Source of the DNA: Amoebophrya sp. A120 | Taxonomy: Eukaryota; Protista; Dinoflagellata | Assembly (NCBI GenBank): GCA_905178155.1 | Contig: CAJINV010000014.1 | Location: forward strand, 502,051-566,050 | Direction: 5' to 3' | DNA length: 64,000 bases | Part shown: piece after piece, positions 1 through 64,000 of the stretch | Numbering within the stretch: the first letter of the stretch is position 1 | Layout of the letters: each line of letters opens with the position of its first letter | Position numbers and translations under genes: made by a program | Notes under the pieces: model-generated | What the model was told of the DNA's origin: nothing | The model's database searches: none | What the model saw: only the letters and a program-made list of their open reading frames with translations

Positions 1-142
1 CCCGGCGGTTGCCCTATATGGTAACGGCAACTGCCTTCGCGCTGCGTTTGCTAAGCAATATCGCAAGCGCGCAGAGCGCGCGCGCCGGCTTCGTGGGCCG
101 GCGCGCGCTCTGCGCGCGCGCGCGCACGCATTTGGTTACCAG

Positions 143-184
143 ACCATCATCGGGGGGTCCACCACTCCTGCGTGACCCGTCTTA
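143..184. repeat. 33-bp core direct repeat, copy 1 of 5
   Basis: ACCATCATCGGGGGGTCCACCACTCCTGCGTGACCCGTCTTA; matches copies at 837, 2386, 3914 and 5410. Confidence 0.9.
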
Positions 185-836
185 TGGAAATGGAAAGAAA
201 AACAAGCCCGATCTGCAACCCGGATATTTGTGACGCATCTTGCCGAAGACTGCAGGCTCATGCGCGCGACACATCAAAAACAACTACGGCGCAGATGGGG
301 CTTTTTTCAAACATACCCTGCAGAAGATAGTCTTTGAAGATCTCCACCACCTTGGATTGGTTTCTCCCCTGTGTTCTTCTGTGCCCCGACGTGTCCGCGC
401 CTCCGACTAAGGTGGCCACCCCGGCAGGAAGGTGTGGTCGCGCAGTGGCGAGTGCGCCGGTCTTTGCTTCCATCCTGGGCGTTCCGCGCTTGCTCAACCC
501 GCGCTGAGCACCAGAGGGGCCGACATCAAGATGACATCAGGAGCAGAGCAACCACCGGGACAAGAACGAGGGCGACATTTTTCGGCTATGATTTCGGGGA
601 AGTTTCTATCACGCCACACATACGTAATTCTACATGCAAACTCGATCTTCATGCCATTGCGCATTCTCACGCGCGATGGCATGGCACTTGGATCCTGAGC
701 ACTGATATCGTAAAACGTCGTGCGAACACCCGAACAGCAAGAACTTCAGCAGCGCCAAAAAAACTGGACTCTGACAAAGTCCATTCATCAGGAAGGGCTG
801 CGACTTGGGTACCGCTTCGAGTATCACGCCTGGTTA

Positions 837-875
837 TCTACCATCATCGGTGGATCCACCGCTCCTGCGTGACCC
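837..875. repeat. 33-bp core direct repeat, copy 2
   Basis: TCTACCATCATCGGTGGATCCACCGCTCCTGCGTGACCC (2 substitutions in the G-run). Confidence 0.9.
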
Positions 876-1537
876 CTAAGCTCAAAGAAGAGCTAGTTAG
901 AAAACCAAAAAAAAAAAAGCTGCTCTGCTGCGCCGATCTTGTGAACAGTGTCCGTTTTGCCGTCGCAGCCCCCTTTCGGGCTGTGTGTGTTCGCGTGTGT
1001 AGTTCATTTGCGAGAGAACACCAGGAGCAGGTGTGCCGCCAAATTACTTCAGCAAGATACCACGAAACTTGCTGTGATTTCTATCTCTGACGACTGATCA
1101 TGCGAGTTGTTTACAGAGCGGGGTGAAGTTGCACTACGCATGAGCGCATCTCTCGCACCGCCCACAGCAGGGTTCGTGGGCCGCCGGGGCGGGGAGGATT
1201 GGTGTGTTGGTCTTTGGAGGCCTTCGCAGCTCAATCTCCTGAGGAGCGGTGAAACATGTTGAACAAACGGGGCTGAGAGACGTGTCAAGCAGGCGAGAGA
1301 TCATCAGCGAGCTTGTCGTTTGCTTTCTTGTTAACTTCTAAGAAAGAGTTACAACTGTGACCACACAGGAAAATAAAAAGATGGCGGCACCGAAAACTTT
1401 TCGCACTCGACCCTTCGCCCACCAACCGTACCTGGGTCATCTGTGGATTTGTTTAATCGTCGCCTTTTTCCCGACCCCCGCCCGGTCCCGCGGTTTTCTG
1501 CTGACCCGCAGCGACACGCAGAACAAAATTTTCTACT

Positions 1538-1859
1538 TATCAAAAGGAAAAATCCCCCCTCCCCATATCAAAAGGAAGTCTCTGATGCTGGATTTGCGTA
1601 CACAGATCAGCTTTGTATTGCAGAGAGGCATTTCGGGCAGATCTCCAGGCTAGTTAGGGGCGTATGTGTCTAGTTGTTCAGCATGGCAAGCGGGTCACTT
1701 TTAGGGCCAACAGCATGGCAAATCGCTTCCATAGTGGGGCGGAAGCTTCTGCCCTTGTCTTCTTGCAATACAAATGTGATTTGCGACCTCAAATCAGCAA
1801 CGCAAATTTTCGGAAGCATACCTTTTCGATATGGGGAGGGGGGATTTTTACTCAGGATA
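1538..1859. mobile_element. Introner family A (TIR core AAAAATCCCCCCTCCCCATAT)
   Basis: TATC...GATA ends, TIR, TSD CTACT on both sides; removal restores frame. Confidence 0.9.
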
Positions 1860-1901
1860 CTACTCGCTTTTGCCCAGCTTCGATGAATCCATCACGCATT
1901 C

Positions 1902-2172
1902 TATGCTGTGTAAAAACGTCCCCACCCCATAGTCAAGATGGGAAATCTGCAACACAAATCTCCAAGCTTTGGGAGTTCTGCATGACAAGTTTCCATCTGC
2001 AGTGTAGTGCTGGTTAACAAGGAAAGCCGCATGCGAAAGCCACTTTCTCATCCTGTTTAGAGCATTACAAATACCAAAAACCGGCTGAAAATGCCTCTTA
2101 TGGAGTTGCGCATTACAAATGTTTCTGTCATTGCGCATTTGCATTAGGGGAACTACGTTTTTACAAATGATA
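1902..2172. mobile_element. Introner family B (TIR TATNCTGNGTAAAAACGT)
   Basis: TATG...GATA, TSD CATTC; homologous to 33054, 48337 and 56294. Confidence 0.88.
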
Positions 2173-2237
2173 CATTCGCAACTGGACAGCACACAGCTGG
2201 ACCAGGATCCGGGGAGCGAGCCTCTCCGTGGGTGCCG

Positions 2238-2326
2238 TATTGCAAGACAGCGCGCATTTGTGTGCACAAGTCCTGCGTCACAGATTTCCCATTTGATATG
2301 GGATGGGGGCTTTTTTCATTTTGATA
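2238..2326. mobile_element. Truncated family-A-like element (one end only)
   Basis: GATATGGGATGGGGGCTTTTTTCATTTTGATA resembles a family A terminus; no partner TIR or TSD. Confidence 0.6.
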
Positions 2327-2382
2327 GAAACACCGTAACCGGAGAGACGGTGGCGATGAAGCGCATGAAGTTGCAGGATTAC
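2327..2382 (+). pseudogene. CDK-like protein kinase fragment (subdomain II)
   Basis: RNTVTGETVAMKRMKLQDY resembles the CDK motif RxxxTGExVAxKKxxL; only ~19 codons. Confidence 0.5.
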
Positions 2383-2385
2383 GTG

Positions 2386-2423
2386 TCTACCATCATCGGG
2401 GGGTCCACCGCTCCTGCGTGACC
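2386..2423. repeat. 33-bp core direct repeat, copy 3
   Basis: TCTACCATCATCGGGGGGTCCACCGCTCCTGCGTGACC. Confidence 0.9.
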
Positions 2424-3041
2424 ACAAACCGTCAACATCCATCATGGGCGCCAAAACAAAGGACATGTCCCGGCATTTCAGGCCGTTTTCGGGTGCCGCT
2501 TTCATCTCCCAAACCTGTCAAAGGCGCCACGGCATTACGCCTGCAATAGAGTGCCCACAGGCATGGGGGGCTTCGACGTGGGCGAACCTACCTAAGGAGA
2601 CAAGATGGCCGCTACGCTGCCCTGAATGACAACCCACCCTTGCGGCCGCCCTGCTGATCCGTCGGCAGCGAAAGTTTTGGCCCCCTTTTTTATTCACCTG
2701 AAAATGTCTAAAGCGAAAAAAGATATACGACTTCGCAGACATCACGGGGAGCTTGATAGTTAGAGTAGACCCGCGAAGGCCTTGCCTGAGAAAGTAGCTC
2801 ACTCGGACGGGAGCAAGACCAATGGCGCGCGAGTCGTGTTGCGCTTTGGTTCGAAAATCCGGCTGCTCCTGGCAAAAAAGCGAATGGGCCGAGGGACGGA
2901 GCCGTGGCTGGCGCGCTCCAAAAAAGCGCCGCGGCTAGCTATACAAACGCGATCTTCCCAAGCCAGCCTGGGCTCGCCGACCTTCCCAGCCGAGGCCGGC
3001 ACCGAATGTGGGGAGAAAAGAAAAACAGGAGCGCCACAATG

Positions 3042-3165
3042 TCCTTTTAGTGAATATGCCGGGGGGTATGGCAAATATGTGGGGCTATACCACCCCACAT
3101 ATTCGCAATCGCGGCGGCATACTGAATATTTGGGGTGGAGGGGGCCCGCATAGTCACTAAAAGGA
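3042..3165. repeat. Small foldback/inverted-repeat element
   Basis: TCCTTTTAGTGAATATGC ... GCATAGTCACTAAAAGGA (17/18) plus internal hairpin AATATGTGGGG..CCCCACATATT; no TSD seen. Confidence 0.6.
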
Positions 3166-3913
3166 GAGCAGCGCCGGCGCCAGCAACCGACGCGAGACGG
3201 ACACGAAGCCGACCTGTGGACGGGCCTCACAAAGCCCGAAGGCTTTTCAACAAGGCGACAACGCCGCCGCTAGTATGCTACGCGCGGCGAGCTGCGCGAC
3301 GGATCAAAAACCACCCGCAGGGTAGGGACTGTATGCCCACGGGCAACCAAGACAGGTCGCGCGGCCGCCCTCCTTTTTGCCCCCGGCCAAGCCGGCACAC
3401 ACGCGGAGCCCTTTCGGTTTTCGTGCGGGCGCCCCAAGCCGTAGCCGCCACGCCGGAATCGCCCCAAGGGCTAGAGCCGCCGGGATGGCACTCGGCTGTG
3501 GTTGAAGGTCACTCCGGGGAAATTGACGAAAATCCTGCAGCGCCATGCTAGGCGCTCAATGCTTTGCACATGCAAGGGAGGCAAACGCAAATCGAAAAGG
3601 TCGGCTTCACAGGAGGCCGCCGCCGGCGCCAATATTTGTCGCGAGTCTGTTTAACAAGCCCCGTTACTTACTACATTAGTGGCGCCCGGCATCAGCCAAA
3701 ACATCCAGAGCCAGAAGCGCTGTGGGTGCATTTCTCATGGAGACGCATGCCCTTTCCAACGAAAAGCGGCAACATGTTGCGCGCTACCTGAAGAGCGGCA
3801 ACATGTTGTGCAATTCGCGAAACCTAAAATCCCCCCGAATATGTGGGCCCTGAAAAAAGGCCGTTCTCGGTTCCGCGGCGCTAGTTTGTCCCCCCATATC
3901 CTTGTCCTCATCT

Positions 3914-3973
3914 TCTACCATCATCGGGGGGTCCACCGCTCCTGCGTGACCCGTCTTACTTGCGCCGTCTGTA
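3914..3973. repeat. 33-bp core direct repeat, copy 4 (extended)
   Basis: Shares 55 bp with copy 5, including CGTCTTACTTGCGCCGTCTGTA. Confidence 0.9.
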
Positions 3974-4489
3974 ATGATCAGACCATGCGCAATGTTCGCC
4001 CCTCCGAAAGATCAAGGCAGTATTTCGTATGAGGCACAGCAGGTGGTCAAACAATGAGGACACCATGCGCAAGCGCAACGCATAGGACAGGAGTCGAGGT
4101 GCAGATCACTCCACCCGCGCGTTCTAAAGATCCAAGAAAGAATTCAAAGATAAAGATCAACTCGCGCGGGGAACGGAAATCTAAAGAGATCAATGTCTGT
4201 TGCATCATGCTTCTAAATCTAAATCTAACTCCAGCTGAATCTAAAGATCCGATCTGGTGGTGGGAAAATGTTGTTGACAACAGAAAGAAGCTGAGCTCTC
4301 TTGAACATGGCCGATCAAAATATAGCTTTGCTTTGCCTGATCTGCTCCGAAGCGGGGCTACACTAGTTCCTCAAATATAGCCGCTGCATAGAACAAGTAG
4401 TGCTTGTTCCGACGCCAACTGTTTCTATTCCAATTTACAATCTCACAGGGACGAGAATCGTAGTCAGATTTTCACAAAACCGACTGAAA

Positions 4490-4875
4490 ATGGTGCACGT
4501 CTACAACGAAGCCACCAAGACCTTCTACCAGGTCCACCAGAAGAAGGTTGCCCAGCGACCGGCCAGGGAGGTGGGCAAGCGCCAGAAGAACACGGAATAC
4601 ATGAAGAAGCTCTTGGTATACTTGATATCGTCTTTTGGTTTTGTTTATTTCTTGCTTTGCTTTTGGCCGAAAATTATACCTACCAATGGAATTTAGATTT
4701 ATTTTGGGTGCAAGCAGCCTTCTGCAGGGCTAATGTGTACTACGATGAAGGGCGATTGGAGGATTTTATAAAATGCAAATCTTGAATTCCACCAAAAATT
4801 TTTCCCCAAATCCTAAAACAGGCTCTGGAGGCCGCGCACCCGGTGAAGTGCATTTACACGGACAAGAAGGAGTAA
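4490..4875 (+). CDS. Small basic protein, 59 aa, 2 exons (4490-4615, 4822-4875)
   Basis: ATG start, GT-AG intron 4616-4821, strong GC3 bias; MVHVYNEATKTFYQVHQKKVAQRPAREVGKRQKNTEYMKKLLALEAAHPVKCIYTDKKE*. Confidence 0.75.
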
Positions 4876-5106
4876 AAAGTCAGACGAGGACGACGCAAAA
4901 TGGTGCATAGAACAACTCTGAAAACAACAACCCTCGCTGCCAGATGACTTTAATTTGTGGCGCCGAACAGCACTTGTGCAGCGCGGAAAAATGTTGAGAA
5001 GATTCTGACTACGATTTAAAAATCTGACAGCAATTATTCTTGCTGGGAGGGTTTCCGCTGAAGTCCTTGCCGACGGCTTGGGAAAACGCTGCGGATCATG
5101 TTGCCT

Positions 5107-7741
5107 TCACAGAGAAGAGTGTTCCGGTCGTTGTGCGTAGCATTGTAGCACTAGGCTTTCCATCGTTGTTGCTACGATCTGAGATGGTGTCGAACGTAGT
5201 AGACCACCTCTCTTGCGAAACACACCATCGGTGCCGAGACCACCTCTCTTGCAAAGCACATCCATGCACGCTTTAGAAGAGCGACCGTGGCGAAGATGGA
5301 TCAAAAGCAACAGTTCGGTTCGTGCGAACAGCAACACAGAGGATTGAAAATCGCGATTTAGATTGACAGAAAAGGAGTAATAATCAGTCAGTCTCCTTTC
5401 TCCCGTCAACATCATCGGGGGGTCCACTGCTTCTGCGTGACCCGTCTTACTTGCGCCGTCTGTACCTCCTGAGGCTGTGCTGCCCCCTTGACGACCCTGC
5501 TGCTTGTCCTCGTCTCCTTGGTTTGGAAAAAGGAAGCCCGTCACGTTCTGTAGTAGTTGACCCACTAGGTTTCCGCCGAGAAGCTGAGAGGTTGTACTAG
5601 ACGTAGTCGTCGTTGTTCTCAGCCTACTATCGTCTACAACATGACCATCTTCTTCCATCTTTATGCCGTTACTCCCTAGGTCTGCCACGGCCGGATCGTT
5701 GTCAAGAACTTGTTCTAGTACGTCCACTTCCTCGTCTTTCATCTGCTTTTCCAACAATTTGAAATCCTCGCTATTCAGCGTCGGCTTTGCTCGGAGCGGC
5801 TGCACCGCGGAAGAGGGTGACGTCGAAGAACCATTTTCAACGAGAAGAGCATCAACATCTGGTCGATTTGCATTTCCATTTTTGTCTCTCTCTACTTTCG
5901 CTTTCCCGCCCGAAGCGGCACCGCCACCTGCCTGCTGCATGAAATCTCGCAAATTTTTCCCGGCGCCACCGCCCAGATACTGTTGCGACGCTTGGTTGGA
6001 AATTCTGGCTGTTTCGTTGCGGCGGTCCGCTTCAGCATCCAACACTGCGCGCTCTGACGGCGTTAGCACGTACGGCGAATCTTCCACGCGGCCGCCCGGC
6101 TCCACGTTTAATATTTTGCCCTTCTTCTCCTCTCTATGTCCTAGGCAGCAACAGCCCACCAGGCAGCACAGCAGCAGGAGCAACGCCAAACAGGAGAAAA
6201 CCACCAACCAGAAGAGGTCCAGCTCCTCCAGAAGTCCTTGTTCTCTACTAGTACTTGTTCTCTTTTCATCCTTTTGGCTCTTGGCCACGAAGGCAGCGGG
6301 GGTTGTGTGGCCGGAGCGGGCGGCGGCTTGACTTCGTCTAGCGTTAGTGAGCAGCAAGCTCTTCAAGTCATGTCTACTTGTTCCTCTATTTAGTTTCAGC
6401 GGAGGACCAATCGTTGCAGTTCCTGTTCTCGTCCCGGAATGACCGCTGCAGTTCCTGTTTGATCAACAAGACAGGGAAAATGGCCGCGCCCCGACCTCGG
6501 TTGTTGACGTGAGTGCTCGGAAAGGCCCGGCCGTGTCGCCGAGTCCTCTCGGAGAAGGCATCCCGAGCCGGATCGCGGTTGCCTGGCTTCTTGGGTTGCG
6601 TGGGTGTGGGGTGGCATCGGGCACGCAGCTGGCTGCCCGGCGCGGCTGTGCCGCCCCTCGATGCGAAGGCGGAAGCGTAGTGGGCGCAGGTGGGCGGCCC
6701 ACATTCGCCGACCGCGCCAGGTTTCGGAAGGGGGCAAGGGGGCGGGGGGAAGAATTTATGCCTTGGGAGGATTACCAAAGTGGCCCGCGTCGCAGCCGCA
6801 ACGAGCTGCAGAAAAAGCGCAAGCGGGGCAAAGGAAGCCAAAGCAGAGCTGTGCGCCCAAAGGTAGCTGCGATGAGCATGCCCCAGCCCAAGGCCCCGAA
6901 GGTGGGAGATGGGACCTGCGCCGCTATGAGGCTACATGACTTGCACGGCCGGCGTGGTAAACGAAGCGCACAAAGTGCTAGAGGTGGAAGCGGATCGACG
7001 CTTGTCGCGCGCAACTAGAGGCGTAGTATGCCCCTTGGGTGTCATCAACAGTGCCAGGCCCTGCGAGCCCCAGCAACAAGAGGCGACCGCGCCAACTCCC
7101 TTCGCCTTATTATCGGGAGAGGCGCGAGACCCAAAATTTTTTTTTCGTTTTGTTGAAAAGAAGGTCTTGTTGACAGATTTCGCTACCGTACCAATCGTTG
7201 CAGTTCCTGTTCTCGTCCCGGAATATGAAGTAGACGGCGAAGATCTTCTTGACGCGAGCGCCTCGTTGTCCTCTTCGTCAACATCCCTGGGCCACCTGGG
7301 GTAAATAACTCTTTTACTTTTCCTGCCCTCGCGTCTCCGGGTCCTTGTTTTCAAGAGTGTCACCGCAGAAACGCAACAGGAGCAGGACCATGATCTCCGC
7401 GATAACATCTTCATAGAAGCAGGTGCAGGAGCAGCAGTAGTCACAGTTCTTGAAAAGTAGGAAATAATATTATCTCCAACAAGATCCCCCGTCGCCATGG
7501 TGGTTTTCGAAAACTTCGACACAGTCTGCGACCAATTGAGAATTGCAGGAGAAGGCCGCGACGTCGGTATTGCAGTATTGAAAGGTTGTGGCCATGTGGA
7601 ATTATCCTGCTGCGCCGGCCGCGGGGAACGCTCGTCGATGCTTGCAAGGAAAAGAATGATGTGGTCCGTCCAACTAATAGAACCCATGCAAAGGAAGACG
7701 ACGACGAGAAACATTTTGAGATTATTTTTTTTGAAAATCAT
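5107..7741 (-). CDS. Putative type I membrane protein (signal-like N-terminus, TM followed by Cys cluster), interrupted by a direct-repeat-flanked insert
   Basis: ORF 6932-7777 joins ORF 5107-6366 in frame across the 35-bp repeat (SGTRTGTATIG); TM LFWLVVFSCLALLLLLCCLVGCCCL; true 3' end uncertain because of the repeat array. Confidence 0.6.
5410..5464. repeat. 33-bp core direct repeat, copy 5 (in coding frame, TDGASKTGHAEAVDPPMM)
   Basis: CATCATCGGGGGGTCCACTGCTTCTGCGTGACCCGTCTTACTTGCGCCGTCTGTA. Confidence 0.9.
6406..7224. repeat. 35-bp exact direct repeats (6406-6440, 7190-7224) flanking a largely GC-rich 749-bp insert
   Basis: ACCAATCGTTGCAGTTCCTGTTCTCGTCCCGGAAT at both positions. Confidence 0.9.
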
Positions 7742-8700
7742 TTTGAACCAACTACTTAGTCGAGGTGGGCGAGGCACTGGCTTGCTCTTCCAGGTGGACG
7801 AGGCCTTTTCGAAACCACAATAAGGTGGTAAAAGAAGAGCCTAGTAGAGCATCTTCATCTATCTAACTACAACATGATCGGCAGAGAAGATACATCAACA
7901 AAATCACGTAGATCATACTATAGTCAGAATATTATCACGCACTTAGACTTACACGAGTGTGGTAAGCGGGGGCTAAGTTTCCTGTGTTTTTCCTTTTGGG
8001 ACGGTAAGTAGAACTCGTGGGGGGTATCGCTTAAGAGTTGTACTCTTGAGTTGTACTACAACGACCACTAGAGCGACAGCCCTGAAGATCTGTTGTGGCG
8101 AAGACGAACAAAAGAGCTGCAACCAACACCACGAAACACCACGACACGATTGCTGGTTCATCTGGTCAATACAATTGACATTCGAAAAGAAGGACGAACT
8201 TCTGAACGAGGCTCGGAACGCAAAGGACAGATTGCAACTGCAACTTCACCAAACGATGACGAACGAATTCTAGGTGGCGGACGGAACGAATCTTCATGCG
8301 TTGCGTTTGCAAAGACGAAAAAGAAGTAGAGTGAGAAATACGAATAGTGGATAGTTCGGCGGATTGATAAATATTCGAGTCCAGCATCGAAAACGCAAAC
8401 TTTACGATGCGCATCCTGCGAAGAAATTATGGAAGATGGTGAGTAATTGATTCATCTGTGCGCACACCTCCAGTTTTTTCTTCTTTTTTTCTTGTGTGAA
8501 GATGTAGATGCTGGGGTTCATTTACAAACTCGAACTCTGGAGGTTCCTCTGCGTTTGACAGTCAAGAAAGGTTCGATCAACTTGAAGCTACAACGTCAAT
8601 TTTGTACAGCATAGTATGAGCAAGAGCATGCATGATACTAGGCTAGATCTGTAGTCATGCATGACTAGTGTCAATTTGTATGTAAAGTAAAAGCAGCACC

Positions 8701-11700
8701 TTAGTGTGTCGCTCTGGCTGAAGATGATGATAACCTTCGTAGAGGAGCAAGCAACTGAAGGTCCATACCATTCGAGTGGAAATCATGGCTAGAATCAGCA
8801 GCCACATGATGTGCCAACGCAGTGTTGCGATCTATGCTAATGGCGCCATACTGTTCGCGGCGGATAGGGGAAGATGAGGCATGGAATAGTTTTTTGTTTG
8901 CTGAAGTTGAAGCCAAGCCACCTTTATCGTGCGGGTCGCCAGAATCCATTCCAAACCACGGCTTGTCCACCTCGTCGCAGCATGTCGATGACAAGTGCCA
9001 GGAAAATTTCCCGTCGCTGCCACGACCAGGACCAACCTCCTGCTGCGCGTTTACATAAAAACCAGGACTGGCTGCGGTACTCGGCGTGCTTTCCGGAGTT
9101 GACAAGGTTGAGTCCACGCATGTCGACGGCGTAGTTGCATCGTCTGCAACGCCAGCAGCTTCTTGTTGTTTGGCGGCAGTGTTTCTTGTTCGTTTATGCT
9201 GGGCAGCCGGATCCGATGCGAGTTGTGACTTCGTCAACATCGGGGAAGAGTTACCCGTCGCGGAACAACTTCTGGAAGTAGCCTTTGATGGTAAAAAGCG
9301 AAGCAAGGGCCTTAGTGCATTTTCCTTGCCTTGTTCGGCGACATCGAGCGCCACGCCACATTCTTGCGCGGCTCTCTGGCTAGGGTGTGCGATAGAATTT
9401 GTAGACGCATCAAAGTCATCAATAGGACTTCTAGACTCGACGGCATGTTGTCCTTGTTGCTCCTTCGGCTTTGCCAGCCAGAGGGAGAACATGAAGGGTT
9501 GGTACCTGTAGGCGCTGCTCCACTGTGTTGGAGTGGCGCTTGTTTCTGATTGTGATTCTACTGTTCGTGCTCCTGGTCCTGGTTCTGGTGGAGAGAGCTT
9601 GGTCGCACTTGCTTTTGCTTTGTTCCTGCCTGAGCTTGCGCTGCTCGATGAAGCTCCGCGCGTGAGAAAATTATCCATCGCTCCGTGGTCTAAAAACGTC
9701 GGCACAAGTAGGTCTCGTCGCTGTAGTTCCCTGGATGCCTCCACTGTAGGAACGGCTGCTCTGCAAGTCGCACGAACAAACGTCCTCTCTCGTACTTCCA
9801 CCTCCTGAGCTAGGTCAATTCCGCGCAAAAAATGCTTCTCCAGCACGTCCAGCAAAGCCAGCTCCGCATCCATCGCCCGTGTTGGAAGTGGCTCCCGCAT
9901 GTTGGGATCGATATTTGTTCCGCTGCCGATCTTGGCGTAAAAGCCTCCACTCGATGTCCCGGAGGAAAAGTTCTTAGGATTTTGTTTGTCAGTCTGTGCT
10001 GTGCCTCCAGAGCGGCCTGCGTTTTTGATTTTGCCAGGAATACCATTCTCGACGTTCACCCGAGCTGCCACTTCGTTCACGTGCGTGCCGATGATCCTGA
10101 TTTTGCTTATTCCGCCTCCACATTCTTGCTCTTCACATTGCGATGCTGTTGTTCTTGAGCGGGGTTGTTCATTTAGTGGCTCACTCGCCGAAGTAGCTTC
10201 GGAGTGGAAGTCGGCTCCACGACCGCAAGAAGCGAAGCCGGGATGTTCTCGATGGTGACAACACGTTTCAAAAGGAGTCTTTTCTACCACTTTCCAACTC
10301 GAGTGCTCGACATTCAGCAGCGCCGTCAGCAACAGCGTTGCTTGCTTCGTGGCATCTACCAAGTCCGCTAAATCGTAGCGAAACAATATTACCGGGGCAG
10401 CTCCTGCAACAGAAGCCGTGGTCGAAGAGGACATCACAGCAGGGGGTACTGTTCTCGTCGCAGCTCCTGCTGCTGCGAAGACCGGCCGCGGGGGGCTGGC
10501 GCTGTTCAGAGCCAGTTCATCCGTTGGCCTCGCGTGCCGCAAAAACGACAGCAGATTCACATACGCTGTGCCGATTAGCTCCTGCGCCGACTGTTGATGT
10601 TGAAGTTGAGGGGGTACAACGGGTGGTTGTGATAGACGAGAGTAGCAGCTTGTTTGTTCATCTTCTGTGTTGTTCGTCCCGTTCGCTTGCTTCTGATCTT
10701 CTTCCATGTTGGGGGTCCTCGTCTGATGATATCTTTTGTCCTCGTCGTTCTCAATCTCAATCTCATCTAGTGCAACATGATCTTCTTCCAGGAGTTCTTC
10801 AACAACAGTCAGCTGAATCTTGTTCGTACTCAGCAGATTGTACCATTTTTGGACCAGTTTCAGAAACTGCTCGCGCTTCTCAGCAGCTCGGGCTACTTGT
10901 TCCCGGTCATCTGCCACGTTGGAACAAATTCGGCAGATGTTGTCAACACCATCTTGCTCGTCGTCTTCCCAGTTTCTGCTGTGAAGAGATTCAGAGTTCT
11001 TCTTGCCAACCTCGTCTACTAGGCAGCTTGTAGCAGTACCACCTGTGCCGACCTTGCGGAGGTCTTGCTGGCATGGAGAGCCCTTATCATGTAGTGTGGA
11101 GCTTTGTTTTGCTTGCTCGCTGTGGTGGAGGAATGGCGACGGGTTATAATCTTCCCCTTCTCGCAAGGAAAACGCAGGGGAAGTTCGGCCTTCACTGTTA
11201 GCAGGTCTCCTGGCTTCGATTGTGGTGGAGTCGCACTTCTGTGGCCCACGTTCGTCCTCCTCGTGGTACTGCAGATGCTGCATCGCCGCGACCACAGCCG
11301 TGCGCAGAAACGCAAATTGCTGGGATTCCACCGTAAGCAGGTCGCGAGAGCCGTAGCCGGTCTTCATAAAGAGTGGCTGTTGTTCGCCTTCATCGTTTTG
11401 TTCCGCAAAAATATTGCCGCGCTGGTACCGGGTTTGCATTCGCTGATCCAGCGTCGTGGCTGCGTAAGAAGAAGTTCCACAAGTAGGCGTCCTCCAGAGG
11501 TTGTTGTAGACCTGGCTTCTACTAAGCAAAGGGCGTCGTGCGAGAGCATTGCTATTTGCCGCTGTCAGCAGTGTGTTGATGTCGGTGCAGGAAGCGCCGC
11601 CCCCGAATTCTTCAGAATGACGATGACGTGGCGGCGAAGATAAATCTAACTGCGCAGTAGAACCAGCAGACCCAGAACCGGAGCGCGGCCGTAATTCATC

Positions 11701-13973
11701 ATCATACTGCGCATCGAGACCACCAGGGCAACCACCTCCAAATGTGCATTCATAGTCCAGAGCCTCTTTCAGCAACCTGCACTCCTCATCAGCTCGATGC
11801 CGTGCTCGACCCATAATTCTGCTTGTGGTCCCAGAATCCGCACAAGCCGAACAACCCCGGCGAACGTACTCGTCGATTTTGTCTCGGCCCAACACACGAT
11901 ACCGCGTCACAAACGCAGCCTCATTCCTAAAAATGGGCGAGCGTCTTCGTTTCGGTCGTGGTGGAGGGTCGTGCAGGTTTTTCAGGGTAGTTTGCGGTCG
12001 AGCGCCGGGAGCTGCAGGAGGAGTGGTGGACTGCGTTGAAAAAACTTCTGGTCCTCGCTGTCGGCCTTGTTCTTTACCAACAACAAGAAGGTCTTCTTGA
12101 TGCAAGTGAAGATGTTGTGCCTCGTTGTAGTTGTACAAAAATTCGCGCGCCTCGACCAGCATTGCGTTCAGCTCTGCAGCGAATGCATTGCAAACACCCC
12201 TGGATGTCTGGAAGCATGATGCAAGATTTGTCATGCTAAACCGAAGTGCGACACACTTTGCCTCCCCCTGTGTAAACGGCCGCAGATGGCTGTCACGCAG
12301 GGAAGGTGGGTCAGGCGGACATCGAAATGCCATGCAAGATTTGTCATGCAGGTTTTCAAACATGGCTCATGAAGTCTGGAATGCAGGACCTAGCGCGACA
12401 GATATGATCTCTATCGCTATCCTGCCTATGCTGCATCAGAAACTCTCTCCCAACTTGCTGGTCGAAAGAAGAAGTGGACAGCTTTTGGTAATCACGCAAC
12501 ACATCATACTTTTGCATGATTCAGATTTGGCGTGTCAAGATGCAGAGGTGGAGTTCCAGAGGGCTCAGACATATTTGCGGTTGATACCGCGTTTTTCTTC
12601 ACAACATTCCAGACTAGGCGTCTGAAATCAACACCCTCATCCGGGTCTTGCGCTGCGACTTCGCTCTCCACATGATTCTGTAGTTGTTGAAATTGTACAC
12701 GCATAGCCTCCGAAAATGTCCTCGGGATTCCGAAATTGAGGTACTCCGAACGGTAAATCCGGGACCGAGTTGCCAGTTTCTGAATCAGGAGGGACGATGG
12801 ACCAGCGCCGCGGGGGGCTCTCTTATTCGGAGTAGGAGCTTCTGCCTCACCTCCTTGTGGCGTCGGAAGAATTCCAGTACCTTCATCCTGACGCGCAGCT
12901 TCTGCTTCCTCCATTTTTCCGTTTAGTCCAGTTCCTTCGTCACAACCAAAACAACTTCCTGGCGCAGCACCCCCTCCGAAAAAAAGCTCTCCGAGCCACG
13001 GCTCCACGTCGTACTCGATCCACTTGAGAACGGTATCGTAGGCGCGATGCAGCTGCAGTGGGGAATTATAAAACGAGACATCCTGCTCCTCGTGCTCCAT
13101 CATATTACGACCAGGTCGGTCAGTCACAGTCTGCTCGCCACCTCTGCTGAATAAAGGAATAGTACCCGCAGAATCATAATTTGGCAGAGTAGGAGCTCCT
13201 GAGCGATCATTGCGTTGAGAGTTCTTGTAATTGTATCCTCCAAACACGTTGCTTTTCAGACTGAGCGAGTTCCGCTCCCAGAGTGCATGCTCCCGCAGAA
13301 ACGCGACGGATGCCACTTTCGCTTGCTCCAAACATATCCTCTCCAGGGCCTCCAAAATTGGCCGCTTCGTCTTGCTGCGCGGCGGGGGCGCTTCCTCCGG
13401 ACCCGGAGGTGTAGTTATAGAAGTGGAGTCGACGTCGTGTTCGTTGACCGGGCGTTCTTGTTGCGTAGGGGAAAAACTACCAGAATAAACATCATCAGGC
13501 GCAACACCCGAGAACAACAAAGGGCACGCCGCTCGTGGTTCGACTTTGCCTGCAGAGGTTGTACTTGTAGCTCCGCCTGCTCTCCTCAATTTCACCACCC
13601 CCCCTTCGTCACCTCCGATGGCGCGTAGAAATTCTTTATACTTGCCCAGAAGCAGAGCCTCACCCGATTTGTAGTGCGTGCGGCCGGTAGCAGCGGCTGC
13701 TCGTCGAGAACCTGGCTCGGCAGAAGCCGATGCTACGCTATGGCTGCGGCATAAGAAAGAACTCGCGTGGCTGACCTGTTCTGCTTTCTGTGCCAGGAAG
13801 ATTTCTGAGTTGCACAAATAGTCCTGGCTCCATGGGGACGGAAGAGCGCCGACCACGGCTAGTAAAAGCGGATGGAGTTGTATAACATGCGAGAGAAAAA
13901 TGAGTACGCGCCGCTGACGAAAAACGACTTCCACCCGGGCTGTTGAATTAGTAGGGGGCCACGTCCTCTTCAT
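8701..13973 (-). CDS. Large hypothetical low-complexity protein (~1,650 aa)
   Basis: ORFs 12504-13973 and 8701-12363; GT donor at 12509; junction resolvable in two ways; no domain recognised. Confidence 0.6.
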
Positions 13974-14755
13974 TCTCCCTCCTTTTCCAGCATCTGAAGA
14001 ATGAGAACCGTCACTGCATGGACGACTTTCTTTCAGTTTTGTTCAGATGGCCCATCTTTCGCTTCCAATATTATCTTGGACTCATTTGTTGATTCTGTCG
14101 GTACCTGACGCTGACCAACAACTCTCAGCAAAACGATAGCTTGCTCTTGCTCATCCAAAGTTTCGCAAACGTTAACGTAAAAATTCCTACGAATGCTGAA
14201 AATATCTTCCGACTTGAGGTCATGTTTTTTCGGGTCCGACTGCTATCCGGCGACAGAGTTGTCATAACTTCCACGGAGAACGGAAAACAAGATCTGTTGA
14301 CCGACGAGTAAGGGACGAAAAGATGATGACGAAAAACGAATGGCGGCTCTTTGATCACAGCACCCAAGAAACAACGAGTGGGATTGCAAAAGGAGCAGAG
14401 CTCCGATGCCACGGAGTGTTTTTTTATTTTTTGGGGCGAGTCGCTTGTCAAGTACAAATTCGCTTTATTTGTGAAACCTCCTCGAAGACGAGCACTACAT
14501 ACTATTACTTCCATTTAATCGAAAAGAAGTAGCAGAGCACCTATTTTGGTGGGCAACCCGCATCATACGAATACGTAAGTATCTCTATTTTTGCTCACAA
14601 CTGAGCAGGTTACGTCTGCATTTTCTTTTTCGCTCAGAGATGAAAGTATAAAAACAACTCAAATGGTCGCGTGGTCGTGCTGAAATATCAAGAAGTGTGA
14701 ATTCTATCTGGCTGATGTACAACTCAAGGAGCTACAACTGCCCTGCTTTATCGGC

Positions 14756-17039
14756 TTAAGCTCCCACTTTTCTTTTTTTCGCCGGTTTGTTCTTGTTATC
14801 CCCAGCTGTTGTACCCTCTTCGTCCACGTTCAGCGGACACTTCACCTTCGGTTTCCCGAGAACTTTGCAGCAGTTATAGCCCCACTGCTTCGTGGCAACG
14901 TCGTAGTAACTGCCGTAGACCGACTTGTGCCCGTACCGAAACACGTCTTCCTTGTACAGTGTGGAAGTCGTGTGCTTCTCTTTCTCTTTGTCTTTATTCA
15001 TCTGTGCGTTCTTATCCTCGATGGACTTGTTGTACAGCGTGGACCTGGTCTCGTCGTGCTCCGGAGGTTTCGGCACCTCCACTGGATTTTTAGCTTCATC
15101 TTGCAGAAGTAGTTCAGAAGGAGGTTCTAGTACTTGTTGCGCGCCGCTTGTTTCATCTCGTGCCAGTACCGAGGACGTCCCCGGCCGCTCGGTGAGCAGG
15201 AGGGATGTTGCGGAGGAAGACGCCGCCGCCGTCGGTGCAGCAGCACCGGAGGATGTAGTCCCAGCAGGAGCTGCAGACGGCAAGTCGTGCGCCAGATCTG
15301 CCTTGTTTTCACGACCTTGCTCACCTTGTATTTTTAAAAGCGCGGCACTACTAGAAGTAGTAGCGGACTGAAGTTTGTGTTGGTCATCGTGTTCGTTTAT
15401 CATCGTCTCGGGCCGCGGGGGCACGTTCATATCTTCCAAAATTTCGCTTGGTTGTTTGTTTTGTTGGAGCAAGGAGCTTGAGCTGCTGCTCGAGGAGGCG
15501 GCTTGTTGATGTTGTGGCGCCAGTATTTGCGGAGCTGCACCCAATCTCGAGGATGAAGAGGAGGAGGCACCTCCAGATCCAGCCCCGCCCAGCAAAGACC
15601 CTAACTCCCTTTTACCTTCCTCGGCCGCAGCAAATGATCGTGCTGCCTCGTCGTCTCCTGGCTCACCGAGCAACAACCCGGGCTCGACATCTTCTATCGC
15701 ACGAAAAAACGGCGTCACTGTAACTACGATCAAGTAAGGCTTGCATAGCATTTTCACATCACAAGTTCAAGTTCTTCTACATGACAAAGAAAATTAGGCC
15801 CTCCATGGTGCACCTGGCCTACTAACACTACATTTGTAGAGAACAACTACTCGGTTGCACATCCGTATAAGCATAACTCTCGTCTGCTGGGTCCTCTGCG
15901 AGGACGTCACCAAAGATTATACAATGAAACACATTTTTCTACTTGCGATACCGTCCTGGTCACCCGGATGAATGTTAATTTCTTCTTCGTTTACTTCTAG
16001 CGGTCTCTTCCCGCTACTGCCTGCCGCTCCACCGCTTGGGCCTAGTCCACCCTGCTTCAGCCGTTCCTGTTCTTCCCGCATTTTCTTCATCCTCTTCTGC
16101 GTCTCTAGGACCGACTGCTTTTCCTCGGGGCGCATGCTGTTCACGTTCTTCCGGGCAGTGATGTCCGCGAACAGGTCCTTAAAGCCGCCCGTCTTATGAA
16201 AGCCGCGGGTTGGAAATGCTCAAAGTGGAAAGGATTTGTGATGCATGAAAATGCGACACAAAAAAGACTGCACTGCAGAGAACGCGATGGAGGCCGACCC
16301 CGACTATTGTCCTGCTAGGGGTGAAGAATTGGGGTGCTGCTTAGCACGACAGAAGGGCACCCCCTTGCCTTAACCTGCATGACAGACATGCTTTAAGTGC
16401 CCGGGAAATTTGTGATGCGCCAACTACAAATGCCGCTTCAACTGGAGTCGATTTTTTGCATTACAAATTATTTCCACTTTGAGGATTTCCAACGACCTGA
16501 GACTTGCATACGTCTTGTTCCGCTTTTCCTCGGCCGTCATCTTCGTTTTCGCCGCCGCCTGCTGGCCCAAAAGGAGGTTGGACTTCCGGATCTCTTCCAG
16601 CTTCCGCTCCTCCTTCAGCCGCATCTCGCGCTCCTCCGCCTGCCGCTCCAACTCCAGCTGCCGTTCTATGGGGTTCTCAAATGTTACATTCTCAACTGTT
16701 GCATGAATTTGTAATGCAAGACTGGTAAAAGTGCAAGGAGGAAGATTGCGCCTTTTGCATTACAAGTTTGGCGCAGATTCAGTCGCGGCTTAGCCCTTCG
16801 CAAATTTCTCATGCGGAGCAGCTTGATCGTGGGGAGGATGATGGTGCTTTTGCATGACAAATTCATGCAACAATTGAGAATGATGTAACGTTTGAGAACC
16901 CCATACGTTCCTGGTGCATCCACATCCGCTCTTGGTTCTGGTGCGCCGACGGGTGGAAAAACTTCTGCGCGATAAACCCGCCCGCCTTCGACCCCAGGCC
17001 GGACCGAAACGCTCCCTTATCGTGGAACTTTTTGGACAT
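14756..17039 (-). CDS. Splicing-factor-like protein: Cir_N/CWC25-like N-terminus plus Slu7-like C-terminal motif (~486 aa)
   Basis: Exons 17039-16906, 16661-16511, 16189-15952, 15693-14756 in frame; QKFFHPSAHQNQERMW and YKEDVFRYGHKSVYGSYYD...WGYNCC motifs. Confidence 0.7.
15695..15950. mobile_element. Aged introner now framed by GT...AG
   Basis: Sense G-TATCGCA...TGCGATA-G; flanks GACGG/GAAGA (3/5). Confidence 0.65.
16195..16510. mobile_element. Introner family D
   Basis: TATG...CATA, TIR GTTGGAAATNCTCAAAGTGGAAA, TSD CGTCT; frame restored (NKT/GGF). Confidence 0.9.
16667..16905. mobile_element. Introner family C (TIR TATGG..CTCAAA.GTTACATTCTCAACTGTT)
   Basis: ~50-bp TIR, TSD CGTTC; frame restored (QER/QLE). 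Confidence 0.92.
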
Positions 17040-17829
17040 CTTGGATGTTTTTTTTTGCCGAGTTATTTATAATTCAAGTCGTACAACAAGTATATCACAG
17101 GGACAGGCTCAAAAAGCATAATTGGACTAACTTCCTCATTCGTGAAACGACCGTAGAATTCATTGCCCGCTGAGGATAAATTTGTTGTGCGTCGTGCATC
17201 CAGGAAATGATGGAAAGGAGTTGTATTTTAGAGCGCTAATTTATGGCAGATTTGTTTCTACTAGAGCTGCTTTAGACCCAGTTACATCGCGACTGCACCT
17301 CTCTAATATACTCCTCTTACTGATCGTTAGTCCGGAATATTGAACATGAGCAACACATACAGTCCTTCGGATTTGCTGCCAGACTATCATTTTCCTTACG
17401 GCATCAGGGACTCGTTTTATGACTAGAACTAGTTTGTTGATCTAGGTGACTGAACAAAAAATTACGACCATGTCGTCCATCTATCTTCCGGAACAGATAA
17501 ACTTTTTGTATCAGTCAAGAATGAGAATCTGTGTTCTTCATGATTTCCATGCACAGCCAACTTCTGTCTGCTGAAACAAGAAACACGGAAATTGTGTTGA
17601 TCGTTTTCATTTCTAGGTTCTTGTGCCCAAAAGCTCCAGTTGCGACTTGCAGCGCGGCGCTGTACTATAGGCGTAGGTCGTGAAGACATTATTGATTGCA
17701 TTGATCTTGCACTTGCTTCGCGTGTCACTTTCTGTTCCACCTATTCATTTCAACTTCACCTTTGAGTACTAAAAAGCTGCTGTGCAATTCGAAAGGCTCT
17801 CTTCATTTTTCGAGTTCGGATCATGTAAA

Positions 17830-20800
17830 TTACCGCGTCATCTGTACGTACCCTGGCGGCCCTCCCTGACTGCAGGATGCGTCGTAATCCACAAAACCCT
17901 CTCCGGACCCCGCGCCCTCCATTACCTGGCCAAACGGGGTCGAGATTGCCAATCCGCATTTCTTGCGGTACTCTCGCATTATGGCCTGGTCAAAGCTGGA
18001 ACTGTTTCAACTGTAACAACATCTACTTCTAGTTGTACATCAGTCGATTTATGACACAGAGCCGCGACGTCCTTGCCGCTGTGTCTTTGACTTAGTATGG
18101 CAAGAAATAATTTATTCGTACGGATTATAAGTAAATATTTTCCTTCGTGCCGGACCCGGATCTTCGACTGTCAGAGCTACTTTGTCATGCTAAGCTCTTC
18201 CCACAGAGCTATTTTGTTGACCACAGCGCGTGCGTAACATTTTGCGTCACAAAAAATCGTTGCAATTCCAGTTGAGATTGTTCCAACAGCTGACGAGGCC
18301 ATACGCACTGCCGGCTGGTTCTGAAATTCCTGCTCCGCCATCTCGTCTATCGACCAGAAAAGTTGTGCTCACGTCTTCAAAATCGGTACTCACTTACTGA
18401 TTGCAGCAGGGCATCATGCCAGGTTTTATTTTCGGGATTTTGTATATCATGAAAGAATGCTTCTAGCGCTAGGGGCACTAGAAGATCGTCTATTTTTTTG
18501 CTTTTTATACCGTGCGTTCTTCTTCTTGATCTTGCATGACAATTTTTTCCGTTATTAATAGCCAACGTAGAGAAAATCACTTTTTTCTGCTTGATATCGT
18601 CGGTGGTGATCGCCTTCGAAGCTGCCGGAATCGCGCCCGCGGGCTGGATCTGCTTGGCCTGATCTGCTGTGATCGCCCCTTCTTCCACCGCCTTCGCAAT
18701 GGCTCGCTCCCGGGCCTTCACCTGGAGCTTCTGTCGCCCGGCCATCAGAGCAAAGTCGCCGTCGTACAGCCGCGGGACTTTTTCCGCGCCCGTCCCCACC
18801 TCGAACTGGGCGCCCTCGCGCAAGCCGCTGGTGCCCCAACTCATCGCGTCGGAGGCGGCGGCCACGTATTTCGCCGACCGCAGAACGCCCTCGGAGAAGT
18901 CCGCGACCGCCGCCGCGTTCAGTTGGGATTCTTCGTTGACTTTTGGGAGGTCCGCGACGGCAGCCGCCTCGTCTTCTTCGTGCACAGGTTCCTCAGCGCG
19001 CGTCTCGAGGTCGTACAGGTTTAGGCCGGTGAAATAGTTCGCGGACCATTTCGCCGCCTTCTCTATCTCGTGGGCCACCGGGTCGACGACGTTTTCCTTC
19101 AGAAACTTCATATCCCTCTTGTACCCCGCCCCGGCCCGGTCTGCCCAGTTCTTTCCGAAATTTTTGCGGAGTTCTATCCAGAAGTTCTTAAACGTTCCAA
19201 CACCAGTAGCTGCTGTTGCATGAATTTATGACGGAAGTAGAATCGCAAAACTGAAAGGAGGGAGCTTGTAGTTGCACGTCTCGCACCACAATAAATTCGG
19301 CACAGGAAGATCCCATGATGGTTTTTTACAACTGCTGCAAGAATTTGTAGTTGTAAAATGCGAAGCCGAAGCAGCTTCTATTTGATGTTCGTCACTGTGT
19401 GGAGGCTGATTTAGTTGCGTGACAAATCATACATACAGCAAACAATGTAATTGCAAGGAACGTTTGAGAATTCCATAAGTTCCGGGTCGGACGCCACGAT
19501 CACCTATCCTGTGAAAAAGCATCGTACTCGTAGTAATTGCAATTATGCATTACAAATCTCCGTCGCCGTCCCAAGGTAAAACAGCATTACAAATTCCATT
19601 TGTAATGCTAAGGTAATTTGTAATGCAATTACTAATAGTACGATACTTTTGCAATTCATATCACCGTGTCGTTCACCACGTTGGAGACAGCGCCATAGTA
19701 TGGATTGTACTCAAATTATGTGTCATCTGGGTCCTCTGGAGGATGCGGTAAGCACCAGCCTGACAAGTTTTTGAGTTGCGATGTCTTGCGCAACGCGAAC
19801 GCGAATGACAAACTACGTCATGCATAAGAGAAGGGCGGGCCGTGTCAATGAAGATGTCGCAATAGGCCTGACAGGCCGTAGTAGTTCTCTCCTGCCGGCC
19901 AAGCATAAGCAACCTATCTATGCACTCACCATCCAGGAGACCCGGACGAGGACATATTTTGCAAGCATGCATACCCAGGGCGTGTACCTCGCCGCAGTCA
20001 TTTTCGCGTCCATGATTTTCTTCGTCGTTATCGGCGGCTTTTCCAAAAACCCCGGGGATTTCCCGAACATCCCACCCGCTGGGATACCGCCCCCTTCGAT
20101 CTCCTTGTTGGTCAACAGGCGGGAGGGAAAGTTAGGCATGGACCCCTGTCCGGTGCCGGGATCGGACAGGCTGTACGAATCGAAGGGCGTCATCTTCCAC
20201 CCCTCACTGTCCGCGCCCGTGCCCCTGATCCCGTCGAGACCGCTCGAAAACGGCAGCTTGATGAGCCAAATCAGCCCGTCGATCCAAAAAGCAGTGTGGA
20301 GTTCGCGCTTGTGGTGCAGGTGTAGTCCCCCGTGAGAGGATGTTGATCTACTTCGGCGTAATATCCGGACCGACTTTGACACAGTCGCGCTGGTGTTATC
20401 GAATGACGACGCGTGTTGGTGCTGGTGTTCCTCAGAATCAACTGCTGCGGGGACTGCGCAAGACGATGACGAGGCACCGGGAGCTGCGGTTAAACAGAAA
20501 CTCGTTGTAGATGACACCCTCCTCCTGGAAATCTTCCTGTGCTCGGAACAAGCCCCATTTGCGACTTGTTCATCGTGGTTCATCGACGCCGTCTATCCTG
20601 TGCAAAAGTATCGCACTCGTACTAATTGCAGATATGCATGACAAATCCAACTAACTTTCTACCTGAAATAGCATGACAAATTGCATTTTTGTTCTTGGGG
20701 AAATTTGTATATGCAATTTATACTAGTACGACGCTTTTGCAGTGCATACCGTCGCCGACCCGAAGAAGGACGTTCTTGCTCGAAGGTGAAGACCGCACTG

Positions 20801-21016
20801 ATGATCAGAGCCTCCGGAGGCGACGTGGTGTACTACTCCTGTTGTCCCCGTCGTTGCCAAAGCATCACCATAGTGCAACCCAGGCCCGGAGGAACAACTA
20901 TGGAGTAGATCTGGCTGGTGTGGCGGTGCAAGATGTAGTTGAAGTTGAGCAAAGTCTGAAGACCACGAGCGTGGTGCCGTTTCCACCTGATCCAAGAAAA
21001 ATCTTTGTAGCTGCAT
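17830..21016 (-). CDS. Hypothetical protein (~581 aa), 7 exons
   Basis: Exons 21016-20749, 20588-19975, 19709-19661, 19499-19478, 19169-18561, 18342-18304, 17974-17830 join in frame; GC3-rich. Confidence 0.65.
17980..18303. mobile_element. Diverged introner family C
   Basis: TATGGCCT...AGGCCATA, TSD CGCAT/CGCAC; frame restored. Confidence 0.75.
18348..18560. mobile_element. Highly aged introner
   Basis: TATC...AATA ends, GCATGACAA motif, frame restored by element+5 nt; TSD not conserved. Confidence 0.5.
19175..19477. mobile_element. Introner, family C-related
   Basis: TATC...CATA, TIR TTCTYAAACGTTCC, TSD AGTTC. Confidence 0.85.
19505..19660. mobile_element. Introner family E (TATCCTGTGCAAAAGTATCG...CGATACTTTTGCAATGCATA)
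   Basis: TSD TCACC; frame restored. Confidence 0.9.
20594..20748. mobile_element. Introner family E
   Basis: TSD CCGTC; joins GSAT/ASMNHD. Confidence 0.9.
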
Positions 21017-21902
21017 TTTGATTGTTGATATCTCAGCGGAGACAAAACAAGTTAAGTGAAACTAAATTCCAAATCGAAAAAAGTAACAGAAACGACCTAG
21101 ATCAGTGGAGGGCTCATCGCAACACGGCTCTTATTTCTATTCGTCTTCAAAATTAATAGAGTTTCCTGCCGAGCGCGGAACAGGTCGTGCAAAAACTAGC
21201 GAGTGCGCAACACAATCGTGTAAAAACTAGCGAATGCGCAAGAACGAGTGGTGTACGACACTGAGGAGCAAATATCAATGGAGAGATCACTTCAACACAA
21301 CAACATGCTCCGACAACGATGCAATATACATGAATACGAAAAATGCAATTTCGTACGAGAATGATGCAATCATTTCAGGGCGCAATCAAGCTTCTTCAGG
21401 CGCAATCAAATTCAAACTTCTGCCTTTACTTCCTTCTCTCGCTCGATAACTCTACTCGGTGGAGGCGGTTTGTACGATAATCGGCAACGATGGCGCGGCG
21501 CGCTGTGCACAATATTTCTGCTTAACCTAAAGACGACGCTGCTGCTACGACCACGATATTCAGTTCACGAACGACGAAATAACAGTGAAGCACATCTTCT
21601 CTGAAGATTCCTCCGCCATGAGCAGCAAAGGCAAGGGAACACCTACGGCGCGACCTCGACGCAACGGACAAAAAAACTTCTTTCTAATGCTTCGGAATGA
21701 TCATTAACGCTGAGGCTCTGTCAACTAAACGCCGGAGCGTTTTCAATTTCAAACGCCACAGGAGAAACATACTCCATCACGTTTGCTCCCCTTGTTCGTG
21801 AAAATAAAACCAGTCGCAGTGCTCATCAGCTTCCAAGAATCGATGTCGATCGATGCGAGGGAACGAAGAATTTTTTTTTGCTTCGTCCTAGGATAACAAA
21901 TT

Positions 21903-23544
21903 TCACCCAGTTTTGTTTTCCAATTTCTGCAAAATGTAGTCCCACTCCGCTTTCGCCACGCCCGAGACCGAGGGCGCCCGATTTCCCTGCACGAGCTGCA
22001 TGGATTTTTTCAAAAAAGCGTCGTTTTTCAGCTCCTCGAGCGGAATTAACCGCTTCAACTTTCGCACAAACTTGACGTCGACCTGGTCCCAGGTTGGGTT
22101 GTCTTTCGAAGATTGGTTTATCCACTGCAAGAGCATGGTTGAATGAGCATATTCGATTATTATAAGCGGGCAAATCGATGATGCAAAAAGGAGCATGGAT
22201 TTTTTTCTTCCACACAGAAGACGAGCTTATAGCAATGTGAATACTTCAGATTTTGGCCTAAAAACGGACCTGAAATTCAAGTTGTATTCTCACGCACATA
22301 TGGGTACCTACGGAAAGCTGGAATGGCGTTACATCATGAGGATCATACAACGATACAAAAACCATACAACAGTTCTTGCTCTTGCAGTGCATACTTTTGT
22401 CGTAGTGCGGGTTGTCTTTCTCGAACTGCGTCGGGTCTGGATACCTGCATTTTTGTTCGCGAAGATACAGTAAAATACATCTTCAGCTTGATGCAGCGCT
22501 GCAGCGCTCTCGGCTCTTGCTATACTTGCCATACGTGACCACACTGACACGACGCACGGACCGACGCAAGCAGGAAAATAAATCTTCATCATCGATCTTT
22601 CCTAAACGAACCTCTTCTACAAAACATCAGCTCAGTACGCCTCTCGCACCACCTCCACAATGCCCACAATGCCGCTGGGCTTCGCGTTCGAGTGATAGAA
22701 ATATCCACAGGAGAAAAAAACGCATCCACATCCATTTTTTGCATGGCAAACACATGACTCGATACTTGTTCTGCATGACAAATTAGATGGGGATGGGTTT
22801 TTTTCTGTGGATAAGAAAAAGGCCTTGTCGCCAACCTTCATACTCCGCATGATGTTCCTCGCAAGGTAGTTCCGCACGCCGTCCCAATCGCAAGTGGAAT
22901 TTTTCTCCGCGATCAGGTCGTCCAGCGAGTACTTCATGTCAAAGCTCTTGCCGGTGGGGCCTGGTGTGCGGTGGATTTTTTTTCGTCATGGACATCATGG
23001 AGTAATACGTTCATGCGCTTAGCCGGCGTCATCACGTTCTTGGATGAAACGGAGCTGCGGACCAGCAAGCCCGTATTGGGGTGTGATCAACATCCGTGTC
23101 AGGATAGGCCGTCCGTGCAGTCATGCGCGGCGTAGTGGAAGAGGAAGAACCAAGATTTATTTGTAGTTCTGCGAGGCCTCACAAGGACGCGATGTGACGA
23201 CAACATGCATCAAGCACACCTGTGCTGTACACCTTGACAGAACAACGTAGTATGCAATACAGCTGCGACCGGTACGCATAGAAGGCAATCAGCAGCCAGC
23301 ATGGAATACGAATACCTTTCTCCATCCTGGTTAGGGGCTCGGACTTGATTAGGTAGAAGTCAGGTTTTTTCATCGGCGGTTTCTCCTCCTTTTTCTTCAT
23401 GGCGGTTTTCATCGCAGCAGATGCGGGCTTCGACAATTTCATGCTGCTACTCGATATTTTCATCGCCGTCTTCATGGCACTCGAGGGCCCGGAGCCCCCC
23501 TTTTGCACCTTCTTCATGGCGGACGAAGAGGATGCTGCGCTCAT
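21903..23544 (-). CDS. THYN1: EVE-domain protein (thymocyte nuclear protein 1-like), ~231 aa
   Basis: YLIKSEP, YSLDDL, WDGVRNYLARNIMRSMKVGDKAFFYHSN, GIVGIVEVVREAYPDPTQFE, W..VDVKFVRKL; exons 23544-23316, 22960-22814, 22696-22639, 22444-22394, 22113-21903. Confidence 0.9.
22119..22393. mobile_element. Introner family L with degenerate TSD
   Basis: TIR TATSCACTGCAAGAGCA; sense flanks AAAAG/AACCA; element+5 nt restores the EVE frame. Confidence 0.8.
22702..22813. mobile_element. Introner family F (~110 bp)
   Basis: TATCCACAG...CTGTGGATA, TSD AGAAA; joins AFF/YHSN. Confidence 0.92.
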
Positions 23545-24863
23545 ATTTCTTCCCGACCAGGTACAAGAAGGTGTCTACTTTGTGCATACAACTAAAGGCG
23601 ATTATAGTACCGCTTGATAACACTACACCTTATGAAGATAGCTTTGCCTTCTGCTCGTCCTCGACTATATTGCGCTCTTACAGCTAGTAGTGCTGCGTGT
23701 CTGTCAGATATCAACAGCAACCAGATTTGCTACCAATGCCTCGTTACACGCACGCAGGTACATCCTCCCGCGACGATCACTGAGATCGATATTTAGAACT
23801 GAAACGCGTGATGCCTTGTAAAGAGTAGAGACGAGGTCTCTCCGTAAACAAGTAAGTACGAGATCGATCTTTGTAAACATAAACTGCTTATTTGTTCTTT
23901 TTGATAGCAAAGTACACCTGCCGTGCTGCACATGGCAGCAAATAGGTGCTCCTGAATCTCTCACATACGCCCCCAGTCGGTGGACCACTTGATGTTTCAC
24001 TCTTGGCATTGGCTACCATGTAGCGCACAGTCTGCTCAGCCTTCCAACTAGCCACCGTGTAGTAGTTGAGACAGATGAATCATGATCTCACGAAGGAATT
24101 GGAATGCTGTATCCTTGATAGAATTCGACATTTCTTTAGGGCAGCTATTACTATTAGATCCTGTAATACAACGACGATCTATTAGATCAAGTTCAGGCCT
24201 TTTTCATCCTTTGCATGATCTCACATCATGACATCGAGCCAGCGCTGTGTCAGGACGGTTATTACTGTCCGACGACAACACGACCTCCACGGACCGAATT
24301 CATGTCTTATTACAGGGATAGGGAACAACAGAAAGAGTACAAGATCTATACCACTTTGCAGCCACATGAATGCTTGCGAAACTCAACACACGTTGTCTCG
24401 CTGCAAAGCGCCGCGATGTGCTGACAGTTATCTTCTCGGTTCTTTCACTCCAAAGAAAAAGATTCAAAACGGAAAAACCTTCTTGCACACGACAGCACAG
24501 AAGCGTCTAAACGTGAAGAAGCTCTTTGCAGTGGAGGGAAAAAAGTCTACGAAAGCTTCAAGGTACGAATAATAAATACAAATACTCTTCAGACAGGAAA
24601 AGAAGTTGTGAAACAACAACAGATGTGTGACCTATGACCGCTCAAAACGTCATCAAAACCCTCACACAACAAGAAAACGCTCGTCAGCCTCACGCTATCT
24701 TTCGTGAGTTCACCAGTATGACTTCGAAAAGAAAAATCGAACGTGTAGGATTTAAATCTCGGACGTTGTTGATGTGGTGGTTCCTATTAGTAGTTTGCTC
24801 ATGAGCTATCCTACTGCGACACAATTCGCCATGTCAGGGTGCCCGCGCCGCGGGTGGTAGTTT

Positions 24864-25679
24864 TTACACGTTGCACACCGGGCAGCACTGGCCGTTTGTC
24901 GTCGTCGGGGCCGTGATCTTCTCTTCGGACGGGCACTTTGTATGGGGGAGAACGAAACTGCCCTTGGTTCCCCTAAAATTTAGCAGCACCAACTAGTAGA
25001 CTGCTCTTTATTCATTGGCGCACATGGAGTTTACATTTAGATTTTGATTTTATTTCTTTGTGCTTCGCACTACAAAGCTAGTGCTGTCACGTTGTTGATG
25101 CATGCTGGAAACATACAGAACAAAAACTCCGAATCAGGAAAAGCCTCCTGCAGAGGAAACAGAGAGCAGTTTCGATCACAAGGCGTAAAAGGTCGGGAAG
25201 CACCAGGTCCCTTTGCAAAACGTGCTCTCGCTGCCGCCAAATTCGCCCGTCGCGCCCGTGAGTTTCTGTTTTAAATTTAAGTGAAGGAATTCGTTCGTTT
25301 TTTATCTTTCATTTTACTTCTAAACGCACATCCAGGTTTAAGTAAAAGAAAACTCAAAATCCTCCCGTGCAAAAACCAAAAACAACATCGTACAGAATTT
25401 CAATGGTTTCTGGATTGCTGCAACTGAGCTTCTACAATACCCAAAATGGAAAAACACAACACAACGTCTAGACCACATAATTACGGCTTCCAGTTTGATG
25501 TCTGGATTGAAGCACACGGGGCAGCAGGTTCCCGGCTCCTGCTTCTCATCAAAACCGGTGGGGCATTTCAGCGGGGCGCACTCGATGTTCGCACACGCCG
25601 GCGGCTCCTGCTTGTTGCTCAACAAAATTCCGTTGGCGACCGGAATCAGAAACGAAAGAATTGGAAGAAACAGCCGCAT
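24864..25679 (-). CDS. Small secreted Cys-rich protein with two VWC-like CCPVC modules (~114 aa)
   Basis: Signal peptide; exons 25679-25485, 25265-25188, 24935-24864; GTCCPVC and GQCCPVC. Confidence 0.75.
24941..25187. mobile_element. Highly aged introner
   Basis: TATG...CGTA ends, residual TIR CGAAACTGC; no in-frame GT donor; element+5 nt restores frame. Confidence 0.6.
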
Positions 25680-26381
25680 CGTTACAATTTTTAGGACTTG
25701 GTGTCCTTCTCTGAGTTTCTCTTCGACCTGGTGCCCGGCCCTCTATCTCTCTTGATGTCGTCTCCACTCAAATGCAAATAGTCGTAGGAAAACCATGTCA
25801 GTGTGGAAAGGACCAGAACCAAAATGGTAGGAACGGAATGCGCTGATTTAGATGTAGATCCCGGAAATCCAAGTCAATGATCTCTTGCCAATTTTTTCAG
25901 AACACAAAAACAAAAAGATGAGAAGAGTCTTCTCATCTTCTTTTCCAAAAAGAACGAAAAATAGAAAAGATGAGTACAGTGATCAAAAGATGAGTTCGAA
26001 TTGGAGTTCAAAGTCAAAAGGAAAAACACATCTCTCCTGGGACTGCAATCAAAATGAGTCAAAATTTGGGATCGGTACGGAAAGATAAAGGGATCCGGAT
26101 CGAACGTACGAATAAAAAAGAAAGGCTCGGTAGATATGAAAAACACCAAACACCGAAACCAAGCGCGGGCGCGGTGAAAATACGTGGTGCCTGAAAAGTC
26201 TAAATTGAATTTATTGGACACAAAAAAATAAATCTACACGTAATCGTAATCTAAATTTTCGTCTAAATCTTATATAAAAGTTGTGGTCTCCCTGCGACAG
26301 CAAGACATTCACATTCTACAGCAGTACTTCTACTTGCTTCTAGCGACAGAACATGTCTCGTCCCATTTCAAAGTTTTCTGC

Positions 26382-29300
26382 CTACTTCTCCGCGGCCCGT
26401 TGCTTCTCTATCTCTCCACCACTTTCTTCCTCCTCAACCGCCGCGAATAGATCATCCGCGGTGAGTTTTTTGTCCCTTAGCGTCGCGTTTCCCTTTTCCA
26501 TCTTTGCGAGCAAATCGAAGTAGTACAACCGGTCCACGAAGTCCGCCTCGTCCATTCTCCTCTTGTTGTCCTCATTGGTAAACGTGATCCGCTCGTGGCC
26601 GACCTGCACCGGATTCCGGTACTTCTCACTGAGCGGCCAAACTTTGTTTTCGTTGGGGGCCGACCGGATGTTGGGCGTGAATTTCGGGACCGAAATCATC
26701 TCCGACAAGGATTTTCGTGCGGTTTGTCGGTAGTTCTTCTTGTCATCATTTTGCTCCTCATTTTCTACTTCTTCCTCGAACTCATCCACCGACCGACTCC
26801 CCCGGTTTTTGCCTTTCTGCGTGCTACTCTCTTTCCCGGGCGCCGACCTCCCCCGACTTCTCTCCTGGTTCAGGCCGGAGCTGACCAGGCCGCGCACGCC
26901 GCCCTTCCGTTTTTTCAACTTGTCGTAGTTGGACCGCGACCACTGCAGCAGACTCTCGTCGTAGATTTCCACGAAACCAAACTCGCCCCGGTGCTCAATC
27001 TCCCGCTTGAGTTTGTTTTGCCGCTCGATGAGAATGCGCCGCTCGTTGTAGGCTTCCGCCTTCCGCGTGGACTTCGGCATGCGCTCGGGTGGCGGCTCGA
27101 ATTCTTGCTCCGCGTCGTCATCGTTTTTAATCGGATTATCCTCGTCCTCCTCTTTATTAGTTGTTCCACCTCGTCCAGATTGCTGTTTGTTGCTCCTTCT
27201 AAAAGATGCCCTTCTTTTGTTTATCTGCGGTTTGAAGGTGCAGAACTCTTTCAATTCTTTCTCTTCCAACCGCTGCTTCAGCCGAATTTCGTCGGCGTCC
27301 GCCAGTCTCCGTTCCCGGTACTTCGTGCAGTTTTCCTCGTACTTCAAATCAAACGTCGCCTTGTGCTGCGACATGTCGCCGATGTGGGATTTTTTCGACT
27401 GTAGCCTTTGCTTCTCCTTCTCCTCTAATTTTTCTTTCTCCTTCTGCAACAAACTCTCTCTCCGCTCCTTGTGTTTCTTGTGCAACTCCCGCTGCTTCTC
27501 GTCCCGCTTCTTGTGCAGGGCCGCGAACCACTTTTGTCGCGTCTCGTTCGGCACTTGGTGCCAGTTGTGCGGCGCGGGGACGTTGTCGTTGGGGAACAAT
27601 TCCTGGATCTCCTTGCACATTCGCATCGCAATTTCGTTGTTCTTTTTGCTCAACTCCCGGTTCTCTTCCTTCGAAGACTGGAGTTTCAGTTCCTGCATCA
27701 CCATCCGGTTCCCGGCAATCACCGCGGTCCGCCGGAACGCGTCGGCGTAGAGTTTGTCAAAGTGCGACTGTGTCTGATCGAAATTGGAAGAAGTGGAAGA
27801 CCCACCTGCTCCGGTAGAAGTACCAGTGTGCAAGGACTTGATGTCGGCAGTGATGAAGGAATTATTGCTAGTATTCTGTGCACTAGCAGTAGAGCCGGAT
27901 CCTGCCCCGACGATGCCCTGCTTGAAATCCTGCAAAGCGCTCATCATCAAACTGTGCTCCTGTTTCTGCAAGGTGGCCGTCCTGCGGCTGAGCTCCGACC
28001 CCCGGAGGTTGGTGTTATTCGACAAAAATTCCTTCCCGGAGCTCCCCCCGGACAGCACCGCAGAAGTGAACTTGTCCGACATTCTCAACTCCAGTTCCGC
28101 CGCAGACAGGCCGGCGGATGGAAAAGCCGCCCGCTCGGCCGCGGACAGGCGAGCGGTTGTGCTCGTTTCGCCTAGCGCCGTGCTCGCCTCGATGCCGCTG
28201 CCCGAAGCGGCCACAAAGGCCTTCGTGCTACTCCCCCCGAACCCCGCCGTGCCGTAGTGGTGTCCGGGGTTCAAAAAATCGTCCGGGCCGTGCTTGATTT
28301 CGTTCTGGGCGTTTGTCTTGCCGGAACAATCCCGTTCAAGGGATCGTAGCGCCGACGCGTGGAACATGATATCGGAATTCGTCACGTCCATCTGCGAATA
28401 TTTCACCCCGAACGCGTTGGTCGTGGGCATCGCGATGGTCTTGTGGATCCCGGATTTCAGAGATTTCGCCTGGCTGCTCGCCTTGGCGGACGCTTTAAAC
28501 AGCTCGATTTCCTGGGACCGGGGGCCGAGATACTTTCTCGTGTTGTTCAAGAAGTGGGCTAACGTGTTGTGTTGGTTGTCCTTCGCGAGCTGGTGTAGTT
28601 TGGACAGTTGCTGGGTGAAGTCGAGGGAGCTCGTAGTCACCTTTCCGCTGTTCGTCTTCCCGCCAATCGGGTTCTCGATGAAGTAGCTGTTCCGCCCGCC
28701 AATCTTCTCCAGAATCGCGGACTTCGCCAGGTGGTCGCGGAACTTGTGGCACTTCGCGCGGAGGTCCGCGTTGAAGAAGAGGTAGGTCTTTTCCTTGTTT
28801 TGCAGAATCAACTCGAGAAAAACCTTCAACAGCGGCTGCTTTGTTACTACAGAAGTAGTCACATTGTTTTTCATTAACTGCAGGTACTTTTGCCTAGCCA
28901 CCGGAAGCAAAAGATTCGTTGGGTTGGTTTCCGACGCGGCCAAATGTGCGGGGTCGTTGGAGGCGGAAGAAGTGCTTGTTGCGTTCGACAACTGTGCACC
29001 ACCGACCGCTGCGGAAGAAAGCCGCTCTCCTGCTGCGTCGAAATCAAAATCATCCGGGCCGACTCCACCGCCCATGTTGCTCTGCTGCGTCTTTGTCGCC
29101 TGGTATTGATTGGTCGCCAACGTGGAATCTTCGGAAAACCGGCCGGAGAGCATCTGTGGTGGGAGGTTTTGGAAATTCGCGGGGATTATACCGGCAGACG
29201 CAGCTGCAGTATTGTCGGGCAGTAGTTCTTGTTCGCCTTGCGTCTTTTGGCTCCTCTTCTGCTCACCCTTAGTGCTGGTTGTAGGACCTCCGCTAGAGCC

Positions 29301-32300
29301 TGCTCCTGCGCCAGTAGCAGCAGGAGCTCCACTACTCGTCCCTCGCCCCCCACCTGCTGTGGCCGCACTTATCCCCCCGGAGGAGAATCTATCGGTGTCG
29401 AAGAAATCGAATTGGTTCGGCTGCCACGGTTTCGAGACGCAGTGGTCCAGTCTCCACACCCAGTGAAGGAGCTCCTCCTGAAGGAATAACAACCTTTCTT
29501 GGTTCTCGTGAACCTCCAACAAGTCGCGCAACAAGCAGAACCGCAGACCCAGAACGCACCGTCGCTGCGCGATCCACTTCTCGCGGTCGACAATGGACTC
29601 GAGCCGGTGCGGGTACTCGCTCTGTTTCTTCGCGTGCGCAACTTCGCGGTTGCTGGCCAGGCTGTCGCGCGCCGCGAGCGAATGATTTATTGGAGCAGCC
29701 TGAACCTGATTGTTCTCTATTGTTGGCTGTTGTTTGCTCACATCAATAGCTGAATTTGTGTACCGCGAATCACTACCGGCGAGGGCGCCGGTAGTAGTAC
29801 CATCTCCAAACGTGGTCGGGTCGTCCTTCTGGGGGAGTAGTTCCGGAGAGATCATTTGCATGTTTGAGTTTGACATGACTGTCGTGGGGTTGTTGTTGTT
29901 CATCATGCCACTTACAGTCGTGCCGCGAGGGCTTGGGCTTGCAGCAGTTTCGTTGTAGAACATGAGCACGCTTCCATCGTCGTTTTTCGTGTCCTTCTTC
30001 ACTTTTTTCTCCACTCCGTGTTCGATGATGACATCGGTGTTGCGGATTTTCGGCTCCTCTTCCTGTCCATCCTCTGGTGTAGTCCTCGTGGCCTCTGCAG
30101 CTGAGCTTCTTGCTGGTTGCTCATCACCGTCCTCCTTCTTCTTCTTTTTCTTCTTCTCGGCAGTGCTGCTGCGGTCCTTTGCTGCACCATCATCCTTCGC
30201 GGTCTCCTTTGGTGTGGCAGCTGCTCCCGTTTCGGCGGCGGCATTGGGATTGGCTTCCTCAGTGGAGGACGAACTAGAGGAAGAGGATTTCTCTTTTTTC
30301 TTCTTTTTCTTCTTGTCCTGACTATCGGCATCTGCTCCGGCGTCGTCTTTGTCAGAAGATTTTTTCTTCTTTTTCTTCTCCGCAACACCAGCTGCATCGT
30401 CGTCGTCTTTTGATGTTGCGCTTTTCGTACTTGTTTTCCTCTCGTCAGTTTCCTCTTTGTCGACGTCCTTCTTCTTTTTCTTCTTGATGTCAACAGCGGC
30501 ACCATCACCGTCATCCTTATCAGCTGATGTTGACGATGTTGTAGCACCGTCGACGTCCTTGTCCTTCGTGTCAGCACTTTTAGAAGAAGAAGTTGTAGAA
30601 GTGCCATCCTTCTTACTTCTCTCCTCCTTCCCAGTACTCTTCGCGCCGGAACTAGGTTTTTCTTTCTCCTCGCCCTGCTTTTTGGAAGTTCCAGAAGAGG
30701 ACTTCGCAACTGCGGACGCAATCTTGCCTCCAGCCGAGGCTGTGCTCGTGCGGGCCATTTTCAGGTTCGCCCCGACTTTTAAAGCCGACGTTACCCCCGC
30801 GAGATTGGAGGACGAGGCGGCGGCTTTGGCAGTTGTAGACGCACTGGTTGTTGAACTACTTGAGGACGCGGCCGCGGCACTACTAGTTCCAGCTGGTGTT
30901 GTACTAGAACTAGTGCCACTATCCGGCGCACCAGCCCCGCCGACGTCCTTTTGTCCCCTTCCCGGGATGAATTTCACGTCCTCCAGTTGCTCGCCGAATT
31001 GCGCCCGCTTCTTCGCGCCGGAGGCAGCGGTCTCGCTCAGGAGTCTGGCGGTGGCTGAATTGGCAGTCGTGCTGCTCGTCGTGGTTCCAGCCTGTTCTCT
31101 CGCTAGATTCTTCGCGTTCGTCGCGTCCATGCCCCGGAGGGGCTCGATCCCGTCCAGTAAATTCGAGCGGGGGAAAGAAAGCGGTTCGCGAGTTTTCGCA
31201 AATTCCGAAGCCAGCGACATAAAGGACAGCTTTTTAGAAGTTGTGGTCCTTTGCTGCTGGTCTTGACTGTTCATCCTGTTCCCAGCGCTGGTCAACGAGG
31301 AGGGCAACATTTTTACATCTGACGACAGCTCTTCTTGTCCTTCCTTGTCGGCGACAATCTTATTGTCAGACGCGTCTTTAATATCGCCGTCTACTTCGCC
31401 GGGACGAGTTGCAGATCGGGAGGACCGCTTCTTCTTCGTAGTACCAGCAGTGCCTTTCTCTTCAACGGCGCCATCCTCGTTCGTCGCAGTAGTTCCTGCT
31501 AAATCAATCTTTGCGCTGGCCCTTTTCGATGATCTTTTACCACCGCTGGCCTCGCCCGCCGCGGTCGACGTGAATTCATCTGGCTTGTTATCAGTTCCAC
31601 CTTCTTGTTCACTCGGAAAGACGTCCACCCAGTCTGGCCTTCCCTCGATCACCGAGCTCGGGTACCGGTGCCCCTTCACGGCGACGCAGGACCCGCGAGC
31701 AAACAGCCCCCCGTTGGAAGACATGGAGGTCAATTGCTGGTCGCTGTAGTCTGCTGCTTGCTTAGTGAGAAACTGGTCCAAAATCGCCATCTGCTTCTTC
31801 ACATCCACAGAATTTTGCAGAACTTGTTGCAGAATCTCCCGCATTGGGAGCACGGGGACCTGTCCGACAATTTGGTCTTCCTCTTCTTGCGGTTCTTCGG
31901 AAAGAAGTAGACCAGCTGTTTCTTGTGGCTTCTCGGTACTATTTGCATATGCTTCATCGGGAGGCTCTTGTGCGCCCCCAATTGGTGGAACAGGCAGAGT
32001 GACTGCAGGCGTGAGAAATGAGTCTTTATCCATCCTGGACGATGAAAACATGAAATCACCCCCGGCTTGTAGTTCTCCTGTCGAACTTCTGTCGTTCGAC
32101 ATCCCCAACAAGTTGCTGCCGACCGACATGCGACTCAGCTTCTGATGCTCCGAAACAGGCATGGCTGGTTGGGATTGTCTCTTTTGCTTCATGACGCTCT
32201 TTCTCGTCGGACCCGGAGCGACTAACTTTGTCGCATCCTGGTGCGCGTTTGGCAGATTAGGGTTGTTCATATCATCTTTCGAAGAATGCTCGTCGATTAT

Positions 32301-35300
32301 ATTTTCCAAATTTTCTGTTGTCGCCGGAGCGCTTGCCGCGTTCAGAGTACGCCTCGTGGTTGTAGTTCCAAGCTGCGCGGTATCCCGAAGCGCCGCGTCG
32401 GCTGCAGTAGCTCCATTTTCCGGGGACGCCAAATCTGGCGCTGTGGTAGCTCCGCCCTTGTTCGCGAGGAACATTGCTGCTTGCTTTTTGGACGCGACGG
32501 TGGACTTGGCCCTTCGCGTCGGCGGCGGACTCGGACTTGGGCTAGGTGACGCAGATTTCTCGGACGCCGTTTTCTCCGAATTCGTTTCAGAAGTATTCGG
32601 CTCAGGGAAATACAAAGTTGGCGACTTGCCCCTCGCCGCACCACCAGCTCTGGTATTGTTCCCCGCTTTTGGCGGCACTAGCCCGGCTTTGGCCGCGGCC
32701 TTCTTCGGCGCCGCGCCCGGCGGGCCGGCGGGGGACTTCGCTTTCTTCGGCTGCGCACCAGTTGCACCACCGCGGTCTCCTCTCCTACCCGCTGCTGTTG
32801 CAGCCCTTTGTTCACCTTGCGGCCCTTCCGCCGCGGCGCCCGCCCCAGCTGGTGGCGCGGCCCGGCGACCCTGTCCTCTCGGTCCTGCGGTCGTTGCGGT
32901 CCCAGCTGCTGATGCCCCGGAAGCTCCAGCGCCGGGAGACGGAGACGCGCCGACTGCCGCCGATCCAGCCATGCTGTCGTCCAAAGTCGTCGCCGCTCCG
33001 CCTCCGGAGAGGTTTGACCTAGTCGTGTTGGTCAAGGTTCTTTCCTCGTCTTCTATACTGAGTAAAAACGTACCCACACCAGAGTCAGGATGGGGATTTT
33101 GCAACACAAACCTAGGGGTTTTGTGAGTCACGCGTGACAAGTTGCGCTCTGCGGTGTAGTGCAGGTTAGCAAGTGCAGCCGCATCACAGATTCATCTGCT
33201 CATCCTGTTCACAGCATCACAAATTCCAAAACACGACTGGAAATGGCGCTCATGGGGATGCGCATTACCAGTCTTCCTGTCTTTGCAAATCTGCATCACA
33301 ACTCTGGTATGGGGACGTTTTTACTCAGGATATCCTCAAAATCCCCGTCAAAGTTGTCGTAGCTGCCATAATTGATGTTGTCCTGTTGCTCCAACGTCTC
33401 GCGGATCTGCAGAGTCGCTTTCAGAAATTTCGGCAGAAACTGCGAGTCTTGTTGCGCCTTCGACGTCCCGACTACCTCGCGTGCTTTGTTTCCGATTTTT
33501 GTCTGCGTGCGGTCGAGGAAATTTTGCACAAAGTTCTTGAACGCGCGTGAGTTCAGCTCCTGCTTCGTCACATTGTGAAAATACGGGTGGTCCTGAGCCT
33601 GGTAGCGGGATTTCATATTCATTGCACTGGCGGTTGCAGCAGCTGTGTTATCGCCGTTGATCGAAGTAGCGGACGCAGCTTTGTTTAGCAACCCACTTGT
33701 CCCGCCTACTGCCGCATTTTGGTCCGCCGCTCCCTGTGCGGCGGCGGCGGCCTTGTCTGCTTTCGACGTCTTCGCGCCTGGAAGTAGTTTCGTCCCAGCT
33801 GCCTTGTTTTCCGCAGAGCCGCCAGAGGACTTCGCAGAGTTCGAGGACCCTATTCTTTTCGCCGGCTTTGCCTTAATTTCGGGGGCACCTTCCTCGGGAC
33901 CTACAGTTCCTATTGTCGTCGTGGCTTCCCCGCCTGGAATTGCTTCGTTTCTTGCAGAAACGGCACCCGTTCCTTCCACAGCTTCCTCCGACAGAGAGAT
34001 CGCGTTAATCGACAGTCCCAGTTGACTGATCGTGGTCGCCACCTTGTCGAAGTCCGGCACGTGCCGGTCAAGCGGCGTCCGCAGCCGCACGGTGCTGTGA
34101 AAAATGAACCGCTCCAAGTCTTTGGAACTCTGCTTCAAGTATTTCGCCAGGTGCATGGTCGTCTTCCGTAATTTCTTATTCAACAAACACATGGAATTCT
34201 GCACCGAATCACGCAGCTCGTACCGCAGAAAGCTGACGAACTTGAGCGCGTCCGCGAACGGCGTGTTGATCTCTTTGAACTGTTCCTTCATCCGCTGCAA
34301 TTTCCAGCGGCGCAGCACCGCTTGGGCGCGCTCCTCCGGACTCACCTGCGCCTCCACCTCCTTCTGCTTCTTCAGTTCCTTCGCTTCTTCCGGATTCACG
34401 GGCGTGTCTTTCAGAAACACACTCAGGAGAATGGAAAACTCTTTCGGGTCTTTGTGCAACCCTTTTGCGTTCAATTTCATCAAGGATTGCTGGTCGAAGG
34501 CGTAGTTGCTCGGGTCTGTGGTCGTGATCGTGTCCGGCGCATTCATCGCACTGTGGTGTCCACCACCGGCGCCCTTGTGGTGGGAATGAGGGGAGTGAGC
34601 GGAAGTAGATTTAGTAGTTGCATCAGGAGCAACTGTACTGTCATTCTTGGATGAAGTTCGATTCGTTCCTGATAGCCCCAAGAACGACAGACTCCCGGGG
34701 TCCGCAGGGCTTCTTCCGGTCAGATTGAACAGCACCCGTTTCACGGCGGACCGAAGGAGGACGGGCGGCACGCCGTTGTTGTGCTTCACAAAGTCCTTGC
34801 CCGACACGTCGAACAGAATGCGCTTGCGACTGATGGCGGCTTGTTTGGTCTCCGGCACGTTGGCGAGTCTGGTGAGCAAATGCTTGAAAACTTTGAACTG
34901 CTTCTTCTTCTCGGTAGAAGTTCCACCACCAGCGGAAAACGGGTTCGCGGCCAGTTCCTTCTCCTTCTGTGCTATCTGTTTCATCCGCTGACGGGCTAGC
35001 AAGTTCCGGCATTGAGAGGAAAAATCCCCCCTCCCCATATTGAAAAGGTATGCTTCCGGAAATTTGTGTTGCTGATTTGAGGCCACAAATCACATTTGTC
35101 TTGCAAGAAGACAAGGGCAGAAGCTTCCGCCATATTATGGAGGCGATTTGTCATGCCGCTGGGCCTAAAGGGGGGCCGTTTGTCATGCTGAGCAACTAGA
35201 CCCATACGCCCCCAGCTAGTCTGGGCTAGCCTGGGGATCTGGCCGCAATGCCTTTCTGCAACACAAATCTGATTTGTGTATCCAAATCCAGCATCAGACA

Positions 35301-38300
35301 TTTCGTTTTGATATGGGGAGGGGGGATTTTTCCTTTTGATATCCGGCTCACCATCATCTTCTTGATCGCCCACCGGAACAGCCAGGGGGCTTGCGCGCGC
35401 TTCCGGATTCCGTGGCTCACCAAGTAGAACAAGTCGCGATTTTTCCGGATCAAGACCACGTAGGAGCAAGACTCGAACGGCTGACTATCCGGTAGCACCA
35501 CCGCCTCCTGGTGCGTGGGCACCGCCGCCAACTGCGCTGCGAGGGTCGTTATGAACTGCAAATATGTCTGGGTCTGGAAAGATCCAAGGCTTGTCATGCT
35601 TGTCGGACATGACTCTCAAGTCTGTCATGCACATTACCCAAAAGCCCCACTTTTCTGTCATGCAGAAGCTCGCTTTGTCATGCAGAAAAGGCAAGACTGT
35701 AGCACCTGCCTCCAAAACTTGTCATGCTTCTGCCAGTCAATTGAGGCGTCCTCGTCCTTCGCAACCAGCATCACAAGTTTCCAGACCCAGACATATATGC
35801 ATTTGATAGTCGTGGCGGCCGCGACGGAATCCGCATCTTGAAGCGCGCGCTTGAGCTTTTCGATTTTGTTCTGCGCGTTGATCTGCAGCATGTTATGCAA
35901 TACAAATTTCCCGCACATGTACAAAATGCATCACAAATTTACCCAATTTGGAGCGTAACTACGCTTGTCATGCTAAACTAGGATCGAAGGTAGGTTTTCT
36001 CATGCACCACCAGACACCGTGTGTGTACGTGTACGGAAAATTTACTGTGGATACATGTTGGCCTGCTTCACCAGGTCTTTGGGGTCGAGCAGCAGGTAGG
36101 AATCGGCATAATTCGCATCATGCAGATCCAACTGCACCGGTTGGCTTGAAGATCCTGTTCCTGAAGACCCTTGCTGGGTGGAAGCGCCAGCTGCCCTGGA
36201 TGCTGGAGACCCTGAAATAAAGATTGGTTTTTTTTTGGAGATGTAAAGGCTTGTCACGAAAGTAGGTGTTTTTGGTTCTAGTTTTCTTGAGCCTCGTCTA
36301 AGTACTACTTTTACAAAGACGTGCTGCACAGTAGCGGTGGGCACTAGTAGAGTCGGTCACAGGTGCCAAAGTAGAGGAGCCTTAGTTGTATATAATCCAC
36401 GACAAAAGTTCTCGTTCATCATCTTCATTTGTGCTCCTGGTCTTCATAAATTAATACCTTTAAGTGCCCCACCGCTGGTCATGATCCCCCCAGCAGTCGC
36501 GCCTCCATTATACGCCTTCAAATCCGCTAGCGCTCTGGCATCGTAGGCGGGATCACTGACGAACACGATTTTTGTGCTCGCTAACATCTGCGGATTCTGT
36601 GCGGATAGCACTTTCCGCACGCACTCTCGCACTTCGCCGATTTTCTGGCCCGCCCGGAAAGAGAAACTCTTGCAGACAAACGCCGGCTCCAGTTTTCCCC
36701 GGTCAACGTTCATATTATTAGCCTTGTTGGCAGATGATGTTAAACCTGCAGCCTTCGTTCCGGTTTTGGAAGTCGGTGAATTGGTGGACGGCTGTCCTGT
36801 ACCACCTGTCGCAGCTCCTGCTGCTGTACTTCTAGTTGCTGCTCCTTGTTCAGGACTTTCACTTGCCGCAGCACCTCCGCCTCCCGATGGCAACGCAGCA
36901 GATCCAGCCGCACTACTGGATGAAGCAGTTGTCTTCGTCACGTCTGCGTTCAATCCGTAGACCGGCAAGTGCTTGCCGCGCTGCAGTTCCGAGGATTCTT
37001 GCTTTCTGATGACTTGCAAACAGTAGTTTTCGTCCAGCACTTGAAGTTCCTTTTCCAATTTCACCAAAGTCGCCTCCAAATACTTGGAGTTCTGAAACAG
37101 CAGCTCGCAATGCGAGGCGAGCGAATGGAGCAAAACATCCATGAGAGAGTCCGTCTCGATGATGGACCGCATTTCCTGCAGAGATTTGGGCCGCCAGTCG
37201 CTCGGAGCCGTCGGAATGGACGATTTCGGAGACACGCCGAATTTCGTCTGATCAGGTGCTTGATTTGGATAATTCCTGGTGTTCTTCATCGCTAGTAGAA
37301 GATTATTTCCTCCTGCTGTCGTTCCGCTACCACGGGACGTCGCGGGCCTTGACCCTGTAGTTGTTGATGTCCCAGAAATACTCGTACCTCCACCACCGCG
37401 ACCAGAGGAAGACCCTTTGTTCGGCCGGGTTGACCTGCTGTTGGCGTTATTTGTTCCGCCTCTAGAAGCTCCTGTAGTACTCGAATTCAAATTTATTCCC
37501 GTCGTTTTCACCCCATCAGCACCGTCCTCCCCCTCGCCACCAACACTGCTGAACCCGGTCTGAAAGAAGGCCAAATCTTCCGGACAGTCCTTCTGTAGTA
37601 AGTACCCGTCCTTGAAGCACTGCAGGAACAAAATCTGCTCCAGCTCACTTGTCAGCTGCTTCCGCGCAACCGCGTCGCCGTGGGTCTCCTTATTGATACC
37701 GCTGCTGGACTTGTTATTCGGAGTTGACGACGAAGATGTTGACGCGTTTCCACTAGTACTGCTGTTATTTTTGTACGCGGAGCTCCGCAGCAGTTGCTGG
37801 TCCTCGTTTGCGTCCACGCAGTACCGCACCGCGAAGTAAAAATTGTTCAGATTGTTTATCGAAAAGAAAAATCCCCCCTCCCCATATCAAAACGGAATTT
37901 CTGATGCTGGATTTGTGTACACAAATCGGCTTTGTATTGCAGAGAGGCATTGCGGCCAGCTCCCCAGGCTAGGCAGGGGCGTATGGGTGTAGTTGCTCAG
38001 CATGGCAAACGGCTCCCCTTTAAGCCCGCCAGCGTGGCAAATCGCTTCCATAAAAATGGGGCGGAAGCTTCTGCCCTTGTCTTCCTGCAAGACAAATGTG
38101 ATTTGTGACCTCAAACCAGCAACGCAAATGTTCAAAAACATACCTTTTCAATATGGGGAGGGGGGATTTTTCCGTACGATATTGTTCACAAACTCCTTCA
38201 TGTTCGCAAACGTGATTCTGGTCTGGTGCAGAGAACTGATCAGGTGGTCGTTCCTCGTGCGAAACAGCTGCCCGAAATCAGATAAGTACTTCGCCGCCGG

Positions 38301-41115
38301 CCGGGACTTGTCCGTGGACTGAGCTACCACGACCTGTGGGCCTTGTTTGTCTGCGCTCATTGCCGCGTAAAGGGATTCAAATGTTTGCGTGAATTCGAAT
38401 TCGTAGCCCGCGTTGGGAGTGCTCATCACTTTATTTCCTACTCCCGGGTTTTCGCCCAGTTGTTGCTGTTGCTGTGCATTATTTCCATTGTTCGTTGCGG
38501 CGAACAAATATGACAGCAAGTCGTTCATTTTCAAGTGGAAATTGAAGTCCGGCGAAACGCTGGACAACATGCTCGTCCCCCGAAAAAAATCTGCGGACAC
38601 GGGTATGGCGCTCTCAAGTTTTACATTCTCAACTGTTACATGAATTTGTAATGCAAGACTGGCAAAAGTGAAAGGAGGAAGATTGCGCCTTTTGCATTAC
38701 AAGTTTGGCGCAGATTTCGATGCTGTCTAGCCCTTCCGAAATTTGTCATGCGAAGCAGCTCGATCATCTGCCGGCTCAAGGTACTTTTGCATGACAAATT
38801 CATGTAACAGTTGAGAATGTAACGTTTGAGACCGACATAACGGGCGTCAAAAAAGTGGGGACTGCGGTCTTGTTCGCGAACAGTTCGCGGAGCTGCTGCT
38901 CTCTTTCCCTGTCGAAGATACTATTCACCGCAGTTTGTGCTTGTTGATGTTGGGCTTGTTGGGTCGTGGGAACTACAAGTTGTTGCTGCGGCTGTTGATT
39001 TGGTTGTGCGGTTGTATTCATTTGTTGATGAACAACTCCACCTGCGTGTTGTGGATGTTGGTGTAGTTGATGTGTCGTCGTAGTTGTACTACCACCAGAA
39101 GATCCACTCGTCCCGCCAAACATCTCCAGACTCAAATCGGCTCTCAGCCTCATGATTTCAGCAAGAGCCTCCTCCTGCGTCTTCCGTAGCTCCACTGCAG
39201 GAAGGTGCGGCTTCTGCAGCACCGCCTGCTGGCCGCCACTCTGCTGCAGGAGCCCCGAACCTGAAGAACCTAGTGCAGGAGTCAATTGCTTTTTCATTCC
39301 GTAAAGGTTCAGACTCTGTAGCGGGTTCTGGTGCGCGTGGTCTTTTGCGTGGTATTTGATATTTACCATGTCTCTCGCGCCAGACTTCGAGTAGCTGTTG
39401 TGCTGCTTTGCTGCACCAGCAGCACCGGTCGCGCTGATTCGTCCTGATGGATCAGTCGCGTCGATAAAACCACCGCTAGTTGAATCATTGTTCTCTGGTG
39501 CGGCGACGATGAATCCCTGTAGTCTCCTCGTTTCTCGTGCGGCGAAAAACCTCCGTGCGTGTCTTGTCGCGTAAATGGAGAGCATGTCGTCCTCCGTGTG
39601 GCTGTTGAACGAACTGCGCCCGGAAACGTCAATTCTCCCCCGCTGCGGCCCTTGCTGCGAAGACTGCAGAAACGACTGCACTTGCCCCCCGGGAAGGGTC
39701 CCCGAGTACAGATTTTCGTCGCCGATATTAGAAGTGGCGGACCCAGCCTGGTCGTTCGAAAATTGGGCATTCGCCGAGCTTAAAGTTTTCTGCTTGTACA
39801 ACATGAGTGCCTTCATCGCCTTGTCGTATTGGCATGGAGTCGGGCCATAAGGATCGTTGCAGAGATATTCCGCCAGGTCATTTTTGTGCAGAAAAGCGAG
39901 GCGGGAAGAGGCCAGGAAGAGCTTCTTGTAGTTATTCTGGGATGATGAAGGTGAGTTATTGTCATTCAGGAGCTGTTCCAGCTGTTGACTCGTCCCGCTG
40001 GAATTGCTATTGGATGTGTTTGATGTCGTGCTGTTGGTCGCCACACTCAGCTTCGACGCGGATTGAGTAACCCGGTTGGGAGCTGCAATTCCACTATCAT
40101 CTGTCTTGAGAACTCCGCCCGTACTAGTTCTACCATTATTCATCCCGCCCCCGACAGTTGTGTTTCTTGTTGAAGAGAGCCTGAGTTGTCCTCTATTCTT
40201 ATCACCTACAACGTGTCTTCCGTAAAACGGGTCGTACTTGCTGAGGAACTTGTCCGCCAGAAAAAATCTCGCTTGCTCCGCTAATAATTCCAAAAGCTGT
40301 TGGTGGTCCTGGGGGTTGACGCTGACGTTGGTCGTGGTATCCCCACTGTCCGACAGGGCGAGGGCGGCTACGGCAGAAGCGGTAATAGAACTACCTCCTC
40401 CTGACATGCCTCCTACTCCACCAGCTGTTGAACTACCACCGCCCGCCCGGTTTCGTGCCAACAGCGACGTCGTCATCGTGCTCTTGTTCATCAGATTCAT
40501 CAGCCCCGCTGGGAGAAGATCTTTCTCCGGTAATAATTGCAACAAATTGGTCGCACTCTGCAGCTTCTCCCTCGCACCGGCAGCCAGCCCCGGATTGTTC
40601 AACAGATTCCGGCTGTTCCAGGGAAGAGCGAGGAGTAACTGCTGTTGGGTGGACGAGAATTTCAGCTGGTTCAGCAGGGAAACGCCGACGATCGCATCGC
40701 CCGAAACGATCGCGGTGTTGGTGCCCAGTTGCGGGACAGAGTTACTTGTCATGCTGGTGCCTGGTGTTGTACTAGAAGTTGTACTAGCTGACGGTAAATT
40801 TGTTCCGGCTCCTGTTGCTGCAGCCGAAGACGGGAGGACATTGGGGGCGTTGGCAGCGGCGGAGTAGCCGGCTAGTCTCGAGGTTGTATTGGCGGCACTC
40901 GTGGTCGACAAATTTTCTGTCGCGCGGTTCCCCGTCGTTCCTGTCGCTTCCCCCGGCGATGCACTCTGCGCGGCTTCGTTTTCATTACTCCCTGCGTTGC
41001 TGCTGGTTCCACCTCGCACACTAGCGGAAGTACTGCTTGGGTCGGCTTGGCTTCGCGCGCGGCCGCTGGCCGCGGCTTTAGTTCCGCCGGAAGTGCTTCT
41101 TGGGTTGTCCGACAT
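26382..41115 (-). CDS. Giant hypothetical protein (~4,288 aa), low-complexity and coiled-coil rich
   Basis: Exons 41115-38840, 38598-38182, 37851-36458, 36211-36054, 35888-35809, 35544-35342, 35004-33333, 33048-26382 total 12,867 nt in frame; CTFKPQIN motif near C-terminus. Confidence 0.8.
33054..33332. mobile_element. Introner family B
   Basis: ~32-bp TIR, TSD TCTTC/TCCTC; near-identical to 48337-48615. Confidence 0.92.
35010..35341. mobile_element. Introner family A (reverse orientation)
   Basis: TSD TCCGG; left terminus CATT (variant); frame restored (VSR/NLL). Confidence 0.9.
35550..35808. mobile_element. Introner family G (TIR TATSAAMTGCA...TGTCTGGGTCTGGAA)
   Basis: TSD GTCGT. Confidence 0.92.
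35894..36053. mobile_element. Introner family H (TATGCAATACAAATTTCC...AAATTTACTGTGGATA)
   Basis: TSD CATGT. Confidence 0.9.
37857..38181. mobile_element. Introner family A
   Basis: TSD TTGTT; highly similar to 1538-1859. Confidence 0.92.
38604..38839. mobile_element. Introner family C
   Basis: TSD ACGGG. Confidence 0.92.
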
Positions 41116-42246
41116 CTTTGGAAGTGGTTCTGCTTATGCGCTAGCAAGGACTTCAGCGGGCGAGGCCTTTCGCTTCTCCACCGGATTAATTTGGAAATCG
41201 AAATAGTTCGTGGTCGCGCTATCGTTTTTCCTGAAGGTCATCTCGTAGTCCTTGGCTGGAAATCGCATCGAGATCGCCCCGTCGCCGGATCATGCACAGT
41301 CCTCCCGGTCGTGGCGCTGGTATTTGCTTTCTGACAATTATACTGCTTCTACTGACAGACAGCCGGGCAGTTCTACGCGATACACAGTCGCAAGTGAGAA
41401 TTTGTTGGCGTTGCAATTTCACATGATAGACGAATGCATGAGATTTATTTGTTTTTCTTGCGGGGCATACAATGTAAAAGAGCAATACGTGGTATACAAG
41501 AGGGGTATCAGCATAGTGTAACTGTAAACGTGTGTCAAATCAAAACTTAGCAAATATTGTCCGAGGAAAAGAATAAGAAACTCGGCTAGCACAGGCATAC
41601 CGACAAATAAATGGACGATGCTCGCACGAAGGACAAGTAAAATCACAGTGGACGTTTATTTTTATTTCGTTCTGGAAATGCAGTTGTACGATGAAGATCA
41701 TGCTATCGAAAGGGACGACAAAAAGAAAAACGAGAATCAGGCCACGGAAAATAGAACGACCGACGAACGTAGTTTGCGCTTCTCGGAAGTAGATGGCGAA
41801 GGGACAATACCGATGCTTTCATGTTGGTTCCCGAGAAAACCGAAGTAGATGAGCTGCTGTTTATGAGCGACGCACATACGATGAAATACCAATACCAATA
41901 CGGTGCGATGAACGGATGCACTTTCACAAGCGAAAAATGAGGAAGTTTACGGCAACGAGATTTGACCGAATTTTTTCGAGGAATTCTTGCGTAGTGTGAT
42001 TCAGAAGTTGTAGATACAGGCATTGAAACATTTACCGACCTTTCAAGCTCAAGCATAAGCAGTCTGTCACCTGCTGCAACTAAACACTTTATCACTGAAG
42101 AACAAAAAAACTGATCTGCTTGCACGAAGACAACTAACGGTCTATGTGTTCGTGCTGCGTCAGGATATTGGGTTCTTCTTTTTTCTCTATACAGCAACCA
42201 GCTAGTACGACTGGTTCTTTCAAATGTTGAACCATTTCTACTACTA

Positions 42247-45178
42247 CTACACAGAATTTTTACTTCCCGTTCTACTGTTATTTTTACTCCCATTTATATT
42301 GTCCTTTTCCTCTTGTCCTTTCCCAACAATTTGCAAGAATTGGCTCGTGCTTTTCTCATCGCCTAATTTTAAAGCGGGTTTGTCCCGCGGGTACATTAAC
42401 AAATATGCAAAGCTTAGTAGGCACCAGCATAGCAACATAATCACAAACACGTCGTTTTCGAAAAACGCGCGGTAGAACTTCAAGTACCGAATCTGTGCAT
42501 TGAAAACCACGTCTGCCGTTGTCGCGCGCGCGTAGTCCCGGAACGCCAGCTGCGCAAACTGGACGATGGCGCAAGACGTGAAATTCACCAGAATCGCGTT
42601 GAACAGCAGGCTGTTGAGTGGCGTGTGGCCCTTCTTCATGGGGTGGATGGAAAACAGACAGAACGCTCGCATCCCCACCTTCAGACAGCCGGTGACGGTC
42701 GCGAACACCAGGTGCATGTTGAGAATGGCGAAAAACACCGCGGCTAGCACGAAGAGTCCGCTGGACTCGAAGGCCTGCAAGAACTCGTTCAGCATGAGGG
42801 AGACCGGCTCCTCGTTCTCCTCGCCCGGCTGGTCGATGAGGAGGTAGAAGAAGATGTGCAGCACCCAGAAAAAGGAGATGATCGCGAAAATGACCCCGAA
42901 AAAGACCTTGAGCCCGCTGGTGACCGGGTTTTCGCCCCGCTGCTTCATGCAGATCTCCATGTGGTCGTACTCCTTTTCGAGCAAAAAGCACGATATGGGA
43001 CTCTTAAACGTTACATTCTCAACTGTTCCATTAATTTGTCACGCAAAAGCACCTTAAGCCGGCAGATGATCAAGCTGCTTCGCACGACAAATTTCGGAAG
43101 GGCTAAACCTGCGGCAAACTTGTAATGCAAAGGGCGCAATCTTCCGCCTTTCACTTTTGCCAGTCTTTGTCTTGCATTACAAATTCATGTAACAGTTGAG
43201 AATGTAACATTTGAGAACTCCATACACGACTGCTTGAACTTGTTGAACTCGGTTTTCAGCTCCCGTTTTCGCTTGTTCACGTTGGAAAAGTACCCCCCGG
43301 TGGCGTCCTTCAGTTCCGTTTCCCGGTCCTGCAGTTCCTGTGCCTTCGCGAGAAGCGACTCCGCGGTTTGCGCGTACAAGATCTTCCGGCTCGCGTACTG
43401 ACTCGCGGTGATGGGTTTCGGCCGGTCTTGGTATTCGATCAGCAGGTCCATGGGCAGCGCCGTCAAGCCCACGCCGCCAAATACGACGAACAACCACCAG
43501 CCGAGGAAGCAGAAGACCGCCATCAGGTAGATGTCGAATCTGACATTGATCTCCAAGAATTTCTCCGCGGAGATTGCGCACACGTGGCCCGACCGAATTT
43601 GCTCGCTCGCACTGATCCAGTTGCCGCACGGGTAGTCCTGCACGGGGAGCTTGGCGACGGCCAGGAAGGCGAAGCTAATCAAGAGAAACATGAAGACGAT
43701 GAAGAAAAAGAACGGCTTATCCTGTGAAAAAGTTCAAACGATATCGCACTCGTAGTTGTGATTTGTTTCAATGCATAATTATTTCCCAGGTAACTCAGCA
43801 TTGCATTACCTTCGTTCTCCTTTGGAAAAAAAAATTCTTTCAATGCAAATCCACTTTCTGTTTCTACTACGTAGGGCGACATTGCTTTATTTGCGGTGCA
43901 TACAGCATGTTCACGAGCAATTTCCTTCCCGGGCTGGAGTTGCGAAATTGGGCGAGTCGGCTGGTCGTGTTCGCATTGCTGGTCGCCGCAGCTCCTCCTC
44001 CTGCGCTACTGCTACTGCTGTTGCCGAAAACGATCTTCCAGTCGCCGTTGATCTCGAGCTATCAAAAAGAAAAATCCCCCCTCCCCATATCGAAAACGAA
44101 ATTTGTGATGCAGTATTTGAGTACACAAATCGCATTTGTCTTGCTGGAGAGGACTGCAGACCCATACCAAGCCTGAATGGAGAGGCTTTGACTTAGGCGC
44201 TTAGCATGAAAAGCGTCCGCGATGTTGGCTCAACAGCATGACAAACCGGCTCCATAATGGGACGGAAGCTGTTGCCCTTGTCTTCTTGCAACACGCACGT
44301 GATTTGTGACCTCAAATCAGCAACACAAATTTTCGAAAGCCTACCTCTTCAATATGGGGAGGGGGGATTTTTCCTTGCGATACGAGCCAGAAGATGCCCA
44401 TGGGAAGCACGAGCAGGATTTATTACAGTGAAAAGTGCCCCCCACCCCCAAAGTTGCAAAAATTTGTGATGCGAAGTTTCCAAATGAAACCTTTTTGTCA
44501 TGCATGAAAGGAATAGGAATCTTTCTGATGCAGATTCTAGTGTTGTTTCGCATCGCTTGCATGACAAGCACCGCTCTTGCTGGGATCTTTTGCAATACAA
44601 ATTTTTGCTCTTCACGATCGGAAATCTGTGATGCTGATACATGCAAGACGGCGATTGTTTCATTTTGAAAGGTTTGCAATACAAATGCTCCCAAATTCGG
44701 GGGTGGGGGCATTTTTCATTGTAATAGGATTAGTAGGATCACAGAAATGAACGCGATCAGCCAAAACGCCTCCATGTTCAAGCCGCCATTATTCCGCGCG
44801 TTCCGCACGTCAATGGGCAGGAGAAAAATCACGATATACGCAATGGTGAAGCTGGCGATGACCACGAAGCGCAGCCCAATGTGGTCCTTGGAAGCTTCGT
44901 CCGAGTCTCTGTATTCCGTGCAAAAGTATCTCGCTTCATCTAGTATAACGGAGTGCTTTTATGCATGACATTGACATCAAATCAGTTTACGTCTAGTAAG
45001 TTTGCAAGGCTGAATTTTCATGACCAGTTCCATTTGTTTCCTTTTGAAAAGAGTACTGTACGAAATAGTACGATACTTTTGCAATGCATACTTCGTAGTA
45101 GAAGACCATTTTCGCGTTGATCACGAAAAAGGAGAAAATCCCCGCGATCGCGAAAAAAAGAAGGAAAAGGTCGATCAT
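42247..45178 (-). CDS. LMBR1/LIMR-family multi-pass membrane protein (~560 aa)
   Basis: LLPIDVRN, LGWWLFVVFGGVGLTALPMDLLIEYQDRPKPI, HPMKKGHTPLNSLLFN; exons 45178-45091, 44906-44727, 44415-44383, 44054-43903, 43712-43225, 42988-42247; all 5 introns are introners. Confidence 0.88.
42994..43224. mobile_element. Introner family C
   Basis: TSD CACGA. Confidence 0.92.
43718..43902. mobile_element. Diverged introner family E
   Basis: TATCCTGTG...TGCATA; TSD CGGCT/CAGCA (3/5); frame restored. Confidence 0.78.
44060..44382. mobile_element. Introner family A
   Basis: TSD CGAGC. Confidence 0.92.
44421..44726. mobile_element. Introner family I (TIR TATTACARTGAAAARTGCCCCC)
   Basis: TSD GGATT. Confidence 0.92.
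44912..45090. mobile_element. Diverged introner family E
   Basis: TSD CTCTG/CTTCG (3/5); joins YYE/DSDE. Confidence 0.8.
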
Positions 45179-47057
45179 GGTTTCGTCTCTGCACGTTAGA
45201 TTTTCAGCAGAAATGCATTGTCAGCAGGTGTTCTACTGAGGAGCTCCTGATGATCCTCAAAGTGGTCATTTTTCACTACTTACATTTTGTAGCGACCGCT
45301 CCGAACAAGAAGTAGCACTACGAATATTTTCACCAGAAACACTATATTAAAGGAGAGATTGCCTCACTGTTGTGAGTTGTTGTTTTGTTCGTCCTCATGA
45401 TTCATCGATCCCAACCCGAAGTCACGCTGGGTGTTTTTTTTCTTTTTTGCAACAGATATCGAACTCAAAACAAGAACGGATGGAAATGCATCTTCCGACA
45501 ACATTAAAGAAAGATCTGAACCACCAAAAAGACCAAACAACAAAAAGAAAATTTCAACACAGAAGTCTATCACAAATTAGCGCCTTTTTCTTTTTTGCAG
45601 AGCATTTCAAAGTCGGGATCAGCAAGGTTCGATGAACACGCGGGGAGCTGCACGACAGGTTGCCTCTAGTACACACGAGCAGAAATTTAAAACACTGAAA
45701 AACTGCGACTGCCGTCCCCATGGTCGCGCGGACATTGGCATTGCGTGGACAACACCTAGAGACACGGCGGGCGCCACGTCGCTAGCATTCTTTTTTGTGA
45801 TGTACAGGGACGATTGGGAAGATGTTGTTCGGCAGAGTCAGATTTTGACGAAAACTCGTCATTTGGCAAGTCAGCTGAATACAAACAAACTATCCATTTG
45901 ATGCTCTACTTGTCCATCTATCATAAGTAACGCTGCGCGATGGTAATATTGCGTATCAAATATGATCCCCGGGGTCGCTAAAAGTTCGCTTATTATAATC
46001 GTGTGATACACAATTCAATATTTGGGTAGGTAGTGTATCACACTGGCCACCTCGAGCTAGAGTTATAGCGGGAAAAGACAAATCTTCCTTTTTTTGTGTT
46101 TTTTCAGTTTCCAAAATAATTCAAATTTGTACAAAACAAATATGTACAGGATTAGAAATCAAGAATCCGCTTGAACCAATACTGGAAGCGAAGTTGTTCC
46201 AGATAGCTGCAGCCGGTCACGTGAGTCATCTTCTAGAACAAGCACCGCTGTCGTGCTCGTGGTCGTGCCTCACCCTTTACGAAAATAAAGGTACAATTAT
46301 CAGAGCTGCATTTTTTACATTTTCATTTTGTTCATGATCGCAAAAAATCTTCTTTCAAAAAATATGGTAGTAAGTTTTGATGTCCATTGTCGTAAAAAAC
46401 CTCGCTATTAAATATCATTTTTCGCGGCTGCTGCTCGACGCGGCCTAAATGTCAGCAGCTGCAAAATCGTAATCAAGTATATCAGTTCATATAAATTCAT
46501 CTGTTGTACTAGTAGAAGTCGTGAGTCGACGATGCAACCAAATAGTTTACTTCCCACTTCTAGAAGAACGTAGTCGTTCAAATCTACAAAGATCATTTCG
46601 ATCTGCAGCATCCCCTGCGGCTCCCGCGTCGACAACGGGGCCACAGAGACTGCTGCGGTACGTCTTGTTGATGCAACAAACATACAATTTTTGCAAGATG
46701 AATCAAAATCAATACATTGAAGGCGACTACTTCTGCTGCACTCCCGACCACGACCAGCAGTCGGAGCGGTCGTCATACATAAGGCGCTCGCACTACTAAG
46801 AAAAGCTGAAAAAACTCTACAGGTTTTTTTTCTGATGTGTACATAAAAAATCTCCACAGCGCGTGATTATTTTCTTTTGCACCGACCTCCTTGTCGGTCG
46901 TGCAGCATCAACCAACTGCCGGCAGGCTCTGAAAGCAGAACATTGCTCCATAAAGCGTTGACCCGCCTGTCTCGTGTTGTATGGACGACAAGTAGAAACA
47001 AGTAGAAGACTACTTTACGTATCAGAAAGAAACTAGGTGTAGGTGAGTTGTATCCAA

Positions 47058-50000
47058 TCACTCCGTCCTTAGCCTCTTCGCGACCTGCTGGTCGGGTTCT
47101 ACTGCATTGCGGTCAAGCATCAGATCCTCGTCCTCATCAGGGATAGGAATGTCGTTCGGATCCTTCTTGTCGTCATTTTTGTCCACAGCAGCTGCACCAG
47201 CAGGTGCGAGAGGAGACCGCTCATCAACCTTCATATTCTTGCCACTTGTTTCATTCGCATTCCTTCCAGGTGAAGCAACAGCAGTTGCACTGCTACCACT
47301 TCCGAGGGCCGTCGCGGGGGCGGCACCGACAGCAGCTGCACTGCCAGAAGCGGTACCAGGCCCGGAAGTTGATGTAGTACCTCCACCGTTTGGTGAGGAA
47401 AGTAGAAGAGAGCCTTTTTTAGGCGCGTTGTCCTTGTCCCCCGTCGCGGTTGGTCCTGTCGGCGGTGAAGGGAAGCTTGGCTTTTTTTCAACAACAACAG
47501 CATCGTCTTCCTTATCCGAGTCGAGGTCGCTGTCGTACTCGTCAAAAATGTTCTTCTCCGGTTTTTTTGTCGCGGTGTCAATCTCTTGATAGTCTTTCAA
47601 CACCGGACTACTCGAAGACGATTTACTTCCTCGCGAAGTCGTGCTAGTCGCGCCACCCGCTCCAGTGGAGGTTTTCACGACCGTAATGCTGATACCATTG
47701 TCGACGAAAGTAGGAGAGCCTGTCTTATTTGTGCCTTGTACCTGGCCACCAGCAGCACCTGTGTTACCACCCACAAATTCACCTCGCGGGATCAAAGAAG
47801 ACAGTGCCGGGCTAGCAGTGGTCGCAGCATTGCTGGAAGAATGTTTCTGCAGTGCAACTACCGGTGGTCCGGTGGGGCCGATGTTGACATAATTACTAGC
47901 AGTTGCTGTAGTCGTCGTTCTACTTCGTGGGGAAGCCAGAGCTGTGGATATCAAAGACGATGGCGCGGGGGCCCCCGCGACCAGTGGTCCGCCACCTCCC
48001 ATAGCACTGCTCTTCAGCACGTTGGCACCGGCGATATTTGCGACCATAGCCGCAATTGAGGAAGCGCCGGCGGAAGGAGAAGACACTGAGCTTGGTCCTC
48101 CAGCACCTGGAGCAAGCGAAGGGCCAACAATCGGGTCGTTGCCCGCAGTATTTGCTGATCCGTTATTTTCGAGGAGTGCGGCAGCAACACGACCTCCTGC
48201 AGCCCCAGCACCGGTTGTTGGCGCAGCACCACCCGCCCCGAAGAGAGCAGTAGAACTGGAGTTAGTCGACGGAGAGAAAAAACTGCCGCTTTGTTGACTC
48301 TGTTCTTTCTGAGCCAATTCTTGCTTGCGCTTTTCCTATCCTGAGTAAAAACGTACCCACACCAGAGTCAGCATGGGGATTTTGCAACACAAACCTAGCC
48401 GTTTTGTGAGTCACGGATGACAAGTTGCACTCTGTAGTGTAGTGCAGGTTACCAAGTGCAGCGGCGTCACAAATCCAGCTGCTCATCCTGTTCACAGCAT
48501 CACAAATTCCAAAACACGACTGGAAATGGCTCTCATGGGGATGCGCATTACAAGTCTTCCTGTCTTTGCAAATCTGCATTACAACTCTGGTGTGGGTACG
48601 TTTTTACTCAGGATATTTCCACCGAGTGCTTCATTTCCTCCAACCACCGCGGACTTGTAGATATCGTAGAGAAAAATCCCCCCTCCCCATATTGAAAGCG
48701 TATCCGTCTGAAAATTTGTGATGCGCATTTGTGACCTCAAATCCTGTCTGTCTTGCAAGAAGGCAAGTTCAGAGAGCGCCCTGCATTTTGCAGGCGGTTT
48801 GTGATGCTGTTGGGCTTAGAGCATTCACGTTTGTCATGCTAGGCGCCTATGTCAAAACCTCTCGCCTGAGGCTTGACATATGCCTGCAGTCCTCTACTGC
48901 AAGACAAATCTGATCTGTGTGCGGAAATCCAGCATCAGAGACTTCGGCCCGATATGGGGAGGGGGGATTTTTCCTTTCAATAGTAGAGCTCGAGCTGCCA
49001 GAGGAAGAACTTGCTCCTGCTCCACTACTTGGAACAAGTAGGTTCAAGTTCGAAACAGCCGGCACCGTTATCACCGGTGGTGCCGCTCCGCCCACATCGG
49101 CTGCGTTCGCGTCAGAAGATTGTTTCTGTAGCTGATGCTGTTCCCTTTCCCCGGCCTCTATGGCTGCGTCAACCTTCTGCAGCAAAAGGGACTTGTGGTC
49201 CCGCCCACTAGAAGAGGTGGATGCAGAGCTATTGACAACTGTCGGAGCAGCAATGGTCACGCCCGGCTGCTGCAGCGAAGCGCTGGTGCTGGAGGAAGGA
49301 AAAACTCCTCCGCTGCTACTCGATGAGGTGGATGATGTGTACCCAAACTTAGCTTTGAGGAAATCCACAGGCTGATTCAGATTCTCGCTCGCTGAAGACG
49401 AGCTGCCCGTTGTCCCGGCCGAATTGGTTCTGTGGTGCGACAGCTCCCGCTTTTTCGCACTCTGGTCCTCTATGGCGTCCTCAAATGTTACATTCTCAAC
49501 TGTTACATGATTTGCCATGCAAAATCAGCATCAACGTCCACACGGTGAAGCTACTTCGCATGACAAATTTTGGAAAGGCTAAACAGCATCGGAATCTGTG
49601 CCGATTTTGTAATGCAAGAGTTGCAAGATTCGGTCTTTCCCTATTGCCATTCTTGCATCACAAATTCATGTAACAGTTGAGAATGTAACGATTGAGAATC
49701 CCATATCCTCCTCTTCAGCATTGTAGTAGCCTTGCTCGGACAAATATCCAGGAAAAAACATCCATCCCCATCCAATTTGTCATGCATACATGCATAAAAT
49801 CTACTATTTGTCATGCAAAAAATGGATGGGGATGGGTGTTTTTTCCTGGATAACAAAACGTGCGCAGTGCGCTTTCGGCTCTGCAGGTTGGAGGGAGCAG
49901 TGTCGGGCTGTTTTGTGTATAATGTTTTTTTTTTCACCGTTCAAATCTAGCATTGGTCGTAGAACTTCCACTTCGTGAACAGTAACTAGAAATACATAGA

Positions 50001-53000
50001 TCAAAATTTGCATGCTGGGAAATCGAAGCCACAAAGAGTATCATGTGCATGTGAGCTTGAGCCTTTAGAGGTACCTTATTCTGCACAACTCCTCGTCCGG
50101 ACGTAGCGCCGCCACTGTCCGTAGTTCCCTCGATGAGCTTGTGCAGTTCCTCGTCCGTCTTGTCAAAGGTGGAAGAAATGTTGATTTTCATCGAGTTTCC
50201 AGCCAGATTCCTCCCGCCACTCGATGCTGCGGCCCCGAAGGCGTTCCCGCGCCGGAAGGGCATAGAAGTAGAACTACTAGTACCTCCAGAAGTTCTTGTA
50301 GACGTTTCGCGGTTCATCTGCAGGAAGGCACTGGCCGGCTTTTCCTCGTAATCGGGGAGAAAGTCGTCGTCCAAAATACTTGCGGTTTTGCTCTTGACCA
50401 ACCCCGAAGCCAGGAACAGATCCTGTATCGAATTGGAAGAAGAGGAGGACGATGCCGTCGAGGTCGTCGTAGGAGTACTATTTTCTGCTCGATTCGGCGG
50501 GCCGAAGGGGCCGAAAACAGGTCCGGTCGGAGGTGGTGCGCCAGCAGCTGCTGCCCGGCTACCCGAAGTATAATTAGTCGCCCCTCGTCCGCGACTGCTG
50601 ATCATGTTGTCCTCCTCATCATCGTGATTTTGCATGTTGACCACCGGGGGTAGTTTCAGAGCCTCTCGCGACTTGCGTTTCTTCTGCTTCTGGGACTTGT
50701 TCACGGACCGATTGATGTTGGACGAAGAGGAGGAACTAGAGGTGCCAGCACTTGCAGTGTTGTTACTGGACAGAAATGCACCCGCAGTTCCCGGCTGCGG
50801 GTGGGGGCCCAACAAAGGTCCCGCGGCGCCGCGGCCGGCATGCGGCGGGCTGTCGTCGCTGGATGACAAGGAGTCGGAACTGGAGGAGTTATGGCGTTCT
50901 CAACTGTTACATCCTCAACTGTTACATGGATTTGTGATGCAAAAAGTGCAACAGTGAAATAGGAGACCTTGCGCTTCTTGCATGACAGATTTGGCAAAGA
51001 TTCTCAGCCTGTTGGGCTCGTCGGGAATTTGTCATGCGAAGCAGCTTGATTGCGTCGATTCTGATTGCAATTTTGCATGACAAATCATGTAACAGTTGAG
51101 AATGTAACATTTGAGAACGCCATAGGAGTCGCTGTCACTGTCTGAATTCTCGAACCAACTGTCGTCGACGACATAGTTGGAATCTTGCCTGTGAGAATTC
51201 GTGTTGGTGGAGGAATTTATTTAAGTATTTGCGTGGCATACGCATATCTTTTAGTTTTACCCCACGTGAAAAATGCGCTATATGACAGAGAGCGGAGGTA
51301 CTGTTTCTAGCAGCTTGTTCGAATTGGAATTCTTATTCTTCTTGTAACTTCTGAACATGCGGACTAGTTCTCCTCGCGGTATAACTTAGTGCGATTGATG
51401 TTTTTTGTTTTTCAGCAATGTCGATGATGCGCGAACGTTGATACAACCTGGTATAATCAACTATCAATGATGCCGAGCAATGCAACCCGTGCGGACATTG
51501 ATCTAAGTAAACTCATAAGTACCTTCTCCTCGGTCCCGCCCCGCCGCTCCCGCTGGAGCTGCTTCGTCCCGGCGGCCCTATCGGCGACAAATCGTCGTCC
51601 TCCGAAGCGCGCCGCCTTCTGTCCAATTGCTCCAGATCCACCTCCAGTTCGTGGTCTAACGCCTGTTCGTCCGCCCGCGCGAGCGCGTTGGGATCCAGCA
51701 AGAGACCACCCCCGCCCTTGTTCCCGAACGAGCCCCGCAGCGTCGCGTTTCTCAAGTCCTCCTCCAAAAACTGCTTCCGCTGCCGCTCCGATTCCAATTC
51801 CTGCACCTTCCGCTCTTCTATCCAGGAGAAAACACCCATCCCCATCCAATTTGTCATGCAAAACATGCATAGAGTCCACTATTTGTCATGCAAAAAATGG
51901 ATGGGGATGGGTGTTTTTTTCTGGATATCTTCCGCCTTGATGATCGCTTTGTAACTGACGAAAACTTTCGACAAGACCTGCACCTCGCGGAAGTCCTTTT
52001 TTCTCCCCGGAATGTTGGGGCCCCCGCCCCCGTCTTTCGGGGGAGGGGGCTGGGGCCCGATACCGGAGAAGATGTTGCCATTCTGGTTTTGGTATCAAAT
52101 GCAAAAGTGTCTGGGTCTGGAAGGATGCAAGGTTTGTCGTGCACATTTTGCATGACTTCTGATGTCTGTGATGCATTCCCTAGCATCACAGATTTTGTGA
52201 GGGCTTCCTGATGCCTGTACCGCATGAGAAATGCCCTCTCGGCGTGGCAAAAACTGGACCTCTTTTGCTTTTCATGCAATACAGACTTTTGTAGAATCCA
52301 GACGCAGCATCACAAGTTGCATGCTTCCAGACCCAGACATTTTTACATTTGATATTTGGTTATTCGTCACTGCAAACCGCTCCGCGTCCGAGTTCCGGTT
52401 GCACCAGGGCTCGATGAAAACCTCGTTCTCGAAGTTATGGCGTTCTCAGCTGTTACACTCTCGTCTGTTACATGGATTTGTCATGCAAGAACGCCAAAAG
52501 TGAAAGGGGGAAGATTGCGCCTTTTGCATGACAGACTTGGCACAGATTCTCATCCTGTTTGTCCCTTCGGGAATTTGTCATGCGAGGGAGCTTGATTCAT
52601 CATCATGTAGTGGACACCCGCTCCCAGCGCCACAGGTCAAGGATCCCCTCCCCGGGGGGTGGGCGAGGATTCATATCGACTCTGATTGGAATTTTGCATG
52701 ACAAATCATGTAGCAGTTGAGAATGTAACGTTTGAGAGCCCCATAGAAGTGCTCAAACAGAAACTTGATCAGTTGCCGCATCAACTGGAACTGCTGCGAC
52801 CCCTGCGCGATGGCCTGCAACAGGGCCAAAATCGAGGAGAGCAGCGAGTTGCCCGCGTACCGCTTGGCGGCCTGTTGGCTCGCGGATTGTTGGTAAGCTG
52901 TAGAACCAGGGGGTGGAGAGGACGGGGAATTCATCATGTCCAGACCCGTTCTTGGGGAAGACAAGGACGCTGACGCAGCACCACGATTATTAAAACCTCT

Positions 53001-56000
53001 GGCACCTCCACCTGCGCCTGAGTAGCTACTCAGTTGCTGCACCACGGGCTTGGCCATCTCTTCCAGCTGGTCCTTCAGAATCTTCATCACGGGCTTCCAC
53101 AAGATGTCCGGCGACTTCATCAGCAGCCGGCCCAGCTGTTCCTGGTTCCGCATGATCACGGTGCGGATGAATTTGATGATCGCGATGTGCAGAAACTTGC
53201 ACGGAATGGCGAACAGTTTGCTCACTTTCTGGCAACACTCCAGGTTGGCAATGAAAATGATCACCTGCACTTGCTCCTGCTTCTTATTCGGATTCGGGTT
53301 GGTCGTCACGGATTTTTGCAGCCCGGCGCACAGGATATCCAAAATGCACTGCCGGGCAAAGTTACGGGCGTCCTCTGTCGTTGTATATATATGGAGAAGT
53401 TGTGTGGTTTGTGATGTTGAAGAAATTATATTAAGGGTCATCTTCCACAACTATCTAGGCTCGAGTCACCGAAGTAGAAGATGACAGGGAGAAGCTGCCT
53501 TTCATCATTTTTATACCTCAAAAGTTGGGTCTTGGCCAAAAAAATTACAAGATCTTTTCTCTGTACTACTAGCTAAGTACACTTACCATCCATCCTCTCG
53601 TCGAACAGTGTTTTTTCCTTCAGGGCCGTGACTAGCGGCACCATGACCCCCTGGCTCTTGTCCCACATAATCTCGCAAAAACCCTCCCGCTCCGCGCCCC
53701 CGACCTTCTGCACGTTGGCGAAATTATGGAACCCGAACCCGCCGGACCCGGACTCCGCGGAGGCCAGCATGGCGGACAGCTGCGGGTTGTGCTGCGCTTC
53801 GAAGTCCAGACACCACCGGAGGAGCTCGCACACAAGGGACTGCGTGGGCTGGTCGTTTTCGACCAACAAAAGTTCCGCGATCTTTTTCAGCCACGAGGGA
53901 TTGTCGATGGCGTGCTTGCGGATCAACGAGGGGTTGTGGTACGCGTACATCTATCCTGTGCAAAAGTATCGTACTCGTATTGCTAATGCAGTCATGCATT
54001 ACAATTTTTTTCCTAAACAAAGGTAAATCCGCATTACAAATATTTTTTTCTCTTGCTGAGGAAATTTGTAATGCATTTATACGAGAAGTACGATACTTTT
54101 GCAGTGCATAACATCTGCAGAATGTCCAGCGCGACCGTCCGCGTGGACGCGTGCGGGGATCGGCGGATCGGGAAGGGGCCCGCGAGGTTCTCGAACTTTT
54201 TCGCCGCGGTCCGGGGGGTGAGGGGGATCAGCGTCCCATCCAACGCCGTCGTGGTCAGTTTATCTGACAGCTTCAAAGCCTCCTCCAACCCACTGGTACT
54301 AAGTTGTTTAGCAGGAGAGGAATCTTGTTTCCTGTCGCCGCTTTGTTGCGTCGTGGAAGAGGGTCCTCTTGGAGTCATTGGGAGATCATTTTTGTCCCCG
54401 GCGCCGTCGATATTATTGGTCGTGGCAGCTGCACTATGACAGTGCACAACCCCCCCTCCCCCTGATTTGTCATGCAAAATACGCAAGCCACCCTTTGCCT
54501 CTTGGCACTGTTTGCTTGACAAGTTCTGGTGGTCCAAATAGCACTACACTCCAGTGCAAATTTGTATTTGGCATGCAGAACCGGCGTTCTTGCTCATGCT
54601 TGTATTGCCGCCCATGCTATACAAATGAGGGGGAGGGGGAGTTGTGCATTGTCATATGCACCTGGCCCGTTCACGGTTTCCAGGTCGTCAATCAATTTCA
54701 ACTGCTGCTGAAAGTCGTCGCTGTGGTAGAGTTATCAACTGCAAATATGTTTGGGTCTGGAAGATAATTACAGGACAACTTCTCATGCAGCTATTCCGTG
54801 CCCCATGCTGTCTCTGATGTTGTGTGTTCTAGCATCACAGATTTTCTGAGTCCTTTGTGCTGGTGCCTATCTTGCATCAGAAAGTGCCCTCTCGACGTAG
54901 CAAAAACGGAACTCCTCTTGCTGCTCAGGCAATACAGATCGTTTTAGCGCCGTCCAGAAGCAGCATCACAAGTTGCAACTCTTTCAGACCCAGACGTGGT
55001 TGCAACGCATAAGGGGTTTTCCACTTCGAAACCAATCACGTCGCCGTCGTGCGGGACTTCGGGCTCCAGGAGAAAGGGGAGCAGGAGGTTGAACAGTTGC
55101 TTTCGCTCGAAAGCGATGTACCTGAAGGATGGTTTGGATCGAAGATAAAATCCAGGTAGATGAACTACAAACATCGTTTGACTTTATGTATTTTGAGGCT
55201 TTCACAACTTCACACGACACATTGAGGATAGGATCTTTTTCGACCAATGCATGATTAGATCATAAATGTAAAATAAACTTTGGATTTGACACTTTGCAGA
55301 ATTTTCGACGTGATAAAAATAAAATTTTAAAATTTCACGGATTTTGAATTTTCAACTGCAAAACTCTGCACCAAAAAAACGACGAGGCAACACCATTCCT
55401 GGATTTGTCTCATTCATTCGAATAAAGTGACAGCTTGGCTCTTCTTTTTCCTCAGGTTCGCCCACTCTTTAAAAATAAAAAATTGAAATTTCGCGGATTT
55501 ATCCTTTCAATAAAAATAAAACTTTGAATTTTCGTCGATCAAATTGAAGTTCTTGTAATCCGAGTGAACTCAGAGTACTAGCAGCTTGAATATCATAGTA
55601 TTGATTGTACTAAAAAGAACTGCTTGCTTTGTTACTTGTTCGTCTCTGTACGCAGGGAATTGAAATTTTGAAATCCTCCCGAAATGGTAAAAAACAAGCA
55701 TCCATCAAAAGCATCCATATTTATACAGTCTCTCCTTTTCCGTTGGACTGAGGGCGTGATTCTGGTACCGCACCGTTCTTAGCGCTTCCGCTACGAAGTC
55801 CAAGGTGAGCCAATCCTTGGCCGCCAGCTGCTGGCTATGAACTGCAAAAGTATCGCACTCGTATAAATGCATTACAAATTCTCTCAGCATGAGAAATCAA
55901 ATTTGTAATGCGGATTTACCTTGAGAAGAAAATTTGTAATGCATGATTGCAATACGAGTACGATACTTTTGCACAGGATACTGGCAAATGGTTTCCAACA

Positions 56001-59000
56001 CTTCGTTATTTTCCTCCATGTCGATCCCATTGTTCCGCATCATCTTCTTCCGCTGCATCGCGTAGGAACTCTGCTGCAGATATGCAATGCAAATTTCCTG
56101 CACATGTACCAAATGCATGACAAATGTCACTACCTTGCAGGGTCCGACTTGTCATGCTGGACTAGGATTGAAGGCAAGTTTTGTCATGCAGAGACTGCAT
56201 TTGTACTTCGTGTACGGGAATAAATTTACTGTGGATAGCAGACTGGGCGAGTTGGTGCAAATGGCCTCGATCAGCTGGTTCAAATTCTGCCCCTATCATA
56301 TGCAAAAACGTCCCCACCCCATAGCTGTCATGCAATTCCGCATGCCAAAAAAGTTTCTCATGCGGAGCTCTATGAGAAGTATTTTTCTTTCGTGTTTTGG
56401 AATTTGTGATGCTAGAATCAGCATACTATGCTAGATCTGTCATGCTTCTGAACTAGGGAAACAGCATTACACTCCGAGGACAAACTTGTCATGCCAAACA
56501 ACCAAAGCTAGTCGATTTGTCTAGCAGATTTCCAAACTTAGCTCTGGTGTGGGTACGTTTTTACTCAGGATAGCCCCACGATGATGTTCATGACCGCGGA
56601 ATTTTGGTCGTCCAGCAGCTATCCTGTGCAAAAGTACTCGCATTGCAATCATGCATTACAAATCCCTTTCTTAAGCTAAATCTGCATTACAAATTTTTTT
56701 TCTCATGCTGCAGAAATTTGTATTGCATTTATACGAATACGATACTTTTGCAATGCATAGCAGCCGGGCCATGGCCACGTCGCGGACGTACTGCACCCGC
56801 AGGTTCAGGTCGATCAGTTTGAAGATTTCGTCGTTCTTGAAGGTGATCACCTTTTTGAACTTCACGTCGCGCTTCAGAATCTGGCGGTGGGGGACGACCA
56901 TCGCCAGTCCGGGGTCGAACTCCATGATCCCAATCATGGCCTCGTAGTTCGTGTGGTTCAGCTGTGCAATACAAATTTCCACCCGTACATGTACAACATG
57001 CAGCACAAATTTCGCCAACTTAGAGCAGACAACTTGTCATGCTGAACAGGATTTAAGGGAAGCTTTGTCATGCAGAAACGGCTTGTGTACGTCGTGTACG
57101 GGAAATTTGCTGTGGATATCAGCATCTTCCGCACAAGGTGCTGGTCGGCGAGCGAAAGCTATCCTGTGCAAAAGTATCGCACTCGTAGTAATTGCAGTCA
57201 TGCATTACAAATGTCCTTTTTTAGGTGGATCAGCATTACAGATTCCTTTTATTTCCTTCTCGAAAAATTTGTAATGCAAATCATACTAGTGCGATACTTT
57301 TGCAATGCATAAAAGCATGTTGCGGACGATCTCGAACAAATCCTTCTTGGCGTTGATCAATCCCACCTTCTCGTGAAAAATAGCTTCCGGGTTGATATAC
57401 GGCCGCGGTAGTTCCTCGGGTTCCTTAGGCCCAAAAACTAGTTGTACATTCTCGGAATTGCTATTGCAAGGCTCCTGCGAAGTAGTAGTAGGTCCTGCAG
57501 CTGTTGCACTACTTCCAGGTGGCTGCTGCTGCTCTCCTCCACCGGGAAGATGAACCTGGTTTATTTTGCTACCTTCATGATCTTGCGGGGGCCCGGCGGC
57601 GTTTTTAATATTGTCCGAGCCTCCTGGTTGATGTACTATAGCCGAGTCCAGCCCTCCTGAAGTTCCAGGTTCGGGCTCTTCTTGCGGCTGCTGATGCTGC
57701 TGGGTGCTGATGTTCGTCTGTTTCCCGTCGATCGCCGTGATAACAATGTCGTCGAGTGAGGCACCGGCACTGGCACCAGCAGCTGCTCCTACACCTGTAG
57801 TGGTCGTACCACTAGAAGTTACAACGCCAGATATTAATGGTGGAGGAGCAACATTTTGCGATGGGATGCTGGCGCCACCATCTTCGGCGGCAGAGGTGCC
57901 AGAGCTTGTTCCTGCTGCTGCAGGGATGGTGCCATCCACCGTCGAATCCGTGGCACTACTAGGTCCCGTATTATAATTCCCTTGTTGCGGCGCGGTGGTT
58001 GCGGAGCTGCTGGATGCGGAGGGCTCTTCGGCATGGTTTGATGTTGTGCCGTTGGACATACTACTCGCATCCCGCATCGGCTCATCCTCGTCTTCTGCGT
58101 CAACAGCAATGTTGTCCACGTTATTATTTTTGTTGAGATCATCTCCGTCATGCAGATCATCAGTTGCATCCTTGATTTCGACATCCTCGATCGCCGCGTC
58201 CTTGATTTCCACATCCTCAGACTGATCTTCGGGAAGATGACCTTCTGGTGCACCAGCGGGAACCGCTGCACCTGCTGAAGTTGCGCCTGCAGTGGGCACG
58301 TGCTCCGGGTCCGGTCCGCTACTCAGATTGGTAATAGCACCTGATGCCGTTGTCGTTGTCTTGGTCTCTATCGCAGCTGCATTTTTATTTCCGTCCTGAA
58401 CTTCTCCAGACGATGACGAGGCACCTCCTGCAGGAGCACCAGGCTGCTCATTGTCCGCTGCTGCCAGTGGTACAACCACCGCGCCAGGCACTGCAGCAGC
58501 ATCTCCTGAGGCGCCGCTCGGTGAGCTGGCACTTTGCTCCTTTGAGAGTTGTTGTGCCGCCTTCATGTGTGCCTCCTTCTTCCTGATGCGCTGCTCCCAC
58601 TTGCACAGCTCGCTAAACATGTCCGAAACGTTGGACAGCCTGTGTTGAAGATCGATGACAATGTCGTGTGTGCGGATTTCAATTTCTGTAAATTGTGTCG
58701 TTTCTGCACAGAAGAGGAAGAGAAATAAATGTCTGCTTTTCATCTCGAAAGTTAATGCTGGCGCGTCCATCTCCTTCATGAGGCGGCCTGACTATACAGT
58801 TACAACACTTCACCGCAACAATTCGCGGAGGAGCTGCGTTCTTCGAGTTCTTGTAGTACAAGCAAAATAAAATCCCTAGAAATTATCGTCAAACAGAAAA
58901 ATTGGAAAAATTCACGCAAATCTATTTCTATTACTGCATACCAACTATCCTCCTGCGACTCCTGGGCGCAGATCCGGCGGTTGTGCGGCGTGATTCCGCA

Positions 59001-61004
59001 TCAAATGCAAAAGTGTCTGGGTCTGGAAGATTGCGAAACTTGTCATGCTTGTCTGGCATGACCAAAAAGTTTGTGATGCGTGTCCAAGAAGAGACCGCTT
59101 TTCCTGTCATGCAAAAACGCAGTTTGTCATGCGAAAAACGCAACACAAAGAAGCGCAGATATTTCTCATGCTTGGCCGTGCATTGCAGAGCATTCACTAT
59201 TCCCAACGCAGCATTACAAGTTTCCAGACCCAGACATTTTTGCATTTGATATTCCGCCGATGGAGAGCACGTGGTCGGTGACCCGCAGCCCCTGGGTATG
59301 CAAGAAAAAAACTGTGTAACTGTAAATCTGTGATGCAGAACATGCAACAGAGTTACACCTGTCATGCCAGACAGCCACGACGTCCTCTTTCCATGTGTGT
59401 TTTCCCTTACAAACCACGCATGACAGGTTCTCTGTATCATGTAGAGCAAATCTGTGATGCTGTCAGCCACAGAAAGCTACACTAACACAGTTTTTTTCTT
59501 GGATACTGGGTGGGCGGCGGCGACTGTCCGTTGTGCGCCTGGGCGTACTGCACCTGCTGTCGCGCCATGAAATTTGTGGCAAAATTCGAGAGGACCATGG
59601 AGGTTTGGTGCAAGTTTTGGAGGTCCAAAAAATCCGGGAGCACCTTCCGCCGCCGGGCATTCAGCGCCCGGGTCTTCATCTCGATGGCGCGCCGGAGCAT
59701 CAACTCGGTGTCACCTGAGCGGAGAATTTGATAGAAGAGCTGGGGCGGTATCGGTGAGTTTGCTCTTGCTCACGTACTAGAATTGTTCACTAGGTTCTTG
59801 ACTAAAAATATACGCGCATGTTGCTGGCAAGAAAAACGTAGATCGTTGGTCGTGTTCTTCATTCATTCGCACAAAGATGTTCTTGTAGTGGTCTTTTTCT
59901 TCTAGATACCTATCGGGTTTCCAATCGTCTCCAAGTCGGTTCGTTTTCGCGACAGTACGGCATAAAGCGCTCGTGCGTCCTCCGGTCGCTCTAGAGAAAG
60001 GGCGAAATCTTTCCCAATGATGTCTTCCCAGACGATAATGGTTTCTTGAACGGCTGTTGTGTGTAAATTGGTACGTTCAGTTCATCTGCCATGCACATGA
60101 TGACTAAACGTACTTTTATTTACGAATTACTATGCGCGTCGTACAAGTACTTACAGAAGGATGTTGACAGAAGTTGGTGAGACCCACGGAGAGTTGTTGT
60201 CGTTGTATCGTGCATGCAAATTTTCACGCACCTCTTCTACCGACTCCGACGTCCAGACGTACTACTACATGTTCTTGCTTCAAGCATCAAACACGCGCAA
60301 ACAGAAAATTTCGCACCTCCAGATTCCGCCGCTTCGGCTTCGCTCATGCCGTCCGTCTGCATGTGGTAGCTTTCGGCGCCGAGCACGTGAAAGGTTTTGA
60401 TTTCTTTCCCTGTCTCCGTCTGAATCCGCAGCTTCCCGCGGGACAGGATCGGCACAAAGTCCATCCTCAGGTGCTGCGGTCCGGACCTTTTCTTTTTCTT
60501 CTTCTTTTTCTCCTTGTTTTGTCCCTCGTCTCCACCACCTTCTGCGGGGGAGACGCCGTTCGCCTGCGGAGACGAGGATCCGCCTTCAGGATGTTGGACG
60601 TTGCCATTGTCCTCATTTTTGTCGTCATTTCCGTTATTTTCGTCGTCCTCCACCTCCTCACTCTCGCTGTCACTGTCGCTTTTACTGGAAATGACCTTCT
60701 TGATCTCTTCCTGCTTCCGCAAATCGCAAAACACGTACCCGGTACCCAAATCGGCCCACTCCTGCTCTCCGTCGTCGTTCGTGCGGAACTCGTACAGCTT
60801 GCAGCGAAATTCGTAGTTCGTGTTTTGCTGATTGAGGTTCGGAGGTCCCAAGCCTTGCTGCGTTTGTGATGCTGCTCCTGTGGCACCGTTGTTATTGTTG
60901 TTGTAATGCTGCTGCATGAACTGACTGTAGCCCTGCCCACCGCCGCCGCCACTGCCGTAGCTGCCCTGGTGCCCGCCAGTCGTGGTTCCGGTGCCGCCAC
61001 GCAT
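47058..61004 (-). CDS. PPP4R3: Serine/threonine phosphatase 4 regulatory subunit 3 (SMEK/Psy2-like), ~2,600 aa, ~27 exons
   Basis: EVH1-like N-terminus (RCKLYE...EWADLGTGYV, ETIIVWED..KDFALS); SMK-1 region (IGIMEFDP...HRQIL...FKKVITF...RVQYVRD); KFLHIAIIKFIR; NSLLSSILALL; 19 introners plus ~7 GT-AG introns; junction near 58790-58945 uncertain. Confidence 0.85.
48337..48615. mobile_element. Introner family B
   Basis: TSD TTTCC; near-perfect 32-bp TIR. Confidence 0.92.
48662..48982. mobile_element. Introner family A (reverse orientation)
   Basis: TSD GTAGA. Confidence 0.9.
49471..49705. mobile_element. Introner family C
   Basis: TSD TCCTC. Confidence 0.92.
49745..49852. mobile_element. Introner family F
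   Basis: TSD ACAAA; TIR TATCCAGGAAAAAACA. Confidence 0.92.
50890..51124. mobile_element. Introner family C
   Basis: TSD GGAGT. Confidence 0.92.
51819..51927. mobile_element. Introner family F
   Basis: TSD TCTTC. Confidence 0.92.
52093..52354. mobile_element. Introner family G
   Basis: TSD TTTGG. Confidence 0.92.
52436..52745. mobile_element. Introner family C carrying a nested insertion
   Basis: TSD GAAGT; 75 bp longer than sister copies. Confidence 0.9.
52594..52674 (-). mobile_element. Nested 74-bp insertion, possible 3' end of a non-LTR retroelement
   Basis: 7-bp duplication GATTCAT (52594-52600, 52668-52674); GC-rich body ending in an (ATG)3 tail on the - strand. Confidence 0.55.
53952..54110. 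mobile_element. Introner family E
   Basis: TSD ACATC. Confidence 0.92.
54435..54656. mobile_element. Introner family J (TIR TATGACARTGCACAAC.CCCCCTCCCCCT)
   Basis: TSD TGCAC. Confidence 0.92.
54733..55011. mobile_element. Introner family G (diverged)
   Basis: TSD AGAGT/AGGGG (3/5); frame restored. Confidence 0.82.
55836..55980. mobile_element. Introner family E (reverse orientation)
   Basis: TSD CTGGC; TATCCTGTG end on the right. Confidence 0.92.
56081..56237. mobile_element. Introner family H
   Basis: TSD GCAGA. Confidence 0.92.
56294..56572. mobile_element. Introner family B
   Basis: TSD GCCCC. Confidence 0.9.
56620..56759. mobile_element. Introner family E
   Basis: TSD GCAGC; joins ARLL/DDQ. 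Confidence 0.92.
56963..57118. mobile_element. Introner family H
   Basis: TSD TCAGC; left end TGTG variant. Confidence 0.9.
57160..57311. mobile_element. Introner family E
   Basis: TSD AAAGC. Confidence 0.92.
58999..59251. mobile_element. Introner family G
   Basis: TSD TTCCG; left end CATC variant. Confidence 0.9.
59297..59505. mobile_element. Introner family K (TIR TATSCAAGAAAAAAACTGTGT)
   Basis: TSD CTGGG. Confidence 0.92.
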
Positions 61005-63627
61005 TTTCCTTCTTTTTCTAGTGCGAGTGGCTGGAACCTGAAGTGGAACTCAAGGCGTTGGCGTTCTCGTTGTCGTTGTCGTGTTGAGTAGAAAATAAAC
61101 AACGTGCCCGTCGCTGCCGGAAGCCGAAAAAGGGCTTTCGCTTTGCTGCGCTCCTTTGATGGGACAACGCTGCGGCGCTACGCAGAGGAAGTAGACCTAG
61201 ACGTCGAGCCGGTGGAAGTAAAATGCTGCGACGTTGCGGCCCGCTCACCGCTTCGTTTCTTTGTCGTAGCTAAGACTTTTGAGAGCAGCGCAGGTAATGT
61301 TGGTTTTTCAACTTCATCTTCATCTCGTTCTCGGGGGGATCGCTCACAGAAGGATCTGCATCTGTGAGGTCTTGCTTTCTCTGTTGATTATCGTCCGGGA
61401 CACGGGAAGGAGGACGGAGAAGAGCGTGTTAGATGTGCTGCTGGTGAAGGAGCGAGCTGTAAAAAAACGGTATAAAAAAAAATTTCCACTGCTCTCTTCG
61501 GGCATGGAGACCGATGTCGTGCTTGTGGAGGTCGTGACGTGGTGACTAATACATAGTCACGACTTCTGGTGCTGGAATGTCGGGACTGTCGATGCCGGCG
61601 TGGGTCAACAACTAGAAGTGGCACCAGGGGTCCTCGTCGACCTCTAGTACGACTTTTACTTCACGAACAGCACAAATTAAATTGTGAAAAAAAACGGCGA
61701 TTCGAAATATTCAGCACGGACGTGGTCGTACGCAGGTCTTTTTGTCCAGGCTTCTGGGAGCAAGAGGACCTCCACCGCGGGCACCGAGGAAATCGGAATG
61801 ATTTTTCAACGAAGCTCGAGCTCGTCAGGGGACCATTTTTGCTGCCGCGTCGCCAGCATAGTTGTGCTTGTCATTGGTTTTACTCATATTCGCGTTTTTA
61901 CTTCGTTGTGTCGGAGTAGAGTTCACAGATCTTCAAGTAAGGCCGCCGCGCAATCGGTTTAGATTGGTATTGGGAGATGTTGAGAGAGTCTCTAACTTTA
62001 TCTGGTGTAGTGGTCTCTACGGTCTACTATTTTATTATTTGGAAATGGTGAAACACAAACAACTCCCATAAAAACAACCACTACAACTGTGTCGCTTTCT
62101 AGTCGCGCTGTCGCTGGTGCTGTTGATGTTTCGTAAGAATCATTTTCATTGCTGATCGTCTTCGTGCCATGCCATGTGCAAAATTGTTGTCTACATGATT
62201 ACTGGCGCTGCTGGTGCGAAATCTTCAGACATTGTCGCCGTTTCAAGAACTACGAAATCATTGAGAGCAGCATAAGATATTTCTAGACCTGAACCTGTAT
62301 TAACTTGTAACGCCTACTAAAAGCGCACCCGCACGGCAAGAACCCGTGTTGAAGGAGCGTCTATACACTATATTTGCGAAACAAAGAGAAAGAAAAACAT
62401 CAGGAGGAGCACCGCGAGATTTGGTTGTGGTGGCATTTTCTCTTTCAACAACATCAAGTCATTGTCATTTTTGTTTCATCAATGGATTCGCGGCTTAGGA
62501 AGCACTTTGTAAAATTTTCTTCTACAGGTGATTTTTTCGAGCTGTACTATTGCGGAGCGCCGATTCAATAGGAAAATACAAAACAAAAGCAACGGGAAAA
62601 AAAAATTACGAGTTGAAGCACTACGCAGAGAAAACCTGTGCTGTTTTAGATCAAATCTCTTTTGCTTTTCGTTTTCCATTTTGTTTTCCGTAATTTGATT
62701 TTTTTGCGTCTCTCTATCACAGCAGATATTGATATTCTTTCAATTTGGAAAGAGACTAGTTCGAAGATGTCCCGCTGAACTACAACTTTGAGCGTCAAGG
62801 TCACCAGCATGAACAGGCTCCTTTGCAAACAGAAATTCATCTTCTTGTCGGACCCTAAAGCTTCTATTTTTTGGTTGTTCCATCATATTACGACCAAAAG
62901 GCGCGCAGCTGTTTGCGTTTGGCGCCGAAAAAAAAACAACTTTTCTGGAATTTGGTGTGGTGTAGGAGTAGGTGCTATGGATTGTTTCCTCTTGTGTCTT
63001 GATCCACGACATCGACATGTTGCTGTCACTTACTTCTTTGTCACTGACATTGAGTTGACGAACACACGTAGAAGTTGCTCGATTTGTACGGTTCCGCCGC
63101 CTTGGAAGAGCTACAAGAACAGCAGCTGTACGAGAGTACAAATGCTCGGGCGAAAGTGTGGCTTGCCACAACTGCGACCACGAAAATCTTCTCGAGTAGA
63201 CTTTCACTTTACCAAACTTAGAGTTAGAATTGCTCCTGTCTCTGGTTTTTGTTAAAACTTCGTAGTACTTAATACTTCTCGATGGGGGTTGTACCTACTA
63301 TGAAGAGTGCTTGTAGTAAGTATTTGCGCAAACTCCTGAACTTCCAGATGTTGATGGCTTGTTTTTTTGCAACTTGCGATCACAGCACCACTGTCACTAC
63401 TTTAGTACCAGATCATCTCTTCAGAAGATCATGTTGCTGGTGAGCGATTCATGGTTCTTGTTGACCACAAGGTCTTGTAGTAGTCGGTCTCATCGTGCTT
63501 CAGCTTCCTACTTCTGTTTCTTGAGTTCTTGTACTACTACATCAGTGCTACTCACTTTGTATTTGTACTAGTACAAGAAGTTGTACCCAAGAAGTACAAC
63601 TACACATGAAAAATGCAATGGAAATTT

Positions 63628-64000
63628 TCAGCACATCAGCCCCTGTTCCAACTGTTGGATTTTGAAAAAGAGACTTTCGATTTTCTCTTTGGGTAGCATC
63701 CACTTCTCTAAAACCACCTGCCGGATCTTCTCCTCCACAAGCTTCAGCCGGTGTTCCCCCGCTCGTGCGATGTGCTCTTCTCGTCCCTGTTTGTTCTTCT
63801 GCGGGGCGTTTTTAGTTTCACTTTCATCTTCTCCCACGAAGACGTTCTCCGAATCGGACGCCGAACTATTGTTAGCCGACGAGGAAGAACTCGAACTACT
63901 AGTACCGCACGCGGAAGTGGAACCACTAGAGGAGGCCGAGGATGAATTCCGAGGATGATGATGTTCTTGATCGTGCACAACTTCTACTTCGACGTCGTTC
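63628..64000 (-). CDS. Partial exon of a gene running off the window edge
   Basis: Ser-rich ORF 63628-63978 with the same composition as other genes here; boundaries unknown. Confidence 0.45.
   Translation of the reverse strand, partial: NDVEVEVVHDQEHHHPRNSSSASSSGSTSACGTSSSSSSSSANNSSASDSENVFVGEDESETKNAPQKNKQGREEHIARAGEHRLKLVEEKIRQVVLEKWMLPKEKIESLFFKIQQLEQGLMC

Follow-up and report, generated by a model that had tools for sequence, protein, structure and literature searches.

A repeat-spacer array in an Amoebophrya gene, probably built by repeated templated break repair

The window analysed here, a stretch of 64,000 nucleotides from Amoebophrya sp. A120, carries near its left end five direct repeats separated by four spacers, which we regard with moderate confidence as the scar of repeated break-repair synthesis with template switching to ectopic DNA. 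The spacers measure 0.65-1.5 kb, and at least three of the four hold DNA also found elsewhere in the same genome. Donors, junction fillers and a one-copy haplotype make templated break repair, the second candidate of an earlier sequence-only reading, the best explanation here. What sets the locus apart is the length of its duplications (33-63 bp), the clustering of all five breakpoints inside 9 bp and the common orientation of four of four readable inserts.

Repeat copies and the host gene

The 33-bp core starts at 145, 842, 2391, 3919 and 5410, with 1, 2, 0, 0 and 2 mismatches, respectively (Table 1), and none of 100 shuffled sequences matched the 33-mer, so five copies are not expected by chance. 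Core starts lie 697, 1549, 1528 and 1491 bp apart, in agreement with the five direct copies and the spacings of about 0.7, 1.55, 1.53 and 1.49 kb claimed by the sequence-only reading; its positions 143, 837, 2386 and 3914 are where extended matches begin, not core starts. The left breakpoints fall inside 9 bp without being identical (-2, -5, -5, -8 and 0 from the core start), the right ends vary from +33 to +55 (+40, +34, +33 and +55), and the ends do not nest. Each fragment is flanked by re-copied target, as had been proposed, with lengths of 33-63 rather than 33-55 bp. The repeat is coding sequence, and a genome-wide count of the 33-mer, one of the checks put forward with the original claim, gives about five occurrences and fits zero extra copies (observed 285; simulated 274, 335 and 697 for 0, 1 and 5 extra copies).

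The high-copy element beside copy 1 folds at z -4.1 and has a depth of about 2000 versus 20-27 in single-copy contigs. Other contigs depart at 143, and the junction with copy 1 has no 5-bp duplication, its flanks being different.

Table 1. Coordinates of the features of the array, the host gene and the second insertion site (positions in the window).
Feature	Position	Strand	Remarks
High-copy hairpin element, introner/MITE-like	17..143	.	right end adjoins copy 1
Repeat copy 1	143..184	+	-2 to +40 relative to core start
Spacer 1, 652 bp	185..836	.	single-copy depth
Repeat copy 2	837..875	+	-5 to +34; two synonymous variants of haplotype L001
Spacer 2, 1510 bp	876..2385	+	5' part of a gene (ATG 1381) with its upstream region
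Spacer 2 intron	1428..1511		GT-AG
Spacer 2 introners	1538..1859 and 1902..2172		5-bp duplication each
Spacer 2 single introner arm	2238..2326
Spacer 2 exon piece, probable CDK gene	2327..2379		followed by 6-nt filler
Filler, 6 nt	end of spacer 2		left of copy 3
Repeat copy 3	2386..2423	+	-5 to +33; contig 2386-2549
Filler, 22 nt	2424..2445	+	donor begins at 2446
Spacer 3 donor-derived segment	2446..3898	+	second close copy exists elsewhere
Filler, 12 nt	3899..3910	+	resembles 5501-5512 of host gene; boundary from L001
Repeat copy 4	3911..3973	+	-8 to +55
Spacer 4 donor-derived segment	3974..5389	+	left boundary between 3974 and about 4000
Spacer 4 whole 59-aa two-exon gene	4490..4875	+	intron 4616-4821
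Filler, 20 nt	5390..5409	+	8-mer common to 5512-5519; donor ends at 5389
Repeat copy 5	5410..5464	-	within host gene's reading frame
Host gene, orphan	5107..7741	-	transcript contig 4821-6435, 0 differences
Second duplication, left copy, 35 bp	6406..6440	+	100% identical to 7190-7224
Fifth insertion, 749 bp	6441..7189	+	filler of about 22 nt, then segment with second copy elsewhere
Second duplication, right copy	7190..7224	+

As the sequence-only reading had it, copy 5 is in-frame coding sequence of the host gene, which forms one 617-aa frame only after a 784-bp insertion (6441-7224) is removed. Copy 4 was said to continue to ...MGDKL; its frame instead reads MMVEDEDKDMGGQTS..., and that of the related haplotype L001 ends MMVEEPLLVRL*. 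No homologue of the host gene was found, and its protein contains a single strong hydrophobic stretch, starting at residue 251, and another, weaker stretch near the N-terminus. The last 101 codons derive from filler and spacer 4, and the transcript enters spacer 4 as far as about 4650, in antisense orientation to the donor gene.

The 35-bp duplication lies 1 kb from the array and shares its anatomy. The filler of this fifth insertion resembles the 35-mer (p 0.005-0.01, uncorrected), a contig over 6493-7007 has depth 61 and 19 differences, and splice signals in the sequence predict an intron at 6509-7176 behind a predicted gene start (ATG 6480). Since this perfect duplication is unrelated to the array repeat, the capture process does not need that repeat. 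The restored 617-aa frame stands in for the pre-insertion allele at this second site.

We confirmed that the array is real. A DNA contig over 115-905 (depth 20, 0 differences) contains copy 1, spacer 1 and copy 2, and this joint was recovered again in a second run of the same sample; another DNA contig covers 2386-2549, a probable-RNA contig from another study (4821-6435) spans copy 5 and both flanks, and DNA runs X1 and X2 each show depth in 30 of 30 bins. Among the matches listed, no record spans the whole array and no contig covers the copy 4 junctions, the layout being supported by short-read contigs, and the best DNA runs may be the source of the assembly itself. An assembly or amplification chimera would account for these points, but it is barely credible given the filled bins, the contig that carries two copies and spacer 1 without a difference, and the crossing of copy 5 by a separate study. 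The copies also differ by coding-type substitutions, two of which are common to an independent haplotype, and the filler sequences are absent from the donors.

Spacers, donors and junction fillers

The lack of mutual similarity between the segments was borne out by BLASTN at E<=0.5, which gave no match among spacers 1, 2-left, 3 and 4; the middle of spacer 2 consists of dispersed introner-like repeats. A search for donor loci found second copies for spacer 3, spacer 4 and the right end of spacer 2, so the proposed insertion of genomic fragments at one site of a gene stands, but the fragments with a donor are not foreign, as these donors lie in the same genome. Donors are intact for these three, all of them expressed loci, and for the fifth insert, as seen from loose contig ends at spacer borders and doubled contig depth.

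For spacer 3, the close copy and an older one (85-89% alike) extend past both ends, contig depth is 76-89 versus 41-47 for single copies, loose ends lie at 2446 and 3898, and a probable-RNA contig (3020-3898) shows 25 differences in 879. Depth over spacer 4 is 52 versus 25, and 78 versus about 42, with a loose end after 5389, and a probable-RNA contig with the donor's letters shows the spliced GT-AG joint of its intron. Divergence from this donor is uneven (12 of 268 versus at least 5 of 1076, Fisher p 8e-6). In spacer 2, removal of three introns opens a 57-aa frame, and 2335-2379 matches, with 1 difference, a 3580-nt probable-RNA contig that continues unlike the window. The left part (887-1460) is at single-copy depth and no close donor was found for it; an A/T run of 9 lies inside the left end of this spacer. 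For spacer 1 no donor was found at >=88% identity, its strand score is 0.007-0.015, and a probable-RNA contig (459-689) has depth 2.5.

Gene pieces with introns had been read in the spacers, and whole introns are retained in five of five cases (three in spacer 2, one in spacer 4 and one predicted in the fifth insert). Four of four readable inserts are sense on the + strand, for which the chance is 1 in 8 to 1 in 16. There is no poly(A) at spacer ends, where the longest A/T run within 40 nt is 4-5, and at most 5-10 nt of inverted sequence is common to the ends within 80 nt. The repeat is absent from the 30 letters of each donor flank, and no donor-target microhomology is demonstrable at junctions with just these 30 loose letters visible. 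We rejected the spacers as Amoebophrya introners, as they have no terminal inverted repeats and only two elements inside spacer 2 qualify.

Fillers at the junctions are 6-22 nt long. An 11-mer in the filler left of spacer 3 recurs unchanged at the left junction of copy 5 (5403-5413, p about 0.005), 3899-3913 gave p 0.005-0.03 against host sequence and the match of the filler left of copy 5 gave p about 0.045, so that four of five fillers resemble nearby target at p<=0.05 versus none of four other spacer ends, all p-values being uncorrected across 9 segments, 3 regions and 3 mismatch levels.

How the array may have formed

An empty allele had been proposed as a check, and L001 carries a single repeat copy in 2800 bp without spacer DNA (one short contig), with a converging DnaJ_C gene beyond the repeat. 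It has a 1.6-kb deletion with a 6-nt filler, and this deletion and the second insertion site show that the locus is break-prone. The filler signature is absent from L001's own flank (p 0.09-0.55), which could be a further insertion; the contig itself is damaged. Relative to L001, the core of copy 2 has 1 difference and the cores of copies 3 and 4 have 3 each. Because the host gene is damaged in both haplotypes examined, no function is implied for the array.

Under break repair, synthesis would repeatedly have left its template just past the 3' end of the gene frame, taken up 0.7-1.5 kb of sequence from other genomic loci and, at each return, read 33-63 bp of the gene anew off an intact template, presumably a sister, homologue or non-adjacent copy rather than the neighbouring one. 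The break or block may have lain just left of the repeat, at the meeting point of the two converging genes in L001; fillers may stem from polymerase-theta-like loop-out synthesis, and donors read from an exposed sense strand would give the single orientation. Growth would have run away from the gene, spacer 4 preceding spacer 3; the copy-5 junction recurs in the filler next to spacer 3, suggesting that spacer 3 entered a molecule already holding spacer 4.

Intact donors, junction fillers, the lack of poly(A) and a one-copy allele are all as in repair insertions, but a short or absent target duplication (4-21 nt), typical of them though not required, is not matched by the 33-63 bp here. These lengths exceed the 4-21 nt of PMC2671141 and the 4-12 bp of PMC4202315, as far as those sources are available. 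No donor was found for spacer 1 and 887-1460. Repair insertions would also be expected to depend on repair proteins (Pol theta, Rad51, Ku loss), and the available text of PMC6635534 does not name dinoflagellates. Breakpoints inside 9 bp and a single orientation would be expected from a site-specific nick with reverse transcription, so the repair reading needs an added assumption.

Such a nick could be made in trans by a non-LTR retroelement protein that cuts the coding strand of the gene at a fixed place and reverse-transcribes unspliced cellular RNA, the long variable duplication regenerating the site. The clustered, though not identical, left ends, the variable right ends, the sense orientation and the expressed donors could agree with this. 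Elements of the CRE clade target a single position and leave duplications that vary in size (PMC12278014), and Amoebophrya possesses non-LTR elements (PMC7789003). We nevertheless consider it unlikely, as every whole intron is kept (one of them predicted), poly(A) is lacking, no clear consensus unites the two target sites, the gene that is hit is not a conserved, repeated one (0 Rfam matches) and none of 20 frames scanned in the window has an RT/endonuclease family. Non-nested ends and mixed haplotypes also conflict with serial local duplication; simple nested target-site duplication was rejected on the ends and on copy 2, which has L001's two synonymous variants.

Those variants would be accounted for if single insertions on different haplotypes at a common hot spot had later been stacked by recombination or gene conversion through the repeat. 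All nesting limits would then vanish, and it would be clear why no donor was found for spacers 1 and 2-left and why spacer 4 diverges unevenly from its own. This is rather unlikely, since the exchange would have to take place inside 33-55 bp, the copy-5 junction in the filler next to spacer 3 suggests that spacer 4 was already present, and no single-spacer haplotype was found (one other haplotype examined).

The sequence-only reading had pointed to a bulged hairpin, a Helitron-like end and an architecture like that of CRISPR or integron arrays, none of which held. Shuffled sequences fold about as stably as the repeat (z from -0.08 to -1.23 for the + strand and from +0.55 to -0.89 for the - strand). 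Helitrons end in a 3' hairpin followed by CTRR, have termini dispersed through the genome and are not known to duplicate their target; here GTAG, not CTRR, occurs in three of five copies after a weak fold, and the repeat is host coding sequence with about five occurrences in all, not a dispersed terminus. CRISPR spacers are short, even in length and foreign, each new repeat is a full copy of its neighbour, and growth is polar. The spacers here are 0.65-1.5 kb of self DNA, and the repeat ends differ, are not nested and include a copy 2 of another haplotype. CRISPR arrays and integrons have a cas or integrase gene nearby, and integron cassettes each carry a structured attC-like site; neither family occurs among the 20 frames scanned in the window, and fold and donor flanks show no such site.

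The repeat-spacer layout, clustered breakpoints, single orientation and host transcript entering spacer 4 antisense to the donor gene could still speak for a dedicated CRISPR-, integron- or Helitron-like capture system, with the repeat as structured site, serving small-RNA defence or C-terminal variation. We hold this to be very unlikely: the hairpin is not significant, the window has no enzyme gene, the spacers are self DNA, and the repeat is limited to the array locus, with no match in viral and metagenome scans. An unrelated sequence shows the same anatomy, copies 2-4 have no contig in probable-RNA run X3, and the host gene is broken in both haplotypes. It is doubtful, too, that the lineage has its own capture route, in which a nick at gene ends, directed by sequence or structure and regenerated by each 33-63 bp duplication, stacks kb-sized pieces of expressed genes in a fixed orientation. 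If true, the array would be integron-like and the work of cellular or borrowed retroelement enzymes, without element ends; it would give genes new C-termini and antisense RNA to donors and possibly feed the genus's many non-canonical introns.

Relation to known insertions and significance

RHS hot-spot genes are known for repeated insertion at one position with target duplications. The site-specific CRE-clade retrotransposons of trypanosomatids behave likewise, but each insert there is the same element, equipped with RT and poly(A) (PMC12278014), whereas unrelated gene pieces with introns are found here. Amoebophrya introners belong to the same kind of genome, and two with 5-bp duplications ride in spacer 2, but introners carry inverted repeats at their termini, duplicate 3-5 nt and are scattered through the genome, unlike these unique spacers with 33-63 bp (PMC7789003).

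Repair-mediated duplications of vertebrates resemble the array in that ectopic DNA is copied into a break, the donor stays intact, and there is junction filler, no poly(A) and sometimes a target duplication; filler plus duplication is a class described in Table 1 of PMC2671141. Those inserts average 162 bp with duplications of 4-21 nt, whereas here four of 0.65-1.5 kb, with 33-63 bp, are stacked in one orientation. The insertions that follow induced breaks in yeast dna2/rad27/RPA mutants (PMC11724301) are, like class 2 TSIPs (PMC5110952), also genomic copy-paste events, some complex, with donors often at R-loops or fragile sites and median sizes of 88-191 bp; class 2 TSIPs are without target duplication and class 1 with poly(A) (PMC5110952), and neither source, as far as available, describes a stacked array. 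Templated fillers of SD-MMEJ or polymerase theta are short inserts that repeat sequence near the break, and would explain the 6-22 nt fillers only, not kb fragments (PMC2943611). New introns of Daphnia from staggered breaks share direct repeats at their ends, parallel gains (43/90 at one site) and second insertions at the same place, but their repeats are 4-12 bp, the inserts are spliced and the sources mostly unknown (PMC4202315).

The locus is a natural and unusually legible record of templated capture, which displays donors, fillers, breakpoints and a one-copy haplotype together. It also shows that, in a eukaryote, coding sequence can give rise to a repeat-spacer layout with no CRISPR-like system involved. 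Should the locus be the only one, it is a curiosity of a decaying gene. Should kb inserts with long duplications prove common in the genome, they would test DNA against RNA templating through orientation and intron loss, and would offer a searchable footprint for the orphan genes and new introns of Amoebophrya.

Repeat array at an orphan gene

The array of five repeat copies and four unrelated spacers proposed by the sequence-only reading is real. The 33-bp core starts at 145, 842, 2391, 3919 and 5410, with matches in 0/100 shuffles, and comparison of the spacers with one another confirmed that they share no relatedness. Two DNA runs from one sample (X1 and X2, possibly the assembly's own source) each gave depth in 30/30 bins. 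Because a contig matches 115-905 with 0 differences, spacer 1 is placed between copies 1 and 2; a further contig spans copy 3 and its right junction, and copy 5 is crossed by a probable-RNA contig from another study ("probable" marks our own label here and below, no source run being recorded as RNA). No single record among those listed spans the whole array, and we consider an assembly or amplification artefact extremely unlikely.

The repeat is coding sequence (reading GHAGAVDPPMM) of a minus-strand orphan gene at 5107-7741, the host gene, with copy 5 in its frame as anticipated. The supposed repeat hairpin did not hold up, as 21 to 143 of 200 shuffles folded at least as well. Summed depth over three repeat bins was 285, against 274, 335 and 697 in a rough de Bruijn simulation (assumed depth 40) with 0, 1 and 5 extra copies, so that about 0 copies exist genome-wide beyond the array by this contig-depth count. 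As the depth fits no further copy, the repeat does not mark a terminus of some dispersed element, and the suggested Helitron-like 3' end is abandoned. An exact 33-mer scan gave 0 matches in viral and metagenome contigs (the related contig L001 escaped it, differing at one fixed position), and Rfam gave 0 matches across the 64 kb window. That the array is a dedicated capture system of the CRISPR, integron or Helitron type is very unlikely: it lacked hallmarks of each, and the proposed CRISPR- or integron-like architecture fails as a system. The spacers also differed from introners, the inverted-repeat elements with 5-bp duplications, as characterized in the consulted part of PMC7789003.

Searching with the host protein found one related locus among 293 candidate stretches, the contig L001, which is 93-95% identical including gaps. 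It has a single repeat copy, its frame stops 9 codons after the repeat, and the 2.2 kb beyond, with a converging DnaJ_C gene, match no spacer. The repeat flank bears no filler signature and the left flank is matched by none of 9 junction segments. L001 is probably the pre-insertion state, supplying the spacer-free haplotype that had been sought, on one contig that is itself damaged, by a 5-nt frameshift and by a 1.6-kb deletion whose 6-nt filler resembles nearby sequence. In the L001 haplotype the host locus is a strand-switch point.

Captured segments and their donors

Single-copy contig depth was 20-27 in X1 and 41-47 in X2. Depth was about twice this at 2446-3898 and 4033-5389, and contigs exit the window at 2446, 3898 and 5389, which bears out the expected donor loci elsewhere in the genome for spacers 3 and 4; the right end of spacer 2 has a donor contig as well. 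Donors are read from depth and 30 letters of each exiting contig. Depth over spacer 1 and 887-1460 is that of single-copy contigs, and accordingly neither showed a donor of 88% identity or above. Two contigs exit at each end of spacer 3, one of them from an older copy 85-89% alike, and the window is therefore the recipient. The stretch 3020-3898 also has a match, with 25 differences, in a probable-RNA contig of 9570 nt. At the right end of the spacer 3 donor lies a short multi-copy element (3839-3898, bin depth 368), and past 3898 the donor runs into the complement of the 8-mer at 3867-3874, so that capture stops inside a small hairpin element.

As had been noticed, the spacers hold gene pieces with introns. 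In spacer 4 lies a gene of 59 aa, and a contig carrying donor letters has the GT-AG intron of this gene spliced out; no homologue of the gene's 42-aa exon was found. A 13-nt inverted repeat (4456-4468, 5004-5016) flanks this gene, and the segment has just two copies by depth, hence is not an abundant element. Spacer 2 holds a gene start with a frame that is open when an intron and the two introners are removed; it is followed by a single introner arm and by an exon of 53 nt. A low-depth probable-RNA contig covers 1221-1427 with 0 differences and ends just before the GT at 1428. This hints that the gene start is transcribed and spliced in place. The 53-nt exon reads RNTVTGETVAMKRMKLQD, and the next 30 letters of the donor contig, translated by hand, give EEEGVPSTAI, which would fall in the region of a CDK's PSTAIRE helix. 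The exon is thus a putative piece of a CDK gene on this peptide reading; the 20-aa piece at 2320-2379 matched nothing in Pfam or PDB.

A fifth insert interrupts the host gene at a second site. Identical 35-mers lie at 6406-6440 and 7190-7224, and once 6441-7224 is removed the host frame is unbroken from 7741 to 5107 (617 aa). Depth is doubled in the insert, where 19 differences occur in 515, and the insert starts as a near-copy of the 35-mer. The 10-nt inverted repeat found towards both of its ends (6463-6472, 7164-7173) may be chance. Since the 35-mer is unrelated to the 33-mer, the process does not need the latter. A search of 8-64 kb of the window yielded no further direct-repeat pair of this sort, introner copies aside, and capture is therefore concentrated at the host gene. 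Short local duplications, tandem or nearly so, occur at 3761-3811, 5201-5260 and 12219-12349; they measure 18-24 bp and lie 29-113 bp apart.

The host transcript now runs through copy 5 into spacer 4, adding 101 codons, and the host frame is shifted by the fifth insert unless this is spliced out; the gene is broken in L001 too. Searches found no homologue of the host protein (the best Atlas score, 0.78, is a lead at most), eleven spacer and host frames matched 0 Pfam families at E<=5, and we see no sign of function.

More widely, the window has one-strand gene blocks and many short inverted-repeat elements, both reported for Amoebophrya in the consulted part of PMC7789003. These elements form at least five families. 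Most end in TAT...ATA and carry 5-bp duplications, several sit within reading frames, and they are introners of the type that part describes. Two exons gave the sole clear Pfam matches among the window's long frames, and the LMBR1-like gene best matched Amoebophrya sp. AT5.2 at 75% identity (2 matches among 315 candidates).

Features of the window and of the related contig L001
Feature	Position	Strand	Remarks
DnaJ_C-containing gene	L001 957-2467	-	introner-like introns; converges on host gene
Deletion	L001 223-229, joining window 7314 to 5737		removes 1.6 kb of host gene including hydrophobic segment
LMBR1-like exon	42250-43038	-	Pfam match
PP4R3-like exon	52674-53450	-	Pfam match
Introners in spacer 2	1538-1859, 1902-2172		depths 50,000-70,000
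Other inverted-repeat elements (list not exhaustive)	16667-16905, 33053-33333, 35017-35341, 37857-38181, 38600-38839, 44060-44382, 48336-48616

Junctions and order of the copies

Relative to the core start, and compared with L001, the copies end on the left at -2, -5, -5, -8 and 0 and on the right at +40, +34, +33 and +55. If each copy were a duplication of its neighbour, spacer 1 would have to predate spacer 3 by the right ends yet postdate it by the left ends, a conflict that depends on either 3 letters (shared by chance in 1 case in 64) or 7. L001's two synonymous variants are present in copy 2 and absent from copies 1, 3, 4 and 5. This conflict and these variants make it likely that intact templates supplied the copies, and that another haplotype provided at least one of those templates. 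That single insertions arose on separate haplotypes and were then stacked through recombination is improbable.

The junction left of copy 5 recurs in the filler left of spacer 3, an indication that spacer 4 was in place before spacer 3 and that the array grew away from the gene. A polar, gene-proximal growth order was first allowed (4/24 orders) and was dropped once L001 set the left end of copy 4 at -8; enumeration using -2 for the first spacer allowed 0/24 orders. Because it is uneven within spacer 4 (12/268 on the left vs at least 5/1076 in the remainder), donor divergence does not serve as a clock.

Routes of capture

Of the junction fillers (6-22 nt), 4/5 matched sequence near the target with an uncorrected p<=0.05 relative to 200 random windows; the 6-nt filler and 4 other spacer ends gave no such match. 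Spacers 2, 3 and 4 and the fifth insert have their sense on the plus strand, opposite the host gene (4/4 readable, spacer 1 not being readable), an agreement expected by chance in 1 in 8 to 1 in 16 cases. The orientation was read from gene structure in spacer 2, the strand score and an AG where the RNA contig begins in spacer 3, the spliced intron in spacer 4, and the strand score with predicted splice sites in the fifth insert; the score is imperfect, as it also came out plus for 10/78 held-out tiles and for 7225-7741 of the host gene. The single orientation, along with left ends clustered within 9 bp, argues best for a retroelement protein acting in trans on unspliced RNA by nicking and reverse transcription, but this route is unlikely given the retained introns, the templated fillers, the unrelated second target and the absence of poly(A) from all spacer ends.

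Intact donors, templated fillers and retained introns make templated break repair, the second candidate of the sequence-only reading, our best reading, and we think it somewhat probable that the mechanism is repair synthesis with repeated template switching. A 3' end leaving the gene would stall just beyond the repeat, make filler and then copy an ectopic locus, after which synthesis would resume on an intact gene copy, at a point 33-55 bp further back. In the literature covered, which held few subscription papers, we found no description of the host locus or of such stacked captures. In the parts of these sources consulted, there are likenesses to repair-mediated duplications that combine filler with a target duplication (PMC2671141) and to templated insertions in yeast and human (PMC11724301, PMC5110952), the fillers resemble SD-MMEJ fillers (PMC2943611), and the locus recalls the parallel intron gains of Daphnia (PMC4202315). 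From the systems in those parts, the captures in Amoebophrya sp. A120 differ in the size of the inserts, the length of the duplications, their stacking and their orientation.

Follow-up and report, generated by a model that had tools for sequence, protein, structure and literature searches.

The window, the whole 64,000-nt stretch of the Amoebophrya sp. A120 genome analysed here, carries short inverted-repeat elements that interrupt its genes, among them an EVE-domain gene, a PP4R3/SMEK gene and an LMBR1 gene whose exon is 100% identical to A120 protein P0001 (A25, 67%). We count 41 complete TAT...ATA elements between positions 1538 and 59505 (108-405 nt, 9,677 nt in total; Table 1), slightly fewer than the "about 43" of a first-pass annotation, whose core observation, that TAT...ATA elements act as non-GT-AG introns, is confirmed. 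A perfect 5-bp duplication flanks 35 of the 41, just as that annotation had estimated; all 35 sequences differ, there is no base preference, and duplications of 3, 4, 6 or 7 bp flank none of the 41. The termini are TAT/ATA in 37 elements, with CAT in two, TGT in one and AAT in one; CAT and TGT had been anticipated, AAT is additional, and the anticipated TAC has no convincing case within the window. TAC termini are present in related loci. In a terminus-blind scan for inverted-repeat pairs bounded by a 5-bp direct repeat, 22 of 52 pairs proved to be TAT..ATA, compared with 0 of 9 and 0 of 13 in two Markov nulls of the same scan.

Table 1. Elements and canonical introns of the window, with their 5-bp duplications (TSD; two sequences where the copies differ)
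Feature	Positions	Strand	Remarks
Element, TSD CTACT	1538..1859	+	host frame on + tentative
Element, TSD CATTC	1902..2172	+	host frame on + tentative
Decayed element, AAT end at transcript 3' side, TSD CAGCG/CCGCG	12182..12586	-	removal joins 1455 + 3474 nt open frame
Element, TSD CGTCT	16195..16510	-	host gene's 3' ORF: weak Slu7 match
Element, TSD CGTTC	16667..16905	-	
Element, TSD CGCAT/CGCAC	17980..18303	-	frame uncertain
Element, TSD TCGTC	18348..18596	-	
Element, TSD AGTTC	19175..19477	-	TIR almost nil beyond TAT
Element, TSD TCACC	19505..19660	-	sole element with possible GT-AG register
Element, TSD CCGTC	20594..20748	-	
Element, TSD AGAAA	22702..22813	-	within EVE-domain gene
Intron element, TSD TCTTC/TCCTC	33054..33332	-	contig joint 33048/33333 in X3-X5; upstream copy retained (3-5 nt)
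Intron element, CAT end at transcript 3' side, TSD TCCGG	35010..35341	-	contig joint; orientation opposite to relative 37857
Intron element, TSD GTCGT	35550..35808	-	contig joint
Intron element, TSD CATGT	35894..36053	-	contig joint
Canonical GT-AG intron	36211..36456	-	absent from same contigs as elements
Intron element, TSD TTGTT	37857..38181	-	contig joint
Intron element, TSD ACGGG	38604..38839	-	contig joint
Intron element, TSD CACGA	42994..43224	-	LMBR1 gene; contig joint
Decayed intron element, TSD CGGCT/CAGCA	43718..43902	-	contig joint; upstream copy kept (4-6 nt)
Intron element, TSD CGAGC	44060..44382	-	contig joint
Intron element, TSD GGATT	44421..44726	-	contig joint
Intron element, TSD CTCTG/CTTCG	44912..45090	-	contig joint; upstream copy kept (3-5 nt); unbroken in X1 contig
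Intron element, TSD TTTCC	48337..48615	-	PP4R3 gene region; piece lengths
Intron element, TSD GTAGA	48662..48982	-	piece lengths
Intron element, TSD TCCTC	49471..49705	-	piece lengths
Intron element, TSD ACAAA	49745..49852	-	piece lengths
Canonical GT-AG intron	49908..50074	-	
Intron element, TSD GGAGT	50890..51124	-	piece lengths
Canonical GT-AG intron	51189..51522	-	
Intron element, TSD TCTTC	51819..51927	-	piece lengths
Intron element, TSD TTTGG	52093..52354	-	high-copy family; piece lengths
Intron element, TSD GAAGT	52436..52745	-	piece lengths
Element, TSD ACATC	53952..54110	-	
Element, TSD TGCAC	54435..54656	-	
Element, TSD AGAGT/AGGGG	54733..55011	-	
Element, TSD CTGGC	55836..55980	-	
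Element, TSD GCAGA	56081..56237	-	
Element, TSD GCCCC	56294..56572	-	
Element, TSD GCAGC	56620..56759	-	interrupts ARLL/DD of PP4R3
Element, TGT end at transcript 3' side, TSD TCAGC	56963..57118	-	
Element, TSD AAAGC	57160..57311	-	
Element, CAT end at transcript 3' side, TSD TTCCG	58999..59251	-	
Element, TSD CTGGG	59297..59505	-	

Across 80 element ends, positions 1-3 read T, A and T in 78, 79 and 80 cases, and A stands at positions 11-14 in 60, 60, 75 and 64; the end pattern TAT-N7-AAA is common to the element groups. BLAST sorts the elements into 18 groups, eight multi-member and ten singletons, and because larger families include some of the singletons as decayed members, the previous estimate of at least 11 families stands. 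Relatives at 74-95% occur in other loci for 34 of the 41 elements, and families are seen in both orientations (26:18, 14:11 and 15:7). The window elements, the longest of 405 nt, carry no internal transposase. Their terminal inverted repeats, described earlier as roughly 15-50 bp, are more variable in quality than that range implies, and 19175 and 43718 scarcely pair past the terminal TAT. Rfam matches in the window and matches of the end pattern to viral contigs were both absent.

As had been claimed, deletion of an element together with one duplication restores conserved reading frames: the EVE gene then reads MKVGDKAFFYHSN, and the PP4R3/SMEK gene VAMARLL/DDQNS. The claim that most elements cannot be GT-AG introns also holds, since the coding strand offers no register for the GT-AG ends of U2 spliceosomal introns in 39 of 40 tested elements, the sole exception being 19505. 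Assembled contigs from one study supply the joint and register evidence. Between 32000 and 45400, where joints are explicit, the contigs skip exactly the element length plus 5 nt at all 11 elements, dropping each element with one duplication, which is the precise removal from transcripts that had been predicted; between 48000 and 60000, where removal is read from piece lengths, gaps of 41, 89 and 592 nt fit the removal of eight further elements and two canonical introns. The evidence for removal thus comprises 11 explicit joints and eight cases by piece length, and 22 of the 41 elements lie outside it. The canonical GT-AG intron 36211..36456 is removed in the same contigs, which are therefore spliced RNA. 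Joined across these sites, the sequence reproduces P0001 (560 aa) exactly and yields an open frame of 4,294 aa (longest unspliced, 2,269), and six elements are skipped jointly in a single contig of 11 kb, seen in three runs. Elements inserted in both orientations are removed. Raw RNA reads from runs X9 and X10 on 19.9 kb (91 and 12 reads) fall nearly all at element ends and are uninformative for joints. Overall, the elements are precisely removed as non-GT-AG introns.

Unequal duplications locate the cuts. In all three informative introns (33054, 43718 and 44912) the upstream copy is kept, so the 5' cut lies either directly at the first U or a single base ahead of it, and the 3' cut lies 4-5 nt beyond AUA; registers k=4 and k=5 are compatible with all 11 joints. 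At the two LMBR1 sites with unequal copies, the A25 ortholog agrees with the upstream one, which is kept. At 43718 the copies share only three of five bases, and removal is still exact. G shows no excess at the would-be +1 position (52 observed, 50 expected) and no orientation bias at +5, so that both registers fit. A fixed AG closing the duplication was considered and rejected (AG in 10 of 104). Mismatches between copies concentrate at codon position 3 (24/279 vs 9/496; p=0.016), a ratio of 4.7 where at most 2 is expected if one copy is free, and this excess hints at a variable register.

The ends themselves are polar. Among strictly called end variants in related loci, position 1 is altered in none at the 5' end and three at the 3' end, and position 3 in seven and none (Fisher p=0.008 for the two positions together). 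With hand calls and the window included, the 5' and 3' counts become 0 vs 14 at position 1, 2 vs 8 at position 2 and 10 vs 2 at position 3 (p=1.2e-5 overall). Thus changes never hit the first U of the element (0 vs 14) and seldom hit the A of its closing AUA (2 vs 10); the tolerated changes, U at position 3 to C or G and the last A to C, G or U, are set by transcript direction. The bias holds only position by position. A simpler rule suggested by the window, where the 3' side holds every end variant (4 of 4), fails in the wider count (9 at 5', 5 at 3', p=0.42). This polarity in the transcript is not what stem pairing predicts; it fits the pattern of spliceosomal donors, in which the U is essential, the A is mostly retained and the third base is free, and it likely shows how the cell reads these introns. 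GUA closes two elements in long minus-strand frames (L004, positions 2873 and 6194), and the candidate branch A is therefore not invariant. The main A120 splice sites listed in Table S4 all have T at the second base, and the A25 sites all start with TT. The earlier idea of a single sequence-tolerant pathway calls for correction: removal is tolerant of flanks, but not of ends, being directional and end-specific.

A terminal stem is predicted in most elements (mean pairing probability 0.6-0.8, positions 1-3 and 9-14). Element 43718 has neither a predicted terminal stem (pairing probabilities of 0.1 or less) nor an internal motif site, and is nonetheless removed exactly. The internal motif, AATTTGTVATGCA, is common to families and groups and often occurs in pairs 31-33 bp apart; for the 11 families without window relatives this spacing is not significant (5 vs a null mean of 1.9, maximum 8), and the phasing test gives a broad outcome (periods 9-12). 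Evidence that the first motif is helically phased is suggestive only. The motif is dispensable for splicing, as 43718 and 44912 attest, and splicing therefore does not explain why it is shared. Because both the TAT-N7-AAA end and this motif are common to families, the proposal of one mobilising specificity gains support. At the same time, the search for an autonomous partner, which covered 30 window ORFs and 68 of 223 locus ORFs (at least 200 aa), yielded neither a transposase nor an integrase family, and longer elements (432-1209 nt) are occupied by filler or by nested elements, with no integrase-like frame visible on inspection by eye. A 6-kb repeat (L027/L037) carries long frames of host type. 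Farhat 2021 likewise reports no transposase in A120 and argues against general mobilisation by one (PMC7789003), and Gozashti 2025 assigns most A120 families to TIR DNA elements of unknown superfamily, one to Mutator and some to non-LTR elements (PMC12130899).

With somewhat better than even confidence, we believe that these are transposon-derived A120 introners, moved by one integrase-type transposase and likely removed by a spliceosome that reads the element ends. Sitting in genes and bounded on each side by a 5-bp duplication, the elements are likely non-autonomous DNA transposons; a DDE transposase related to IS3EU/GingerRoot/Ginger would cut at TAT, and the same candidate enzyme may bind the internal AATTTGTVATGCA sites, often paired 31-33 bp apart. 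In the transcript, UAU would replace the conserved donor core, N/UAU being read like G/UAU; the 5' cut would lie either directly at the first U or a single base upstream of it. The closing AUA would contribute its A, which lies 7-8 nt ahead of the 3' cut, as a landmark and possibly as the branch point, with distance rather than AG placing that cut. We propose that either orientation works because both ends read UAU...AUA, and that the elements could spread through genes because one duplication leaves with the intron and the protein is unchanged. Reports from A120 list U2, U4, U5 and U6 together with nearly all proteins of the spliceosome; U1 was not detected there. A stronger version, which we advance tentatively and think would probably not hold in full, is a rewired spliceosome with an N/UAU donor, the AUA adenosine as branch point, a 3' cut 7-8 nt on, no AG and perhaps no U1, joined to a single, undescribed IS3EU/GingerRoot-like transposase making 5-bp duplications and acting on a helically phased motif, which together would yield scarless introns in nearly any exon and either orientation.

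Other accounts of removal must be weighed. A spliceosome-independent pathway, by endonuclease and ligase or of the euglenid type, that reads the stem or the motifs at the ends, makes asymmetric cuts and liberates the element as linear or circular RNA strikes us as rather unlikely: it would suit the stem predicted for most elements, the undetected U1, the lack of G preference at +1 and the euglenid nonconventional introns whose ends pair and which may leave as circles (PMC11170887), but the stemless 43718 is removed exactly, and the tolerated end changes do not preserve pairs and depend on transcript direction. Alignment of the direct repeats, with a cut or polymerase jump anywhere within them and both copies used in part of the molecules, is improbable. 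Retention of the upstream copy at all three unequal duplications speaks against it, as do the exact removal of 43718 and the amino-acid-changing differences carried by the downstream copy at two of the three, which are missing from the A25 ortholog; the codon-position-3 skew, the tendency of contigs to drop minor splice forms and the Fig. 3 legend of Farhat 2021, where splice sites are variable relative to the hairpin (PMC7789003), speak for it. Excision from DNA at some life stage, as with ciliate IES, the RNA merely reflecting it, would accord with transposon ends and with exact restoration of the target, and rare excised alleles are possible given that X1 joints are known only among the matches listed; we hold it very improbable, since X1 contigs run into elements, one crossing 44912-45090 unbroken at depth 28, and DNA excision does not predict end conservation that tracks transcript direction. 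Direct repeats combined with a hairpin are a known recipe for template-switch artefacts of reverse transcriptase, both are present here, and all joint evidence is cDNA-derived. We find such an origin of the joints the least credible reading nonetheless, because elements contain stops and interrupt conserved genes, proteins matching the A25 ortholog arise only after removal, six elements are skipped together in the 11-kb contig in three runs, and unequal repeats and the stemless element are skipped equally exactly.

For mobilisation, several transposases, or else a DNA-binding protein of the host, might be at work, with ends and motif shared through selection by splicing or chromatin. The absence of a transposase from the ORFs searched, the mixed classes of Gozashti et al. 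and the broad phasing test favor this possibility, which we consider doubtful in view of the uniform 5-bp duplication without base preference and of a motif that splicing does not explain. Of the claim that one transposase specificity mobilises all families, the shared end and internal motif stand in support, and the failure to find the enzyme against.

The findings give a simple annotation rule for the A120 genome, in which the intron is the element plus its downstream duplication, and register, end polarity and shared motif provide sharp tests of the splicing mode and of the mover. If the reading we favor, of introners moved by one transposase and removed by an end-reading spliceosome, is correct, splicing can proceed without either terminal dinucleotide, and a cut-and-paste transposon has a route to fill genes scarlessly.

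Transib elements combine CAC termini with a 5-bp duplication. None of the window elements ends in CAC, and the TGT of the Ginger terminus TGTNR occurs at only 1 of 82 ends, so the earlier statement that the termini match neither group holds. Duplications of Ginger1 and Ginger2 are 4 bp, and only TDD-4 and TDD-5 of the Ginger2/TDD group give the 5 bp seen here (PMC2836005). The suggestion that the partner may be uncharacterised needs qualification: PMC12130899 already proposes a Ginger-like, integrase-related partner for A120 family 38, listed as Ginger ("5-bp TSD, TA/TA Termini") and described there as without Ginger termini and homology, and IS3EU/GingerRoot had been overlooked. The latter share with the window elements their hallmark TA...TA termini, terminal inverted repeats and lack of target base specificity, and encode an integrase-related DDE enzyme (PMC10045372, PMC6839031); their duplications are usually 6 bp, a length found at none of the 41 elements, which are strictly 5 bp, and their 100-150-bp inverted repeats are unlike those here. 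Euglenid nonconventional introns are alike in their non-GT-AG, paired ends, duplication-like repeats and proposed transposon origin, but have a CAG/CTG consensus and proposed circles, whereas in A120 a stemless element is removed and ends are polar. The MITE-derived introns of Fritillaria borealis, reportedly removed by the spliceosome, share inverted repeats and duplications, but are mostly AG-AC and AG-AT with a preferred TAC target, while the A120 3' dinucleotide is arbitrary. A25 introners also have inverted and direct repeats and non-canonical sites, the main ones beginning TT where the repeat starts; their ends start TTA, the elements are shorter and the families strain-specific, unlike those of A120. 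The TAT...ATA introners of A120 are themselves already known, bearing out the first-pass statement that Amoebophrya has introners with non-canonical sites. Farhat 2021 describes about 30,000 in the strain and a validation by RNA, with TAT followed by seven variable bases and three or more A and with 3-5-nt direct repeats at the exon/intron boundary (PMC7789003), all of which the window elements share; non-canonical RNA-supported removal, families, similar lengths and the lack of internal transposase are likewise common to both, and there is no difference in kind (PMC7789003, PMC12130899). The same accounts, in their available text and figures S19-S25 aside, leave the cut position unsettled, and register, end polarity and shared internal motif were not found in print there. 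In this context, the window presents a known A120 system together with testable additions to it.

A scan blind to terminal letters, which sought inverted-repeat pairs flanked by a 5-bp direct repeat, returned 52 pairs in the window, 22 of them TAT...ATA, and no TAT...ATA pair appeared in two Markov nulls under the same scan. Relaxed and family-based searches gave 41 complete elements (108-405 nt, 9,677 nt in total), which BLAST sorts into 18 groups; the elements reported in the first-pass annotation are thus real, its figure of about 43 exceeding the complete count. Its estimate of about 35 perfect 5-bp duplications agrees with ours (35 of 41, all 35 sequences distinct), and no other duplication length fits among the 41. 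The element ends share the pattern TAT-N7-AAA, with an altered terminus in four (CAT twice, TGT and AAT once each). Host genes include those for an EVE protein, LMBR1 and PP4R3, and 39 of 40 elements tested have no GT-AG register on the coding strand, as had been proposed for most of them.

Precise removal of these non-GT-AG elements, also proposed earlier, is borne out by contigs from runs X3-X6 (presumed RNA; two samples, one study): over window 32000-45400 all 11 elements are skipped, each with exactly 5 nt more, X3-X5 showing six of them and X6 the other five. A canonical GT-AG intron is likewise missing from the X3-X5 contigs, which are therefore spliced RNA. In X6, the gaps between displayed pieces (41, 89 and 592 nt) equal exon lengths once eight further elements and two canonical introns are removed, and RNA support for removal thus extends to 19 of the 41 window elements (11 by joints, 8 by lengths). 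Joining the exons reproduces the exact sequence of P0001, an LMBR1 protein, and yields a 4,294-aa open frame that has no Pfam family and a single weak dynein match below cut-off; the oppositely oriented relatives 35010 and 37857 (named by window start) are both excised from one transcript. Contigs from run X1 contain the elements, one within an unbroken contig. Reads of run X9 (see table), whose source strain or locus differs, represent an element that stayed in the RNA.

Perfect duplications hide the position of the cut, so only unequal ones are informative. The upstream copy is kept at all three of these in the contig joints, its residues match the ortholog in Amoebophrya strain A25 at the two LMBR1 sites, and cut registers of k=4 or 5 within the duplication are the only ones consistent with all 11 joints. 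The intron is therefore (N)UAU...AUA plus 4-5 arbitrary bases. Among 155 frame-called elements of related loci, the two copies differ at 24 of 279 sites in codon position 3, versus 9 of 496 elsewhere, an excess above the prediction for one free copy (p=0.016); this skew hints against a single register and could stem from cuts that vary in position or from conversion by other alleles.

The related loci number 161 (about 0.53 Mb distinct) and were retrieved by end pattern from 10 of 64 parts of one assembly; the set is biased toward the searched family and may come from the same or a close species, and does not amount to a second lineage. It contains 404 elements, 329 with perfect duplications, including relatives of 34 of the 41 window elements at 74-95%, and families occur in both orientations relative to the transcript. 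The target site has no base preference. Insertion phase is uneven (78, 46 and 31 of the 155 frame-called elements, p=1.4e-5), again with no clear base preference alongside; phase 0 is the commonest class if cutting is at k=4. At one locus, L004, a gene seems to switch strand across an element; either the assembly is misjoined here or the DNA between two elements has been inverted.

A variant-tolerant finder recovered 393 elements, of which 34 carry a variant end; applied to a 150-kb null, it returned nothing. In the 171 with strict coding-strand calls, changes at the 5' versus the 3' end number 0 versus 3 at position 1, 2 versus 2 at position 2 and 7 versus 0 at position 3 (Fisher p=0.008). 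An extended set, in which the remaining strands were assigned manually and unblinded on the basis of frames and neighbours, less two likely false elements (L009 12965, L026 10803) and plus four window cases, gave 0 versus 14, 2 versus 8 and 10 versus 2 (p=1.2e-5). In the RNA sense, then, the first U is invariant and the third base free; at the 3' end the last A may likewise vary, and the A of AUA is retained in most elements, L004 2873 and 6194 being the exceptions. We infer selection by splicing, because a transposase would be expected to treat both ends equally and stem pairing predicts different tolerated changes.

Overall, we lean towards a reading in which the spliceosome removes the elements, guided by their ends. 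A cut at k=4 would place the invariant first U at intron base +2, the position at which donors are most strongly conserved. The kept A of AUA would lie 7 nt from the 3' cut at k=4 and 8 nt at k=5, a spacing that also occurs in group II introns. There is no G enrichment at +1 and no orientation bias of G at +5; the main A120 splice sites listed in PMC7789003 all carry T second. The main rival, which we consider less likely, is a separate removal pathway directed by the stem or the ends.

A motif, AATTTGTVATGCA, is repeated inside unrelated element groups, with 172 sites in 9,677 nt of elements versus 28 in the other 54,323 nt, as counted by a matrix trained on those same elements, and it occurs in 403 of 404 related-locus elements, terminal sites included. 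The commonest distance between same-strand sites is 31-33 bp (16 window representatives hold 15 pairs so spaced; null mean 2.8, maximum 9, p=2e-4); in the 11 locus families that lack window relatives the excess falls short of significance (5 versus 1.9). The first site tends to lie at about 38, 48 or 59 bp from the element end, though the test for a period is broad. Elements 43718 and 44912 have no internal sites, yet their removal is exact, and the motif therefore likely serves mobilisation. No mobilising transposase was found in the window and related loci, a small part of the genome.

Other repeats lie near the window start. The CATCATCGG repeat was rejected as a TAT...ATA element and has no Rfam match; two repeat pairs, at 4457/5005 and 6406/7190, are possibly remains of other mobile elements.

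Features of the window and related loci by position
Location	Feature	Detail
Window 145, 842, 2391, 3919, 5410 (+)	~40-nt repeat, core CATCATCGG...TCCAC	five copies in first 5.5 kb, amid rearranged-looking gene scraps
Window 2233-2326	1538-family element, right half only	no left end or duplication; the ~60 nt that follow resemble a CDK subdomain (putative label)
Window 3042-3165	separate inverted-repeat hairpin, TCC...GGA	contains 67-nt TAT...ATA pair, duplication 4/5, outside the 41
Window 4457, 5005	11-nt inverted pair	spacing about 550 nt
Window 6406, 7190	exact direct repeat	35 nt
Window 26385-41133	4,294-aa frame	six element introns, one canonical
Window 33054	unequal duplication	register 3-5 nt
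Window 43718	unequal duplication	register 4-6 nt
Window 44912	unequal duplication	register 3-5 nt
Window 52324-52355	87 X9 RNA reads	join element-family end (element 52093-52354) to another flank
L004 about 1500-1960	ABC-transporter-like gene (label by eye)	apparent strand switch
L018 1537-2349; L019 1603-2034, 5081-5554; L023 505-1608; L030 433-1641; L032 632-1465	captured filler DNA in long elements, or nested elements	

For Amoebophrya introners, searches that left most subscription journals beyond coverage found no published account of where the cut falls, of a branch point, of polar ends or of repeats inside the elements. Register and motif may be touched on in figures S19-S25 of Farhat et al. 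2021 (PMC7789003). The accessible text of that paper counts 29,850 such introns in A120, a repeated class supported by RNA data; their inverted repeats open with TAT, followed by seven variable bases and then three A, and their direct repeats span 3-5 nt. It leaves the intron border position undefined and reports both U1 and a transposase as undetected. In Gozashti et al. 2025 (PMC12130899), one A120 family has TIRs and Copia/Gypsy-like frames, and family 38 is listed as 'Ginger, 5-bp TSD, TA/TA Termini'. A 247-aa LMBR1 exon of the window is 100% identical to P0001, which is labelled Amoebophrya sp. A120; given this identity and these descriptions, the window elements are a real and striking but already described system, in the strain of its original description. 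The value of the new details lies in the tests that they allow. Further non-canonical introns, of euglenids and Fritillaria borealis, are treated in PMC11282704, PMC11170887 and bioRxiv 2025.08.15.670264. IS3EU/GingerRoot is defined by TA..TA ends and a 6-bp TSD (PMC10045372, PMC6839031), Ginger ends are TGTNR (PMC2836005), and other transposon families carry subterminal transposase sites, to which AATTTGTVATGCA may be likened.

What the first reader, a model, noticed from the sequence alone, without database searches (positions are those of the whole stretch)
15694..15951. Introner caught turning into a GT-AG intron; canonical donors here are often G-TAT
Seen: this intron reads G-TATCGCA...TGCGATA-G, an introner body with decayed TSD whose flanking Gs create GT and AG. 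Both the introner register and the GT-AG register keep frame. Eight of my 15 modelled GT donors begin GTAT (4616, 12509, 15951, 19974, 23315, 36457, 55726, 59909). Inference: either many canonical introns are aged introners, or the TAT terminus mimics positions +2..+4 of the donor for a spliceosome that tolerates any +1 base.
Basis: partly seen in the sequence, partly recalled or inferred. Interest (0 to 1): 0.75.

Follow-up and report, generated by a model that had tools for sequence, protein, structure and literature searches.

The report
Ageing introner, GT-AG by chance
This intron in a gene of the marine parasite Amoebophrya is a decayed copy of an already described jumping-element intron; it begins GT and ends AG, but it is cut at the same offset from the element's ends as its non-GT-AG sister copies, and about 400 related copies show no drift towards GT-AG, so its normal look is likely coincidence rather than a conversion in progress.

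Summary
The element is real: a 256-nt TAT...ATA introner (15695-15950, minus strand) of the published Amoebophrya A120 kind, with a 3/5 target duplication. The in-frame AG in 'ATAG' is skipped at 8 of 8 testable introners. In 401 copies from a related assembly, decayed copies are no richer in +1 G (31/123 vs 78/278) or terminal AG (5/123 vs 24/278); about 2% should read GT-AG by chance. The window's own excess of G (7/9 vs 8/35) did not replicate, but very old copies are under-sampled. Canonical introns are GTA...CAG, about half GTAT, without element remnants. The mimicry idea is supported: at the donor end changes spare +2 T and fall on +4. The one-before/four-after cut was noted by this scan before on other DNA. 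Verdict: known element, no general conversion.

The parts
15695..15950 (-). Introner body, 256 nt, TAT...ATA; decayed member of the family that includes window 59297-59505, L019:4339-4547 and L050:4430-4634; 3-nt insertion in the donor-side arm
15691..15951 (-). Intron as removed: 261 nt = element + 5; starts G-TAT, ends ATA-GAAG (GT..AG)
   Evidence: RNA-like contig piece ends at 15690; junction peptide in P0001; sequence allows a start 1 or 2 bases before TAT, other loci fix it at 1
15951..15955 (-). Upstream copy of the 5-nt target duplication (GACGG): four bases exonic, last G = intron +1
15690..15694 (-). Downstream copy (GAAGA): four bases intronic, last A exonic; differs from the upstream copy at positions 3 and 5
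15694..15695 (-).
15931..15950 (-). Donor-side inverted-repeat arm, starts TAT = intron +2..+4
15695..15714 (-). Acceptor-side inverted-repeat arm, ends ATA = intron -7..-5
14756..17039 (-). Host gene, 485 aa (exons 17039-16907, 16662-16512, 16190-15952, 15690-14756); weak Cir_N and Slu7 C-terminal matches, both below Pfam cut-off
16663..16906 (-). Young introner intron of the same gene (perfect GAACG duplication): reads GT..AC at element + 5 although an in-frame GT..AG cut is available
   Evidence: P0001 junction
16191..16511 (-). Introner intron of the same gene, GT..AC, perfect duplication, decayed arms

Best explanation
The intron is an old copy of an Amoebophrya A120-type introner that is removed as the element plus 5 bases, cut one base before its TAT and four bases after its ATA like its sister copies, and its GT and AG ends likely arose by neutral point changes in the left-over target-duplication bases rather than by a switch to canonical splicing. 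Shown: element anatomy, 261-nt removal, the same element + 5 rule at 14 of 14 printed introner joints, skipping of the in-frame ATAG acceptor, no excess of G or AG in decayed copies. Inferred: a U2-type spliceosome reads UAU at +2..+4, as it does in this genome's canonical GUA(U/C) donors, no longer needs G at +1, and on hairpin-ended introns sets the 3' cut by distance from the element end instead of at an AG; canonical introns keep an ordinary CAG acceptor. Inferred from two papers: the +4 U taste fits the reported absence of snRNP27K, so a TAT-ended transposon would have been pre-adapted, and GTAT canonical introns need not descend from introners.
For: Register: piece end 15690 and P0001. 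14 of 14 printed introner joints skip element + 5; informative ones allow starts of {0,1}, {1} and (this intron) {1,2} bases before TAT, which meet only at 1. ATA|G acceptor skipped at 6 of 6 such RNA joints, one of them (55836-55980) also with G|TAT, and at 2 of 2 in P0001. No drift: +1 G 31/123 decayed vs 78/278 perfect (p=0.63); terminal AG 5/123 vs 24/278; GT-AG 0/123 vs 4/278; G gained 10, lost 6 (p=0.45); AG gained 4, lost 3; no trend with arm decay (16/52, 24/79, 41/165, 15/56). Chance GT-AG rate about 2%, P(at least one among 44) = 0.58. Terminal-triplet changes: donor end 0/2/9 at +2/+3/+4 (n=257), acceptor end 5/5/2 (n=259), p=0.0035; the +4 changes are to C, G, A as in canonical donors. 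Canonical introns: 10 of 10 examined in the window are GTA...CAG, 6 GTAT, none with end pairing (2 of the 10 model-only); 13 of 27 repeat-free modelled ones in related loci are GTAT, 0 of 13 with ATA at -7..-5. PMC7789003: nearly all spliceosome proteins present, snRNP27 and U1 not detected; top A120 non-canonical ends all have T second. PMC10581693: loss of SNRNP27K or METTL16 goes with +4 U.
Against: In the window decayed copies do favour +1 G: 7/9 vs 8/35, p=0.004, and both window copies whose fifth duplication base differs have the G on the intron side. My detector missed this very element, so the oldest class is under-sampled in the 401. A looser pass gave 3 GT-AG of 58 candidates, including a clear look-alike in L008, with 26 false-strand hits as control. 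GTAT canonical introns show a small excess of best-offset pairing (9.5 vs 8.9 of 20, p=0.03, uncorrected). RNA evidence is contigs of one sample, flagged as 'RNA?', which drop minor forms and may be the data behind the annotation. No call touches the spliceosome itself.
Confidence: 0.65

Rival explanations
1. Selection converts ageing introners: as the hairpin decays, copies that pick up G at +1 and then AG at the end are spliced better and kept, so this intron is an intermediate and some canonical introns are former introners.
For: Window: 7/9 decayed vs 8/35 intact copies start with G (p=0.004). Both duplication mismatches here sit exactly where they give GT and AG at the cut used. Second example in L008. 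PMC7789003 reports IR+DR organisation in 15% of A120 canonical introns, more than the 7/352 GT-AG rate that I find would easily give. Fungal introner-like elements are described as decaying into regular introns (PMC3609843, abstract).
Against: Not replicated in 401 copies; pooled odds ratio 1.07, p=0.82; no gain-over-loss bias. The intron ends AAG, while 10 of 10 canonical window introns end CAG. Decayed copies keep non-AG ends with an unused AG nearby (12178-12587 and 22115-22394 by RNA). Canonical GTAT introns lack arms, ATA and family homology.
Confidence: 0.17
2. The intron has a tandem acceptor (TAG-AAG) and is spliced canonically, with the reader's 258-nt form made at least as a minor product.
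For: Both cuts are GT-AG and in frame. Contigs drop rare variants (tool note), so a minor form would be invisible.
Against: The assembled RNA and the deposited protein use the distal AAG. From general knowledge of U2 splicing the proximal YAG would normally win. The same proximal AG is skipped at 7 other introners that have no second AG at the introner cut, apart from 51819-51927.
Confidence: 0.06
3. Introners, this one included, are removed by a separate hairpin-guided machine (as supposed for Euglena non-conventional introns), and TAT only happens to resemble the donor.
For: Fixed offsets from a stem on both sides; elements work in either orientation (69 vs 68); AG is ignored; U1 not detected. 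Euglena introns follow a paired-motif plus spacer code with unknown machinery (PMC12501133, abstract).
Against: A pure stem reader would constrain both arms alike, but changes are asymmetric in the pattern of a donor site (p=0.0035). Copies with poor pairing are still removed exactly (12178-12587, 11/20 pairs). The whole intron does not fold better than shuffles (z=-0.52). In Fritillaria, TIR-derived non-canonical introns need the U2 spliceosome (bioRxiv 10.1101/2025.08.15.670264, passage).
Confidence: 0.12

Closest known systems
Introner elements (IEs) / non-canonical introns of Amoebophrya sp. A120 (Farhat et al. 2021, PMC7789003; also PMC12130899)
   Same: TAT start, seven variable bases, then a run of A; 8-20 nt inverted repeats; direct repeat across the exon/intron borders; about 240 nt; host protein is named A120 by its source. 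[quoted passage not shown]
   Different: In the sections and supplement text I read the paper gives no fixed one-before/four-after cut, no test of drift to GT-AG, no statement that in-frame ATAG acceptors are skipped and no link to the canonical +4 base. Its Figure 3 logos were not visible to me and may already show GTAT.
Introners that co-opt splice sites from the target duplication (Symbiodinium, Florenciella, Aureococcus, Micromonas; Gozashti et al. 2022, PMC9860276)
   Same: DNA-transposon anatomy; one or both splice-site dinucleotides come from the duplicated target.
   Different: There the co-opted sites are what lets the insert be spliced; here G and AG are optional (about 27% and 7% of copies) and are not enriched with age.
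Fungal introner-like elements that decay into regular spliceosomal introns (PMC3609843)
   Different: Recalled, not checked in a call: those elements carry canonical ends from birth and only lose sequence likeness; a change of splice-site class is not involved.
Fritillaria borealis TIR-derived non-canonical introns (bioRxiv 10.1101/2025.08.15.670264) and Euglena non-conventional introns (PMC12501133)
   Same: Transposon ends or paired end motifs serve as splice signals at fixed spacing; in Fritillaria U6 m6A is reduced.
   Different: Fritillaria ends are supplied by the element (AG/AC, AG/AT); Euglena uses a CDG/CHG pair at other offsets. Here +1 and the last four bases are host sequence and vary freely.

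Membership tests
Amoebophrya A120 introner elements | 8-20 nt inverted repeat at the two ends, starting TAT with an A run at 11-13 | tested here: met
   12/15 and 12/20 paired, p=0.008; end scores 13.5 and 9.2 bits
Amoebophrya A120 introner elements | 3-5 nt direct repeat across the borders | tested here: met
   5-nt repeat decayed to 3/5; removal length is element + 5
Amoebophrya A120 introner elements | Repeated family elsewhere | tested here: met
   Ends align with L019, L017, L003, L050 and window 59297; the middle has diverged
Amoebophrya A120 introner elements | Removed from the transcript | tested here: met
   X1 record 2 piece 14427-15690 continues into 612 upstream letters; P0001 lacks it
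Amoebophrya A120 introner elements | Non-GT-AG ends | tested here: not met
   Ends read GT..AG; the paper itself counts such IR+DR introns among canonical ones, so this is the known minority class
Canonical introns of this genome | Donor GTA(T/C) | tested here: met
   GTATCG
Canonical introns of this genome | Acceptor CAG, no inverted repeat | tested here: not met
   Ends ATAGAAG; 10 of 10 examined canonical window introns end CAG with no end pairing
Spliceosomal (U2-type) intron | Lariat formation and dependence on U2/U6/Prp8 | not testable with these tools
   No raw reads of this strain mapped; no snRNA in the window
+4 U donor systems (METTL16/SNRNP27K loss) | Absence of SNRNP27K and/or METTL16, unmodified U6 ACAGA | not testable with these tools
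   No genome held; snRNP27 'not detected' in PMC7789003 Table S6; METTL16 status not seen

The most novel reading that the evidence does not exclude
A120 runs two 3'-end rules on one spliceosome: CAG for old introns and an AG-blind ruler from the hairpin for introners, while both share a donor read only at +2..+4 (UA-U/C). Loss of snRNP27K shifted that donor to +4 U, which let a TAT-ended transposon family become tens of thousands of introns that need never turn canonical; A25's TTA-RR ends would be the same trick with T at +1. Introns like this one, with two in-frame AGs, are ready-made reporters to tell the two rules apart.
Probability: 0.35. Interest if true: 0.65.

Novelty: new member of a known kind. 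Interest (0 to 1): 0.3.

Why it matters
How Amoebophrya removes its non-canonical introns is open. This locus does not show an introner converting, but it sharpens the question: a GT...AG cut is on offer in frame and is passed over for the element-set offset, so GT-AG ends do not tell which rule splices an intron here, and part of the published 'canonical' class is introners. The negative result says these introners can age without becoming canonical, at least up to the decay I could detect. The +4 U link gives a concrete, testable reason why a TAT-ended element thrived. If conversion were real it would be a directly observable route from transposon to ordinary intron; my estimate for that is under 0.2.

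Tried and rejected
No own genome is held, so no genome-wide logo, U1/U6 or METTL16 search. No listed holder was on record as RNA; X1/X2 are guessed RNA and were judged by their intron-skipping joints. The record behind L017 is not searchable, so the orthologous site in the related assembly was not seen. The only homologue (P0002) does not align across the junction, so the two changes cannot be polarised by outgroup. A local GT-AG finder was far too noisy and was dropped; the Viterbi model recovered five RNA-known minus-strand introns exactly and the donor of a sixth, but its first GTAT count (28/60; 23/132 unweighted) was inflated by undetected introners; 33 of 60 rows were dropped as repeat-bearing or over 620 nt, leaving 13/27 (p=0.047 vs intron background), with GTA and CAG imposed by the model. 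An apparent orientation bias of families in the window vanished (69 vs 68). Whole-intron folding gave no signal. Rfam found nothing in the window. mis-oriented 22702-22813 and cannot orient 1538 and 1902 firmly; none has G at +1 as called. 8 of 409 loci elements were dropped for a poor coding score, 49 more at the stricter margin. Paper searches for a prior report of conversion or of the GTAT donor in Amoebophrya showed none in the listings; subscription papers are not in the library.

Full report
Setting. The window is eukaryotic and full of short TAT...ATA elements with 5-nt target duplications. The last exon of the host gene finds one database protein, P0001, 100% identical and named Amoebophrya sp. 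A120 by its source. The elements fit the A120 introners of Farhat et al. 2021 (PMC7789003; I read the abstract, sections 10, 11, 12, 16, 32 and supplement parts 3 and 4; figures are not held, so the logos of Fig. 3 and Figs S19-S25 were not seen).

The element. It spans 15695-15950 on the minus strand, with flanks GACGG and GAAGA (3/5) and 12 of 15 end bases paired. Its ends score as introner ends, pair better than shuffles at the introner register (12/20, p=0.008), form the closing stem of the predicted fold although the whole intron folds no better than shuffles, and align with a family seen in L019, L017, L003, L050 and at window 59297. The middle has diverged, so the copy is old.

Which cut is used. 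In run X1 (contigs, guessed RNA) record 2 has a piece 14427-15690 preceded by 612 other letters; a 258-nt cut would carry the piece to 15693. P0001 contains the junction peptide of a 261-nt intron starting 1 or 2 bases before TAT, and not that of the 258-nt cut or of other registers. The joint row itself was not among the 15 printed. The 261-nt intron is element + 5 and reads GT...ATAGAAG, so it is GT-AG too, through a different AG. Annotation and contigs may rest on the same RNA, and contigs hide minor forms.

The rule in the window. All 14 introner joints printed skip element + 5. Where the duplication has decayed the start is fixed: 0 or 1 base before TAT at 12182-12586, exactly 1 at 22119-22393 (ends GT..CC), 1 or 2 here; only 1 fits all. 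Six of those joints have ATA followed by G, an in-frame AG three bases short of the cut; it is skipped in 6 of 6, including 55836-55980, which also has G-TAT. P0001 shows the same at 16667-16905 (GT..AC used, GT..AG available) and here: 8 of 8. That both registers keep frame is arithmetic and holds for 25 of 352 related copies. After recording my reading I saw that this scan has noted the one-before/four-after cut on other pieces of this genome; these are unreviewed notes, not support.

Is there conversion? In the window 6 of 8 decayed-duplication copies start with G against 8 of 35 intact ones (p=0.009), 7 of 9 with 19974 (p=0.004). To test this I scanned metagenome contigs with one family's end motif and got 152 loci, 417 kb, from an assembly that shares the element families but no unique sequence with the window; whether it is the same strain is not known. 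A detector trained on window ends found 409 distinct elements (0 in three shuffles); 401 could be oriented, and neighbours agree in 201 of 217 pairs. G at +1: 31/123 decayed vs 78/278 intact; terminal AG 5/123 vs 24/278; GT-AG 0/123 vs 4/278. G gained 10 and lost 6; AG gained 4 and lost 3. No trend with arm decay. Pooled odds ratio 1.07. By chance about 2% of copies read GT-AG, so one among 44 is expected (P=0.58). Limits: the detector missed this very element, so the oldest copies are under-sampled; a looser pass gave G in 18 of 58 and GT-AG in 3 of 58, with 26 wrong-strand hits, one being a close look-alike in L008. For this locus, the fifth duplication base is a second codon position and such mismatches are least frequent there (4.9% vs 12.4% at third positions), so the intronic G was probably gained; the origin of the AG cannot be polarised, since P0002 does not align there.

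The GTAT donors. Ten canonical window introns (7 with RNA joints or inferred length, 1 with an RNA-fixed acceptor, 2 model-only) are all GTA...CAG; +4 is T in 6, C in 3, A in 1; none shows end pairing. In the related loci 13 of 27 repeat-free modelled introns are GTAT (p=0.047 against 31% in intron bodies; GTA and CAG imposed; 33 of 60 rows dropped), with 5.3 of 20 pairs at the introner register against 15.7 for introners and no ATA at -7..-5. A best-offset pairing excess (9.5 vs 8.9, p=0.03 uncorrected) is the only hint the other way. So GTAT is a true preference in these samples and shows no sign of introner descent, though very old remnants would be invisible.

Mimicry. Elements insert in both orientations (69 vs 68), so each end can be a donor. 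Changes in the terminal triplet fall 0/2/9 on +2/+3/+4 at the donor end (n=257) but 5/5/2 at the acceptor end (n=259), p=0.0035; a stricter subset gives the same shape (0/2/7 and 5/4/2). In the window four copies have a changed acceptor triplet and none a changed donor triplet. This is the constraint pattern of the canonical GTA(T/C) donor with +1 set free. Table S4 of PMC7789003 agrees: all listed predominant A120 ends have T second, and A25 ends start TT with arms beginning TTA, which by my inference also puts T-A at +2,+3. The same paper did not detect snRNP27 or U1; Parker et al. 2023 (PMC10581693, passages) link loss of SNRNP27K or METTL16 to +4 U in yeasts. Applying this to Amoebophrya is inference; A25 also lacks snRNP27 yet has purines after TTA, which is a loose end.

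Comparison with known systems. Co-option of splice sites from duplications is known (PMC9860276, passages); decay of introners into regular introns is a published idea in fungi (PMC3609843, abstract); IR+DR structure in 15% of A120 canonical introns is published; Fritillaria and Euglena offer spliceosomal and unknown-machine parallels (passages; abstract). PMC12130899, PMC11282704 and PMC12005148 were seen as passages and add no register or conversion test. Searches listed no paper on conversion or GTAT donors in Amoebophrya.

Verdict. Observation partly confirmed, coordinates corrected to 15691-15951. A known kind of element; conversion as a process not supported (about 0.17); donor mimicry supported. 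Interest 0.3.

Noticed in passing
window 14756-17039 (-): The host gene has a weak Cir_N match at the N-terminus and a weak Slu7 C-terminal motif (both under Pfam cut-off); the one homologue found, P0002, keeps both parts. It looks like a splicing-factor-like protein, interrupted by three introners.
   Followed up: partly
window 44908-45091 (-): Decayed introner G-TAT...ATA-CAGA: a perfect-looking TACAG acceptor ends one base short of the introner cut and would shift the frame of what reads like a membrane-protein gene; no RNA joint was printed for it.
   Followed up: partly
window 12178-12587 (-): Heavily decayed introner (ATA changed to ATT, 11/20 pairs) still removed at element + 5, ending CT with an unused CAG four bases further on.
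   Followed up: yes
L008 (310-nt element, second-pass list): A second decayed-duplication introner reading G-TAT...ATA-GAAG, like the focal one; no RNA evidence.
   Followed up: partly
loci L001-L152: At the acceptor end the A at -7 changes least (2 of 259, against 5 and 5 for its neighbours); arm positions 9 and 11-13 stay paired far more than positions 4-7.
   Followed up: partly
window 133-184, 831-875, 2386-2423, 3914-3973, 5410-5464: A short dispersed repeat of about 40-60 nt in five copies, not of the TAT...ATA kind, in a region where my gene models are unclear.
   Followed up: no
window 6406-6440 and 7190-7224: 35-nt direct repeat bracketing about 750 nt; the DNA run X5 shows many differing letters and higher depth in 6544-6960 and long ORFs lie on both strands, suggesting a multi-copy or mobile segment.
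   Followed up: no
window 16457-16491: Raw RNA reads of run X8, which otherwise do not map, pile up (over 500) on a 35-nt stretch inside the 16195-16510 introner: a related introner family is present in that run's transcripts.
   Followed up: no
canonical introns, e.g. window 49908-50074 (-): Canonical acceptors here have an A/C-rich tract before CAG rather than a pyrimidine tract.
   Followed up: partly
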